From NCBI GenBank assembly GCA_002269645.1, contig NIVC01000941.1:27299-91298 (forward strand): DNA of 64,000 nucleotides, in the 5' to 3' direction. Positions 1 to 64,000 of this stretch are shown in pieces. Every line of letters starts with the position of its first letter. Within the stretch, counting starts at the first letter, position 1. The position numbers and the translations under genes were made by a program. The notes under the pieces are model-generated. The model ran no database searches. It was not told where the DNA came from and was given only the letters and a program-made list of their open reading frames with translations. The stretch is from Macrostomum lignano. Taxonomy: Eukaryota.

Positions 1-302
1 GAAGTCCGTTACAGTTACTTTGCAACAATCGCAATATTTAAATTTAAAACTGATATGCTTAGCTATTACTCCAGTTGTCACATTTTTAGCATTTTTCATT
101 CCTAAATTCAAAACTAAGTGAATAATATCATACGGTATTACGCTGTAATTAATAAAGAAATACTTGAAACATGTTTTTACTTTGTTATTTTCGGTAAAAT
201 ATTTTTGCTTTTTGTTTTTAAGTTAATAAAAATATTTTGTTTAGTTCTTAGAAACAAACAACCAAAGAAAGAAATTCATCTGTAGTCTCCACAAATCCAC
301 TC

Positions 303-588
303 AGTGATCGACGTAGCCAGGAATTTTAATTGGGGGGGGGGGGGCGTTGGCCTGGCTGGCCATGCCTCATGCCATTGCCACTTTTAGCGCCGCAGGCACT
401 CATTTAAGCGCCGCAAGCACTCATTTAAGCGCCGCAGGCACTCATTTAAGCGCCGCAGGCACTCAATCGCCTCATGGTTTTTGGTACCCGCCACGCCCAA
501 CCCCACCCCCCCAGGTGGGGTGTCTTGCAGGTGGGGTGAAGTTGCCGCCCCAACGATTGTTAAGGCGGCCTCCCTGGCTACACCACTA
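303..588. mobile_element. Small MITE-like insertion with imperfect TIRs, nested in the hAT-like element
   Basis: CGTAGCCAGG followed by a G-run at 312-344 versus CCTGGCTACACCACT at about 573-587 (inverted). The interior carries a 21-bp minisatellite. Confidence 0.4.
386..466. repeat. 21-bp minisatellite (AGCGCCGCAGGCACTCATTTA) x~4
   Basis: Direct reading of the tandem units. Confidence 0.9.
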
Positions 589-2069
589 AAGTCCACTGGC
601 ACTGCACTGCACTGCACAATAATTTAATATTATGATAAATTGAAAATAAATAAAAAGACTAGTAAAGCAGACTATAGAGTGGAGTAAAGCCAGGTACTTA
701 TTACGAGCGATGTATTATCAAGGACAACTGAAGTTACGTTAAGTTGTCCTTGTGTATTATAACTTATAATGTTATTAAAAATTAAATTGCGTTTTGCCTT
801 TAACGTTTCTGACCTTCAGCTTCTCTTCTTTTACGGAAAGGGCCTAAAGTGATTAAAATTTAATACAGTTACTGAAATTAATGTTGTTTTATTCTTCCTC
901 CTGGCTTTCGCGATCATTTGTGCTGTTCCAGCGCATTTGCAATGTTAAAAAAGCAGAAAATTTTGTTAATAACATAGGTAACGGAAGTAAGTAACGGAAG
1001 TAACTTAAAAGTTACCGGGTTTTTGTATAAAGTTACTAGGCTAACGTAAGTTACTTTTTAAAAAGTGGTAACTTAAGTTACAGTAACGCAAGTTACTTTT
1101 TTGAGTAACTTGCCCAACACTGTCTCTTCGACTCCGCACAAGTTAATCTTTCCTACGATTGAATGACAAAAGATCTTGCATCGAAAGTTTACGTTGCATT
1201 CGAAAATCGGCCCAATGCTTCCCAACGAAAACCTTCGCTGCAAAGTTTTCACAGGCTTAGGTATTTACATAAGGTATGTTTCAACCATGTTTCCTTATAC
1301 TGCCACCCTTGCTTCTCGTAAAATCGAAACAGTCACTGCAGAGGCGGAGTCTCCGTGCAGACTTAAGGCTGACACGCCCAGACACTGGGAGCAGTAGAAG
1401 CATGCGGCAGAGACAGCAGCTGCCATGTAGTGAAACAAGCCCCGTGTCGACCCCACTTCACTTTGCGTCGCTCCTGCAATTATGTCCCCCACCCCACCTC
1501 TAAAGTCAATTGTTGGGCCTACGCTCTGACTTAACTCTTTAGCTGAAATGATTTTGCCGAGAGCCTCTGAATTGCGTCTAGCTGGACTGGAAATCTTGGA
1601 AGCAGCCTCGCGATCCTCTGACTCTGTGGGCGTCAGCGTCAGCGTCTGGCAAACTTCTTTTGTAACAAAAGATGTTGGGGGGAGCCAGCATGAAAGCAAG
1701 GTATGCGAGGTGTTTTCTGAATGACAGCAGGTTGGAAGCTCTGCTTGGTTGCTTTAGAAAGTAGATTTCAATGTTGAACAGCAATACTTTACGTGTACTT
1801 ACTGAATGAGAGGCTACGGTTGCAAGTGAAAAGGGGAGCGAGAGACACACAGAGAGAAATATATCAATCGAGAAGATAGTAGCAAGCCAAGATAAGTGCG
1901 AAAATGGGACAAACAGACGAAGAAGAAAGGGAGAACAAGCAAGGAAAAATATAGGGAAGGATTTAAGGCCGCATGCGAGTGGAGCACGTCATTCATGCAT
2001 GCTGCCTGTGCTCTGTAAAACAAGGAAAGGACAGGAATGCTAGAAAGAAACAAGAACAAGACAGGAGGC

Positions 2070-2115
2070 CCGGACCCCGCCCCTTTCATTGGCAGTCAGC
2101 AGAGCTGTCCAATCG
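2070..2115 (+). promoter_or_regulatory. Possible proximal promoter of the 5-HT1-like gene (GC box plus two CCAAT boxes)
   Basis: CCCCGCCC at about 2075, ATTGG at about 2087 and CCAAT at about 2109, roughly 180-220 bp upstream of the ATG at 2292. Motif presence only. Confidence 0.3.
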
Positions 2116-2291
2116 CCGTTTCCCATGCTTGGTAGCGCCTGCAGTAGGGAAACCAGCGCCTTTGCTCGACAGCTGCTTGCCTGCCTCCGGTTAGCTTTAT
2201 TTCTCGCCCGTCTCTCGCAGGCTACTGATAGACCGCGTAAGTATTGAATCGGAAAAGCTTCTTGGTCCTCGGCATCTTCAGCACCTGCACG

Positions 2292-5200
2292 ATGTGGTCT
2301 TCCGTTGCCATGGCAACCCCTGGTCAGGGTATGACGCTACCGATGCAGCGAAACGACAGCAACGTGTCGACAGGAACGGTTGCGTTACCGGCGGGTGACA
2401 ACGTAACTGCGCTGGCATTTCAAGCCCGCTACGGGTATTTGCACATCGTTCTGACCAGCTGCATCCTGGGAGTCATCATTCTGTGCACCATAATTGGCAA
2501 CGTGTTTGTAGTGGCGGCTATTATCCTGGAGAAGAACTTGCAGGTAAGGTCTGACTCCCCGACTTGTTCAATGCATCGATATTTTGAAGACAGGGTATTC
2601 CAAAGTTTATAAGCGCTAAGTTGTACGTAGCCATTCATTTTCAAGGGTGGAACTGCTTGACTGGCATTGTATTGATTTTTCTGACACTGATTCTTTTAAG
2701 TACTTCTGGTCTGTTGAAACTCTTTACAGGGTATGGACGTCTCAGGGTGTGTTGAAAAACTGTTAAAGCTTTGAGCTCTACAGCAAATAGACTACGTCAA
2801 ATATTCAAAATATACTCCTATTTTACTTATAATGCGGTAGAAAAAGCGAATTTCTCCCCTGTAATTCGTCAAACATGGTGTATAGAAAGTTTCTCCCATA
2901 CACGTACAACTACAACTACAAAATACAACAAATAGCAAAAATATGCTCTCATCAGTAGGTCTGAAAACAGCCCTGAAATGACAGTCAGTCAGAAACCCTT
3001 GCTACTGCTACATCCTCGGTTTCAAATGCATAATGAGAAGGCATTTTTGGTGAAAATTGGAGAAAAACTCTTGAAAAGTGGTCCAAAATTGCCCGGGTTG
3101 TGAAAGCTTCTCGAACTTCTTCAGAGTTTTCCAAATCACGTTGTGCTTATTCTTGCGATAGCCAGTTTGCATCAGTTCAGAGGATTTAACCTTGTGTAGA
3201 GAATATTGCAAGACTTGAGCTTTCATTTATTTACGATAAAATTATTAAAGAAACATAAGCCACGAGTTTCTTTGTGATCGCGTGAGGAGTACAATTTCTG
3301 CTCCAAAAATAAATTTGCTCTATCTGAGCAACTCGACTCCTTTGTGCTTTTCGGTTCACTACTCCATTGCTCATGTGAGCACTTGAAGCGAGCAATGGAC
3401 TGCACGCGGAAGTCTTCATTGATATAGCTTGAACTCTAACGATGGGAAAGCATGGCATCATAAATGATGGCCCTCTTGAGATCCGAAAAGCATGACAATC
3501 AAGCAACGGGGCGTCACTTGCAGTATAAAAATGTTTTCACGCCAATTTCGCATCCTTCTTCGCTGCCCAGCCTTTGCTTGTCTCACCGGCTCATGAGCAC
3601 TTGTCTAATCTTTGCTTGGCTCACCTGGCTCATGAGCACTTGTCTAATCTTTGCTTGCCTCATCGGCTCATGAGCACTTGTCTAATCTTTGCTTGTCTCA
3701 CCGGCTCATGAGCACTTGTCTAATCTTTGCTTGTCTCACCTGGCTCATGACCACTTGTCTAATCTTTGCTTGTCTCACCTGGCTCATGACCACTTGTCTA
3801 ATCTTTGCTTGTCTCACTGTCTCATGACCACTTGTCTAATCTTTGCTTGTCTCACCTGGCTCATGAGAACTTGTCTAATCTTTGCTTGTCTCACCTGGCT
3901 CATGACCACTTGTCTAATCTTTGCTTGTCTCACCTGGCTCATGACCACTTGTCTAATCTTTGCTTGTCTCACCTGGCTCATGACCACTTGTCTAATCTTT
4001 GCTTGTCTCACCTGGCTCATGACCACTTGTCTAATCTTTGCTTGTCTCACCTGGCTCATGAGCACTTGTGTAAATGGGGAAACCCGGTGGTGAACCTCTG
4101 GCCTCAGCTCAGAATTGTGCAATTTCTCACCGAGAGAAGGCATTTTCAGCCTCCCTCTGGTGATCGGAGTACCGTTTCACTTTTTCGTCAACTGCTACTC
4201 AAAACAGCCTCCGTTCCCACCTGAACTCAGAGTTCTGCCAGTCCAGCATGCAATGCTGTGAGAAGGAGGAAGAAAGGAAAGGTGGAGAGCAAGAGAAGAG
4301 ATGGAGAGTATTCCGATGCGGCAGTAAATTGGCTGATGCTTGATGAATAATTGAGAATCTAATCGGTATCCAGCCTGCTTCACCCATTCTTCTGCCCATC
4401 TGTGCTTCGGTTTTAACTTCAACTTGGTCCTTCCTACCTAGCAACCTTGCTTGCGATCGCGACTGGCTCGCTGTTGATCTTTACGAGTATGCCTCCTTGC
4501 GACGGTAACTGGACCAGACTTTGACGGATTATACACAATAAAATCACGCGCTCGTAAAAATCAATCGACTTCTACGAGTCACAAAACGTCATTTCTTGAG
4601 CTGTGACTCGCTGCAAACAGGAAGCAGTAGATTTAACAGGCCCGCAGTTGGCTGAAGAGGCTTCGCGAGGGAGGAACACTCCGCCGGATTGCAGTTTTTC
4701 CTTCTCAGCAAGATGCCATTGCATTGTACCCAACCTGCAATATTTTTGCGCAAGAAACTGCAAAATTTAGCCGGTTTACTTCTTGCTGTGCAGCTTGGAG
4801 ACAAGACGCGGCACTTTTACGCCATGCCTTCAGATGCACTTCCAAGCCTCTACTACGCTCGTACACGTTTAGACTTAGTAAAAGTCATATAAAAAGAAAA
4901 GAAAGGCATAAAAGTGGTCATAAAATCAACCGTTAGCTTTAAATTGGGACTGGTGCAAAGAACCTACGGTCCAGATGGTTGCGATGCTTCCATCGGCCCG
5001 GCGGCCTTCGCAGCCGATCAAAACGATCCCCCGTTTGTGTGTAAGGAGATGAAAAAGAAAGCCGATTAAACCCTGCCTGTCCATTTGCTTTTTTGACTTG
5101 GCGGCGGAATCCGCAGTTCTGGCAGAGAACTGTTCAGCTAAAACTACTCAGTAATTCGAAAATCTTCTTTGGTGGCAGCATCCGTAAAGGACATGGCTAC

Positions 5201-6823
5201 CATCTGCATTTCAATCTATTGAGACTGGAATTTTAGTTACTGAAGCAGAAGAGGAAAAAATGGCAGCGAGTACAAAAATTGGCGAGTTTGGTGTGGCCAA
5301 ACCGGATTAATAATAGGAAGCCTACGAAGAGCGACTTAAGCAATTCCTCGTCGTGAATAAAGTGACTGAAGCGAGCGAGCCTGATCACTGTGATAGCCAA
5401 TGACTGATATCAATTGCTACGCAGCTTGCTATCGCCTGCTTGCTATGGATGTGGCTTACGAAGATCAAGTAAAGATGCTGAGGGAACACTTTAGCCAAGG
5501 GGTCGGCCAAACCCCGGCCCGCTCGAGGTTTTTGTCTCTTCTCAGATTTCCTCCATTTTTTCTCCTCTCCTCCCCTCTCCTCTCCTTTATTCCCTCGCAT
5601 CTCCTTTCTCCTATCTCTCTACTCTATTCTCTCTTCTCAATTCCCTCTCCTCTCTGCCCTCCCCTGGTCAGCAGTCATGCACTAGGTTCCCTATCTGGCC
5701 CGTGAAAAAAGAAAAGTTTGCCGACCCCTGCTTTCGCTCGAAGCCGAAGATTTTCGTCAGATCCGACATGAATGAGAAACAGTGAGTGACTTTGTTGCAA
5801 GTCTGCGGAGTTTGACAGCCACTTGCGACCACGAAAACTTTCTGAAAGACGGGTTCGTCGTTGGCCTCAGGAACAGGCTCATCAAGCGGCGTTGGCTACA
5901 GGAAGAGAAGCTGACCCTGGCATGCGCACTAACGTTAGCGACTGCGATGGAAGCAGCAGAGCGAGATGTCGTGACTATCGCCTCCTCCAGAAACTTGTCG
6001 GTCATGGTGTCAATTTCTCGAAAGAAACTAACAAATAATCTACTTCAGTGCAACATGGGAAAAGGAGCCGCATCCAAGATGGACTCCGCCCCATCAGTAT
6101 ATCATCAAATTCAAAAGAACAAAGGATCATTCAAATGCTGACGCACTTTCGCGTCTATCAGTGCCTTGTGTCTTGGAGGTCAGGCTAGAACTGCTACCAG
6201 TGAATACAGAAAAGATGCAAATCGAAACGAAGATTCACAGCTTCAGATAGTTGTTCGATACTATCAAAATGGTTGGCCAGAAACCTGTGAGCAAGAGTTG
6301 GAACAGTACTTCAGGAAGCGGAACGAGTTGTGCATTGAGCATACTTTGGGGAGTACGAGTCATTATTCCAAGGAGCGTACAACAGATCGTGTTAGAACTG
6401 CTTCATGGTAGACATCCAAGAATCTTTGCAAAGAAATCCATTGCTAGACTGTATGCATGGCTCCCAGGAATCGACAAGGCCATAGAAGCCCTATTCCGTA
6501 GTTTTGAAGGCTGTCAGCTGCAAAGGAATTTGCAATAGCCATGAAAGAGAAATGGTATTGACGACTATACTTTCGACAATTGGCTTGTTTCAGCTCAATT
6601 TATAATCAATGTCAAATTCACTTGAGCACGTTGTTTATTGTTTTTTTCCAGTATAATTTTGTCAATAAAACGCTCAAACACTCTAAGGACTTTTTTAAGG
6701 ACTTTTTCGTAATTATATAAGAAACTGAGAAAATTTGCAGAACCCCAATTCCGAAAATTCATCGGGATCCCGATCCCGAACCCCGACCTAACCCGAACCC
6801 TGAGCACTCCTGCTCTAGACTTT

Positions 6824-6861
<38 letters not shown>

Positions 6862-9800
6862 AGATGGATTCCTGCTGAAGCTGTGGTCCAGTATTCTATG
6901 GACTTCTGGTCAACAGGCAAGTCTGGAAGCGACACATCGATCAAATCATCAGAGCATTGTCCAGCCACCGCCCAGTCTGAAGGACTCAGAGCAACTAAAC
7001 TAACTCAGAGCGAGAGCGGCAACTCAACAAATCAACTCAAATGACGTCAAGCCAAAAAGAGACCCAGGCAAGGATGACTAGGATCACACTGATGGCAAGG
7101 ATGACAAGGATCACACTGATGGCAAGGATGACTAGGATCACACTGATGGCAAGGATGACAAGGATCACACTGATGGCAAGGATGACAAGGATCACACTGA
7201 TGGCAAGGATGACAAGGATCACACTGATGGCAAGGATGACAAGGATCACACTGATGGCAAGGATGACAAGGATCACACTGATGGCAAGGATGACAAGGAT
7301 CACACTGATGGCAAGGATGACAAGGATCACACTGATGGCAAGGATGACAAGGATCACACTGATGGCAAGAATGACAAGGATCACACTGATGGCAAGGATG
7401 ACAAGGATCACACTGATGGCAAGGATGACAAGGATCACACTGATGGCAAGGATGACAAGGATCACACTGATGGCAAGGATGACGCTGATCCTGGTCAAGA
7501 AGCATGAACGCGAGGACCTTGGGGGATAGAACCAAGTTGAGCAAACCGCATCGTTCGCAATACAGTTGCTAAATTTGGATTACTGACAATGCCACTTTTT
7601 ATTGAGAAAAGGGGGAGTGCACGAGTATATGAGCTGCATTACACATTAAATTTATACATTATACACTACAGCGCCCAGCTCCATGCTCTTGACAAGCTGC
7701 GACTAAAGTAGAAACAAGCAGTTCAAGTCGAGGCCGCTGAATAAAATTTAAAATAATTCGCTTTGCCCAAAACATTACGGCCAGCTCATGGAAGTCTCTC
7801 AAGACTGGAATCGCAGTTAATACAGAAGTAGAAGCATACAGGCCCTCAGTAAAGAACGTATCTGAATAGTGTCGGTTGTCAGTCAATTTGTCACTATAAA
7901 CATTGCCTCCTGACATATGACGTAGTTTCTAAGATGCAACTACGAGTATTAGCTACCCTAAAAATATAGGGGATTGTAGCCTAGACAATCCCAATTGTAG
8001 CCCAGTAGTCAGAGCGTCAGACTCGCAACTGAAAGGTCGGGGGTTCGATTCCCGATCCCACTAGACACAATTTGTGTCTTTGAGCAGGACACTTAAATCT
8101 GCATTGCTTCAGTTCACCCAGCTATAAAATGGGTGCCAGCATTAGCTGAGGTAATTGAGGGTGTGTGGCGACCCCCCCCCCAGTCCTTGGACTGAACAGC
8201 AGTACGCAGCCTTCAGATGCGCCGCGCAATAGCTGCGGCTGAGCTGTCGGTTGCACATCTGCCAATTGGGGCAGGTGTAATCAATTACTATTAATATTAT
8301 TTTTTTATTATTGTTATGAAGAGGCAAAAAGTTCACTGAGCTGAGCTTACTGAGTGTAGCAAGAAAGTGGAAATTGCTGAGATTCGGGTCATTAATCTTT
8401 AAATTTCTTTTACTATTTTGCTCAGAAACCCGCCATGGGAGCAGGGGTCTGCGGGTATAAACTAGCAGCCGGAGAGACTCGGCTCATTCCCAGTCCACGT
8501 CTTCTCCGCGAGAGCTGGAACCGGTTTTTGAGTGGGGTTCAAATTTGCATTCACGTCTCGACTGCCCGACCTGCAACTCGAAGAGGAGGCCTTGGCTGGA
8601 ACGCGGGGGGGGGAGTTTTAAAATTCAAGCTGATGCAGAGATGCACTTCTCCCGTTGTGTCTGTGTTTGTGACTCGGTTTATAGTGAATTTCAGTTGAGG
8701 TCATATTAGTCAATTCACTTTCTCTCCCATTTATCTGGAGCGCAACTTTCATGCCAGCGGCAACTTTCTCCTCAACACAGCAATTCAACAAGCTCTAAAG
8801 GAGAAACCCTAAAAAGTTACGGAATGCACGAAGCAGGAAAAACAGTCCACACTGAAAGCAAGGTGTGGACCACACTGAAACAGGCAGAAAGGAAGGAGTG
8901 GCTTGCATCACGAGGGTGCTGAAAAGTGAAAGCGAAAAGAAAACTGGGCGGAGAAGCCAACCAAGCTCTGCTTCTTCCATTATTCTAGAAGCAAGCGGGA
9001 ATCAATCAGTTTGGCTGAATTAATTATTAAGCGACTGTAAATAATGACGGCCAGGAGCAGCTCACCGGCTGACGCACCTGCCGTCCCAGTCGCAACATGC
9101 GGCATTTCTCCCCTCCCTCTCCTCCTCTCTGTCCATCTCTTTCCACAGGAAGAAACACACTTGAATGCCGCAAGAAGTCTGCGCAGATAATAAGGAAAAA
9201 GCGATTCTACAAAAGGGAGAATAAAGGAAAACAGTCCGCTCCGTAGGCGTGGCCTTGTTATCTTTCTGATTGCAAAACAAACTCGTGCAGCTCCTCAAGT
9301 CCCTCCCCGCCTCCCTGACCAGCAGCTCCTTAGTCCCCGAAGTGCAGCCATACTTGGATCTTAGCCTATAGTTTTGCGAAGTACAAGCAAATCATTTCTG
9401 AACCAACCAACGCCTCAGCAGCAATTGCAGCCTATGTTAAAAGGGTTCCTCATGCCTATGAAGACGTTGGGTTAGATGCAATTTTTGTGAAAATGCACTG
9501 CAGTTCCGACTATTTCAGTCTGTTCCCATGCCTCAATCTTCTCTGTCTCACTTCAGCCCCTTGAACTTCTGTCAGCCACCTGCTTGTGTGAAATGATGAG
9601 GACTGGCCTCTCAGCAGCCCATTGTCAAACTCGCGAACGGCTCTCCTCTCCCTCACCTGTTCTCACATGAGCCTGGGAAACTTACCACTCTGCCCATGGG
9701 GGGAGGGGCTTGATGCAGCTGGGGAAAATATGTGTTGAAAAGATGGAAACAAACAAAGTCTGATAATTCACAAGGCTTTGCTTTATTGATTTCTATTCCC

Positions 9801-12800
9801 AAGCAGGTTTGGAAATTGAGGCATTGAGATCCAATCCAGACTATTCTCACAATCAGGATTTAGCGTGCAGTCCACAACTACACTTTCCAAAGTGTTATGG
9901 ATTCAATCAAAGAACATTCAAATACTCTCATTATTTGAGAACATTCGTTTCACCCGAAACTCGCTTTTCCAGAGCGTGTCCAACTACCTGATCGTGAGCC
10001 TGGCCGTGGCCGACCTCATGGTGGCCACCCTCGTCATGCCCATCAGCGCGCTGAACGAGCTGTCGAAGTACTGGTGGCTTGGTAAGGCTTAGTTGTGCCC
10101 GCCGCCACTTCAAGCCCTGTGCCAGGCCTTCTGGAAGGCCTCGATGATGTGGTGGTGACTGTGGCCTGACTTTTGATGACGCTTGAAAAATTTCTCCCTA
10201 TCGCTAAGCCCAGTGCAGTCGGGACGCTGCACTCGACATCAACTAGTCCTCCCCCATTCTCTTTCTCCCTCGGGCTATCGTTGCGAAGTCCCAATGGGAT
10301 CAGCCAGTTGGTCCCGCGCTGCACTTGCTCGCATGCATGCCAAGCTGCTGGATTTCTCCCCCTCTCACTCTCCCACATTTGCTCTGCGCTCGTCTTCAAC
10401 CGTCGTGGCCGCTTATGACAGCTGAAGCTTCCCGTTGCTTCTCTCGGCTCTGCCCCTTCCCTTCTCCCTCTCTCTCGGTCCTGACAACAGTAAGACCCTC
10501 TCGCATGCTAGGGAGATTAGCAGACAGAAAAGTTGCCGCCCTGCCGAGGGAGAGCAGGGGAGTGAGAGCAGGAAAGGGGAGAAAACCGCGAACTGGCGGG
10601 GCCCCATTTGAAAATTGGAAGCCCGGAGCCAAAGTCTTTCTTGATCGAAAGAGCCCTCCCTCTGAACTGGCAGCTAAGCGGGAGACGAAAGGCCCGCAGC
10701 AACTGCCACCCTCACTTTTAGATATGGGGGAAATTTCTGCAAAAAGACAGACCTACGCAACTTTGAGTTTGGGGATTTTTACCAGAAATTTGCTTCCTCA
10801 CTGGTTGGCGGGAAATGACTGGCTGGAGGCAGTCAAGCAGGGGAGGCTTCGATCAGTTGTTTTGTCGCGCGCGCGTGCCCAACCGCGGACCCCGGGATTA
10901 TAAGCAACTGGACTGGAAGGCTAAAAATAACCCATACCACAAGGGGGCATTAGTTTCCTACACAGCTTATCTGCAGAGGGGCATGAATTGCTAACACAAA
11001 TCACATAAATGCACTGGATCGAACAGCAAAAAAACAGGCTGTCCAGTTACTTCATCCATGAAGCAAGGGTTGAAGTTGTTGCCGCACAGGCCTCTGACAA
11101 ACTTGCGGTTCACTGCGGCATTATCAACGCACACTGCACAAACGGTGAAATTCAACTTTCTTAAGACACTCATCGCCTGGTGAAACCATTCTGTAAGTTT
11201 CTTCGCAGTCAATGTTGCAACGGCATGCATCGCAATCATGTCCTTGTATTGACTCGCTACAGAGCGGATCATGAAGCAGCAGAGTGTCTTTGCTGTAGCT
11301 CCATCTGCATCCAGTCCATTCAACTGACCATTGTTGTACTCAACCCGATTGGCAATGTAGATCTCATCGATCGCAAGGACGACAACTTTCTCAACTTGTT
11401 CAAGCTTAGATGCCCGAAGTTTAAGATAGCCTTCGTTATCCAGACCTACCTTAGAACCAACTCTAGCTGTGATGGACCTCAAAGTGCGATCAGATGGCAG
11501 ACAAAGTGCCTCCTGCTCCAGCATGGTCTTGTATGCAGCGGCACTGATTGAGTAAATTAAATACGCAAAAACGAGAAGCTCCTGCGAGTACCTGCGAGCA
11601 GAGGCTGGCTTCCTACTCAACTTCAATTGCTCCAAAGCAAAGCTCACCGTTCGGTTATCTGCCAGCTCTTCCACCTCTTCTAACAGGTCTTCAGCCATAT
11701 CCAGCAGATGCGAAACTTTATCGTCAGACTCGGCCGTATCCTCCTTTAAAATCTTGATTCTCGACATGATGTTAACAAGCTGGCTAAGGGTCGAGACCTT
11801 GCCATTAGTCAACAGATCGACAAACCTATTCATCTTCAGAGGCAATCCACGGAATCCAAATGTGACGGTGAGGTCTTCAGCCAAGCAAATATAGCACGCA
11901 ACATGAAAATTGGGCTCCATCTCAAGCATGTAAATGCACAGCTTGCCGTCACACAGAGAGAATTGAAAACCTGCTGGCTTACTCTCCTCCTGATCAAGTC
12001 TGGAGCGCACGTCGTGTAGGCTGCAATCAGCAATTGAGTCGGCTTCCTGAAAGGTGTCGATGCTGCTTTGCAGGGCACTGAGTTCCCGCTCCAGACGTTC
12101 AGAAGAAGTCGCCGCTGTTGATCTCTGCGGCTTTTTTTCAGAGGACAGGTAGGATGGAGCGTTGGGAAAGATGGACGGCACAGCCCCTTGTTTCAAAAGG
12201 CGTCTTAGTAGTTGCTCCTTGCTCTTCTTACGTGCGACGTTTGTATCCATGGAAGTCGTCCGGATGAAAATGTCTGGAGCAAATCCTTGAGCTTTTTGTT
12301 GGCTCAAACTCCTGACTTGGGTTGGCTCGCTTCCACTTTTCCAGAAGGGCGGGGTCCTTCCATGGAAAACTATGGAAGCTGACTCCTGCGACAGTTCCAT
12401 TTGCTCGATTTGAGCATCCGTACGCTGAGCAAGCCTTCACCATTAGTCGTCTTCACTCTCAGAGTCGATCAGACAATTATGAGTGCTAGTTAGCAAAAAC
12501 AAGGAGAGATCGTTTTTAGGACATGCTGTACAGTGCAGCGATTCTTGTAGTCCACTATAGGCCACAACCCCGGCCGAAATACGAACAGGGACGAATTGGA
12601 ATGTACATTGTAGAGAGAGCTTTTTAGTGTACAACGAAAGCTTTCCTTCCCTCGTGGAACAAACACCCCAAGCCCCCAACTGGGGGACAGAAGGGAGAAG
12701 CAGTGCCCCCCTGTGGTATAGGGTGGAAAATAAAATTATCTCTCCTTCCAGTCCAGTTGCTTATAATCCCGGGGTCCGCGGCCCAACCCGCTTTGGAGAC

Positions 12801-15267
12801 TCTGAACAGCAGGCAGAGAGGCGGATCGAAGTCATTCACGGAATAGGGAGGCGGGCATGGGGACAGCCGGAATGGGAAAAGAAGATCACTTATCAGGGAG
12901 GCCCTCATGCGAGCTAATGCGCGGTGACACTGTCTGGGGGGCTGGCAGGGGCTGTCTGGATTTGTCAGCTGGTGGCGCAGTAGGGCAGAATTAAGAAGCC
13001 AGTCGGCCTTGTTGATATGGGATTTTTGAGTTTACAGATTTTTTTCTCCCGCAACCACCAGCAAATCCCAAAGAAAATTGTTTGTGTTCTTGAGCAACAG
13101 CATTTTTCTAAATATTAGTGCGCCCAACTCTATGCTTTGTGATTTGGGATAAAACTCTCAGGTTTTTTAGCTCAAAACTTTTGGCAAGAAATGCATACAA
13201 TTATCTTTTGTAAATGGTAAAAATGACTAAATCGAAGCATTAAAAATGGCTCTATAAAACCAATAACAATGACTCAATCAAATCAGTAACAATGACTCAA
13301 TCAAACCAATAACAATGACTCAATCAAATCAGTAACAATGACTCAATCAAATCAGTAACAATGACTCAATCAAATCAGTAACAATGACTCAATCAAATCA
13401 GTAACAATGACTAAATCAAATCAGTAACAATGACTCAATCAAATCAGTAACAATGACTCAATCAAATCAGTAACAATGACTAAATCAAATCAGTAACAAT
13501 GACTCAATCAAACCAATAACAATGACTCAATCAAATCAGTAACAATGACTCAATCAAATCAGTAACAATGACTCAATCAAATCAGTAACAATGACTCAAT
13601 CAAATCAGTAACAATGACTCAATCAAATCAGTAACAATGACTAAATCAAATCAGTAACAATGACTAAATCAAATCAGTAACAATGACTAAATCAAATCAG
13701 TAACAATGACTCAATCAAATCAGTAACAATGACTCCATCAAATCAGTAACAATGACTCCATCAAAGCGTGGATTATGAAAAAGGACATTAGCCAGTTTTA
13801 TTCATGAGAACAGTCAAAACGCTAAAGGATTGATAATCTGTCTCCGATCCCGTGGCCAAGATGGTTGCCTAAAGGATTTCTTAATCCGGAATCAAGCAAA
13901 GACCCCACTGAATTTTGCATTCGTTACGGACCAGCTTGTTAGAAATGACTAAAATTTCTAAGAATTCTCTCCGAGCAGCTGTGCCAGCAACCGTGGCGCT
14001 TTGAATAAGTGCTAAAAATACAAAAAAGTCGTAGCACTGCTAGACGCTCGGATCTAAGATTGCCACTGCATCAGGGAGGCTGGATAGTTATAATATAGTT
14101 ACTTTAAATCAAGTTGACTTTGGGAGGACTTTGACTTTTAACCTCGATCCCTCCAATAATAAATCCCACCATGGATGTTCGTCCGTTCTTGAACCATTAC
14201 TTTAGAGTCTTGCCCCACCCAAACATGTTTAAGTTATTTTTAAGTATCAAATTAAGAGTACATTTAAAGCCTTCGAAGCCCCCTCCCCACCCGGCACAGG
14301 TATCCACCTGTGCGACCTGTGGATCTGCTTCGACATTCTGTGCTGCACGGCGTCCATCCTGCACCTCGTAGGCATTGCGGTTGACCGCTACTGGGCTGTC
14401 ACCAATGTCAACTACGTTCGGGTGCGCAGCGGCAAGCGCATCGGCCTCATGATCGGCGCCATGTGGGCGATCAGCATGGCCATCAGCATCCCGGCCAGGT
14501 ACATGAACGAGGAGAAGCGACGAGGGGCGATCCGCAAAGGCGAGTGCAACATCAACGACGGCTGGTTGTACACCATTTTCAGCACGGTGGGCGCCTTCTA
14601 CCTACCCATGCTGTTCATGATCGCCATCTACATCCGCATCTACCAAGCGGCTCGAAAGCGCATTCGGAAGAAGGCCTTCAAGCACCCGCAGGCCACGTCC
14701 GCCACCGCCACTGCCATCCCTATGTCTGTCAGCGGCTGTCGCGGCGGTCACTCAGCAGCCGGAGAAGATACTGACGCTCCTGACGCCGATGACGACATTG
14801 ATGGCGATCCCGCTGGCGACTCAGGCGGCGGCGGCAACGGCGGCGGTGGCGGAAGCAGCGGTGGAGGCGGCAACAACCGAGGCAACAGCGGCAGAGGCAA
14901 ATGCGACAGGAGTCACAATGGTCGCCAGGCGTTGCTGATGACGCCGCAGACTCCACAGTCCCGGGCCGCTCAGAGAAGGGAGCGGCTTGAGCAGAAACGA
15001 GAGCGGAAGGCGGCGAGAACCCTGGCAATCATCACCGGCTGCTTTCTGGTGTGCTGGTTCCCCTTCTTCCTGAGGGCGGTGATCTGTCCTTTCCGCAGTG
15101 CCCAGTGCCGCAGCCTCATCCCGGGCTATGGACACTCGCTGATCCTGTGGCTGGGCTACATGAACAGCCTGCTCAATCCCATCATCTACACGATCTTCTC
15201 TCCAGACTTTAGGAACGCCTTCAGCAAAATTCTATTTGGTCGGTACCGAAGGCGAGGCTTCCGCTGA
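2292..15267 (+). CDS. 5-HT1: 5-HT1-like serotonin/aminergic GPCR, join(2292..2543,9973..10081,14300..15267), about 442 aa
   Basis: GT-AG exons join in frame. Motifs: TM1 GNVFV, TM2 LAVAD, TM3 Asp3.32 (FDILCCTASILHL), DRY, TM5 STVGAFYLP, Gly-rich ICL3, ERKAARTL, CWFPFF, NSLLNPIIY. The start codon could be another nearby ATG. Confidence 0.9.
3572..4068. repeat. 39-bp minisatellite (GCTTGTCTCACCTGGCTCATGACCACTTGTCTAATCTTT) x~13
   Basis: Tandem units; explains the repetitive ORFs at 3689-4224. Confidence 0.95.
5260..6538 (+). mobile_element. Degenerate Ty3/Gypsy LTR-retrotransposon relic (gag plus integrase Zn-binding region)
   Basis: KIGEFG..***EAYEERLKQFLVVN at 5260-5370 with in-frame stops. 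SDFVASLRSLTATCD..FVVGLRN..EEKLTL gag-like segment at 5782-5970. YYQNGWP..YFRKRNEL / LWGVRVIIP..LELLHGRHP..ARLYAWLPGIDKAIE..CQ integrase H2C2-like region, broken by frameshifts. RT is missing. Confidence 0.75.
6827..6859. repeat. (GA)n microsatellite
   Basis: Direct reading. Confidence 0.95.
7067..7483. repeat. 27-bp minisatellite (ATGGCAAGGATGACAAGGATCACACTG) x~15
   Basis: Tandem units; source of the MARMTRITL and CHQCDPCHP repeat ORFs. Confidence 0.95.
7969..8312 (+). mobile_element. tRNA-derived CORE-like SINE, copy 1
   Basis: tRNA-like head with A box (TAGTCAGAGCG) and B box (GGTTCGATTCC). Central GTGTCTTTGAGCAGGACACTTAA...CAGTT...TATAAAATGGG resembles the MIR CORE domain. AT-rich tail. 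A second copy lies inverted at 31822-32120. Confidence 0.8.
10884..12780 (-). mobile_element. TIR-bounded THAP/P-element-superfamily transposon derivative within intron 2 of the 5-HT1-like gene
   Basis: Perfect 37-bp inverted repeats (10884-10920 and 12744-12780) flanked by a 7-bp direct repeat GCCCAAC (10877-10883 and 12781-12787). It encloses a THAP-transposase reading frame. Confidence 0.85.
10991..12443 (-). pseudogene. THAP-domain P-element/THAP9-like transposase, frameshifted and 3'-truncated
   Basis: THAP C2CH domain MVKACSAYGC..FHSFP..W..ICSRHF at 12443-12228. One extra base near 12250 shifts into the frame carrying LKQGAVPSIF, CLPSDRTLR, VLAIDEIYI and VCVDNAAVN. The frame stops just after FDPVHL, so the later catalytic regions are absent. 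Confidence 0.85.
13254..13762. repeat. 23-bp minisatellite (AATGACTCAATCAAATCAGTAAC) x~22
   Basis: Tandem units. Confidence 0.95.
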
Positions 15268-17122
15268 ATCAATCGGTGGCCGCAAAGATTTTCTGGCATA
15301 GCGGGCTCCTGCAGAGAAATTGAGGAGTCGGAGTTGTCGATGTTGATTTCACAGTTGACAATAAAAGTCCGCACTGCGAGTCAGATTGTAGAACCGCATG
15401 ACTCTGTTTTCATTCGTCCGCCCCTATCTATCTTCCATCTCTCCGCTTTGTGTTATCCTCCCTTCTTCGATTTTGACCGCCTCCTTTGCTCAGTCCGCAG
15501 ATTTGCTCTAGCATCAGCTCAGCCGGGCCATAAAGCCTAGTAAAGTAGGCGTCAAGTCAGGCAGGGGGCTTAGGCAGCTGGGAAGCGGCAGACATTTCGC
15601 CTTGATCCTGGCGGCTAAGCGGCGATCAGCTATCACGCGCCTCCAGATCCCCGTCTGCCGGCTTCCCACCAAAGTTCTGTTCTGGTCGAAGGATCCTCAA
15701 ATGCCAGACGGTGAGGCGGCAGCCGGAGAGGCGCGGATAATTGGGACGGCTTTGCGCGCCATTTCGGAGCGAGCGCGCGGCAGTTCGGAAATTCCCGGGA
15801 TTTGCGGCGACGAAATGCGGGCAAAGCCGGAGAGAGAGGGAGAGCAAATGCGGAGAGTTGGCCCTGGCCGGAGAGCGAGTTGCGCATCGCTCACACAGAC
15901 AGCCGGGCCCTATTAGTCACCAATGCGAGGATATCCAGCCAAGCTAATTTCCTGCGCGCTCCTGAGGCAGATAGAGGGCAGGAGGAGAGGGTGAACCAGA
16001 GTTCGAGGCTAGAGAATAGAACGTGCTCAGGACCGCTTGATTGACAGCCGCGGTTTCTCTGTGGCCCTGCTAGCACTCTCCAATCACCTTCGCTTCGTCA
16101 AGTGGTACTTTTAGCAGTTCGTTGCCCACACAGCGGATGTGAAATAAGAATATTCAGACGGGTATTAATTAGCCCAGACCCGTCAAAGGATCCCCGTGTC
16201 CCATCTGCGCCTGTTTGCACTGCGCTCACTAGGCTGTGGGATCGCATCCGGCAACATGGTATTAAGAAATCCAAGCAGTCAAGCTAAAAGCAGAGGTCGA
16301 ACTGACCAGAATTCTTAAGCATACATAACGATGTTTATCTTCTTGCTTTTTTTACATTCTCAACCCATTTGCTGTTGTGTTTGTTTCCTTTCCTTATACT
16401 CGAATTTCTTACAGTTTCCATTGAATTGAGCTCGAATCCGTCAATGAATATCCCAGCTGCTTGTTTTACACGTTATGAGCATGCAGAGTGTCTGAAGTTC
16501 CCAGTGTACATAATCCTGTCATGCACATACTAATTTAGTCTAAAAATACTCGTAGCTCCGACCCAAGATTTTGTTGCAACTGACCTTGCCAGTGTTGATT
16601 TCTTGCTTAGCGATAGAGTTGATGGTGACCTTCGGCCCCCACGCTGATAGCACCGCTTTATTGCATAATGAGACTTCTCGCTCACCGTGGCGCCACTGAA
16701 ATATATCTATGTGCAAGAACTTCGCTACTAGCTTGTATTTTTTTGTTTTAAAGCCCACAGAAAACAACAGTGTGGACTTTGACGCTCATGTACATGTATC
16801 TTTATTTTTGTGGCTGGGCGATTTATGCATTTTGCTATTTATTATGCACTTGTACGCTGGGCAGAGAAGCTCTAGCGGCGTCCGTCTAGCTCTCCCCAGG
16901 CCAAAGTACCAAGGCTCGGTACAAAACATTGGCCCTGGGGCTTGTGCGACCCTCGTCCAGGAAGGTCAACCCTCAAGGAGCAGAGAGTGTACATGGCCGA
17001 TGATTAAAAGTCAAGGCCGCTGTACAGTCTGTGTGAGCGTGTGCCTGCGTACGTATCGGTGTGCGTGTGCGTACTGAGAGGTCAGCGAGAGGGGCATGAC
17101 TAAGGATGACGTGCACATCCTT

Positions 17123-17575
17123 CGAACAACAACAACAACAAAAAACATTGTCAGCCAATCAAGTGTGGGACAATGTCACCAGGCGCGTTTAAGGGCCTGG
17201 GCGCGAACGTAGGCCGCACCGCCGGGGCCAGCAGCAGGGAGTCGACGAAACGCCGGGTGCGCGCCTGCCCCGCCGGTAGGGTGCCTGCAGCGTCAGCAGC
17301 AGCACCTCCTGCACCGGCTGTGGATAGTACGACTCAGCTCGGATAATATGGCCTGGCAGCTGCATTCGCCGACGGCGCAACACTTCACTGGGGGTGGAAC
17401 AGGCCGGTGCGGCGATAGAGTGCCGCATTGGTGACTCGCTCGTAGCTGATCTTGAAGGCGGCGCGTAGCAGGCCAGCGTGCGCCGCATCAACCTGCTGTT
17501 CGAGCGACTCCGTCAGCGTCCAGGTCTCGGCGTTGTACAGCAGGACGGTCTCGATCACCGCCTGGAACAGCAAGT
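17123..17575 (-). mobile_element. 5'-truncated RTE-like LINE fragment (C-terminal RT region, 3' UTR and (TTG)n tail)
   Basis: VIETVLLYNAETWTLT..AHAGLLRAAF..VTNAALYRRTG / RRRRMQLPGHIIR..PYRRG across a frameshift. The (CAA)n tract at 17123-17146 is a minus-strand tail. Confidence 0.75.
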
Positions 17576-17579
17576 ATGC

Positions 17580-17802
17580 TATTGTTGATCTAAGGATGAT
17601 GTACACATCCTTGGAAGCCATTGTTGATCATCCTTGGGCATGACTAAGGGTGATGTACACATCCTTGGAAGCCATTGTTGATCATCCTTGGGCATGACTA
17701 AGGGTGATGTACACATCCTTGGAAGCTATCGTTGATCATCCTTGGGCATGACTAAGGGTGATGTACACATCCTTGGAAGCTATCGTTGATCATCCTTGGG
17801 CA
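17580..17802. repeat. 54-bp minisatellite x~4 at the 5' junction of the LINE fragment
   Basis: Unit TTGTTGATCATCCTTGGGCATGACTAAGGGTGATGTACACATCCTTGGAAGCCA, period 54. Confidence 0.9.
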
Positions 17803-18447
17803 TGGCTAATTTCCCGTTCACTGGCTACGGGTGAGCTGTCGCCATGGTTAAAATTACTAACTATGAGGTATCGAACCCGAATGTAAGGCATTGCATCAGC
17901 ACATTGTCATTATGTTTCATCTACAGACAGTTGAGCACCTGAAGCTGCACATGCATACGGCCGGCTGTATGATCGGTTTTCAAAAAAAAACATCTCCACC
18001 GATTTTCACCGAACTTACACCATTGGATTGTTGAAACTATTATCTACTTACTTCTGTCAAACTCTTACTACTAGGGATGAGTAGTATTGATACCTTACCC
18101 TAGCATCGAATCGAACTGTGTGGCAAATGGAACAAAAAAGATGCTTCACTCATTTCATTTGCAATGTGACCGATGGAAGACATTGAAACCAGAAGCTAAG
18201 CTATCATGAACTAACAGCTACAGGTGCAAAAGCAAAACAAAGCTGCTTTTGTACTTGAAAGCTACTCGAAGTTTGAATTTCTTCAGGCCATGACTTCTCG
18301 TAGATCAAAAGAAATAAGTTAAAATCACGAAATGCTACTCTTTTATCAGTAATTTATTTTGGAAATTTTGAAATACTGCACAAAAGCCAGAAACCAAGCT
18401 AATAACAAAATCATTCCTAAGCTTTAATAACAATTTGACGTTCAGTA

Positions 18448-18937
18448 GCATGCTAATGGTCACTAGCAAGCTAATGGTCACTAGCAAGCTAATGGTCACT
18501 AGCAAGCTAATGGTCACTAGCAAGCTAATGGTCACTAGCAAGCTAAAGGTCACTAGCAAGCTAATGGTCACTAGCAAGCTAATGGTCACTAGCAAGCTAA
18601 TGGTCACTAGCAAGCTAAAGGTCACTAGCAAGCTAATGGTCACTAGCAAGCTAATGGTCACTAGCAAGCTAATGGTCACTAGCAAGCTAATGGTCACTAG
18701 CAAGCTAATGGTCACTAGCAAGCTAATGGTCACTAGCAAGCTAATGGTCACTAGCAAGCTAAAGGTCACTAGCAAGCTAATGGTCACTAGCAAGCTAATG
18801 GTCACTAGCAAGCTAATGGTCACTAGCAAGCTAATGGTCACTAGCAAGCTAATGGTCACTAGCAAGCTAATGGTCACTAGCAAGCTAATGGTCACTAGCA
18901 AGCTAATGGTCACTAGCAAGCTAATGGTCACTAGCAA
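18448..18937. repeat. 18-bp minisatellite (GCTAATGGTCACTAGCAA) x~27
   Basis: Tandem units with occasional AAGGTC variants. Confidence 0.95.
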
Positions 18938-19670
18938 GTCAGTCAACACGAAGGAGTGCTGAAAAATTAATCAAACAGAGTAGCGCTTTTTGTACTAATA
19001 GTAAACATCAAAGAAACGCATTATTGGAACAATGACTGCTAGAAGCCTATGTTGAAAATAAGTGCGTGAGACGCAGCTGAGTGTAAAACATCGACTGTTT
19101 CTAATATTGTTTACGCTTAACACTATAGTTGTGCTAGCAGTAACACTAAACACTAGCAACGCTAACACTAAACAGGTGCAAACACAAGCAGCGAAACAAC
19201 GGGACGGGTTTGGTGCCAAGAGCTGCGATAAACCTTCGAATTAATACGAACAAGACTTGAACTGTTGTCCAATGAGGTGAACACAATGGGCGTAAAAAAG
19301 ACAAAAAAGTTGATTATGACGCAGGTTGAAACGTGGCTTGTTTGGTCAGCTGCTCAATTTCGATTGCACTCATACAACAAGTACCACGACAAAAACACTC
19401 CAAGCAATACGGCTATCGCATCTTATCCCCGGGACAAAAAGGTCGCACTCTGTCCAATGTTTTTATGAGCTAAGAATACCCAGCCATAAAGGAATTTTCA
19501 CAAAGATAAATTTAGCTCCGCATATTCGCGTCAACAACATTTATGAACGATGAGATAATTCAACGGTTGTGTCGGGTTCTCCGTCAGAAAAATTCAGTTT
19601 TAAAAGAAGCGAACTCGCTATTTATCCGGTTTCAATGCGTTTCACGCGTCAAACTGCCCAGCTCGTTTCC

Positions 19671-22600
19671 TCAGTCGTTCGGACTGCCACCGGCCAGTGG
19701 AATGGCTCGATGGTGGCGCCACGGTTGCCGCACTCGCCACTCGGGCGGCTGCACCATCAGCATCATAGCCGGCGGGGTGGCGGCTTCCCCTCCCGCCGCT
19801 GCCGATGACATTCGGCGACGCCGGTGACGGCGCTGCCTCCGGCCGGCGGGTAGGAGTTTTCTGGCCACGGCTGGACAGCAGAGGCGGTAGAGCGCGGCGC
19901 GGAACTGCCTACTGAACGAGTAGTAGAGTAGGATGTTGCAGGCGGAGTTGAGGATCACGAGCAGGTTGGCTACGTCGCCAAAGCAGACGAAGCCGGGGCT
20001 GAGCTTGGACCGAACCGGAGCGGGCGTCTCCATGCCGGTCATGTTGGCGAAGGGCCACAGGATGTGGTGCACCCCGGATTGCGACTCTTGAGTGCTGGAC
20101 AGATTGGCGAGCGGCCACGCCAGATGCGGCACGGCAGTGGGCGAGTCCGGCTCCGACAGGTTGGCGAAGGGCCACAGAATGTGGTGCACGGCAGCCGGCG
20201 TCTGGCAGAATATGAAGAAAAAAACCACCGCCACCAGCATCCGGTTCGTGTCGCGACGACCAGAAGAGACGCCGCGACCGCCGTCACGGCCGCCGCCGCT
20301 ACCTCTGTCACGCCGATCGATGCGCACGGCTCCGGCGCCTCGGATGGCGCCGGCGCGCCGCATCTCACACATAAGCAGCGCGTTCATGATGCCAATGCAG
20401 AGCAGCGGACCGAGAACCACCAGCAGCAGCCATACTATCAGGTGGTAGCCAATGCGGAAGGCTCCAGACGATCCGACAGGTGAGATAATGTACCACTGCA
20501 GCTTGGAGACTGACAGCGGCTCCATCACCTGCCCGAGCAGCTTGCTGCTGTTGTCCTGATGCGTACTGTTCAGGTAGAAAAGCTTCATATCGTTGGTGAA
20601 GAGAGTATACTCAAAAAAGCGAGGCAGGCCGATTAGAAAGGCGCAGACCACAATCAGCACCACGGCCACGTGGGTGGTGCGTCGGGTGCAGTGTCGGTCG
20701 CCAGCAAGGCGGTGGCAGATCATCACGTAGCGGTCTGCCGTCAGCGCCACGGTCAGCCAGTTTGACATAACCTGAGCAGCCAGACGGTCGGAGATGGGCA
20801 TCCTTAGTAAGATGTAAGATCTAGGATGGTGTCCCTGGACTTGACTTGGGGTTCAGCATCCATGGCGGCCAAGACCTAAGACACTCAAGACGTGTGATGA
20901 AGCAATGCGCAAAGAATTTGGATTCACACTAAATTCATTTTTATTTCTAAGAAGTTTAAGAGTTCTTTCTGGAATTGATCTATTTTAATCGCTTGGCAGA
21001 TCCAACTTGGTGGCTACCTTGGTCAGTGTGGCAATGCTGCCTCGAAGGGGGGTTCAAATAGTTTTTGTCGTTCGGCCAGTTAAAAAGCTTTTTTGATAAT
21101 TTTTAGGCATAGTAAAATAACTTTAGAATGGAATATATAGGATACAGCGTTTTTATGTCTTTTTAAGTGCATCTTTTTACATGAATTCCAAGAACCCCCC
21201 ATCGGATTTTCAGCGAAATGGACAGTCAATCACCCTCGCCAACCAGCGGCATCCGGGCGCTGCGCGACCGACGGCAGAAGTGCATTGATTGCCAAGGGGA
21301 CTATGGTGAAAATTTAAAGTTGAGTTCAAATGCTCTAATTATGTAAACGACAAAAATTTTTGAACCACCCCTCGTAAATAAATCGAATAACAAAGAAATG
21401 TAGAGCAAATTGTACTCGTAGGAATGTTTCTAAGAGTGAGTGAGCAAGCACTGCTCGGGATTCGTGAAGGGCTTCGGACTACCGGGCTTCCCCTATGAAA
21501 TTTGTAGCCACGGAAACTTGCGCGAGAAATTTGCAGGCAGTTCAAATGCTTCCAATTTTCTTCAACATTTCAAAATCAAAGCCAATGCCAATGCTAGACG
21601 GGTAAAAGGTACATGCTTTTTAATCTGCGCTAGTCGGAAGAGCTTTTTTTACGAATATTTTACTTCCGAGGTGCAGTGAAAGCTAGAAAGAAGTTTGCTT
21701 AACTAAAATTTACTCAGCCTCAGTATGGCCAATTCGCATCAATATTCTTCTATCTCAAATGGAACCAGCCAGTCGTTATATTTCGAGAAAGCACCACAGA
21801 GCGTCCGTCTCCCTGCCCCCAACTCAACGGGAAGTGAATGGCTTCGGGCCGGGTTTGCTTAGCGAATGAATGGATCCTGCCTTTCCGGAACCGAGCCTGC
21901 ATATACACAGTAGCTCTGCTACAGTTCCCGTTCCGGAGGAATTCCCCCGGGAAGAATCTCGCCAGCTCGTGCCAAGTCACACGTGACGTCGTCAGCGGGC
22001 CAGTCCGCTAAATTGCTGTGACATCCGCGATGAGGGCGCTGGGGGCGAAGGATCAGGGGAGCAGGGAAGAGGCGATGGGTGTGATAGCCCGACCCGCCTA
22101 GACACTAAGAACTGATGCTTATCCTTGGCATAAGTTCCCGGAGAGAGCTCACGTCTCAGCCCCCAGGGCGATGCGCGGATGATTTTTGATGAGGGATTTT
22201 AGCGCAAACAGCGTGCCTGAGTCTGGAATTCGAATAGGCATATGTACGAGTACATGTTATGCAAGCGAGAGACAAAAAACTCAGAAGCGAAAGATTGGGA
22301 CGAGTGCAGCTGCTAGACTGACGTAGGCGACTATGATTGAACTATGCTGAGACACTTACGAGTAGTATGCCTTTACCTGAAACACCTGACTAAGCGCATG
22401 GATATAGATGTACGCGTGAGGCAGGGCCGACCAGCCCAGCCAGACGAAGGGCTCGGCCACGTGGAACTGCGTCGACGTGTCCTTGATGAAGATGACCAGA
22501 GAGGAGAGCAGCACGAGACTGTCTGCGATGGCCAGGGCGCACAGGTACAAGCGGGTGTTGTAGCGGATCCTGGAGCGCTGCACAAGAACGGTGAGAGCGG

Positions 22601-22712
22601 TCAGATTGGCCAGAATGCCGGCGCAGCTCACAGAGGTTCCGGTGACGCCGAGCACAGCGAAGCTGAATCGCCGCATCTGCAACTCGTACGGCGTGGCCTG
22701 CATGTCCGCCAT
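19671..22712 (-). CDS. FMRFamide-receptor-like rhodopsin-family peptide GPCR, complement(join(19671..20771,22377..22712)), about 478 aa
   Basis: Phase-0 GT-AG intron (FQ|VMSNW). Motifs: TM1 GILANLTAL, TM2 LAIADSL, TM3 WLTVALTADRY, TM6 FFIFCQTP, and TM7 LNSACNILLY with no Pro, typical of the FMRFaR/srw-like peptide receptor group. Confidence 0.85.
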
Positions 22713-24431
22713 GGCTGCGTATGGGCCCTGAGGTTGGAAAGAGGCTTCAGGTTAACTAGCAATCCAGGCTGCTTCGCTGTTGCAATAACTGATAAGACAC
22801 CACAGTACGTATCGCATTGATTTTTTAATTACTGACCAGTTATCAAACGCATGAGTAAAGCTCACGACAAGTCATGAGTATAAAGAAAGGCAGCATCTAG
22901 GAACCTAGTTGAGTCAAACTCTGCCATTCTAGACTTGTTTGCCGTTTCTGAAAGTTCTAGAAGTTGCAAGGAGACATGCACTGCAAGGGGCGGGCTGCAT
23001 CAATACGAGTGTATAGTTTGGGATTCGTGCGCAGAAACTGGCCCGGTGTTTGTTGAGCGATTTACGCCCACTAGAGCCAAACCCAATGGCACAGAGCGGG
23101 TACAGATCTGGCCACGAGAAAGTCAGGGCCGCGGTGCGTGCTCAGGGTCAGCGAAATTGACGTTTCAATTGACGTTGATAATTGCACCAACATGATGTTT
23201 ATACGAGCGTAGAACTTTGCATGACAGGTAATCATAACATCTGTACTGAAAACCCTGGATGCCTTCAATCTGATGCCAGTAATCTATCTATCAAGCATGG
23301 CAGGATACGCGCTCTCGCCTGTCCCCAAAGCAAACACAGACCGTCTGCATGCGATGTCAGGAGGAACACAAACGGAACAAATAAGGAGGCTTGAAACTCA
23401 CGCTAGTTGAAAGTCGATAGGCGCTGGGGCACCGGGCTGAGCACTAGTCTGATGCATAGGCAGATCACTGCATGTGAGCTCAGGGCGGGACTAAGCTACG
23501 GGCTTGGCTCAGAAATTAAACTCGGAACGGGAGATGGCGAGTGGCTGCACCCTGCAAGCCAATAACCCGCCGACAGAGCAGCTTTCCTAGAACTCGACTT
23601 CCAGCCCCTGTGCGCCCAACCCTGAGGTGGGCAGTGTCTCTCTCTTTGCAGTTCGGCGGAGCAGCTGGGACAGAATATTCATTGTTAGCCAGTTAAGCGG
23701 AGCATGACAAAACAGCTGGCGCTACAGCCAGGAAGTAATGAAGCGGGTTCGGGCGAATTAAAGAGATCACAGGAAGCTGCTTCTGTGCATTACTATATGC
23801 AACTAAGTGAACTCCGAAAGGAGCTTTATTCGATTAACTTGGCCGCAAACGCTGTCACTACCCTACACAGGCATGCGATGCGGATTAGAAATGAGGGGCT
23901 TCAAAGAGCATGGCATGGAATGCTAAATCTGGCATCGATCTACGCAATCTGTGCGGCAAGGAACTCAAAGGACAGTCAAGAGCCGGAGAGCAAAGGACCC
24001 CAATGGAAGTGAGCCGCTGTTAAAGTGCAAATTAAGAGAAATTCAAATCAATTCGATTCAAGACAACGAGTCGATCACGAGCGTCAAAGCAAGAAAACAG
24101 ATTCCCTAAAAATAACACGCAGCAGGTGCAATAAAAAACGCCGGAGGGATCATTAAATTTGCAATGAATGCTGGATCACAATCATCCATAGCTGGTCAAT
24201 GCGTCAATGCCTTCTGGGCTGACTAAGCCCGTCTGTCTGACAATTCCACTGCATCATGCGATGCCGATAGTCAGTCAGGCATATTTAATCAGAAGTGTAC
24301 AAACTTTCCCAAAAACAGGAATATAGAAAACAAGTGAACTATTTACTCGTAGTATTTAATTAATGTTGAAACAAACTGAACTAAATAACCAGGAGTCAGA
24401 CAGGTAGGCCTAAATCTGTGTATTTAAGGCA

Positions 24432-24908
24432 TTTGTTTAGGGGTTTCAGTGTGATTAGATAAGACGAGGAGGGGTGAAATGCGCGACTGAGGAAAGAGGC
24501 GAGAACGGAGAGCCAATCAGAAGTCAGCGAGGGAGAGAGAGATAACAATAACATGATTGAACTAGACAGAGAGGGAGAGAAAACAGATTAAATATTTAGG
24601 GGTTTGAGTGTAATTAGATAAGACGAGGAGGGGTGGAGTGCGCCACTGAGGAAAGAGGCGAGAACGGAGAGCCAATCAGAAGTCAGCGAGGGAGAGAGAG
24701 ATAACAATAACATGATTGAACTAGACAGAGAGGGAGAGAAAACAGATTAAATATTTAGGGGTTTGAGTGTAATTAGATAAGACGAGGAGGGGTGGAGTGC
24801 GCCACTGAGGAAAGAGGCGAGAACGGAGAGCCAATCAGAAGTCAGCGAGGGAGAGAGAGATAACAATAACATGATTGAACTAGACAGAGAGGGAGAGAAA
24901 ACAGAGTA
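24432..24908. repeat. 159-bp tandem triplication
   Basis: AGCCAATCAGAAG recurs at 24511, 24670 and 24829. Confidence 0.9.
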
Positions 24909-25302
24909 AACAGAGAAGTGAAGGTGAAATCAGAAATGACTAAGAAAGTCGCGACAAGGGAACTCATGGTTTGATCGAATAACTGCCTAATTCAATCAGG
25001 GCATGAGATTCTTGTGAGAACTTTGAAAAGCAGCTCAAAGCCTTCTCTGCTGTACAGAGTGGCCCAGACAAAATAGGTAAGTGGCAGCTAAAAGTCGATA
25101 AGCTAAAAGAGGTGCTAATTTTCTGAGTCTCCGAGGCTCGATGACGAGCCACGTCTACAGTTTGGCACAGAAAGAAAGCCGCGCACAGAAAGGATTCAGT
25201 ATCGTGGGAGCTCTTACAATGGACAAGTAGACAAATAACGAGACAAGACGGGGAAGCAATAAAACTTGCAGCAGTTTCTTAAGAGGTGTACTTATAGATG
25301 TG

Positions 25303-25450
25303 CCTAAGAGTGCTAGCAGGGGTTGCCAGAGTGCTAGCAGGGGTTGCCAGAGTGCTAGCAGGGGTGCCAAGGAGTGCTAGCAGGGGTCAAAGAGTGCTAG
25401 CATGGGTGCTGAAGAGCGCTAGCAGGGGTGCTGAAGAGTGCTAGTAAGGG
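25303..25450. repeat. ~21-bp minisatellite (AGTGCTAGCAGGGGTTGCCAG) x~7
   Basis: Tandem, slightly diverged units. Confidence 0.85.
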
Positions 25451-26059
25451 TGCCCAGATTTTGATAATGCATGTATCTCTGAGATGCTTTGTTTGGACGC
25501 AACTGGCATGGATGCCGCCACCAGAGTCTATCTGCGGGATAAGTAGTTGAGAAAATAGCAAAAACATTCCATTACAAAAAGCAGAATACAACACGCCAGT
25601 GGAATAAAACTCAAGGTCAAACAAAGAAGGGAGCAGTTACGAATGCAAACGACGATTTGTACAGAGGAAAAATAGCTGATAGCAGAGAAAGGGCGTTGCT
25701 GGGACATGCCAGTCGCATTATAAATCTTGATGAGCTCGAATCTCTGAACTACACTCTCCATTGCATTTGACAACCGGGCGGAGTTGAAACGCATGAACGA
25801 TCCGCTGCAATTAGCTGGCGTGTCCGCGCCACCCTGACTAGCGCAGCCGGTCGGCCTCAGAGCCCCACTGTGGATGACGAGGGCCAGTAGCAAGAGGAAT
25901 TTAATTTAAAACAAGATGAGTATCCGCGTTGGGAACTACATCTGGGTAGCAATCAGCATGTTCAGGCACTTCTGATACTAGAGAACGTGCTGAAAGTCCG
26001 TGATGCCAGTGAGCGATGCTGCATCTCTATGAATAGTGTGTGTAACACAATAGTGTGGT

Positions 26060-26680
26060 TGTAACACAAAGTCCCCGTGTGACACCAACACCATCAAGTG
26101 TGACTGTAACACTAAAGTTCCCGTGTAACACCAACACCATACAGTGTGATTGTAACACTAAAGTTCCCGTGTAACACCAACACCATACAGTGTGATTGTA
26201 ACACTAAAGTTCCCGTGTAACACCGACACCATACAGTGTGATTGTAACACTAAAGTTCCCGTGTAACACCGACACCATACAGTGTGATTGTAACACTAAA
26301 GTTCCCGTGTAACACCGACACCATACAGTGTGATTGTAACACTAAAGTTCCCGTGTAACACCGACACCATACAGTGTGATTGTAACACTAAAGTTCCCGT
26401 GTAACACCGACACCATACAGTGTGATTGTAACACTAAAGTTCCCGTGTAACACCGACACCATACAGTGTGATTGTAACACTAAAGTTCCCGTGTAACACC
26501 GACACCATACAGTGTGATTGTAACACTAAAGTTCCCGTGTAACACCGACACCATACAGTGTGATTGTAACACTAAAGTTCCCGTGTAACACCGACACCAT
26601 ACAGTGTGATTGTAACACTAAAGTTCCCGTGTAACACCAACACCATAAGTCTGGTTGTAACACCAAAGTCCCCGTGTAAC
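26060..26680. repeat. 46-bp minisatellite x~13
   Basis: Unit TGTAACACTAAAGTTCCCGTGTAACACCGACACCATACAGTGTGAT, with no spacers. Confidence 0.95.
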
Positions 26681-27184
26681 ACCCTAGTACGAGTACGATT
26701 AAAACATGCTTGGACCAGACGCCAACGCAATTAACCATAATTTTTTAACAATGACCAACATAAGCAATAAATAACAAGAATAGTAAGTCACTATGCGAAT
26801 TGCTGCAAATCAGAATAATTTGATTAATACCGTTGATTATTCGTAAAAAGTACTTAATCTATTTATTCTTATAAGAAAATATAAAAAGGACAAACGGGCC
26901 GATCAGTACAAGCGAAAAAAGCTGCCGCAAAAAATAGAATAACACACAACGTACAGATCAATCAACTTGGAAAATATGAGCCTCAATTTATACTGAATTG
27001 CCCAGCACTCGAGAGTCAGGGCTCGCAGACCATGACTTGGGCTCCACAAAAGCACAGAACACGCTTGGCAATACTGCAGAGTATACGGAAAGTCATCCTC
27101 ATGAACTTATTGACCTTGCCCTGATCTTACCTTCTTTGCTTGTATTACCTTTCCTTCTGCAACTATAACTCCCCATTCACTCCT

Positions 27185-28088
27185 TCCCTCTGCCAGTCCG
27201 CCTCTCCCCAATTCACTCTCACTGCGTGCCTCTCCCTTCCCAATACACTCCCTGCCTCTCCCCAATTCACTCTCACTGCGTGCCTCTCCCTTCCCAATAC
27301 ACTCCCTGCCTCTCCCCAATTCACTCTCACTGCCTGCCTCTCCCTTCCCAATACACTCCCTGCCTCTCCCCAATTCACTCTCACTGCCTGCCTCTCCCTT
27401 CCCAATACACTCCCTGCCTCTCCCCAATTCACTCTCACTGCCTGCCTCTCCCTTCCCAATACACTCCCTGCCTCTCCCTTCCCAATTCACTCTCTCTGCC
27501 TGCCTCTCCCTTCCCAATTCACTCCCTACCTCTCCCCAATTCACTTTCTCTGCCTGCCTCTCCCTTCCCAATTCACTCCCTACCTCTCCCCAATTCACTC
27601 TTACTGCCTGCCTCTCCCTTCCCAATTCACTCCCTGCCTCTCCCCAATTCACTCTCACTGCGTGCCTCTCCCTTCCCAATTCACTCCCTGCCTCTCCCCA
27701 ATTCACTCTCACTGCGTGCCTCTCCCTTCCCAATTCACTCTCACTGCTTCTCCCTTCCCAATTCACTCTCACTGCTTCTCCCTTCCCAATTCACTCTCAC
27801 TGCCTGCTTCTCCCTTCCCAATTCACTCTCACTGCTTCTCCCTTCCCAATTCACTCTCACTGCTTCTCCCTTCCCAATTCACTCTCACTGCTTCTCCCTT
27901 CCCAATTCACTCTCACTGCTTCTCCCTTTCCAATTCACTCTCACTGCTTCTCCCTTCCCAATTCACTCTCACTGCTTCTCCCTTCCCAATTCACTCTCAC
28001 TGCTTCTCCCTTCCCAATTCACTCTCACTGCTTCTCCCTTCCCAATTCACTCTCACTGACTCTCCCTTCCCAATTCCCTGCCTCTCCT
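27185..28088. repeat. Composite pyrimidine-rich minisatellite built on CTCCCTTCCCAATTCACTCTCACTG-type units
   Basis: Mixed roughly 24-50-bp periods that change along the array. Confidence 0.9.
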
Positions 28089-28406
28089 AGGAGAGGAGAG
28101 AAGGAGGAGAGGAGAGGAGAGCAGAGGAGAGCAGAGGAGAGGAGAGAAGAGGAGAGGAGAGAAGAGGAGAGGAGAGGAGAGCAGAGCAGAGAGGAGAGGA
28201 GAGAAGAGGAGAGGAGAGGAGAGCAGAGCAGAGAGGAGAGGAGAGAAGAGGAGAGCAGAGGAGAGGAGAGCAGAGGAGAGGAGAGGAGAGGAGAGGAGAG
28301 CAGAGCAGAGAGGAGAGGAGAGAAGAGGAGAGCAGAGGAGAGGAGAGCAGAGGAGAGGAGAGAAGAGGAGAGGAGAGCAGAGGAGAGGAGAGGAGAGAAG
28401 AGGAGA
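28089..28406. repeat. Purine-rich (GGAGA)n-type array
   Basis: Direct reading. Confidence 0.95.
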
Positions 28407-29227
28407 GATTGTAGCGGCCGGATTGCTATTGTGAAGTTTCAAAGGACCCCCGAGGGCCGGTTAGCTCTGCGGACCGGAGCTAACCAACCCCTGTGTTAGG
28501 TGATCAGTTAATCTTATAAACCGCATTCACCCCAAATACTAAGCTCGACTTGAAAAAGAAAATGTCTCAAATGTCGTGCTCGAGATCCCGAGAGCGGAAG
28601 GTAGTTCAGCTGCTCTCCAATGTATCAAAGAGTCACAAGACAAAAAGTTGAAATAAACATGGTTAATTCGTTGAAAAAAACTAATCCCGTCTATTAGTTT
28701 TTGAGACTGAAAACCGTTTGAATTAATAAATGTAGCAGGCCACCTTGAAAACTGTAAATTTGTGCTACAAGATAGGCTATTGCCATGGGTCTCTAGACAG
28801 ATAGCTAAAAGCGTAAGGAAAGTGTTATTTTTTGCAAATTTCCCATTTTCGGCAGATTTCTCTGGTGACAGAAAGAAACAAATCCGGGCTTCTTCTGACG
28901 ATCTAAACTGAGACTTTAGTCTAACAAAGCGAGGCTACATATGCTCCCTATACAAATTCAGCACAAGTGATGTTAGACATAGGCTATGCCCGTATAAGCC
29001 AAATGGAGAATCAAAATGAGACGCAGCCAATCAATACGGGGCTGAACTGAAAGTAGCCAATTTATTTGGAAATTCGCGGCGATCCTATAAACGGATGCTC
29101 ACTTGATTTCAATAACTTGAGCGGCAGCTAGAATGGATGATCCGGTATTGACAGGGTCGGTCAGACGTTGACGGTCTTCTGTTGGAGTCGGTGGAGCCAT
29201 AACAGTGTCCAGTTCGGAACGGACTCA

Positions 29228-29648
29228 GCCTTTTACTCGCGTAGTCTATGGCTTTTACTCGCGTAGTCTATGGCTTTTACTCGTGTAGTCTATGGCTTTT
29301 ACTCGCGTAGCCTATGGCTTTTACTCGCGTAGTCTATGGCTTTTACTTGCGTAGCCTATGGCTTTTACTCGCGTAGCCTATGGCTTTTACTCGCGTAGCC
29401 TATGGCTTTTACTCGCGTAGTCTATGGCTTTTACTCGCGTAGTCTATGGCTTTTACTCGCGTAGTCTATGGCTTTTACTCGCGTAGTCTATGGCTTTTAC
29501 TCGCGTAGTCTATGGCTTTTACTCGCGTAGCCTATGGCTTTTACTCGCGTAGCCTATGGCTTTTACTCGCGTAGCCTATGGCTTTTACTCGCGTAGCCTA
29601 TGGCTTTTACTCGCGTAGTCTATGGCTCTTACTCGCGCAGTCTATAGC
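29228..29648. repeat. 22-bp minisatellite (TTTTACTCGCGTAGTCTATGGC) x~19
   Basis: Tandem units. Confidence 0.95.
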
Positions 29649-30835
29649 CATGTGTTTCTTAACATCGCTCCTGCTGGTTTGTATGGGGAGCTTATAGAAT
29701 CTTGGTTTGTTTGACTAAAGTCTCATTTAGATGGTCAAAAGGACAGCTTTGAAATTGTTTACTGTGCCTTTGCTGGTCTATTCCCGGCAAATGGGGCATT
29801 TCATTGATTAGCTAAGAAAGTTATAGGGAAAAGCTCCTTGTACACCTTTTCTCGTTCAATTTCAACAAAACAACAGTTCTTTTTAGACAAGACGATGTTC
29901 TATTTAGACACTATGGTTTAAAGCAGTATAAGTTACTGCTTGCAAACGAACTGTCATTCAATTTAGACAAGCAACATTCTATTTCGCCACAAGGAAAGGG
30001 CCGGACTGGCTAAAAACGTGTACGAACCTAAAAACCTGTCGCTTCTTTCAAACCACCATTTGAGTAGTTTTTTACTGTTTTTTTTTAAAACCGAATGAGA
30101 GTGAGAGAGAATAAGACAGACAGACAGACAGAGAGACAGATTGTGAAAAAAGCAAAAAACTTAACAGTCAAACAAACACGTACAAATAAGAAACAATGCA
30201 GCCAGCACGTAGACTGTGCAGTCATCTCAAAAGGCAGATCATCCCGTACACGTACATCACCGAGCTCTTCTTCGTCTTCTTCTTCAATCTCTTCAATAAT
30301 CTCCTCTTCATCTTCTACATGTACCACAGCGGCTATCTTTTTCTTATAATATGTGCGAAGTCGATTTTTTGTGTGTACTTTTAAAAATTAATCTTTGGAT
30401 GAGTTAGGAGAGGGAGAGTGAGCCTGTGATTGGTGTCTAAAATGAATGTTGGCTGTTTAAATTGAACGTGCCAACACCCGATCAAAGTGATTTCGGGCTC
30501 AAAAGAATTTCAGTTTGTCTAATTTGAATGCTTTGAGCTGTGCTCCAAACCCTTAAATGTCAAGAAAATTGGGTCTAAGATGAACACATAATCAGCACCA
30601 CAGAGAGCACAGGACAGTCGGACAGTGTTGAGCTCAGCATGCCAAAAGCCACTGTAGAAAAAAATGCCACCAATCGATTAGCAATAACTAAAACAGATTT
30701 GGAACAAGCAGCGGACCTAGCTGACTCGGCTACTGACAGTAGTATGCAGCAGATATTTATATATATAACAGTCAAGGAATGTTTGATTTGAATGCAGGCA
30801 AGGTGAACGTTGTGAATTCTTTCTTAGAAGCAGAC

Positions 30836-33800
30836 TTAGACCGACTTCTGTTTATTCTGCACCGAGCGCACATTCCAGTGGAAGCAGTCGGCGAGGCCGC
30901 TGAACCAGTCCTGCAGCGGACTCCTGGCCGATATGGAGGGCACCATGTACTCTGAGGTGGTGATGCTCACCGAGTCGCCCGGGAGCAGCTCCTGACGGTC
31001 GCGACCATCGAAGCTGACCCAGGCGGTGCCGCGGGCGGCCTCCGCCAGCCGTACCTGGATATTAATCAATGATAATGCAATGAAAAGTTGAAAGCTTGCA
31101 AATATTGATTTATGGCTGCCAAATCATTATTCTAAAGTGATAGCAGCTAAACTGGCACTCACTATTCTGAGTGATGGCAGCTAAACTGGCACTCATTATT
31201 CTGAGTGATGGCAGCTAAACTGGCACTCATTATTCTGAGTGATGGCAGCTAAACTGGCACTCATTTTTCTAAGTGATGGCAGCTAAACTGGCACTCACTA
31301 TTCTGATTCAAGTGTATAAGTAAAAAAAAATACGAATCAACCAATCTGCACCGACGGCAGGCCCACCTTGATGCTGGTGCTGGCCGGCAGGACCACAGGC
31401 CGGAAGCTGAGCGAGTGCGGGCACACCGGAGCCACAAGGAGGGCGGGCACAGACGGGTGCAGCATGTTGGCACCGGCCGCCATGGCGTAGGCGGTGCTGC
31501 CAGTCGGGCTGCTCACAATGAGGCCGTCGCCCTGCACCGTGGTGACTGTGCGCTCCTCGATCAGCACGTCAATGATGCAGAGGTAGCCAGATGGACCACG
31601 ATCGATCACAACTTCGTTTAGCACCTGTGCGTAATATACAGTACATTAGGCATTAGAGACAACCTTGTAAACTAGATCAGAAAACTTGCAATTGAAAAGC
31701 ACTAAAGCCTTAGGTCTCGAAAGCGGTGGTCGGAGCCAACGTTCAAGGGTTCGAATCAACACTATAATTTCGCTCCTGGGGTTCGGATCACAAAGATTCA
31801 CGTATGCGTTATAAGAGGCCAGTTTATTTATTATACATGCCCTGATGAGCAGACGAGCAACCGACAGCTCAGCTGCAGCTATTGCGCGGCGCATCTGAAG
31901 GCTGCATACGGCTGTTCAAGTCTAAGGACTGGGGTCGCCACACACACCCTCAATTACCCCAGCTAATGCTGGCACCCATTTTACAGCTGGGTGAACTGAA
32001 GCAATGCAGAGTTAAGTGTCTTGCTCAAGGACACAAGTTTTTCCTAGTGGGTCGAGAATCGAACCCACCCTCGACCTTTCAGTCGCAGGTCCGACGCTCT
32101 CACCAGTAGGCTGCAATCCCTCCCCTAAATCGAATTCGTACCTGCTTGAAGTCGCTCGCGCCGCTGTTTGCGTGGGACAGTCTGCAGGCCAGGCGAGACC
32201 GCATGATGAAGTGGCTGCGGCTGTCCAGCACCGAGCGCAGGTCAGCCCGATAGTTTTCAAACCGGTGCGGCGACAGCAGGCCCAGGCTGTTGTGATGGTG
32301 GAAGGCCAGGATGGGCGGCACATCGGCCTGGAACAGGTTGCTGGCGTACAGGAGGCTGCCGTCCCCGCCGATGCACACAATCAGATCGACTGTCCGGTCA
32401 CTGAAGCTGAACTCCGCGTACACAAACGTGCGCAGCTGGCTGATGACGCTGTCCAAGGAGACTGCCGCCTCGTCTGCTGCCGCCGCTGCCCGCAGCTCCG
32501 ACACGGCGTTGATCTCAACCAGCACCTCCAAGTGCAGATCCTGGACAGTAGTTTTGCAGTTTAAACTAGCAGCTTTGGAGGCCGGATATACGGCTTTATC
32601 TTCTGAGCGATAACGATTCCCCTTGGTTATCTGATGGATTTCCCTTGATTATCTGATGGATTTCCCTTGATTATCAGAAGGATTCCCCTTTGATTATCTG
32701 AGGTATTCCCCTTGATTATCTGAGGTATTCCCCTTGATTATCTGAGGTATTCCCCTTGATTATCTGAGGGATCCCCTTTGATTATCTGAGGGATACCTTG
32801 ACCATCTGAGGAAAGGGGGCCGCAGCCTAATGGTCCAGCGCGGCGATCTGATGTGCCAGCGGCCCAGGCTCGATTCCAAGTGCAGTCATTAATCTGAAGC
32901 TGAATCAGAATCTCGGCTTGGCTCTGCTCGTGCAACTAACGCTCTTGAGGGCCAACCCCCAAGGCACAGTGAAGTAAGTGTTCACGCCTAACGATAAATA
33001 AATCAGGGCCGCTGTACACTCCTGTGTGAGTGTGTGCCTGTGCGTATGACTGTGCATGTATCCGCGCGCTTGTGTGCCTGCTCAAGGGAGTCGGCGGAAT
33101 GGGCGTAATGCCTCTTGCCGGTTGTGTGACAGTGTCGCTTAAAGTGCGCCATGGTGCACACAGCCCCCCTGCCTCTGGTCTAGTAGTAGTAGACCATGTG
33201 AGCAATTCCCCTGAAGCCCTTGACCTCCTGAGCTCTTATCCTAGAGTCATGGACCGCTTCTCTTGTATACAGTGATCCCCCCCAAAGGCAGAGACAAAAC
33301 AGCGGAAGGCCAGTCCGCTGAGCCTTGCTACCCGCACAGAACAATCTGTAGAAACGGAGAAAAAGTTCGCAGAGGCAGTGGGTTAGTCTTCAGTAACAGA
33401 TCAAGTTTTACCAACGAGAGAGATAGAGAACAGGAGAACAAGCCCTAGCACTGAACACTGTGCGCTCGAACTTCTCTCACGCTGATAAGAATTGAGCAGT
33501 AGGCCCAGTCACCCCGGCACAGTTGCAGCCATGGAGATCGAGATGCAAAACCTGGAGTAGCGACCCAGAACTGCCCGGGCTGGGTAAGATCCACTGTACG
33601 GTTTGATAAAAAACATCAAAAGAAAACGCGATTGTGGGAAACTCGAAAGCGAAAGTTTGGCGTAGAATTTTTTCGACTTCAGGCTTTGAATTTTTCGAAT
33701 TCGAGTTTCCACTCCAGACTGTCTGTCTAGAACTCCAGGCCTAGGGTTCGGTCACTCACCGACCAGTGAGTTTCCACTCCAGACTGTCTGTCTAGAACTC

Positions 33801-34355
33801 CAGGTCTAGGGTTCGGTCACTCACCGACCAGTGAGTTTCCACTCCAGACTGTCTGTCTAGAACTCCAGGTCTAGGGTTCGGTCACTTACTGACCAGTGAG
33901 TTTCCACTCCAGACTGATTGTCTAGAATTCCAGGTCTAGGATTCGGTCACTTACTGAGACTAAATGAGTCAGCAGTTCGATGAAGGCTGGCAGCAGGGTG
34001 GGGTCGGGTTTCTTGACGGCCATTACCCGCCTGGGCAGACTGTCGGCCCACTTCAGCAGGTGGTTGTCCAGCTTGCTGTCCTTCAGACCCCTGGCAACGG
34101 ATGGAGTTGAGATCAAAACTCAACGAGCACCCAATGACATTTTCAACAAGCCTTTGCCAGAATTATCAACAATATTTCCTAGCTTAAATCATCACTGTAA
34201 ACCAGAACGGTCTGATTAGGCCAAAGCACTCACCGTTGAAAGTAGGGCTTCCACCGAAGAGTTATGCTGCTCCTCGCGTGCTCCCACTGTCCCTCCTCAT
34301 CCTCCCCGCCGCCGCTGCAAGTGTTAGGCACGTGAACTCGGCCGTTGCAATTCAT
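30836..34355 (-). CDS. NADK: NAD kinase, complement(join(30836..31054,31367..31624,32142..32540,33955..34090,34234..34355)), about 377 aa
   Basis: All junctions are GT-AG and phase-compatible. Motifs: W..PRRVMAVKK, IGGDGSLLYAS (GGDG), VLNEVVIDRG (NE), GDGLIVSSPTGSTAY, CPHSLSFRP, WVSFDG, HWNVR. Confidence 0.92.
31134..31305. repeat. 34-bp minisatellite x~5 in the last NADK intron
   Basis: Unit GTGATGGCAGCTAAACTGGCACTCATTATTCTGA. Confidence 0.9.
31822..32120 (-). mobile_element. tRNA-derived CORE-like SINE, copy 2, in a NADK intron starting about 20 bp after the donor
   Basis: Reverse complement aligns along its whole length with 7969-8312. Core GTGTCCTTGAGCAAGACACTTAAC...CAGCTGTAAAATGGG. Confidence 0.8.
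32612..32795. repeat. ~22-bp minisatellite (TTCCCCTTGATTATCTGAGGTA-like) x~8
   Basis: Tandem, slightly variable units. Confidence 0.85.
33700..33955. repeat. 65-bp tandem repeat x~4 at the 5' end of NADK intron 2
   Basis: GAGTTTCCAC recurs at 33703, 33768, 33833 and 33898. Confidence 0.9.
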
Positions 34356-35797
34356 GGCTTCCTGGCAGGCTCAAGCAGTTCAACTGCTACTCAAAGTAAT
34401 TTTCAATGGAGTTGTTGACTTCACAAAGTGCGAGGCAAGCAGGCGCTTAATAAATGCATGGGGCTTCTCAACTCCGACTCCACCCTGTGCTGCAGGCCTT
34501 TATGTCCAGCGGTTGGTTGGTGCAGCGCCAACCTTTGTACTGTGTCAATTGGCTGCAATTTCAACAGCAGCAATAATGAGCCAATTAAAAGACTCTCAGC
34601 TATGGTAAGTATTTTTACTTTGCTATTTTACTTTTTTATCAGAGAAACTACCATAAGTACTATATAAAGGATATGTAAATGCAAGTATATTCTGAATAGA
34701 GTTAAAAGTCAAGAGCACACAGACCAAACATTTTTCAAATGCTAAGTCATCCCACTTTGGTCTCTCTCTCTCTCTCTCTCTTTTTGGGCCCTCTAATGGC
34801 CACTTAGACATCCTTAGGATTGACTTGATGATTACTAAGACAGGCTAAGCTAAAATAGTTTCATTGGTCAACATTTTTACCTTGAGTGTAACAACAGGTA
34901 AGATTTTGTCTGCCTGCACCTTTTGCTCGCGTTGGGTAACAAGGAATTGAACTCGAAGCACAGTATTTCTGGGCCCAGGCTGCTGCAGTCTATAGCCCAG
35001 CCAAGGCAATGGCCATTGCCTTTGGGCCCGAAGATGCAGGCGAGAGAAAATTAAAGCGAGTGCCTCCACTGTCTCTCCTTTTTATATAAAACACTGAAGA
35101 ACATGCGCGTGGGAATGAAAAGCTACATAGAATAAAATGCATTCTATGCAGCTCATATTGAGGGCCAGATAAAAAATCTAGCTAATGGCTATAGAACATG
35201 AAGAAAAGAAAGGGAAGAAAGAGAGAAAATAGGAAAAAGATAAGAGATGGGATGGGATTTAGGATAAGAAAAAAATGAGAGAAGATGAAAGAAGAAAAGA
35301 AAAAAAGAGAAAGAAAGTATGAGAATTAAGAAAAAAACTTGAGCAGGCTAGATTATTATTATAAAGTTTCAAAGGACCTAAAGGCTAGATAAAGTGATTT
35401 CATGACCCATGTTTGGCTTATAGACTACTAGAGTTTTATAAACTTTTTCTTTGGACCCAAAATAGAGACTAAGTTAGAGAATATACATTTGTATATTATA
35501 TATTTCTAATCAATTGATTTACAAAATTCAAATTTAATTGCTTTGGTCTGGAGTCTAGGCTCTAACTTTGAGCTCTCTTCTAGGACTTAAGTTGACATAT
35601 CTTTCTTGCTATAATGAATACAGTGACCATACTCCAGATCATGTAGTATATGCCAAAAATTTGGGAGTGCATTGGCCTTGTATGCCAAAAGTAGGCATGC
35701 ACAGTTGGCGTGCATCATTCCTAAGAAAATAGTGTGCATGCGCCATGCACACCTAGCGGGCACCAGAGACCAGAGAAAGGGTTGGAGCGGCACTGTG

Positions 35798-36268
35798 GCA
35801 TCATCAACCACCTGGTGGCTACTGGAGAGCGAGATCGGCTTTTGAGAAGTGAGTTCAAACCGAGTCTGGTAGCATTTAGCAAGATCATTAATTCACAGTT
35901 TTCCAAAAAATGCATGCCATTTCAGGTACTTCAACCCTCCCAAGAGCGAGCTGCCTAACTGCACCGATAAGCCTTTCCCTTACGCTCTCAACAACTGGAT
36001 ACCCCAAGAACCGAATATTTTCAACACTCGCCACGGTGCTCTTACCCTCAGCAACACTCTGGGGATCGCCGTCATCAACTTGGTTGGCTGTCTGCTCACT
36101 CTGCTGCTGGCATTGCTGGAGAAGGCCTGCATCAACCTCAGGCCGCGTTTGAATCAGTTAAGAGGCAACGCGTTAAAGGACTGGCGACGACACAGGGCTG
36201 GGACTGGTGAAGCTGCGCAAACAGCTGCCAAAAATCAGACAAAAGAGAAGATGGAGTCATACGTCTAA
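35798..36268 (+). pseudogene. iGluR-like B' relic: only the end of exon 9 and exon 10 remain
   Basis: Near-identical to 55890-56350 of gene B. Upstream 35150-35590 resembles 50120-50360, implying loss of about 5.5 kb containing exons 1-9. Confidence 0.85.
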
Positions 36269-37859
36269 CGCTTGAATTTTCACTTCTTCCATTATGAAGT
36301 CCAATGATTAATAAATCTGTAAATATTTGATTCACAGTTTATTCTTTTATACGAAAAACGAAAAGAAAAGATGGTTACTTATTGATCATGTGCCTCATTG
36401 ATTAAGCTGCTAGGGATGTCATGATCCCAGCTGGCTCAATTCAACTCAGATAATTTATTCGTTTAGTTGGACAATCCGACAATAATACTTTACCGATGCG
36501 AAGCGCCATATGACGTAAATTTTAATGCGATGCAAAGCAAGGAAATATTATTCTGCAAAAGTCGTTTAGACATTTCGGCCAAAGCAAGAAAGTGCCAATC
36601 GGTATTGTTTTTTTATTATGTCATGGCAACCCACGCCTGACCTATCCGTTAGTGAATTGTTATGACACTCTGACCCTTGCGTCACTGCTAAAGCTTCACG
36701 CAAGCATGGCTTTATCATTGACCCATTCTATTGTGTAAAGCTTTCTTAAGTTCCGAATCTTTCACGTGCTCCAACTTACGCACAAGATTTAAGGATCGTC
36801 TCAGAGTTCTTTAGTGCGTTCGGTGAAACTTTCGCCATGGCTTACAACTATGATCTAGTAAACTCGGTCAGCCAATCCAGTTAGTCCTCGTCCCGTAAAG
36901 TTTCGCTCCACTGTCCCAAATGAAGTAACACGGAATGCGAACTTACTGTACTGTCATTTGGCTCGCGTGGCCCAAGGAAGTGCACAATTGGGACGTTTCT
37001 GATGCTAATTTTTGTATCAATAAAGCGTTTTTAAATAGACAGTAGCCGCGCATATTCGCTTTGACTTACAAAAGATTCACCGAACGAAAATTTACGCCCA
37101 CGGCAAAAAAACCATACGATCACTTCACCAAAAAAATGTACGCCACAGTCTAATAACGCATTTACTAATACTTACGCAGGCGCACACGCATACGCACAGT
37201 GTGTACAGAGATATTGATTTTTTTGTCTGCAGGGTTTTGTTGTGCGTGCTGCGTCAGTAGGGTTTCCCCACCCCGGCCTTTCTCTCTCTCTCTCTCTCTC
37301 TCTTTGTGCCTCCGCCTCTCGCGCTGGGTTGGGCCGGTCGGTCGGGCTGGGGTTTGTGGGCTTAAGCCTCACCCTAGTCTGGCCGGCGGCCAGCTCAGGG
37401 CCGGTCTTGTGCGCGGGCCGGCTCAGTCGCCCCGCCCTTCCCGGCGGCTGGTGATTGGCTGGCCGGTTGGGTGAGGTGTACTGGCTGGGTCTGTCGGCTT
37501 GCCCCTCCCCCCTTTTTGTGCTATTTATACGTGCGCCCCGCCCCACCCCGTCCCGGGCCCTCCCCCTAACCTCGCTGGCTGTAGAAGAGTCCAAATAAAC
37601 GCGATCGCGGTACGCTGAGGCATTCACTGCGTTGTTGAATCTGCTCGAACCAAGTGTGAGTCTTCTTTTTTCTCTGGGGTGCCGCGCTGGGACTCGAACC
37701 TTTCTGGGACCGGCAGGTGAACCTTCGCCAGCCAAGTCATTCCGTGAACTCTCGCAGCACATCTAGGGCCGGTCTGGTGAACTTTCGTCGGCCGGGCCGT
37801 GGTGAACTCTCGCCGCGTTAGGGGCAATAAGCGGGACCTGGGTGTCTCCCAGCAAGGTA

Positions 37860-38000
37860 GCCCAGCCAACCTAGCCGGATTACAGCCGGGCAACCCCAGG
37901 GGGGCACAACAGTTGCATATATACACAGGACTGATTGGGGAATCGAACCTACGAACTTTGGCAAAAAAATCAGGTGCGCAACCGCTTCGCTACTAATTCG
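37860..38000 (-). mobile_element. tRNA-derived SINE head or degenerate tRNA pseudogene
   Basis: The minus strand has an A box TAGCGAAGCGG and a B box GGTTCGATTCC, but no intact cloverleaf. It sits in an insertion absent from the duplicated block. Confidence 0.45.
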
Positions 38001-38990
38001 CGGTAGTGGTGCTGATTAATAAATATTGATCGAATGGTTTGGCAAGTCTGGCGTTCAGCCAGTCAGGATCGAGTATCAGTTTGAAAATTAATCCGCATCA
38101 ATGCTGAGTTGTCATTTAAGCCCACAACAGCACTTGCTCAACAATATATTATCATCCGTTTAAATCCACCCAATCCAATGGGTGGATATCCATCCAATGC
38201 TTGAGATGACTTGCTTTGGTACTGCGCTCTATGCAAATTTCTAAGCAGAATAACATGGGCGTGTGACAAATTATCGTGGTCGTGTGACAGACTGAATGAA
38301 AAATTACCCTGTTTAAAAGGAAAAACCATAAGCCAGGCTCGGCCCAGCTTTATTTGTACATTGGCTGGCCAATCGCTGTTAGCGGGGCTGGAGTGCTTCC
38401 CGCCGCATTGTGTTTGGGGCGGGCCCGTCGTGCATTGGTCTGGGGTTGGATGCGCCGCCAACTGGGCGGGAGTGGGTTTCTGTGAGGGGGCATTTTTAGC
38501 CCCTGCGACCGCCTCGCTCTGTCCCGCTTCGCTGGCTTGCGTGCGTTTTTTCTGCTTTTAGTCACCCCCTTACTTGCAGTCTCTGCAATTTCTATTTTCT
38601 TTTCACTTTCGTTTATATTTTACTTTTCCAAATCGCTTACATTAGCAAATATACTGGTGTTTCGTATGTTGCCCATATAGGGCGTTAGGATGTTTTTCGT
38701 GCTCTGCAAGTGTTGTCCTCTGCTCTCTCCCTCCGGCCGATCCGTCAATGTAAATTTAACTTTCTACTCTTTGCCTCGAGCGCGCTCGTTTGTTTAGAGC
38801 GCTTTCAAGCTCACAACTCATTGCCAAGCAAGTTGCCAAACTTTGAGATCATTGGCGAAGCGGGTCGTGATGCCTTCAAAGATATCTAAGGGTATTCGGA
38901 AATCTAGGGCATGTTTACATATACGAGTATATGTAAGGTGATACGAAACTTGAAACTCACTAAAATTGAAGCTTCCCAGACAGCGCAACG

Positions 38991-41900
38991 ATGCGACATC
39001 TTACTGTTTTGCAGCTGGGCTTTCTCATTCTGATTGCAGGCTGTAGCGGAACGCAGGCTCAGAGCAACAACATTACACTGGGTTCGTTCAATCTTGTCTA
39101 CTAATGACTCTCCTTGGTCCAGTGCCACAGTCTGTTCAAATGCAGATGAAGCTCGTATTCAATAAATTTTAAGTTACCAAAAATTTGAGCAAAGAAATTC
39201 ATCATGCCGCATGTGCGCTACTAATGAATTCCTTTCAGCCCTATTGTGGAATGAGGAGGGCACAGCCGCGATGGCGAAGGACTTATTCGAAAAACATTTC
39301 CGACCGGCCATTCTCGAGGCCTGCCCGTCAGCGCCCGGCATCAATCAAACCTCCGTTAATTTTGTGGAGATCATTCACAACAAGCTTATGGACATCCCGG
39401 CTGCTATGACCAGTAAGAAGCATTTATTGCTTTTATTAATCTCTAAAATTTCTAAGGCTATAATAGAAAACATCTACGAACCCATTATGTTACTCGGTTA
39501 GAATCCGTTGAGATATGAGATGATGATAGTGCGTACCTTCGTCAGTTTACCTGTCAGGTAAAAAAAAAATTAAGAAGGCGACGGTAACTGCCGAATTAAT
39601 TCAAATATGAGCGACGTCGAACCTCATCGATGCAAGTTCGATACAATGTTAATCGATGGACTTAATTAATTCGAGTAGGCATAAATTTAAACTTAGATAA
39701 AAAATTATTCTCCAAACTCAGACTTTGCCAGCCTTGCCAACTGCTTGTTCATCGGTGCCCACACTGAAGTATCGATGGTGCCGCTGTTTGCTCAGGCCAA
39801 CTTGTCGACCGGCCTGACCTCGGGCTCTGTTGCTGCCCGCCGCTATCCTCGCATGCGGCTGCACAAGGTGGCGCCGATCCCAGTGCCGCTGGTCTCGGAC
39901 GGAGTGTTGCGATCGCTTGTAATGTCTCTTGGCGCCAGCGAAGCAAAGCAAAGCCGCCTCAGCATCATTCTTGGCACCGGCTACGAAGCATTTCATGTTG
40001 AATTTTTTGCTACAAAGTTTCCAGGCTCGGTTCAGCTCTACCGGCTTAAGCCGGGTGCAGAATACGACCTTATTACAAGGCTCCAATTTAAAACGACCGA
40101 AACCTTTCTGCTTGCATGCAAACCAGAAGAAGCCGAGGTTTTCCTTTCTGTGGCCTTCATAAATCGGCTTCTGCATCCAACTTATCGTTGGTTTCTGTTC
40201 AACATGGTGAGACTAGATACTTTGTCTAGAAACAGTTTTCATATGTAAGGTACTGTATTTTTGAGTAGGAAAAAATAGTAGGGAAAATTGAAGACGAGTA
40301 ATACCCGTAGTGCATTTCTATGATAGGAACTAAATAGACAGCTTAAATCTGTTTGAAAAAACTATATTACTCGTACATTACGCATTTTGTACGCATATTA
40401 GATTGACCTTGTATTTGTAGCTCCTGGTAGAGAGAAACAACTTCGGTGGCTACGTGATTGTGTCCAAGAATATCACATCAATGGAGTTCGGCCCAATATC
40501 CACTGCTATCAAAAACGGCCTAACTACGACGCGATCAGTTTACCTGTTTGATCTCTTGACTGTTTGGTCAGTTTACTTAAAAAACATTCTTTGTAACGAG
40601 GTGAGAGGCCACATTCGAGTTGTGCGAAATTTTATTAAGCTTTTTATGTCATTCAAAGCTTCAAAGTAATGGGATCATTAATAAATAGTTGTCATTAAAT
40701 AAATTCACTCAAAGAAACACATTCGCAATGCAGATTGACTGAAGAGATGCATGAAGCTATAAATATAGGCTTATTTCTACTGTGCTTCAATAGCATTGTT
40801 ATTCATCACGAATAGTTTCTTCACTTATTTTAGGCATCCAGAGTGAACAGAACTGTTGAAGGCCTGACCGGTTCTTTTAGCTTGGGCCCGGACGGCACGG
40901 TAACCAGGAAATTCTGGCGGATGCACTTTTACAAAGGACTCGGCGATCAGCGTGAACGGGTGAGGCCTCCATTGTTGCAGTGTTTTCTAATCGTGTCAAA
41001 CTTGTTGCGATTTTGTTTTTCTACGAGATCCTCTTTGAAATTGTACCCCAGCTCGGATATCGTGCTGGGATTTCTGACGCTTATCAATTTCAAAATGAAT
41101 TTCAAAAGCGTGTCACTCTCCCTAAGATCGGCAACTGGTCCAGTTCTGGAGACTTCTTCTTCCTCCCGGCAACGCCGAGAATACCGACTGATGAGGTGTT
41201 GAAGCAAGAGCTCAACTTGAACGTGTTCCGAGTAGTTACTGTACTGGTGGGTTTTCCAGAAACAGTTAACTCTTCCTTCAACAACTAGTTGAAGACGCTG
41301 CATAATTTCTCGTCTAACAAAACTACTTCTTCATTTCAGTCACCTCCGTTTGTGCAGTTCAGAAAGGGCTACGAGAATCGGACTGACGTACCGCTCTACA
41401 ACCGCCTAGAAGGGTTTGCGGTGGACATGTGCAAGAAGATACTGATGAAAATGTCGGTAAGTTTAAACTTTAACTTGTCGATAACTCTACCTTAACATTT
41501 TTGTGTAGAGGGTTTTAAACAGATTTTTAAAATGCAAATTCCCAGAAGACCAGTCACTATCCTAATCATATATTTCCCTCACTTCTTTAAATAAAAGGCC
41601 ACCAAAATATTGCGTTGAGGAGAGAAGATAGTGAAAACCAGTTCAAAGACGATAGGAAATGCGTCAGCTAGATAGTCAACTTACATGCTCTGCAATAATC
41701 GCGGTAAGAAACAACTGACCCCTTTCCTTCAGCTGAACTCCGTTGAATTCTTTCTACAACCTGATGGTATCTTCGGCTCCTACGATCCAGTCAAAGGATG
41801 GAGTGGCATGGTAGCCACTCTCATGCTAAATGATGCCGACATGGCCTGCGCTTCAATGTCCGACACGGAGCTGCGCCGTGGCGTTGTCAAATTTACGCAG

Positions 41901-43422
41901 CCCATCTTATTCAACCAACTGTCCATCCTGTACTCGAAGCCAGAGGTCAATCCAGTTGAGCTACTATTTGAGTTTCTCTCTCCGCTACACCTGTACACCT
42001 GGCTGGCCTTGCTCGGTTCCGGCTTCGCGTCGGGGCTGGTGCTGGCGGTGCTGCATCGAATTAGCAGGAACGAACAACGGCTCAGCTTGTACGAAGCGAT
42101 CTACGTCGCATTGGGCACGATGATCCAGGGCGTGAAGACAGCGACACCGGATCGTCCGTCTGCAAAGCTAGTGAGAAAAAAACCGTAGAAAATAAAGTGC
42201 ACCGTTTCTAACAAGCGCCAATACTGTAGGAGGCACGCACTCCTACTCACAATCAAAAAGGATTTACGGCGGCCCAGACTTTTCAATTGTCAGACATGTA
42301 GCTCGCACACTGTCTGTGCTTTGGGGGGTTGATCCTCATGGGTATGAATCGCACGGAACATTTGCAATTTTCGCGAAAAGCCGTAAATGAATGTGGCCAA
42401 ACATGGAATCCAACCAGGGTTCGTAGCGCGAGGGTCAGGGGTCGTACCGCTGAGCTTCTCTGCCTCCGAACAGTAGTTAATATTAGAGTAAATTTCTTTC
42501 TCGCATTCGATTTTGGCAGGTGACAGTGGTTTTCTGGCTGTTTGTGTTCCTCTTCTTGATTATCTATGTGTCCAACTATGCAGTCAAGCGGACCCTGAAG
42601 CACATCCAAACGGAGATCAGGGGACTGGAAAGCCTGCAAATACAGGAGGCGTATGAATACGGTACGCTGTACGACTCTGTGTACTTGGGCTTCATGAAGA
42701 AATCAATTGATCCGCTGGTGTCAACGACCTACCAGTACATCGCCGACAACCCGGAGCGCACTCAGCCGCGGAACATCAGCCAGGCACTTAGCCTCGTCAA
42801 TACTGGCAAATTTGCCTTCCTCTATAGCAACGTTTTGAATGAGTACTACGCTAAGATGGGTTGTGGCCTTAAAGTAGTGGGCAGCTTCGGACAAGAAACG
42901 ATGAATTTGGGTCTACCAAGCAGTATAGAATATGATGATTTGATCAATAAGATCATTGACCGACTAATCAGCAGTGGAGAGCGAGACCAGCTCTACAAAA
43001 AGTGAGTCGAATTCGCCTTTATTGAAGACGGAGACAGCTCAGGATTGAATCAGTACATAAAATCAGAGTTACCTTTTTCTAAATTCCTTGCTTGCAGGTA
43101 CGCAAATCCGCCCGAAAGCGATCTGCCTGACTGCACGAACAAGACTCTACCGTACGCCATTCGCGATTGGATTCCAAAAGAGTCTGAAAACGTTGGCACC
43201 CGACGAAGCGCTGTGAACCTCAACCACACACTCGGAATTACGATTATTAATTTGGTGGGCTGTCTGCTGACTCTACTGTTGGCTGCCCTGGAGTTGGCCT
43301 TTCAAACCTACAGGGAGCGACTGCGCAGGCTTCGGGATGACATGTTGAAGGACCTGAGCCTCCGCATGGAGTCTGCCAATGCAGCCGCATCTGGCGATGA
43401 TCTGATGGAGTCAAACGTTTAA
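38991..43422 (+). CDS. Divergent ionotropic glutamate receptor/IR-like subunit A1, join(38991..39081,39239..39412,39722..40206,40421..40600,40834..40959,41127..41246,41340..41456,41733..42170,42520..43001,43098..43422), 845 aa
   Basis: Signal peptide MRHLTVLQLGFLILIAG, ATD-sized N-terminus ending GLTGSF/IGNW, S1 (EGFAVDM, DGIFG, WSGMVATL, SMSDTELRRGVVKFTQP), M1, P-loop LGTMIQG, M3 YVSNYAV, S2 YGTL..GKFAFL..NEY, M4, C-terminal ESNV. Exon phases sum to 2538 nt. Confidence 0.85.
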
Positions 43423-44402
43423 TCCGTGTTGTATCGGACTGCAGTTTGATACGTCAGTTGAAAACAATTTTCCAACTGTGTCAGCGGTGGAGGGAAAACA
43501 AAAGTTGATTGATTGAAAAAACTTTTCATCATATTTAATTTCAATCAATCAACTCTCTTTAACAACTTTTGAATATTTACTCAGTCTATAATCAGTGTCC
43601 TTCAAAAGAATAACGTATCTGTACATGGTACAATGAGATGTAACCATCGTTAACTAAACTGGGAGTCAATCCCTACATATATAATTCCTGCAACAAGATG
43701 TCCAGTCGTGAGGCTCGAGTTAATTTTTCCAAAGGCGCAGCACGGAGAGCACGAGGAGCTTAGCTGATCTCAGTTCATCCAACAATATTCAGAGACCTAC
43801 GGAGTGTCAGAACGTGGCAGGTCAGCAGACACTCAACTGTGGTTGTCTCTGAACTTTTTGATCTAGCCATAAATTGCGCTATTCTTAACACCTTCATCTG
43901 ATTGGACTTTTCAGAGATGACCTGCAATTTAACCAGCTCGTATTCGTATTCTTTCATTCCTCCACCCCGGGAACAGCGGCAGGCACAAATATTTTCTATG
44001 CCTCATTTTTCGGCTAAAAAGTTAATTTCGAACGATACCAATCAACAAAGTACGGTAAATCAGCATTTAGAATTCCAACTTCTGCTCCTGAAAAACATTA
44101 TACCATTACGAGCGTATACGAGCTACTTTGTTCCAATTTTTTTTTTAAATTATGAAATATTCAATTAATACAGGTATTTACTGTAATACGTACTGTAATA
44201 TGTACTGTAATACAGTACTGTCAGGTATTTTTGTGTCCAATCGGCGTTTGCTGATTGGTTGTAAACACCCACCCCAAGTGCACCCCTCCGCCGTGAGGTT
44301 TATATCACCTAGCTTTACTCAGCCTGCCTCACCTTTCTCGCGCTGCATGAAATTTTTTTTATCGTACGGAGTAGCGTGAGTGCTGCCTAGGCTGCAACTG
44401 CA

Positions 44403-45476
44403 ATGGCCGAGATTTTAATTGACCAAATGACTGCAAGGCAGCTTAGAGACCGTCTACGCCAACTGGGACTGCCCAGTGGCGGTCGCAAGCGAGAGTTGCA
44501 AGTCAGACTGGAACAAGCCAGTTTCTCAAATCAAGCCAAGCGACGTGGACGGCCAACAGCCACTCACTCGAGCGAAATCGACCGAGTCAGCACCAGCAGC
44601 AGCGACGACGATGAGGAAGCGACCCTGGACGAGGCTGGCGCCCCGCAGGGCACCGACGATCTGGACCAGAGGATCGCCCGTCAGGAGAAGCTGCTTCGGC
44701 TGAGGACTCTTCAACGCCAGACTGCTGAGATCGAGGCTGAGCTGGAGAACAAGCCTGGCCAACAGAGCCGTAAGTTGCGGACCCCCTTGCCGATTGACCG
44801 GTCCCCTGCTGCCCATGAGCCGGAGCTGGGACTGCCAGACCTGGGCCCTCAAGGCCTCTACAGCACTTCTGCCAGGCCGTCGGGACCGTCAAAGCCCCTT
44901 CTGGTAAAGGACTTTATCAACCGTGATGGCGAGGAGCCTGCCTCTGGCGAGAAGTCCAGAGTCCGGACTGAGCAGATCTCGGCGGGTCAGTGGGTAGCAG
45001 GCAGCAACCGAATCCTGCTGAAACTCCTCGACGAGGGGTCCTTGGTCACCGTTAAGGATGGCGCGGTGGATCTTGAACAGCTGAAGGCCTACGTTCACTA
45101 CTGTGTACAGTTCGGCGAGTTTTTGCACCAGGGTTTCAGTCAGGCCGCCCTCAACTGTTACGATGAAGACTTCAGGATCCTGCAACATCAGTCTAGCGGC
45201 AGCTGGGAGCGGGAGTCGCTGCAGCTGCTATCCAAGCACATTCTGGCACCAAAGTCAAATCAGGGCGGCAACGCGATCTCCTAGCGCACCAATTTCAAGC
45301 CCAGTAGGCCAAAGCAGCAGCTGTCCGGCTTCGTCGGCCCGATCGATCCTGAGGGGCGGGAGCTGTGCGTGAAGTTCAACCGCAACGGCTGCCTACGGCG
45401 CGACTGCAAGTTCAGGCACATCTGCTCCGCCTGCTACGAGGCGCGCCCGCGCCAGTTCTGCACTTCAAAAAACTAG
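44403..45476 (+). CDS. ORF1 gag-like protein with N-terminal SAP domain and C-terminal Cys/His knuckle, interrupted by an in-frame TAG at 45282-45284
   Basis: MTARQLRDRLRQLGLPSGGRKRELQVRL fits the SAP consensus. After the TAG the same frame continues into CVKFNRNGCLRRDCKFRHICSAC..FC and stops at 45474-45476. Confidence 0.75.
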
Positions 45477-47200
45477 ATCGCGGCCGGCCGGGGGGCTCAA
45501 CTGGCAGCGCAGCTGCCCCGGCGGAAGCCAAAGTCGAACCCCCGCTGCCCTCCGGCTGGCCCTGTCCCAAGCCCCTCGAGTCCGTTGCTTTCTCATCCGA
45601 CCTCGCCACAGCCGCCTGGGAAGCTGAGCTGACTGACGATCCTGACCGCGAATTCCTGCTGAATGGCATCCGCAACGGTTTCCAACTCACCTGCCCTGAC
45701 CCGTCAGAAAGAGCCTCAACTATGTCAGAAACCCAGAACTACCTATCAGTCAACAGTTACCGGCAGCTGGTCGAGCAGCAGGTGCGAGAGGAAGTCCTTA
45801 ATGGCCGCTACGTTCAAGTCAGTAACAAACCGGAGGTCATCAGCGCCCTTGGCGCCATTCCGAAGGGTAACAACAAGATTCGACTCATCCACGACTGCTC
45901 TAACCCTCCGGGTCTCTCCCTAAACAGCCGATTTTCTTCCGACTACCGAATCAAGTTCGAGACCGTCAGTCACTTCACCGCCAAGCTGCAGCCCGGTTGG
46001 TTCATGGCCAAAGTCGACCTCGCCAATGCCTACCGGAGTGTCGGCATCAGCCCGCACGATTTTCGGCTCACCGGCTTGAAGTGGAAATTCAGCGACCAGC
46101 GCAGCGACTCGTACATCTGCGACACGCGGCTCCCCTTTGGCGCTGCTGCCTCCGTAGAAGTTTTCCACCGCCTGAGCCAGGCCGTCAAGCGCATGATGCA
46201 GAGACGGGGCTTCAACGATATCGGCAGTTATCTCGACGACTTCGCCATAGCAGCCTCCAGCAAGGACGACTGCCAGCTCGCTCTCGACACCCTGCTCAAT
46301 CTGCTGCGGAAGCTTGGCTTCTCCATCAACTGGAGAAAGGTGGTGGCACCGTGCACCAGACTGGTCTACCTGGGCGTCCTCATCGACACCGTCAGCGGCC
46401 TGCTGGAGCTTCCGAACGACAAGATCGACGCCACCAAGTCTCAGCTACAGTCCGCGCTCTCTCGCAAGCGCATCACCAAGCGCCAACTCCAATCGCTCTG
46501 TGGTTGCATCAACTGGGTCTGCCAGGTGGTCCGCATCGGGAGGTGCTTCCTGAGACCACTCCTGCTCGAGCTCAGCGACCTGAAGCAGCAGCGGCACAAA
46601 CTGCGCGTGCACAATGATCTCCGCGAGATCCTTAGCTGGTTGGACGCCTGCCTGGCCGCCTCCCCCAGCTGCAAAATCTGGCGTTCCCACGGGCCCAGCT
46701 GGGCCATCGAGTCCGACGCGTCCAATTGGGGCGGCTGCGGCATCATCCGCGGCCCAGGCATCACCAGCTGGCTCATCATGGACTGGCACTGCGACTCAAC
46801 CGAGATCGAGCCGCTGCACATCAACTTCAAGGAAAGTCTCGCGCCAGTGCTTACGGCCCTGCATTTCCAGCAGCAGCTGCAACCGGGCAGCCAGCTTGTG
46901 ATCTACTCTGACAGCACCGCCGCAGTCGGCGCCATCAACAAGGGCTCGTCGCCAAATCGGGTCGTCAACTCGGCTCTGCAACAGCTGATGCTCCTCGCTG
47001 CGCATCGCGACCTCTCCGTCCAGGCCTTCCACGTCCCTGGGACATTCCAGATCTTCGCTGATAGTGGCAGCCAAGCCGATGACATCAGAGAGCTGACAAA
47101 CTTCCTGCTCCGGCTCTTTGGCTCTGTTCACAACCTTAGCGAGCACACCCTCTCGCCAGCCACCTGCGAATTTCTCGCCGTACAGATCGCCCGCCTCAAG
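45474..47200 (+). CDS. ORF2 reverse transcriptase plus RNase H (end approximate; the open frame runs on to 47929 over the YR gene)
   Basis: RLIHDCS.P, KVDLANAYRSV, DTRLPFG, SYLDDF, YLGVLID (RT); ESDASNWG, HINFKES, YSDSTAAV, HVPG..FAD (DIRS-type RNase H). Confidence 0.9.
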
Positions 47201-48183
47201 TCCCGAGCGCGAACTTCAGCAAGCGCTACCGCGAGCTCTGCCACCTGGCCTTCGCTGAGACAACCGCGCGCTCTTACCGCTGCCAGATCGACTCCTGGAA
47301 GCGGTTCTGCAAGCAGATGCGCATCGACAGCACCAGACCGTCTCTGCAGCAGGTCGCGCACTACATCATCGCGCTGTCCGACCGCCTCTCCTCGCATGCC
47401 AGCGTCGGTGCGTACATTAACGCCGCAGACCTGCACTGCAAGCTCAAGACCGGCCGCGGCCTTCCTCGCGACCCCCGCATCGACCTGCTCCTCCGCGGTG
47501 TGCAGCGCAAACTCGCCAAGCCGCCGGTGCGCAAGGCGCCCATCACTCAGGGTGACCTCCTCAAACTGCGAGGAACCCTGCGCCTGCAGCAGCCTCAAGA
47601 TGCAGCCTTCTGGGCGGCGGTCCTGGTCGGATTCTGGGGCCTCCTGCGCCGCGCCAATCTGTGCTGCTCGAAACCGTTCCCACCAGCTGGCGAGGCGGTC
47701 ACCTGCGGCGACCTGCAAGTATCACCGGATCTGGCCATCCTGCACATTCGGCGCTCCAAGGCGAACCAGTTCCGCCAGCGAGTGCACCGCGTTGTCCTGC
47801 CGCGCCTGCGGCACGCGGCGCAGCACCCGCTCTGCCCGGTGGCAGCGCTGCTTCACCACCTGCGCATCAAACAGCCCGACCGCGCCGCTGCTGCCCACCT
47901 CTTCGCCTACCGAAGCAGCGGCGGCCTGACGCCTCTGACCGACACCCGGTTCTGTCGCCTGTTTCAGCACGTCGTCCACCGTGCCGGCCTGGCAGACCGG
48001 TCTCTGTCCCCTCACAGCCTTCGACGCGGCGGCGCCTCGCTGGCGTTCCGCGCCGGTGTGCCGCTGCCGGTCGTCAAGGCCCTGGGCGACTGGCGGAGCT
48101 CGGCGGTTGAGGTGTACCTGGGGCTGGAGAAGGGCTTCGACCTCCAGCTGGCGGCTGTTCGCAAACTGTCTCAATGCCTATAA
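47140..48183 (+). CDS. ORF3 tyrosine recombinase
   Basis: N-terminal AFAETTARSY..WKRFC, FWGLLRRANL (Arg), IRRSKANQ (Lys), CPV, HSLRRGGAS (HxxR), GDWRSSAVEVY (Trp/Tyr). The frame is open from 47140; the first ATG is at 47317. Confidence 0.9.
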   Translation, partial: RAHPLASHLRISRRTDRPPQVPSANFSKRYRELCHLAFAETTARSYRCQIDSWKRFCKQMRIDSTRPSLQQVAHYIIALSDRLSSHASVGAYINAADLHCKLKTGRGLPRDPRIDLLLRGVQRKLAKPPVRKAPITQGDLLKLRGTLRLQQPQDAAFWAAVLVGFWGLLRRANLCCSKPFPPAGEAVTCGDLQVSPDLAILHIRRSKANQFRQRVHRVVLPRLRHAAQHPLCPVAALLHHLRIKQPDRAAAAHLFAYRSSGGLTPLTDTRFCRLFQHVVHRAGLADRSLSPHSLRRGGASLAFRAGVPLPVVKALGDWRSSAVEVYLGLEKGFDLQLAAVRKLSQCL

Positions 48184-48779
48184 TTTTTCGTTTGCCTGCT
48201 CTGGGTAGAGGCTGGTGTGCTGTCTGCTCTCCTTTTCCTCTGGCTTGGACTCAAATGCTCTGATTTTTTTTCTTCTCAACTCGTGCACTTTTCTTATTTA
48301 GTATTTTATCTTTTTCTTGCAATGATGACGGTTGTTTTATCGATTTAGTGCTGTTTTAATGACTGTTTACTTTATTTTGCTTGCAAGCGTGTCCAGCATT
48401 CTGCGTGCCCCCCCCCCGTTTTTCTTTCACTATTTTCCCATCATTTTTCGGATTTTGGACCATCGTATCCACTCGCACTGTACTCGATACTCGCAAACAC
48501 TCGCGTCCGCCTTCCCTTCCCTTGGGGTGTGGTGTTTACAGAAAAAAAGATTTGAGAAAATTACTGGCTGACAGAAGCTTTTTGTCTCGGTTTTGAAAAT
48601 ATGAACTCTTAGTCGCAGTCGAATTGTGTATGGACATTAGTACTAAATTCTCTCTGGTGTGCACAGGAATTGCTGTGACAAGCACTAAAATGAAGGACTG
48701 AACTTAAGCCTCAGAGAGATCAACATTGCAACAGGCACCATTTATTTAGCTACACAAATTTCTTTATCCCGCTTGAATT

Positions 48780-49969
48780 ATGCTGTCTCTAATCATCGTG
48801 CTGCTGCTTCTCTGCAGCAATGGAATTCGCGTCAGTGGAGAAAACTTCACTTTAGGTAAGACGAATTAAAGAATCAATACGCGCTCGTGGTTTACGAACA
48901 GATTAATTATCTGAAGAAAATAAACTGCTAATCGATTTTCCCTTCAGGCATCAGTTTCAGTTGCAATAGGAAAACTTAAACTTAAACTTAAAAACTTAAA
49001 AAGCAAAAACAAAAAATGATAATCCAATTTTTTTTCTTTTTCTTTTTCTTTTTTTCTTCAAGCAGAACCACTGCTTGAAGAGGGGGAGATTTATTGAGCG
49101 TACTTGCCCCAAGCTGGACCGGTGTACACCCAGCGGTGAAGAGTTTAAGAGTGGTTATTAGTCATTCAAAAACTCCCACTTCTAGACAATGGGGAACAAG
49201 TTCCCTAGGTATTATGCAAAATCAAATAACTCTTACTGGAGCGGCTCCTCTTGTAACTTGTTAGCAGGCTGGCCTTGTATGGTACGGCTCGTAGAGACGA
49301 CTGGCTTCAGTGAATTGTCTCCGGGAGTCCCTAACTTTATCTGTGGGTCGACAAAAAGCGACAGCGACAGCGAATCAGAAGTCTTTACAGTGTCCTAGAG
49401 CTCGGAATTAACAATAGAACGTGCGCCCTTAATGAGCAATTGAATTCTCTGAGTTTCTGCAATACTCGTAGGTCCTCCTGAAGGGCGTCTTCTTCGTTAC
49501 GTCCGAAACGTAACGGATAACTCAACTCAATCAATAGATCCTCTAGAAATCTATCCTAGGAAATAATTAAGGGGTCTTTCTCAAGTGTGTCGACAAAAAA
49601 CGGCTCTCGTAGACTTAATCAATCAGCTTATTGACGCTAGCTAAATCCGTTAAATGCTTACCAATTGGACAGAGTTTCGTCCCTCAGAAATAGGTCTTCT
49701 TTGTTTGTTCTTCAGAGTCTTCCTTGAGGTTCATACCTTGCATGAGTTAGAAAGTACGCTTGCGAGTCTTCGATTAAGAATGTAGTCCTGTATTCTACGG
49801 ACTTTTCAGCACTGCTATGGAATGATCGGAGCGCAGCCGCAATTGTGCAGGACTTGTTCGACAGAAAATTCTGGCTATTCATAGCAGACACTTGTCCAGA
49901 AATAATCAGAACAAAATCAATCGATTTCAAGTTCGTGGAGACTCATGAACATTCCAACTGCTCTTGATA
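48780..49969 (+). pseudogene. iGluR-like paralog C relic: exon 1 (48780..48855) and frameshifted exon 2 (49810..49969)
   Basis: Exon 1 is MLSLIIVLLLLCSNGIRVSGENFTL plus a phase-1 GTAAG donor. Exon 2 is ALLWNDRSAAAIVQDLFDRKFW..CP..KFVE, homologous to ALLWNEGGSAAIANELFETKFW of gene B. It is 160 bp instead of 174 bp (14-bp deletion). No later exons were found. Confidence 0.75.
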
Positions 49970-50739
49970 GTAAGTATATTTTAATCTTACTTGCATCTGC
50001 GCTCCTACAAAGTCCATCCTGCCCTCGTATTAACTTTATGACTTTATGATTACTTTATGATTACTGAGATAGGATAAGCTAAAAGTTTCGTGCTATTAGA
50101 ACAAAGGTCGGCCAACAGTTTTACCTCAAGGGCCAGATAAAGAGCCTAGCTAATGGCGAGAGTAAAGGGAAGGGAATAGAGGAGAGAGAAGAGAAGAGAA
50201 GAGAAGAGGGAAGAAGTAAATAAGACCCCAAACAGGAACCAATAATCAAGATGATGAATTTTACATTTTTCTAGTCAATTAATTGAACTATAAATTTCAA
50301 ATATTGTTGCTTTGGTCTAGAGTCTAACTTTGGGCTCTATTCTAGCACTTAGCATTTTAAACAATATAATGAATATATAATGCTTGTAGTTACAAACTCT
50401 TTTTTTATTAAGAATTTTATATTTTTTTACAATGCCCACTGATCTTTTCCCTAATATTTATCAAATAAGATTTACGTTTTGGGTTAAGCCTTGTAGGTTG
50501 GATTACGTTAAAAATTTTCTGGATCCGCTCTTGCCTCTGTGCTGCTGTGGAGTACTGCATCTGCATCTACACCATGAGCAGCACAATAGGGTATCTATCT
50601 TAATGTTGTATTCATGTGCCAACCAAAATAAGCACAGACGTACCGAGCTGACATACAAGTAGGGAAACTTGGAAGAACACGTATCCTCACTGCATACTGA
50701 AGCGAATTGAGAAGCTTCAGACAGACAGAAAGACAGATA

Positions 50740-51420
50740 AATCGACTCTGTAAACCTCAACATGCGCACATGCTGGAACTTTTGCCCCCCTTAGAAAGAG
50801 TGCCGCGGCGTCTGAGAATGTAAAAATGACATTGACTACGAGTGTTATCGCTCTGACCTCAAAATCTCCCCCCCCCCATATGAAAATCCTTTCACTGTTC
50901 CAATGCACTTATTTGTGGTTTTACAGTGGGCCTGGCTCCTGGCTTTCTCGTAAATATCGTATATATCTATATATCGATCCCGTAAACCTCAAAGTGCACA
51001 CATGCAGTGACTTAGCCACGGGGGTCATGTGATCACGATTTAAAAATCCGAAATCTTGCCTGCCGCGCAAAATAGACGCTATAAAATATCACATGCTAGT
51101 TGCTAAACTCAAAGACCACTAGAAGTTACTATTGTGACAATCGTTACTTCCAGTGGTCCCTGGCTAAAAAAACTAGCTATATACTGCTTATCTTTATCTA
51201 AAGTGGTGCTAAACTGCTTTGTTCAGGCACTGGGAACTGGAACTTTTGCCCCCTTAGAAAGTGTATTGCGGCGTCTGATGATGTAACAATGACAGCTACT
51301 ATGAGTGTTTGTCGCTCTGACTTAAAAATCGCCTCATTATGAACATCTATGCCACACTGTGGTTGTACAGTGGTCCTAACTCCTTGGAGTTGGCCCGATA
51401 AATCATACGAAAATCCCCAA
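50740..51420. repeat. Diverged ~232-bp tandem repeat x~3 upstream of gene B
   Basis: CTGGAACTTTTGCCCCCTTAGAAAG at 50773 and 51237 (2x232). GTAAACCTCAAA at about 50750 and 50980. Confidence 0.6.
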
Positions 51421-51901
51421 GTCTGCACTGTCAGAATTAGCAAAAACATTTAGATAAAAATAGAGCCCATGGACTTCAGTGCGATAGTCCGATGCATTAT
51501 ACTCTACTCACACTCACCTCCCTATATGCAATTTGTAATCATTGTAATAATTGTAATTTTATAAGGATGCTTGACACTTCAGGTGGTCGGATAGACCTCA
51601 GCCAGAACCTTGTGCAGGCCGTGGGAGAGTGAGATACATACACAAGTATCTATACAGTGCCACCCTTCTGATATAAAACTGCTTGATAATTCCGTCACTC
51701 AGCTTGGATTCAAACCCCGTCTTAAATTCATGCCTGTAATTTCAGTCGCAGCGGGGGTGAACAGTTTCTGGAGCGTATGTCAGGCGTATTCAGTGTCTTA
51801 GCCGCTGCCCAGCCTGCAGAACACCGCAGAGGTAGGTATATTAGACTCACAGGCTCATTCGTTTAACTCACCACTTATTTTCAGTCTCGTCAATTCTTCA
51901 A

Positions 51902-54900
51902 ATGCAGCTGGTTGCTTTCACTTGGAGGATTCTCTCCCTGACACTGATAGTCGATGGCAGCTACGGGACCAACATCACATTCGGTAGGCTTGGTACCGGA
52001 GTGCTGAGCTCTGGGAACTAACTAACTTATCTTGTGTATTGTAAGTGCACCGTTACATGCACACCAATTTCTCTCATTCTCTTCGCTCTAACTGGCCATA
52101 CCCCAAAGCTTCCATGTCCATAGTAATTGTCATCACGTGACTCGGGAACTTAGAGAAAGCCAATGCGAAATCACAGCAGAAATCACAAAATACAAGGAAG
52201 TTCGATTCACTCGTTTAATTCCCAGATATTTCCCATATCCTTAGTTGATACAAGGACAACTTAATATATGTTACTTGAGTAGTCCTTGAGTTGATAGTCG
52301 CTCGTATGCGGCATACCTAGTTACTCTATATGTTGCTCGCAATCTCGGGTTCACCCACTGAATTCTGGCCCATGATTGTCAACCCATGGTTTACTCATAT
52401 GTGAGTGTAAATCAGCTTTATTTGCCTCCTGACCGAAATTCAGCGAAATTGACGACATTTCAAAAGTATTTTTGCAACCACGCTTTTTATACACTATTAA
52501 TTATATAAGACTTCCACAAAGTCAGAAGGCCGGTAAGCAAATGTCAGGAAAATAAACACAAACTGAAAAAAATAAACAACTCAATCACATCGCAAAAGTC
52601 AAATGAATCGCACAAACTACTCAACACTTGCTTTCAGCGCTACTGTGGAACGAAGGCGGCTCGGCTGCAATCGCTAATGAGCTCTTTGAGACCAAATTTT
52701 GGCCGGCCATTATGGAAGCCTGTCCGTCTGCTCCTGGCATTAATGACACTTTTATCGATTTTGTTGAAATTGTTCAAACGACGTTAATAAATATTCCGAT
52801 GGTTTTAGAAAGTACGTGGCGTAAGAAGGCATTTAATACTTGCACTTAAAATTAGCTTTGAATTTGCACCAAGCAAGATTGAATGCTGGCATTTAAATTT
52901 TTAAATAATATGACCAAAATAGATTTATTAACTTAATTTTGGCTCGATAATCGCCTCATTTTTATTTGACTCGGCATTCTTTTAATTGTTCAGACATCTC
53001 CAGTCTCGGCAACTGCTTGTTCATCGGTGCCCACGCAGACGTATCGACGGTACCGCTGTTTGCTCAGGCCAACCTGTCGACCGGCCTGACGCCGGACTCT
53101 ATCGCTGGTCGCCGCTACCCCCGCATGCGGCTGCTCGAGGTTGCGCCGATACCAATGCCGCTGGTCTCGGAGGTCATGTCGCGAGCACTCACGCTGTCTC
53201 TGGGCTCCGGCCTGGCCGAGGGCAGTCGGCTTAGCATCATTCTCGGAAGCGGTTACGAAATATCTCATTTTAAACTACTGGTTGTAAATTTTCCCGGCTC
53301 GGTAAAATTTTATCGACTTGTGCCAGGTGCAGAGCAGGAGCTGGTCAGCGTACTTCAGTTGGATCTGGCGAAGAACTTTCTTGTTGCGGCTAAGCATGTC
53401 GAAACAGATGCATTTATGGCAGCCGCGTTCAGTGGTCAGCTGTTGAATCCATCGCATCGCTGGTTCCTGTTCGATACGGTGAGAATGGATTGCTGCTTCT
53501 AGATAGCTAGGTGACATCAATAAGTAACGATTGTCTGTTCCCATATTTAGTTCAGTTTAGTTTAATTAGATAGTTTTTCAGGCGATTTGAGTACTGCCGA
53601 AAATCAATGTGACAGTCAACCCGCAGACAGCGAAGAGAGAAACAGTTATGGCCAGTCCACTGACCCCTGAACTCGGAAGGCACACATTTACACGGGGTGT
53701 ACAACGGCCCTGACTTTCTCATCGTCAATCATGTAACACATTGTGTCTTGGGGGTTGGCCCCAATGGGCTAGAATCACTATTTACCTCAAAGGAAAACGA
53801 AAATGGTTACTTTGCCAACATGCATCCAGAATGCGACCTAATGAGCAACAGGGAAAATCATATTTTTCTTACAGTTATTAGTCCAGAAAAATAACTTTGA
53901 CGGCTTTAAAGTAATTTCAAAGAACATCACGTCAATGGACTTCGGCCCAATATCCTCGCTCATCAGCAATGGTCTAAACTCAACGCAAGCCGTTTATCTG
54001 TTCGATCTTCTATCGATTTGGTCGGTGTATTTAAAGAATATTTTTTGTAACGAAGTAAGAGTTTTTTTAGTTTTTAATTTGTTTCTCCGAGCAAAGTTTT
54101 TAACTCATAGTTACGATGCATTATAATTTTCTCATCTAAGCCGACAGAAGTGAACACAACATTCACGGGAATGACCGGTTCGTACGATTTAGCTCCTGAC
54201 GGAACTGTCTCCAGACAGAACTGGTTCATGTACTTTTACAAAGGCCTCGGCGAACAGCGAGAACGGGTCAGACGCACTTTGATTTTTTCATTCGCAATAT
54301 TCTGAATAATTTTTATCACATAAAAGTGCTTAACAGGCATGAGAATACAAACCATTTTTATCCAAACCCAAAGATCGGCAATTGGTCAAGCGCTGGAGAG
54401 TTTCACTTTCAGCCGGCCTTGGTCAGAACTACAACAGATGAAATGCTGAAGCGGGAGCTAAACTTAAACGTGTTTAGAGTGGTCACCGTATTAGTACGTA
54501 CGAGCTAGATTCTTAGTACAGCTCTTTTCATAATTTGAATTCGAGAGTGTATACTTCACATATCTCGCCGTGATTTCCCGTTTCAGTCCAAACCGTACGT
54601 TCAGTTTAAGAAGGGCTACGAGAACCGGACCAACGTTAGTCTCTTCGATCGCTTAGAAGGATTTGCCATAGACATGTGCAAGAAGATCCTGGAAAACATG
54701 TCGGCAAGTAGCAATATCGGTGTATATTGGGATTTTTATGTTTTACAGGCATTTGTAATTAGCTCTTAGTGCTGGGTTTCGAAATAAATGAACTTCGTGA
54801 CGGAAGGTTCTCGAGTTTCATGTGCTATGCTACAGCTGGTCTGTCTGTAGATTCTGCAAACTGGCTACTTTCCATCCCGTAGACACAATGATAGGAGTTT

Positions 54901-56336
54901 ATTCAAGATCCTTTACTCGTACACACCAAACCAGTTGGAATCAGTGGAGATGTTTCTGCAACCGGACAATAGTTACGGCTCGTTCGACCAGAGAAAGGGC
55001 TGGAGCGGCATGGTGGCCACGCTCATGCAAGGCGGGGCAGGCCTGGCCTGTGCGCCGATGTCCGACACAGAGGAGCGGCTCGGCGTCATGAAGTTCACGC
55101 AGCCGATCAAATCCTACCAGCTGTCTATTCTGTACGCCAAGCCGGAGGCCAACCCGGTGAAGCTTATGTTCGAGTTCCTCTCGCCGCTGCATCTGTACAC
55201 TTGGCTTGCACTGATAGGCTCAGTTCTGGTCTCCGCCTTGGTTCTGGCTGTTTTGCATCAGCTCAGCAGGAACGAGCACAGTTTTAGCCTATACGAAACG
55301 GTCTTCATTTCCTTCGCTTCGCTGATCCAAGGCTTGACTGGCGTCACGCCAAATCGACCGTCGGCCCAGTTAGTGAGTACTCAGACGGTTGTAGTTTTAA
55401 ATGAGAAAGCGATCATTTTCATTCCCATTGTTCTTACGGGTTACTTAATTCATTCTTAGGTCACAGCGGTGTACTGGCTGTTTGCTTTTGTAATCTTAGT
55501 CGCCTACGTGACAAACTATGCCGCAAAGCGGACTTTGGAACGAGTCCAGTCGGAAATCACGGATTTAGACAGCCTCCCTGTGCAGGAAACCTACGAATAC
55601 GGTACTTTTTTCGGCTCTGTCTACCTAAGCCTCTTGAAAGGCTCCAACGATCCTGTCCAGCAGGCGGCCTTCAGCTACATCAGCAACAATCCGGAGCGCA
55701 GGCAGCCGCGGAGCGTTAGCCAGGCTCTGAGCATGGTCAGCGGCGGCAAGTTCGCTCTTATTTACAACTCCGTCATGAACGACTACAATGCCAAAATGAC
55801 GTGCAACTTTCATGTCGCCGGCAACTTCGGACTGGACAGTGCGATGTTGGGTCTGCCGGAGAGTGCCGAATATGACGATCTGATCAACCGCATCATCAAC
55901 CACCTGGTGGCTACTGGAGAGCGAGATCGGCTATTTGAGAAGTGAGTTTAAACCGAGTCTGGTAGCATTAATTCACAGTTTTCAAAAAAACGCATGCCAT
56001 TTCAGGTACTTCAACCCTCCCAAGAGCGAGCTGCCTAACTGCACCGATAAGCCTTTCCCTTACGCTCTCAACAACTGGATACCCCAAGAACCGAATATTT
56101 TCAACACTCGCCACGGTGCTCTTACCCTCAGCAACACTCTGGGGATCGCCGTCATCAACTTGGCTGGCTGTCTGCTCACTCTGCTGCTGGCATTGCTGGA
56201 GAAGGCCTGCATCAACCTCAGGCCGCGTTTGAATCAGTTAAAAGGCAACGCGTTAAAGGACTGGCGACGACACAGGGCTGGGACTGGTGAAGCTGTGCAA
56301 ACAGCTGCCCAAAAATCAGACAGAAGAGATGATTGA
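51902..56336 (+). CDS. Divergent iGluR/IR-like subunit B, join(51902..51983,52638..52811,52994..53478,53875..54054,54141..54266,54374..54493,54587..54703,54935..55372,55460..55941,56006..56336), 844 aa
   Basis: Internal exon sizes are identical to A1 and A2 (174, 485, 180, 126, 120, 117, 438, 482). Motifs: APMSDTEERLGVMKF, SLIQG, YVTNYAAK, YGTFFGSVY. Intron 7 needs a GC donor. Exon 1 is assigned by signal peptide plus NITF and phase. Confidence 0.82.
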
Positions 56337-58265
56337 ATCATATGCGTAACTTTTGAATTTGCACTTTTTCCTTTATAAAGTGCAATCACGAACGAATCTG
56401 TAAACATTTTAGTCCCAATTTATTTGTTCTATGCAAAAACGATGAGAAAATATGTTTTGATAAGTGATCATAAGACTCATTGTTTAAGCTGCTGAGGATG
56501 CCATGATCCCAGCTGGCTCGATCCAGATAATATAATTGATTTGTTAAGTTTGGAAGTGATGTAATCGTACGCTCGTACTTTGTTGATGATAAGCGTAAAT
56601 TTTAATGCAATGTCATTTTGATATATTCAATACCTTCTTTTTGAACATTTAATCGATTCTACGAGTATACAAGTGCAAATAGTTATCGTTTTTTAAAATA
56701 AATACAGAATACAGCAAAAAATGTTGGAACTGCAATTAAGTGGCGCTTTATTATCGACCGATTTTTAATGAGTGGCTTGGCAACCCGCGCCTGCCCTGTC
56801 CGATACTGAATAATTCTGACACTTTGACTCTTGCGTCAGTGCTACAGCTTCGCGTACTCTTGGTTTTATCATTGAGCCGTTCTATTGTATTAAAATTTCT
56901 TAAGTTCCTTACCTTTTTGCAAGTTAAAACTTACACACGAGAGTTAAGAATTGTCTCAGAGTTCTTTAGAGTGTTCGGTGAAACTTTTGGCATTGTGACC
57001 CAACGTTATCTTTACTGACTACGTTCTGCCAGCGGAAGAGCGTATGATCGTGTCAGACCGCTGTCCGGACTGACCTGGGAACCTAAGCGAATGCTTCGCT
57101 TCGAGTAGCTCAGTTTCTCGTAGCCCGTCCTGTGAGTTCTCGTCTCGTATAATCTCGGTCCACGGTCGCAAAGAAAGTAACACGGAGTGCGAACTTACTG
57201 TACTGTCACATGGCACGAGGGAGAGAGGGCGTCGGTGGTCTTGGTACAGTCGTGCTATTGCCACTCCATTTTCTGAATATGCTTGCCTGAGGCTGCTCAC
57301 CATAGCAAACCCAAAATCAATAAAGCGAAGACAGTAAACCTCGCAAGCTCGAAATGTCATGGTAAGCTCGAGTTTTCGTCCTGTCGAGTCCTGACACAAG
57401 GAATGAAAAAATCAACCAAATATTGTAGAAGCCTCAAGTTCATGCTGTACGCTGGTAGGGGACGACATAGGACGGGCTGACCGAGTTGCTCGGTCTGACG
57501 TGAACATACGTTCGTCCGCTAAAAGAGCAGAGCCTTGCTTCAATTTTGCATTCGCACAGCATGCGTCAAACGCGTCGCAACTGAGCCAAGTTTTCTCGGT
57601 CCCTCGCTTTCTGCATCAGGCATGCAGCTGTCTCAGAATAATTGTGATGTTTCTGATGCTCGAATTTTTATAGAATTAAGGCGTAAATTTTTTATTTTAA
57701 TATACAGTATTAGTCGCGCATATTTCTGCATGATGGCAGTGTCGCATAACTTCACCGAAATATTTTACACCAAAGTAGAAACGCAAGCTTTATTGAACGG
57801 GCCTAATGTCCTCCACTTGGTAATTTTCCTGGTTCAGAAATAGTGGTCGCGTCAGCTGATTGCAAGTGGGGTAGCCATTGTGCGGTTTTAAGGTTGGTCT
57901 CGAATTTATCTGGTTAGTTATGACTTGCTTTGGTACTCTTATAAGTCCGCAGTCCCTCTAATGTAAATTGCTAAACAGAATAAACACGGGCGTGTAAGCA
58001 AACATGGAAAGACAAATTCCCTGCGTTTGATGGGAAACCGTAAGACAGACTCGGTCGGTCCAGCGTTATTGCAAATTTAACTAACTTTCTACTCTGCCTC
58101 GAGTGCGCTATACTGTTTAGAGCGCTTTCAAGCGCACAGCTCATGGCCAAACAAGTTGCCAAATTTGGGGCATGTTATCATATATAAGATATTTTTATGC
58201 ACCTCCAGAGAGGTGATTCGCAACTTGAAACTCACTAAAATTGAAACTGTTCAGACAGTGCAACG

Positions 58266-61200
58266 ATGCGAAATCTTACTGTTCTGCAGCTGAGCTTTTT
58301 GATTCTGATTGCAGGCTGCAGCAGAATGCAGGCTCAGAGCAACAACATCACACTGGGTTCGTTCAATTTTGTCTACTGAGAACTCGCTTTTGTCCAATTC
58401 TATTTTCATTTGCAGACATGCAGATTTTGTGCTTCTAATGATTTCCTTTCAGCCCTATTGTGGAATGAAGAGGGCACAGCCGCACTGGCGAAGGACTTAT
58501 TCGAAAAGAAGTTCCGACCGGCAATTCTCGAGGCCTGCCCGTCTGCCCCCGGCATCAATCAAACTTCCGTTGAGTTTGTGGAGATCATTCACAAAAAGCT
58601 TATGGACATCCCGGCTGCTATGAACAGTAGGAAGCATTTATTGCTTTGATTAATCTTTAATGAATCAAAAGCAATCATTAAGTTATATGCACCCATGAAT
58701 CTACTGGGATTGAATTCGATTCGATAAGATAGAAACAATACGTACCTGCAACCTCGGTAGTTTACCTGCCAGATAAACTACAAATTCTTAAGAAGGCGAC
58801 GGTAACTGGCGAATCCATTGAGTAAGAGCGTCGCACCTCATCGATGCAAGTTCGATGCATAAATTATTAATTGTTAATCGATTGACTCAATTAATTCGAG
58901 TGAGCATAATTTTTTCCGGCCTAAAACACATCTCTAAAAATTTATTCCCCCAACTCAGACTTTGCCAGCCTTGCCAACTGCTTGTTCATCGGTGCCCACA
59001 CTGAAGTATCGATGGTGCCGCTGTTTGCTCAGGCCAACTTGTCGACCGGCCTGACCCCGGGCTCTGTTGCTGCCCGCCGCTATCCCCGCATGCGGCTGCA
59101 CAAGGTGGCGCCGATCCCAGTATCGCTGGTCTCGGACGGAGTGTTGCGATCGCTTGTAATGTCTCTTGGCGCCAGCGAAGCAAAGCAAAGCCGCCTCAGC
59201 ATCATTCTTGGCACCGGCTACGAAGCATTTCATGTTGAAATTTTTGCTACAAAGTTTCCAGGCTCAGTGCAGCTCTACCGGCTTAAGCCGGGTGCAGAAT
59301 ACGACCTCATTGAAAGGCTCCAATCAAAAAATGCCGAAACCTTTCTGCTTGCATGCAATCCAGAGGAAGCCGAGGTTTTCCTTTCTGCGGCATTCATAAA
59401 TCGGCTTCTGCATCCAACTTATCGTTGGTTTCTGTTCAACATGGTGAGGCTGGAATCGACCAGATACAACTTTCATGTGATTAAGGTACTGTATTTTTGA
59501 GTAGCCAAAATTAAGGACCTATGACAGCTGTTGTCTTTTTAGCTCCTGGTAGAGAGAAACAACTTCGGTGGCTACGTGATTGTGTCCAAGAATATCACAT
59601 CAATGGAGTTCGGCCCAATATCCACTGCTATCAAAAACGGCCTAACTACGACGCGATCAGTTTACCTGTTTGATCTCTTGACTGTTTGGTCAGTTTACTT
59701 AAAAAACATTCTTTGTAACGAGGTGAGAGGTCACATTCGAGTTGTGCGAAATTTTATTAAGCTTTTTATGTCATTCAAAGCTTTAAAGTAATGGGATCAT
59801 TAATAAATAGTTGTCATTAAATAAATTCACTCAAAGAAACGTTCGCAATGCAGATTGACTGAAGAGATGCATGAAGCTATAAATATAGGCTTATTTCTAC
59901 TGTGCTTCAATAGCATTGCTATACATCACGAATAGTTTCTTTACTTATTTTAGGCATCCGAAGTGAACAGAACTGTTGAAGGCCTGACCGGTTCTTTTAG
60001 CTTGGGCCCGGACGGCACGGTAACCAGGGAATTCTGGCGGATGCACTTTTACAAAGGACTGGGCGATCAGCGTGAACGGGTAAGGCCTCCATTGTTGCAG
60101 TGTTTTCTAATCGTGTCAAACTTGTTGCGATTTTGTTTTTCTACGAGATCCTCTTTGAAATTGTACCCCAGCTCGGATATCGTGCTGGGATATCTGACGC
60201 TTATCAATTTCAAAATGAATTTCGAAAAAAATGTCACTTTCCCTAAGATCGGCAACTGGTCCAGTTCTGGAGACTTCTTCTTCGTCCCGGCAAAGCCGAG
60301 AATACCGACTGATGAGGTGTTGAAGCAAGAGCTCAACTTGAACGTGTTCCGAGTAGTTACTGTACTGGTGGGTTTTCCAGAAACAGTTAACTCTTCCTTC
60401 AACAACTAGTTGAAGACGCTGCATAATTTCTCATCTAACAAAACTACTTCTTCATTTCAGTCACCTCCGTTTGTGCAGTTCAGAAAGGGCTACGAGAATC
60501 GGACTGACGTACCGCTCTACAACCGCCTAGAAGGGTTTGCGGTGGACATGTGCAAGAAGATACTGATGAACATGTCGGTAAGTTTAAACTTAGACTTATC
60601 TGTGAACAGTTTAAACTTAGACTTATCTGGAAACTCTACTTTACCGTTTTTGTGTAAAGGGTTTTAAACAGATTTTTTAGCGGCTGAAATATTTTAGTAC
60701 ATAAGTTGCACTGCTTTGAAGCAACACTAGACTACTGCATTTAGCTCGTAGATGTAAATAGGCCGGTTGTCACTATTCTAATCACAGATGTTCCTCACTT
60801 CTTGAAATAAAAAAACATCAGATAATTATGTTGAAGAGAGAAAATAGCAAAAAGCCGTCAAAGATTCAAAGACGATAGGAGATGCGTCAGCTAGCTAATC
60901 AACTTGCATAATCTGCAATAATCGCTTTGTATTCGTGAGTAGTTCTTGCTGGTAAGAAACAACTGACCCCTTTCACCGTTTTCCGTAGCTGAACTCCGTT
61001 GAATTCTTTCTACAACCTGATGGTATCTTCGGCTCCTACGATCCAGTCAAAGGATGGAGTGGCATGGTAGCCACTCTCATGCTAAATGATGCCGACATGG
61101 CCTGCGCTTCAATGTCCGACACGGAGCTGCGCCGTGGCGTTGTCAAATTTACGCAGCCCATCTTATTCAACCAACTGTCCATCCTGTACTCGAAGCCAGA

Positions 61201-62688
61201 GGTCAATCCAGTTGAGCTACTATTTGAGTTTCTCTCTCCGCTACACCTGTACACCTGGCTGGCCTTGCTCGGCTCCGGCTTCGCGTCGGGGCTGGTGCTG
61301 GCGGTGCTGCATCGAATTAGCAGGAACGAACAACGGCTCAGCTTGTACGAAGCCATCTACGTCGCATTGGGCACGCTGATCCAGGGCGTGAAGACAACGA
61401 CACCGGATCGTCCGTCTGCAAAGCTGGTGAGAAAAAAACCGTAGAAAATAAAGTGCACCATTTCTAACAAGCGCCAATGCTGTAGGCGGCACGCACTCCT
61501 ACACACACTCAAAAAGGATTTACGGCGGCCCAGACTTTTTAATTGTCAGACATGTACGAGTAGCTCGTACACTCTCTGTGCTTTGGGGGGGGGGGTTGGT
61601 CCTCCCAGTATGAATCGCACGGAACACTTGCAATTTTCGCGAAAAGCCGTAAATGAATGTGGCCAAACATGGAATCCAACCAGGGTTCGTAGCGCGAGGG
61701 TCAGGGGTCTTACCGCTGAGCTTCTCTGCCTCCGAACAGTTGTTAATATTAGAGTAAACTTCTTTCTCGCATTCGATTTTGGCAGGTGACAGTGGTTTTC
61801 TGGCTGTTTGTGTTCCTCTTCTTGATTATCTATGTGTCCAACTATGCAGTCAAGCGGACCCTGAAGCACATCCAAACGGAGATCAGGGGGCTGGAAAGCC
61901 TGCGAAGACAGGAGGCGTATGAATACGGTACGCTGTACGGCTCTGTGTACTTGGGCTTCATGAAGAACTCAATTGATCCACTGGTGTCAGCAGCCTACCA
62001 GTACATCGCCGACAACCCGGAGCGCACTCAGCCGCGGAACATCAGCCAGGCACTCAGCCTCGTCAATACTGGCAAATTCGCCTTCCTCTATAGCAACGTT
62101 TTGAATGAGTACTACGCTAAGATGGGTTGTGGCCTTAAAGTAGTGGGCAGCTTCGGACAAGAAACGATGAATTTGGGTCTACCAAGCAGTATAGAATATG
62201 ATGATTTGATCAATAAGATCATTGACCGACTTATCAGCAGTGGAGAGCGAGACCAGCTCTACAAAAAGTGAGTCGAATTCGCCTTTATTGAAGACGGAGA
62301 CAGCTCAGGATTGAATCAGTACATAAAATCAGAGTTACCTTTTTCTAAATTCCTTGCTTGCAGGTACGCAAATCCGCCCGAAAGCGATCTGCCTGACTGC
62401 ACGAACAAGACTCTACCGTACGCCATTCGCGATTGGATTCCAAAAGAGTCTGAAAACGTTGGCACCCGACGAAGCGCTGTGAACCTCAACCACACACTCG
62501 GAATTACGATTATTAATTTGGTCGGCTGTCTGCTGACTCTACTGTTGGCTGCCCTGGAGTTGGCCTTTCAAACCTACAGGCAGCGACTGCGCAGGCTTCG
62601 GGATGACATGTTGAAGGACCTGAGCCTCCGCATGGAGTCTGCCAATGCAGCCGCAGCTGGCGATGATCTGATGGAGTCAAACGTTTAA
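58266..62688 (+). CDS. Divergent iGluR/IR-like subunit A2 (recent duplicate of A1), join(58266..58356,58453..58626,58959..59443,59544..59723,59954..60079,60248..60367,60461..60577,60989..61426,61786..62267,62364..62688), 845 aa
   Basis: Colinear, near-identical exons to A1 with intact splice sites and frame. Confidence 0.85.
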
Positions 62689-64000
62689 TCCGTGTTGTAT
62701 CGGACTGCAGTTTGATCCGTCACTTGAAAACAATTATCCAACTGTGTAAGCGGTGGAGGGAAAACAAAAGTTGATTGATTGAAAAAACTTCTCATCATAT
62801 TTAATTTCAATCAATCAACTCTCTTTAACAACTTTTGAATATTTACTCAGTCTATAATCAGCGTCCTTCAAAAGAATAACACATAGGACGTATCTGTACA
62901 TGGGTACAATGAGATGTAAGCATCGTTAACTAAACTGGGAGTCAATCCCTACATATATAATTCCTGCAACAAGATGTCCAGTCGTGAGGCTCGAGTTAAT
63001 TTTTCCAAAGGCGCAGCACGGAGAGCACGAGGAGCTTAGCTGATCTCAGTTCATCCAACAATATGCAGAGACCTACGGAGTGTCAGAACGTGGCAGGTCA
63101 GCAGACACTCAACTGTGGTTGTCTCTGAACTGTTTGATCTAGCCATAAATTGCGCTATTCTTAGCACCTTCATCTGATTGGACTTTTCAGAGATGACCTG
63201 CAATTGAACCAGCTGACCACAGAGCGTACTCAATGCAAACTACAGATGAAACTCTTCTTTCCAAAATTGGACCTGTCGATTTGTTAGGCGCTAACCCTTA
63301 CGAGCGAGACTGGAGACGGTCTTGCAAACTTTACGCATTGGCTTGACAATACAATCGGTATTAGGAAGGCTCGAACATCTGTCCGTCTCGTAAATCTGTC
63401 TCCGGCACTAATACCCTCTATGCCTCATTTTTCGGCTGAAAATTAAATTTCGAACGATACCAATCAACAGAGTGAATCAAAACTTAGAAGAGAAAAGCGG
63501 AAAATTCCTACGAACTTTTGGGAGCCCTCGTAAAAAGCCTAGGTTTAAAACTTCTGCCCTGAAAAACATTACGTATTGTATACATTAGTACCAAATCCAA
63601 ATTTAACAAGTAAGCCAATTCAGAGTTTTTCCGTGCAGGCGCCATGAGACTCAACAAGTTTGGCAAACTCTCGCTTGTGTGCACAGGAATTGCTCTGACA
63701 AACACTAAACTGAAGGACTGAACGCAGTGCCTCAGAGAGATCAACATAGCAACAGCCGACATTTATTTATTGTATCTACAATGGAGTTTCTTTGTCCCGC
63801 TGAGAAACTTCATCGTTTGGGGCGTGGCAGCCAAACGTGTCCACACGCTGATCCATGCAAGTCAGAGGCCGCTCTGTTCAAGCACAGGGATGGCACCATT
63901 TGTGACTACTGTGCTACCGCAGGGAAAGTATTTATCAAAGCAAAGACATGAAACCAAGAAACGTGCAATTACTTTTAAACAGTATTCGCGTAGAAAAGGC

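Follow-up and report, generated by a model that had tools for sequence, protein, structure and literature searches.

A putative two-unit tandem array of iGluR-like genes, A and B, in Macrostomum lignano

Genes and gene fragments in the window

The window analysed here is a 64-kb stretch of Macrostomum lignano DNA (NIVC01000941.1:27299-91298; other coordinates are positions within it) whose end coincides with that of the contig. Three intact iGluR-like genes, A1, B and A2, lie on the + strand within 35798-62688 (Table 1). The contig stops 1.3 kb past the end of A2, so the right flank of the array is out of view. Scans of the whole window for tRNAs and Rfam families were empty. The window also contains a pair of rhodopsin-type GPCR ORFs, of which one weakly matches Srw chemoreceptors. 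A preliminary description of this DNA had listed five same-strand loci sharing one ten-exon plan; that plan applies to A1, A2 and B, while the other two, B' and C, are fragments, and the five are not independent of one another.

Table 1. Features of the array, in window coordinates
Feature	Position	Strand	Details and evidence
Copy 1 of duplicated segment	34814-48773	+	'x' region upstream, B' remnant, A1 with 3' flank, inserted retrotransposon; colinear by blastn to 50044-63801
B'	35768-36255	+	Deletion remnant of a B copy; alignment to B
High-identity tract B'/B	35798-36197 vs 55890-56277	+	98-99% (sliding-window)
Gene A1	38991-43422	+	10 exons, 845 aa
A1 exons	38991-39081, 39239-39412, 39722-40206, 40421-40600, 40834-40959, 41127-41246, 41340-41456, 41733-42170, 42520-43001, 43098-43422	+	
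High-identity tract A1/A2	39719-43947 vs 58956-63236	+	94-100% (sliding-window)
DIRS-like retrotransposon	44180-48534	+	4,355 bp; Pfam SAP, RVT_1, Phage_integrase
c1, signal-peptide exon	48780-48855	+	MLSLIIVLLLLCSNGIRVSGENFTL; phase-1 GTAAGA donor
c2, exon-2 relic	49810-49969	+	B-like sequence; tblastn E 1e-5; homologous AG and GTAAGT boundaries
Copy 2 of duplicated segment	50044-63801	+	'x' region, intact B, A2 with 3' flank; colinear by blastn to 34814-48773
Candidate degenerate original exon 1 of B	52306-52348	+	Read directly from sequence
Gene B, exons 2-10	52638-56336	+	UniProt fragments A0A1I8J5F7 (100% identical) and A0A1I8J6F5 (99%)
B exons 2-10	52638-52811, 52994-53478, 53875-54054, 54141-54266, 54374-54493, 54587-54703 (GC donor), 54935-55372, 55460-55941, 56006-56336	+	
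Gene A2	58266-62688	+	10 exons, 845 aa
A2 exons	58266-58356, 58453-58626, 58959-59443, 59543-59722, 59954-60079, 60248-60367, 60461-60577, 60989-61426, 61786-62267, 62364-62688	+	

Exons 2-9 have the same lengths in all three genes (174, 485, 180, 126, 120, 117, 438 and 482 nt), and all introns are GT-AG except for a GC-AG pair at B intron 7. The NCBI model BOX15_Mlig034115g2 (P0001) matches A1 exons 2-10 exactly; the signal-peptide exon 1 has been added here, joined by a phase-1 GT-AG splice also conserved in A2, in the paralogue P0003 and in NIVC01001234.1, an independent 225-kb contig. A2 is unannotated in NCBI and is 99% identical to UniProt A0A1I8JER3 (P0002) in the best HSP. Neither contig has B annotated in NCBI; in NIVC01001234.1, too, the ORF of B is open and its splice sites are preserved. 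At the protein level A1 and A2 are 96% identical and B is 61-62% identical to A, in keeping with the earlier reading of B as a paralogue of A. Between A1 and A2 dS is 0.051 and dN 0.021, with an omega of 0.40 (Fisher p 2.7e-4), and between A and B omega is 0.14; omega values of 0.25-0.4, as found among close copies, speak for no more than moderate constraint.

Splicing c1 to 52638 gives B an intact ORF of 842 aa, and in NIVC01001234.1 c1 and its donor are conserved, B exon 2 lies 1.6 kb away and c2 is absent from the interval; c1 is probably exon 1 of B. The relic c2 measures 160 nt as against 174 nt in the intact exon 2 and is therefore frameshifted; it sits in a stretch, 49467-51597, that is missing from NIVC01001234.1. 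A tblastn search of 49970-52600 at E<1 brought up no further exons of C. What had been described as a pseudogenised ten-exon C locus thus comes down to c1 and c2, of which c2 is a frameshifted relic while c1 probably serves B. In the roughly 200 bp 3' of A2 (63802-64000), homology to a c1-like exon did not rise above shuffle level, and a full C gene directly 3' of A2 was dropped as unsupported there. Just upstream of B exon 2, the segment 52306-52348 begins ATGCGGCAT where A has ATGCGACAT; its codon 5 is an in-frame TAG, and it falls 48 nt short of the A exon. It is possibly the degenerate original exon 1 of B, the similarity being short enough that it could be due to chance.

B' has decayed, as the preliminary description had it, but far less than a ten-exon locus is left. 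Of exon 8, 32 bp survive (35768-35799), and of exon 9 the last 52 nt, which have a 1-bp deletion; intron 9 carries a 13-bp insertion; and exon 10, present from 35926 on, has lost 1 bp close to its end. Its counterpart in NIVC01001234.1 has a longer exon 7/8 piece; the deletions therefore differ between the copies.

Duplicated segments and the second contig

B' with A1, and B with A2, make up two copies of one segment of about 14-15 kb, the homology between them ending at 48773/63801, beyond which the alignment score is at shuffle level. The background identity of the two copies is 72-89% by sliding-window comparison, and the two high-identity tracts of Table 1 stand out against it. These tracts point to gene conversion, with the similarity of A1 and A2 apparently reflecting conversion and not youth alone; the A1-position gene of NIVC01001234.1 is a block mosaic of the A1 and A2 variants seen in the window. 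The idea that A1 and A2 are recent duplicates calls for a caveat, the neutral background standing at only 72-89% and identities of 94-100% being confined to 35798-36197 and 39719-43947. The DIRS-like element has ORFs for a SAP-domain gag-like protein, a reverse transcriptase and a tyrosine recombinase, and its insertion is polymorphic, the site being empty in NIVC01001234.1.

A duplication of this kind could in principle arise from two haplotypes or homeologues joined in series near a contig end, a reading to which the short distance from A2 to the contig end and the several near-identical contigs per locus in the M. lignano assembly lend some colour. However, the order NADK-B'-A-c1-B-A recurs well inside NIVC01001234.1, without the DIRS-like element and without c2, which makes haplotype misassembly unlikely; furthermore, the units differ in structure, one having B' where the other has an intact B, and away from the conversion tracts their identity is just 72-89%. 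We consider such an artefact highly improbable, and the tandem arrangement, which had been put forward with this caveat, stands.

The layout suggests the following history. A stretch of some 15 kb that comprised c1, c2, B and A would have been duplicated head to tail beside the NAD kinase gene; the upstream copy of B would then have lost most of its exons through deletions, leaving B'; the DIRS-like retrotransposon would have inserted later, 3' of A1; and ongoing gene conversion may homogenise the 3' 4.2 kb of A1/A2 and exon 10 of B'/B. Most likely c1 would be the working exon 1 of B, and c2 a dead copy of exon 2 within B intron 1. For this tandem-duplication model to hold, copy 1 must also have lost c1'/c2' in a further deletion. 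The birth-and-death process proposed earlier is retained in that copies have been gained and are decaying locally, but the relics would be by-products of one segmental duplication and of the deletions after it.

Domains, ligand pocket and relatives

A1, A2 and B (about 845 aa) each comprise a signal peptide, a LIVBP-type ATD, the S1/S2 clamshell, M1-pore loop-M3, M4 and a short tail. Pfam matches to Lig_chan-Glu_bd (69 bits), SBP_bac_3 (38 bits) and Lig_chan place them in the iGluR superfamily, as had been proposed. The ligand-binding clamshell is split by the channel, the HMMER alignment to GluK3 spanning S1 through S2, and the channel domain, with M1, re-entrant pore loop, M3 and M4, is present by both Pfam Lig_chan and the AF2 helices (477-500, 509-521, 532-567 and 738-795 in P0001). 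The AF2 model of P0001, which is A1 minus its first 42 residues, has a pLDDT of 85 and a pTM of 0.75; it aligns with GluK2 (8fwq_A) at TM 0.68 over about 847 columns, and also with GluA chains including GluA2. GluK2, GluK3 and GluA1-4 are likewise the best sequence matches among solved structures, at about 1e-33.

Pfam ANF_receptor did not match the N-termini of the family at E<=10, and profile-profile and fold comparison were therefore used for the ATD. With hhalign, the N-termini match canonical ATDs at 98.4% probability and E 4e-15 (A1 residues 149-369), and an ATD-only model of the paralogue P0228 fits the GluK2 and GluK3 ATD crystals at TM 0.60-0.62 and matches LIVBP as well. Together with the full-length model these results uphold the earlier assignment of a true ATD; about 380 aa were found upstream of S1, close to the 385 or so first reported.

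In GluA2 numbering, the Arg485 equivalent is conserved in all family members; at 705, A has S, B has N, the paralogues P0003, P0006, P0161 and P0007 have D, and cestode relatives have E. Positions 653/654/655 read S/V/Y, the change at 654/655 extending across the whole clade, beyond A and B. The canonical amino-acid-binding set (Arg485, an acidic 705 and Ser/Thr at 654/655) is thus incomplete in A and B, where the Arg alone is kept, and the claim of a non-canonical pocket was borne out. The M3 gate is likewise changed clade-wide: compared with SYTANLAAF, A has IYVSNYAVK (3/9) and B AYVTNYAAK (4/9). The LBD disulfide cysteines are conserved and the Q/R site is Gln; a reading of Ile there was discarded, the HMMER and MAFFT alignments both placing Gln.

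In M. lignano the family comprises about seven lineages in clustered loci, counted in an assembly that is redundant and polyploid-like, each gene occurring on 2-4 contigs. Its members score at least 430 bits and the next best match 217 bits; the best non-flatworm matches are lophotrochozoan 'GluR2-like/kainate-like' proteins, and no IR25a or IR8a names occur among the named proteins in the best 150 matches. A neighbour-joining tree with bootstrap, computed from an alignment of about 405 columns, has long branches; it was rooted on two plant GLRs, with the GluN2D-like P0171 as a further outgroup, and its references did not include IR25a/IR8a, Epsilon or Lambda. In it the GluN2D-like sequence branches first, and the family (92/100) lies beside, not inside, the 76 AKDF-type matches, with other long branches. 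P0171 falls outside the family and the AKDF-type group, and the best 60 PDB matches are all non-NMDA, nearly all being named kainate or AMPA. The family groups with cestode proteins at 86/100, though this flatworm grouping could partly be long-branch attraction. The lineage-specific family of the preliminary description is thus lineage-restricted on these scores, but it is not confined to Macrostomum. A search of the literature for Mlig gene ids and flatworm iGluR/IR phylogenies turned up nothing specific.

Proposed function and comparison with known receptors

We put at about 0.7 the probability that the locus holds a two-unit tandem array of paralogous A and B from a divergent flatworm iGluR-like clade, with the history given above and the following function. 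A1, A2 and B would probably form tetrameric ligand-gated channels, predicted to pass cations because of the Gln at the Q/R site. It appears unlikely that glutamate or glycine gates A and B canonically, because they have neither the acidic contact to the alpha-amino group nor the Ser/Thr contacts to the gamma-carboxylate, and because the M3 gate is rewritten. The Arg485 equivalent holds the ligand carboxylate. Its retention, with the amino-acid contacts lost, suggests either some other carboxylate-bearing ligand or a role as partner subunits of the paralogues with Asp at 705.

The partner role would also fit a family of fast-evolving synaptic or neuromuscular subunits in which A and B are non-ligand-binding or modulatory companions, like delta or high-affinity kainate subunits, of amino-acid-binding paralogues. 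This is possible, if doubtful: the nearest structures and sequences are those of kainate and AMPA receptors, the ATD, which directs iGluR assembly (PMC7882480), is retained, paralogues with D at 705 exist, and cestode relatives are few per genome, but the gate and positions 654/655 are altered in the whole clade and not just in A and B. A chemosensory family expressed in sensory neurons, which would have evolved in flatworms in parallel with, and independently of, the tuning IRs of arthropods, seems to us unlikely. The lineage-restricted, clustered expansion favours it, as do the two rhodopsin-type GPCR ORFs, one of them weakly Srw-like, and so does the loss of amino-acid-binding residues in A and B with the Arg kept, which is the pattern of Drosophila acid-sensing IRs (PMC7882480); yet the full ATD is retained, the acidic residue of other paralogues and of the cestode relatives fits ordinary amino-acid receptors, and the expansion is a modest one, in which redundancy of the assembly accounts for many of the apparent copies. 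An elaboration that we regard as improbable would have an ancient flatworm clade of ATD-bearing channels, with gate (NYA..R/K) and pore rewritten, radiating in Macrostomum, where A and B would have swapped amino acids for another, perhaps carboxylic-acid, ligand and become environmental or internal chemoreceptors independent of arthropod IRs.

The cluster may, on the other hand, be decaying, with B and perhaps A2 unexpressed pseudogenes still free of lesions. Both are missing at both loci from the NCBI annotation, which we take to be transcript-based, though transcript mapping may have collapsed the near-identical A copies. The stop in the A-like exon 1 of B, the GC donor at its intron 7 and the degraded state of its neighbours B' and c2 point the same way, and B, with no annotated transcript in either contig and an uncertain exon 1, could be silent or recently dead. 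Against this, ORFs of 2.5 kb and every splice site are intact in two contigs, omega is below 1, and c1 supplies B with an in-phase signal peptide; we judge this reading to have a small chance of being right.

The chemoreceptors and ligand-gated channel complement of flatworms are poorly charted. Two broad iGluR phylogenies that were consulted do not mention flatworms; one of them, the metazoan reference phylogeny of PMC6307864, dropped sequences with fewer than 4/9 SYTANLAAF residues, a filter that would remove sequences with gate-motif divergence like that seen here. A defined flatworm clade, one that includes cestodes and has a branch radiating in Macrostomum, would provide a natural experiment on gate and pocket drift and candidate receptors in a tractable model flatworm. 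The locus also illustrates, in a small space, how tandem duplication, decay by deletion, transposon insertion and gene conversion act together. Lineage-specific expansion of iGluRs being a familiar pattern, the finding is useful and not startling.

The kainate and AMPA receptors (GluK1-3, GluA1-4), which belong to the AKDF subfamily of AMPA, kainate, delta and phi receptors, have the same ATD-LBD-TMD-CTD layout, are the top sequence and fold matches, and likewise have the LBD disulfide cysteines, Arg485 and the Q/R-site Gln; they differ in being only about 19-22% identical, in that the family ATD escapes Pfam ANF_receptor, in the gate (3-4/9 residues kept), 654/655 (V/Y) and 705 (non-acidic in A and B), and in that the family lies outside the 76 canonical AKDF-type matches in the neighbour-joining tree. 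The cestode 'Glutamate receptor U1 / kainate' proteins of Taenia, Echinococcus and Mesocestoides (e.g. KAL5110580.1), sister to the family in that tree, share with it the derived M3 'ANYA..R' and pore '(F/I/V)QG' and are also negative for ANF_receptor, but have Glu at 705, about two genes per genome among the matches as against about seven lineages, and low identity to A and B. Protostome IRs (the IR25a/IR8a co-receptors and the tuning IRs) likewise derive from iGluRs and have diverged, with changed ligand-binding residues and with genes gained and lost in tandem, and the acid-sensing ones have the Arg-kept, acidic-lost pattern of A and B; tuning IRs, however, have an N-terminus that is short, at about 200 aa, and is not an ATD (PMC7882480), whereas all family members have a full ATD. 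The mollusc AKDF expansions (Phi/GluF and Zeta; PMC8437780) are also tandem, lineage-specific, ATD-bearing and non-NMDA, with variable 653/655, but the scallop GluF proteins mostly retain both Arg485 and an acidic 705, and their well-conserved transmembrane domains (PMC8437780) contrast with the rewritten gate motif of the flatworm family, from which the gap between 217 and 430 or more bits also separates them.

The A and B genes and a second contig

When the window was compared with itself, 35798-36468 matched 55890-56550 at 89% and 38757-43938 matched 58082-63214 at 74-95%, while matches of exon size (66-77%) linked the A copies to 52990-56227. Nine exons of A1 are an exact mapping of the annotated 804-aa protein P0001 (BOX15_Mlig034115g2), and it is through this annotation that the gene at the A1 position has transcript support. 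A signal-peptide exon, 38991-39081, was added upstream; its phase 1 splice to 39239 gives '...NITL|ALLWNEEG', in agreement with the start of the paralogue P0003. The A2 and B models were drawn from homologous GT-AG junctions, the sole non-GT donor in the three genes being a GC in B intron 7. The assembled ORFs encode 845 aa (A1), 845 aa (A2) and 842 aa (B), and exons 2-9 are alike in all three (174, 485, 180, 126, 120, 117, 438 and 482 nt). With homologous junctions and equal exon lengths, the 10-exon plan is real for these genes; the preliminary description had extended it to five loci, but B' and C are fragments. The locus of the annotated protein in the free-living flatworm Macrostomum lignano (assembly GCA_002269645.1) is identical to window 29271-53422, which sets the window at NIVC01000941.1:27299-91298. 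This contig is 91,298 bp long, so that the window ends with it, 1.3 kb beyond the A2 stop codon.

In A1, A2 and B the iGluR-type architecture is intact and under constraint. Between A1 and A2, dS is 0.051, dN 0.021 and omega 0.40 (30 synonymous and 39 non-synonymous differences; Fisher p 2.7e-4); between A and B the values are ~1.7, ~0.25 and 0.14, and between B and its counterpart on a second contig 0.012, 0.004 and 0.31 (12 differences). By these rates the constraint is only moderate on the recent time scale.

That second contig, NIVC01001234.1 (224,871 bp), carries Mlig034115g1 in a locus colinear with window 30698-59977. The NAD kinase gene comes first there, followed by B', one A gene, c1 and B, after which another A gene begins. 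Both ORFs (A and B) are intact in this locus, as are c1 and every splice site, the GC donor among them, and its B' piece is longer than that of the window. The possibility had been raised that the duplication is an assembly of two haplotypes; as this contig repeats both the order and the intact genes, such a stitched artefact is very unlikely. The locus lacks 44180-48534, occupied in the window by an apparently intact DIRS-like element, whose insertion is therefore recent or polymorphic.

Features of the window (bare coordinates are window positions)
Feature	Position	Strand	Remarks
Minisatellites (examples)	3572-4073, 7067-7483, 13217-13765, 18442-18938, 26052-26683, 27200-28083, 29230-29645		
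Inverted copy of NAD kinase piece	7994-8285		84% to 31826-32117 (290 bp)
Transposase-like ORF	10991-12400	-	469 aa; TNP-like RNase H N-terminal domain
7tm_1 ORF	14422-15267	+	rhodopsin-family GPCR domain
7tm_1 ORF	19671-20801	-	rhodopsin-family GPCR domain; also weak match to nematode Srw chemoreceptor model
(AGGAG)n array	28089-28407		
NAD kinase gene	30836-34355	-	377 aa (NCBI annotation)
B' exon 8 piece	35768-35799	+	32 bp kept
B' exon 9 piece			final 52 nt kept, with 1-bp deletion
B' intron 9			kept, with 13-bp insertion
B' exon 10	starts 35926		1-bp deletion close to exon end
A1	38991-43422	+	
DIRS-like (tyrosine-recombinase) retrotransposon	44180-48534		3' of A1; SAP-domain gag-like ORF, RT ORF, overlapping recombinase ORF
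c1	48780-48855	+	signal-peptide exon, intact; phase-1 GTAAGA donor at end
c2	49810-49969	+	exon-2 homologue, correct acceptor and donor; frameshifted, being 160 nt instead of 174 nt
B exons 2-10	52638-56336	+	
A2	58266-62688	+	

The NAD kinase gene lies directly upstream of the array. Further out, the two 7tm_1 ORFs may be more receptor genes of the same neighbourhood, and the 469-aa ORF is probably a P-element/THAP9-type transposase remnant. Minisatellites of unusual density mark the window's first half (3572-33951; 14 TRF rows, ~13 arrays), with periods of 18-159 bp, ~3-30 copies and, for most, 94-98% matching; TRF found none of such size within the receptor array.

Duplication, gene remnants and exchange between copies

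Segment 34814-48773 (copy 1) has a colinear counterpart at 50044-63801. Their homology stops at 48773 (63801 in the other copy), 6 bases upstream of the c1 ATG, and past this point the alignment score is at shuffle level. The simplest history would be a head-to-tail duplication of a ~15 kb unit (c1-c2-B-A-flank), after which c1', c2' and the greater part of B would have disappeared from copy 1. Short colinear matches that join the sequence upstream of B', 34814-35589, to 50044-50351 show its descent from a full B copy; deletions have removed ~4.6 kb and ~0.9 kb from its ancestor.

The relic C consists of c1 and c2, and no exons of it beyond these were found. Exon 2 of B has no intact first exon beside it: all that 52306-52348 holds is an A-like start, which is short and contains a TAG in frame. 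When c1 is joined to 52638 the phase is kept, and the resulting ORF is complete and includes a signal peptide; on these grounds c1 is the probable first exon of B, with c2 presumably a dead exon inside the first intron. A 2.1 kb stretch that holds c2, 49467-51597, is absent from the second contig, so that this intron measures 3.8 kb in the window and 1.6 kb there. The fragment P0017 (UniProt A0A1I8JE17, 121 aa), which covers the ATD end and S1 start at ~70% identity to both A and B, indicates another close paralogue outside the window, which could be the intact counterpart of C.

Identity between the copies is a mosaic, with 98-99% at 35798-36197, 94-100% at 39719-43947 and 72-89% elsewhere, and no alignment is possible from ~37000 to ~38200. 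Between A1 and A2, introns 4, 5, 6, 8 and 9 are 95-100% identical, and introns 1-3 and 7 only 73-80%. Selection would leave the near-identical introns unexplained, and gene conversion is their best reading; the gene at the A1 position on the second contig, a block mosaic of window A1 and A2 variants, is direct evidence of exchange between copies. The description of A1 and A2 as recent duplicates is thus only partly right, given the 72-89% background.

Protein architecture and relationships

Pfam matches were to Lig_chan-Glu_bd, Lig_chan and SBP_bac_3, with none to ANF_receptor, and the top sequence matches among solved structures (GluK2, GluK3 and GluA1-4, E ~1e-33) begin in the final part of the ATD. 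Profile-profile alignment nevertheless matched the family's N-termini to canonical ATDs (98.4% probability, E 4e-15, A1 residues 149-369). The AlphaFold2 model of P0001 (pLDDT 85, pTM 0.75) aligns with full-length GluK2 8fwq_A over ~847 columns (TM 0.68, E 1e-41); GluA chains also align with it. An ATD-only model of the paralogue fragment P0228 (pLDDT 84, pTM 0.82) matches GluK2, GluK3 and GluK5 ATD crystals (TM 0.60-0.62), as well as LIVBP and the ANP receptor. The "ATD-bearing" label therefore holds.

HMMER was run exhaustively against 1.84 billion representatives, and the strong matches were all from M. lignano (430-1574 bits); the next scored 217 bits, below which lay a continuum of ordinary iGluRs. 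The family comprises about seven lineages at <70% identity, counting B and P0017; the assembly is redundant, and most of the lineages occur on 2-4 of its contigs. Two members, Mlig005297 and Mlig022707, stand tail to tail on NIVC01002135.1 (10001-17574 (+) and 19583-26174 (-)), a pair found again on four assembly contigs, as fits a redundant, polyploid-like genome.

A neighbour-joining tree (~405 LBD+TMD columns, plant GLR root; IR25a/IR8a, Epsilon and Lambda references not included), in which a GluN2D-like sequence branches first, has the M. lignano family as monophyletic (92/100 bootstraps), joined to a cestode clade (86/100), the "Glutamate receptor U1/kainate" of Taenia, Echinococcus and Mesocestoides. 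In this tree the family lies beside, not within, 76 kainate-, AMPA- and delta-like matches, among them human GRIK1 and proteins from molluscs, ticks and starfish. The flatworm grouping may be due in part to long-branch attraction; the cestode proteins have M3 and pore signatures in common with the family.

Ligand pocket, gate and known systems

Residue positions are in GluA2 numbering by motif equivalence, which is well established. Arg485 is present in all family members. Position 705 is S in A1 and A2, N in B, D in Mlig005297, Mlig015771, Mlig025413 and Mlig022707, and E in cestodes; positions 653/654/655 are S/V/Y in A and B. The LBD disulfide cysteines are conserved and the Q/R site is Gln. 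The M3 gate, canonically SYTANLAAF, reads IYVSNYAVK in A and AYVTNYAAK in B, the whole clade sharing "NYA" and then a basic residue two positions further. The proteins are putative tetrameric ligand-gated cation channel subunits in which, for A and B, canonical alpha-amino acid binding is presumably absent; these two would either bind a different ligand that bears a carboxylate or serve as partner subunits to the paralogues that retain the Asp.

The deposited names are hypothetical or "PBPe domain-containing" proteins, no paper on these M. lignano genes was found, and the broad iGluR phylogenies examined do not mention flatworms. The genes are best filed as an uncharacterised flatworm iGluR clade whose ATD is complete and whose gate is rewritten; the preliminary observation is confirmed in part, and its reading as a lineage-specific, possibly chemosensory family is supported in part. 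Lineage-specific, tandemly expanding, pocket-altered iGluRs are already known, both among the IRs and as the GluF and Zeta classes of molluscs (PMC8437780, which may also be consulted on residue positions). One lead is that A and B, with the Arg kept and the acidic residue lost, resemble the acid-sensing IRs of Drosophila (PMC7882480).

Follow-up and report, generated by a model that had tools for sequence, protein, structure and literature searches.

iGluR-type genes at the locus

The window, a 64,000-nucleotide stretch of contig NIVC01000941.1 from the flatworm Macrostomum lignano, carries three intact iGluR-type channel genes with a diverged N-terminal domain, here called A1, A2 and B, all on the forward strand. 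Gene A1 (38991..43422) encodes 845 aa in 10 exons, located at 38991-39081, 39239-39412, 39722-40206, 40421-40600, 40834-40959, 41127-41246, 41340-41456, 41733-42170, 42520-43001 and 43098-43422. Every A1 intron is bounded by GT-AG, the ORF is unbroken, and residues 42-845 of the spliced model are identical to the M. lignano protein NCBI PAA74532.1 (Mlig034115g2). The span 41733-43001, to which the sequence-only reading had drawn attention, corresponds exactly to exons 8 and 9. Exon 8, bordered by an AG acceptor and a GT donor, encodes the second part of S1 followed by M1 and the M2 pore loop, and exon 9, bordered by an AG acceptor and a GTGAGT donor, encodes M3 and most of S2. Exon 10 encodes the remainder of S2, then M4 and, through to the stop codon, the C-terminal tail.

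Both other genes lie downstream of A1. Gene A2 (58266..62688) is a near-identical, recently duplicated copy of A1, likewise of 845 aa, with an identical 10-exon structure and the same key residues (R, SVY, YS and IYVSNYAVK); residue 629 is Gly in A2 and Asp in A1. Exons 2-10 of gene B, which is 57% identical to A, were found at 52638..56338, and exon 1, encoding a signal peptide, was tentatively placed at 48780-48855. B matches UniRef A0A1I8J5F7 (P0002), from which its C-terminus differs by a frameshift. Splice sites of the three genes are all canonical except for one GC donor. Moreover, the three genes of the sequence-only reading have to be complemented by a fourth, degenerate B-like remnant upstream of A1 (35161..36468, forward strand), of which the last exon alone is recognisable, with a translated match by tblastn at 35888-36265 and 89% DNA identity to 55890-56550. 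Since this remnant precedes A1, the duplicated unit consists of B followed by A.

Membership in the iGluR family was supported by Pfam, where A1 matched PF10613 (Lig_chan-Glu_bd; 5.6e-20, 72 bits) and PF00060 (Lig_chan; 2.7e-12, 47 bits) and B scored 76 and 53.5 bits, all above the curated cut-offs of 30 and 30.8 bits, respectively. The architecture comprises an N-terminal domain, S1, M1, a re-entrant M2, M3, S2 and M4, with a bilobed ligand-binding domain (LBD). About 380 residues, signal peptide included, precede S1 in A1 and B, and no match to Pfam ANF_receptor was obtained in this N-terminal domain even at E < 0.1. The AlphaFold2 model used was that of the database protein P0001, which has the key residues of A1 and an imperfect N-terminal gene model. 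It reached a pLDDT of 83 overall and above 90 in the LBD, with helices at P0001 residues 402-425, 434-446, 457-492 and 663-719. Its best Foldseek matches were full-length GluK2 and GluA2 (E of about 1e-32 over about 720-750 columns, N-terminal domain included). The best phmmer matches in the PDB were GluK3 (111 bits), GluK2 (110 bits) and GluA2 (109 bits), with GluD also found. The closest non-flatworm relatives are annotated as AMPA-like or kainate-like.

The locus could alternatively hold decaying duplicates, in which lost contacts would represent neutral damage. The degenerate B-like copy nearby, the frameshifted C-terminus of B and a fairly high dN/dS between A1 and A2 (0.40, at a dS of 0.051) would fit such a process. 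However, the three 10-exon ORFs are intact with conserved splice sites, the unusual residues described below recur unchanged in five or more near-identical database copies, and dN/dS between A and B is 0.15 at a dS above 1.8. Between A and B, S1 is better conserved than any other domain (74% identity, compared to 56% for S2), although this high conservation could reflect the dimer interface instead of ligand binding. The genes are under purifying selection; pseudogenes were rejected on the basis of the intact ORFs and dN/dS, and decay of the duplicates appears very improbable.

Residues of the ligand pocket and the pore

The contact residues were compared using GluA2 numbering. The sequence-only reading had proposed, from a hand alignment to GluA2, that the Arg at 485 is retained and that most other ligand contacts and the M3 gate motif are altered, and these assignments were confirmed. 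In exon 8 of A1, R485 corresponds to R479 (41874-41876, in TELRRG), Y450 to F445, P478 to S472 and T480 to S474; in B, the Arg is R474 (TEERLG), and the alignments concur for both. G653-S654-T655 is replaced by S-V-Y in all three genes, at S630-V631-Y632 in A1 (42676-42684) and at 55616-55624 in B. The position of E705 is occupied by Ser in A (S680 in FLYSNVLNEY; Y679-S680 at 42823-42828) and by Asn in B (N675 in LIYNSVMNDY; Y674-N675 at 55763-55768), and Y732 by M705 in A1 (42901-42903). The M3 motif reads IYVSNYAVK in A (42562-42588 in A1) and AYVTNYAAK in B (55502-55528), so that the Lurcher Ala is Val in A and Phe is Lys. As also proposed, the Q/R-site Gln is retained (Q563 in A1, 42126-42128; Q558 in B), followed at the +4 site by T567 in A1 (42138-42140). 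The two cysteines of the LBD disulfide (GluA2 C718-C773) correspond to C692 (42862-42864, exon 9) and C750 (43132-43134, exon 10) of A1; Cys occupies the first of these columns in 102/102 sequences and almost always the second as well.

We considered whether an alignment artefact lies behind the residue losses. The phmmer alignments to the GluK3, GluK2, GluK5 and GluK1 chains were gap-free around the contact sites, and a MAFFT alignment of 109 iGluRs put the contact residues into identical columns. In the AlphaFold2 model, SVY forms the N-terminal end of a helix (alpha-F), the Arg lies within a short helix (alpha-D), and the Ser at the end of a strand directly ahead of a helix (beta10/alpha-I). 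An artefact was thus rejected, the HMMER alignments being ungapped at all sites and the structural elements being those expected. The structure prediction suggested earlier as a check therefore agrees with the hand alignment and does not restore the Ser/Thr/Glu contacts. A shift of the Q/R-site register by one was likewise rejected, and Q563 is placed on the Q/R site because the spacing from the upstream Gly to the downstream Pro is conserved without gaps.

Among 102 other iGluRs, the E705 column holds Glu in 72, Asp in 29 and Leu in 1 (acidic in 101/102), Tyr never occurs in the T655 column and Lys never in the F623 column. The residue pattern is far from chance. The changes are found in the lower lobe and the hinge (GST to SVY, LE to YS or YN, Y732 to Met or Ala), and the upper-lobe carboxylate anchor, consisting of the Arg and a Ser at T480, is kept; Pro478 is absent in A and kept in B. 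In the pore, Thr or Gly stands at +4 in place of Asp/Glu. The pocket is thus truly remodelled at the lower lobe and the hinge. SVY, the lower-lobe Tyr and the Arg are common to A and B despite a dS above 1.8, which argues that the pocket is still in use. Inspection of the pocket by eye gave no signal of excess divergence between A and B: of 14 positions, about 6 differ, a share similar to the 43% overall.

Of the contact set of amino-acid-gated iGluRs (AMPA, kainate, delta, NMDA and epsilon), the Arg and the Ser at the T480 site are present and the acidic residue is gone. The hallmark of protostome variant ionotropic receptors (IRs), loss of at least one of the R, T and D/E contacts, is seen in the replacement of Thr by Tyr and of D/E by Ser/Asn, with the Arg kept. 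Leak-type receptors have a large hydrophobic residue at D732/E705, where A and B carry the small polar Ser and Asn. In M3, Tyr2, Asn5 and Ala7 of SYTANLAAF are kept in A and B. In the survey of Ramos-Vicente et al. (2018), a sequence needed 4/9 or more SYTANLAAF residues to be counted as an iGluR; A, with 3/9, falls short, and B is borderline with 4/9.

Gate and pocket changes in the flatworm branch

Word-indexed protein searches for relatives gave sparse results (2, 3, then 12 matches with cestode seeds), and an exhaustive HMMER search was informative. The closest true relatives of A and B are a cestode family annotated as 'Glutamate receptor U1 / kainate', sampled from Taenia, Echinococcus, Mesocestoides, Hydatigera and Anoplocephala, and four M. 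lignano paralogs (Mlig005297, Mlig022707, Mlig015771 and Mlig025413), two of which, Mlig005297 and Mlig022707, adjoin each other. Neighbour-joining bootstraps were 100 for A with B, 99 after addition of P0003, 89 for the Macrostomum clade and 81 for Macrostomum with the cestodes. This tree is distance-based and leaves out IR25a and IR8a, and given the length of its flatworm branches, long-branch attraction could have affected it.

We observed that the M3 remodelling is not particular to A1, A2 and B, a point missed by the first reading. The four paralogs have the M3 signature NYA(A/V)xR, and their outer M3 reads Y/F, V/I/C, a variable residue and then N-Y-A-(A/V)-x-R, compared to SYTANLAAF. 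The cestode family shares with A and B the Tyr of N-Y-A and, except in Hydatigera P0074, the Arg two positions on; its eighth position is A or S. Paralogs and cestode proteins alike retain the Gln and A7, have a 'QG' pore loop lacking the +4 acidic residue and carry a PP/xS motif past the filter. In contrast to A and B, they keep an Asp/Glu at the E705 site, the loss of which is confined to A and B; the codons at this site form the series GAC (P0003), AAC (B) and AGC (A). The hinge Tyr732 is absent from A and B and from the four sister paralogs as well, and Val at the Lurcher position occurs in A and in one sister paralog. These distributions indicate that the M3 change is old, flatworm-wide and separate from the recent pocket change of A and B. 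What is new here is this old M3/+4 change in a flatworm branch and the recent loss of the acidic residue, limited to A and B.

The sequence-only reading had also suggested that gating may be leaky. A related alternative is that A and B bind no agonist at all, serving as modulatory or structural subunits beside the Asp-retaining paralogs or as leak channels like Trichoplax AKDF19383. There is a precedent for the latter, in that loss of the acidic residue turned an iGluR into a glycine-inhibited leak channel (bioRxiv 10.1101/2023.08.03.551817). The Lurcher-position Val of A points in the same direction, and duplication of B and A as one unit, together with the neighbouring Mlig005297 and Mlig022707, is compatible with partner subunits. 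However, constitutive activity arises with Leu, Phe or Tyr at the acidic site and not with Ser or Asn (bioRxiv 10.1101/2023.08.03.551817), and bulky substitutions at A8 leave NMDA receptors closed (PMC3434102). Moreover, the gate alanine A7 is invariant across the whole clade in the MAFFT alignment, and the conservation of SVY, Tyr and Arg between A and B speaks against an idle pocket. Of the other pore-facing M3 positions, in GluA2 numbering, T625 is kept, and the changes of T617 to V and M629 to I are conservative. As the gate residue A7 is retained, we see no sign of leakiness; the suggestion of leaky gating is thus weakly supported or contradicted, and receptors devoid of an agonist seem unlikely.

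Candidate agonists and known receptors

The sequence-only reading had further proposed that the ligand is a carboxylate other than glutamate. Its non-glutamate part is likely, in view of the loss of the acidic site, the Ser at the start of alpha-F and published GluN1 mutants. An acidic residue occupies this site in 92% of 204 iGluRs, and its replacement in GluN1 (D732S or D732N) lowered the potency of amino-acid agonists 1,000-10,000-fold without abolishing it (bioRxiv 10.1101/2023.08.03.551817). The first alpha-F position is Gly, not Ser, in glutamate-selective receptors, and Ser marks non-glutamate selectivity, including that of glycine-selective iGluRs (PMC13648236). Given the pocket remodelling, these data make glutamate an unlikely agonist, and A and B, which keep the Arg for the acid group and lose the residue for the amino group, are probably insensitive to it.

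Since Ser or Asn lowers but does not abolish potency in GluN1, a low-potency amino-acid receptor is possible. A and B would then still respond to amino acids such as glycine, alanine, serine or GABA, at a low, millimolar potency or through a compensating contact, the amino group being held by other residues, e.g. the adjacent Asn/Ser, the new Tyr hydroxyls or Asp629 of A1. This would be consistent with the intact carboxylate contacts (Arg and Ser/Thr), with the alpha-F Ser shared with glycine-selective and other non-glutamate iGluRs (PMC13648236), with the residual glycine responses of the GluN1 mutants (bioRxiv 10.1101/2023.08.03.551817) and with the four Asp-bearing sister paralogs, which resemble ordinary small-amino-acid receptors. 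On the other hand, the residue lost is acidic in all but one of the iGluRs compared and in the large majority of the published set, the lower lobe gains two bulky Tyr, Pro478 is gone in A, and the hinge Tyr732 is gone in A and B, as it is in the four sister paralogs. On balance, amino-acid gating is unlikely.

The explanation that we prefer, to which we give a probability of about one half as a whole, is that A1, A2 and B are functional, flatworm-specific non-NMDA-type subunits with a non-glutamate carboxylate agonist held by the Arg. They would belong to a strongly diverged iGluR branch in which a first, old layer of change rewrote the outer M3 and removed the +4 acid, with the Q/R Gln and A7 kept. 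In the A/B lineage alone, the amino-group Asp would then have changed to Asn (B) and on to Ser (A), with the carboxylate Arg and Ser/Thr kept. The products may still be ligand-gated cation channels, probably with A and B joined in heteromers or with Asp-retaining paralogs as partners, and their agonist would most likely be a small carboxylate sitting on the Arg without a conventionally bound alpha-amino group. A +4 Asp contributes to polyamine block, according to a published account; without an acidic residue there, A and B would be expected to show weak block by polyamines and a reduced permeability to Ca2+.

Domain order and fold are those of AMPA/kainate receptors (GluA2, GluK2 and GluK3) of the non-NMDA 'AKDF' branch, the best PDB and Foldseek matches, which share with A and B the Arg485, the LBD disulfide, the Q/R Gln and the M3 Tyr, Asn and A7. 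Identity to them is only about 22-27%, and A and B differ by the lower-lobe and hinge replacements, the low M3 match, the Thr/Gly at +4 and the lack of a Pfam ANF_receptor match. The Trichoplax adhaerens receptor AKDF19383 is a natural non-NMDA-type leak iGluR that lost the same acid and kept the Arg (bioRxiv 10.1101/2023.08.03.551817). It has Tyr followed by Tyr at the site and a nearly canonical M3, whereas A and B have Ser/Asn and a remodelled M3.

The acid-sensing insect IRs (IR75a, IR84a, IR64a and IR31a) are likewise iGluR-derived, have lost contacts and retain the carboxylate Arg (PMC7882480), which makes a functional analogy plausible; the functional parallel to A and B would lie here. 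This analogy is the basis on which a non-amino-acid carboxylate appears plausible as the ligand. Tuning IRs lack the N-terminal domain, whereas A and B keep one of about 380 aa and group with other flatworm proteins in a clade that has a distinct M3 signature. In a more specific version, A and B would be IR-like chemoreceptors that a free-living flatworm evolved independently out of a flatworm-specific iGluR branch, gated by non-amino-acid carboxylic acids (e.g. short-chain, hydroxy or aromatic) in an aromatic-lined pocket, with the N-terminal domain kept, M3 rewritten and function convergent with that of the arthropod acid-sensing IRs. We regard this specific version as tentative and rather doubtful.

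Literature searches by locus tags found no mention of these loci in the library covered, and searches for flatworm iGluR phylogenies or IRs found nothing relevant; the protein of an S. mansoni 'IR' paper is a conventional iGluR-like one. As far as checked, flatworms are not mentioned in iGluR surveys and a review. With a filter of at least 4/9 SYTANLAAF residues and flatworms absent from the surveys, a branch with a rewritten M3 would therefore have been overlooked. IRs, the delta receptors and the Trichoplax leak channel already provide well-known cases of iGluR relatives that have lost contact residues, so the payoff is moderate.

M. lignano lends itself to laboratory work, RNAi and transgenesis being available for it. 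A and B constitute a natural experiment, in which sister paralogs differ at the most conserved amino-group contact, and because the old gate change is separate from the recent pocket change, each can be tested alone. Ligand, cell type and behaviour are testable, and the outcome would show whether iGluRs were recruited for IR-like chemosensing on more than one occasion.

Residues of the ligand pocket, gate and pore

The sequence-only reading of A1 had claimed that the arginine holding the agonist alpha-carboxylate (R485; GluA2 numbering) is kept, that the GST triad (G653-S654-T655) and the glutamate anchoring the alpha-amino group (E705) are lost, that the M3 gate motif SYTANLAAF is replaced and that a Gln appears to be retained at the Q/R site. 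The Pfam domains Lig_chan-Glu_bd and Lig_chan both scored above threshold, and the top phmmer matches among all PDB chains were kainate and AMPA receptors (GluK3, 111 bits; GluK2, 110; GluA2, 109). Alignments to GluK3, GluK2, GluK5 and GluK1 had no gaps near the sites in question. APLTIT.VRE was read as ASMSDTELRR (Arg kept), G(S/A)T as SVY, (L/M)E(S) as YSN (Glu to Ser), SYTANLAAFLT as IYVSNYAVKRT and MQQG as MIQG, its Gln falling on the first Gln, the Q/R site. The same columns were obtained in a MAFFT alignment of 109 iGluRs (the clade and 102 sequences from among the best representative matches). In the AlphaFold2 model of P0001, a database protein near-identical to A1 (mean pLDDT of 83, above 90 in the LBD), SVY forms the N-terminus of a helix (alpha-F), the Ser ends a strand directly before a helix (beta10/alpha-I) and the Arg lies within a short helix (alpha-D); Foldseek aligned this model to full-length GluK2 and GluA2 over ~720-750 columns. 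Since these elements fall as expected, structure-based alignment does not restore the lost contacts, and the residue claims were borne out by all three methods.

We then compared these sites with 102 iGluRs from outside the clade. E705 is Glu in 72, Asp in 29 and Leu in 1, and is Ser in A (A1 and A2) and Asn in B; an independent survey found Glu/Asp at the equivalent site in 92% of 204 iGluR genes (bioRxiv 10.1101/2023.08.03.551817). R485 is Arg in 99 and in both A and B. T655, Thr in 69 and never Tyr, is Tyr in both; Y732 (Tyr in 85, Phe in 12) is Met in A and Ala in B. In M3, both genes have Tyr at L620 (Leu in 93, Tyr in 2), Lys at F623 (Phe in 90, never Lys) and Arg at L624 (Leu in 96, Arg in 1). 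The +4 pore site, four residues after the Q/R site and acidic (Asp or Glu) in 88, is Thr in A and Gly in B. As judged from these alignments, the comparison shows that A and B have lost the amino-group anchor and the hinge Tyr, along with the gamma-carboxylate contacts.

Neutral decay of these genes is unlikely, given intact ORFs and conserved splice sites in A1, A2 and B (with one GC donor, in B), a dN/dS of 0.15 between A and B (Nei-Gojobori; dS ~1.8, saturated) and of 0.40 between A1 and A2 (dS 0.05), and unusual residues that recur in five or more database copies of near-identical sequence. The most conserved domain is also S1, the upper lobe bearing the Arg (74% identity A-B and 60% A-Mlig005297, an M. 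lignano paralog; S2, 56% and 35%). A and B are identical at the SVY motif, the Tyr preceding the lost acid, the Arg and a Ser at T480. At sequence level, the half of the site that binds the carboxylate is shown to be intact and under constraint.

Gene models and neighborhood

The genes in this eukaryotic DNA are spliced, and exon models were built from paralog conservation and splice signals. A1 (38991-43422, + strand) has 10 exons and encodes 845 aa; the region of the sequence-only reading (41733-43001) is exactly its exon 8 (41733-42170, +; CAG acceptor, GTGAGA donor), an intron and exon 9 (42520-43001, +; CAG acceptor, GTGAGT donor). From residue 42 to the end, the model is identical to NCBI PAA74532.1 ("hypothetical protein BOX15_Mlig034115g2," Macrostomum lignano), which independently validates every splice junction. 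A2 (58266-62688, +) is a recent duplicate of identical structure. DNA identity between the copies (38757-43938 versus 58082-63214) rises from 74% upstream to 85% in exons 2-3 and 94-99% from exon 4 on, introns included, a pattern suggestive of gene conversion or of duplication in staggered steps. At the pocket edge, the residue before SVY (the S652 position) is D629 in A1 (42673-42675) and G629 in A2 (61939-61941), and both variants are present among database copies.

B is a 57%-identical paralog (+; exons 2-10 at 52638-56338) with one GC-AG intron (donor TCG/GCAAGT at 54704). Its signal-peptide exon 1 (MLSLIIVLLLLCSNGIRVSGENFTL, 48780-48855, phase-1 GTAAGA donor), 3.8 kb upstream of exon 2, is assigned tentatively because an extra exon-2-like piece (LLWNDRSAAAIVQDLFDRKFW..., 49812-49940), an alternative exon or else what remains of a different paralog, lies in between. 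Upstream of A1, a degenerate B-like remnant (35161-36468, +) matches B in the 5' flank, in 32 bp of exon 8 and in the final exon with its 3' flank (89% identity), the gene being mostly deleted; the remnant shows that the duplicated unit was B then A. The C-terminal tail of B (…AAQKSDRRDD and stop, ~56300-56340) is frameshifted relative to both the database copy and the remnant (…AAKNQTEEMIESYA).

Between A1 and B lies a DIRS-like retroelement (44403-48183) that is rich in GC (55-63%), with SAP-domain (44403-45284), reverse-transcriptase (45365-47929) and tyrosine-recombinase-like (47317-48183) ORFs. A satellite/tandem-repeat block (24436-29645; periods of 159, 22/64, 46, 28/54, 5 and 22 bp) explains a strong GC-skew swing at 24-28 kb. 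Two rhodopsin-family 7TM receptor ORFs (7tm_1; 14422-15267, +, and 19671-20801, -; E values of 6e-31 and 2e-17) place GPCR genes near the iGluR cluster, and a 469-aa ORF (10991-12400, -) with a TNP-like RNase H N-terminal domain marks a transposase-type mobile element.

Flatworm relatives

Searched exhaustively with HMMER, 1.84 billion representatives yielded five close relatives and no more, each of them from M. lignano: P0151, which is A1 itself as held in the database, and the paralogs Mlig005297, Mlig022707, Mlig015771 and Mlig025413. Below these, the score falls from 244 to ~150 bits, the level at which generic AMPA-like and kainate-like receptors of lophotrochozoans start. Tyr occupies the L620 position in two of these generic matches, both cestode (Taenia crassiceps and Hydatigera taeniaeformis), and further searching revealed a conserved cestode family (Taenia, Echinococcus, Mesocestoides, Hydatigera and Anoplocephala). 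A neighbor-joining tree (88 sequences, 401 LBD and TMD columns, 100 bootstrap replicates) supported A+B at 100, A+B+Mlig005297 at 99, the Macrostomum clade at 89, the cestode family at 91 and Macrostomum plus cestodes at 81. Mlig005297 and Mlig022707 are tail-to-tail neighbors on contig NIVC01002135.1 (positions 10001-17574, +, and 19520-22087, -, of locus L001), and consecutive protein accessions point to this pairing on three further contigs as well.

Throughout the flatworm group, M3 carries the Tyr of N-Y-A, with Arg two positions on in all members except a Hydatigera protein (P0074). The pore loop reads "QG" and has no acid at +4; Gln is kept at the Q/R site, as is the gate alanine A7 (motif position 7). 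The E705 position is Asp or Glu in every member except A and B (IYDSA, IFDTT, IGDDL and ISDSL in the M. lignano paralogs; LLDES in cestodes). Judged by these distributions, the gate remodeling is ancient and flatworm-wide, and the amino-group anchor was lost recently, in A and B only. Single-step changes fit the codons at this site: GAC for Mlig005297, AAC for B and AGC for A.

Proposed ligand and gating

By domain, fold and disulfide, A and B belong to the iGluR superfamily, but their M3 falls short of the SYTANLAAF criterion applied in the main metazoan iGluR survey (at least 4 of 9 residues; 3 match in A and a borderline 4 in B), and they lack the full set of agonist contacts of amino-acid-gated iGluRs. 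They resemble IRs in which contacts are lost and which are kept, and differ from them in retaining the N-terminal domain. Their sequences are already public as uncharacterized predictions; our literature search found no paper on these loci or on a flatworm-specific iGluR clade.

From GluA2 structures, we take the pore-facing M3 positions to be either unchanged (A621 and T625) or replaced conservatively (T617 by V and M629 by I) and the nonconservative changes (L620Y, A622V, F623K and L624R) to point away from the pore axis, which argues for a working gate and not a permanent leak. That A and B are nonbinding modulatory subunits or leak subunits is a less likely reading. In NMDA receptors, A7 is the agonist-controlled gate and bulky substitutions at A8 leave the channel unopened (PMC3434102). 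Constitutive activity at GluN1 D732 arose with Leu or Phe only, and a Trichoplax iGluR is a leak channel through a natural Tyr at the equivalent site (bioRxiv 10.1101/2023.08.03.551817).

In the same study, GluN1 D732S, D732N and D732A reduced glycine potency 1,000- to 10,000-fold. A glycine-, alanine- or GABA-type receptor of low potency is likewise a less likely reading. The first alpha-F position is Gly in glutamate-selective receptors and usually Ser in other selectivities (PMC13648236), and the Arg is retained in acid-sensing insect IRs (PMC7882480). We favor A and B as ligand-gated subunits that would have lost the glutamate response. The missing +4 acid would predict weak polyamine block and lower Ca2+ permeability, and the ligand would most likely bear a carboxylate, with no alpha-amino group bound in the conventional way.
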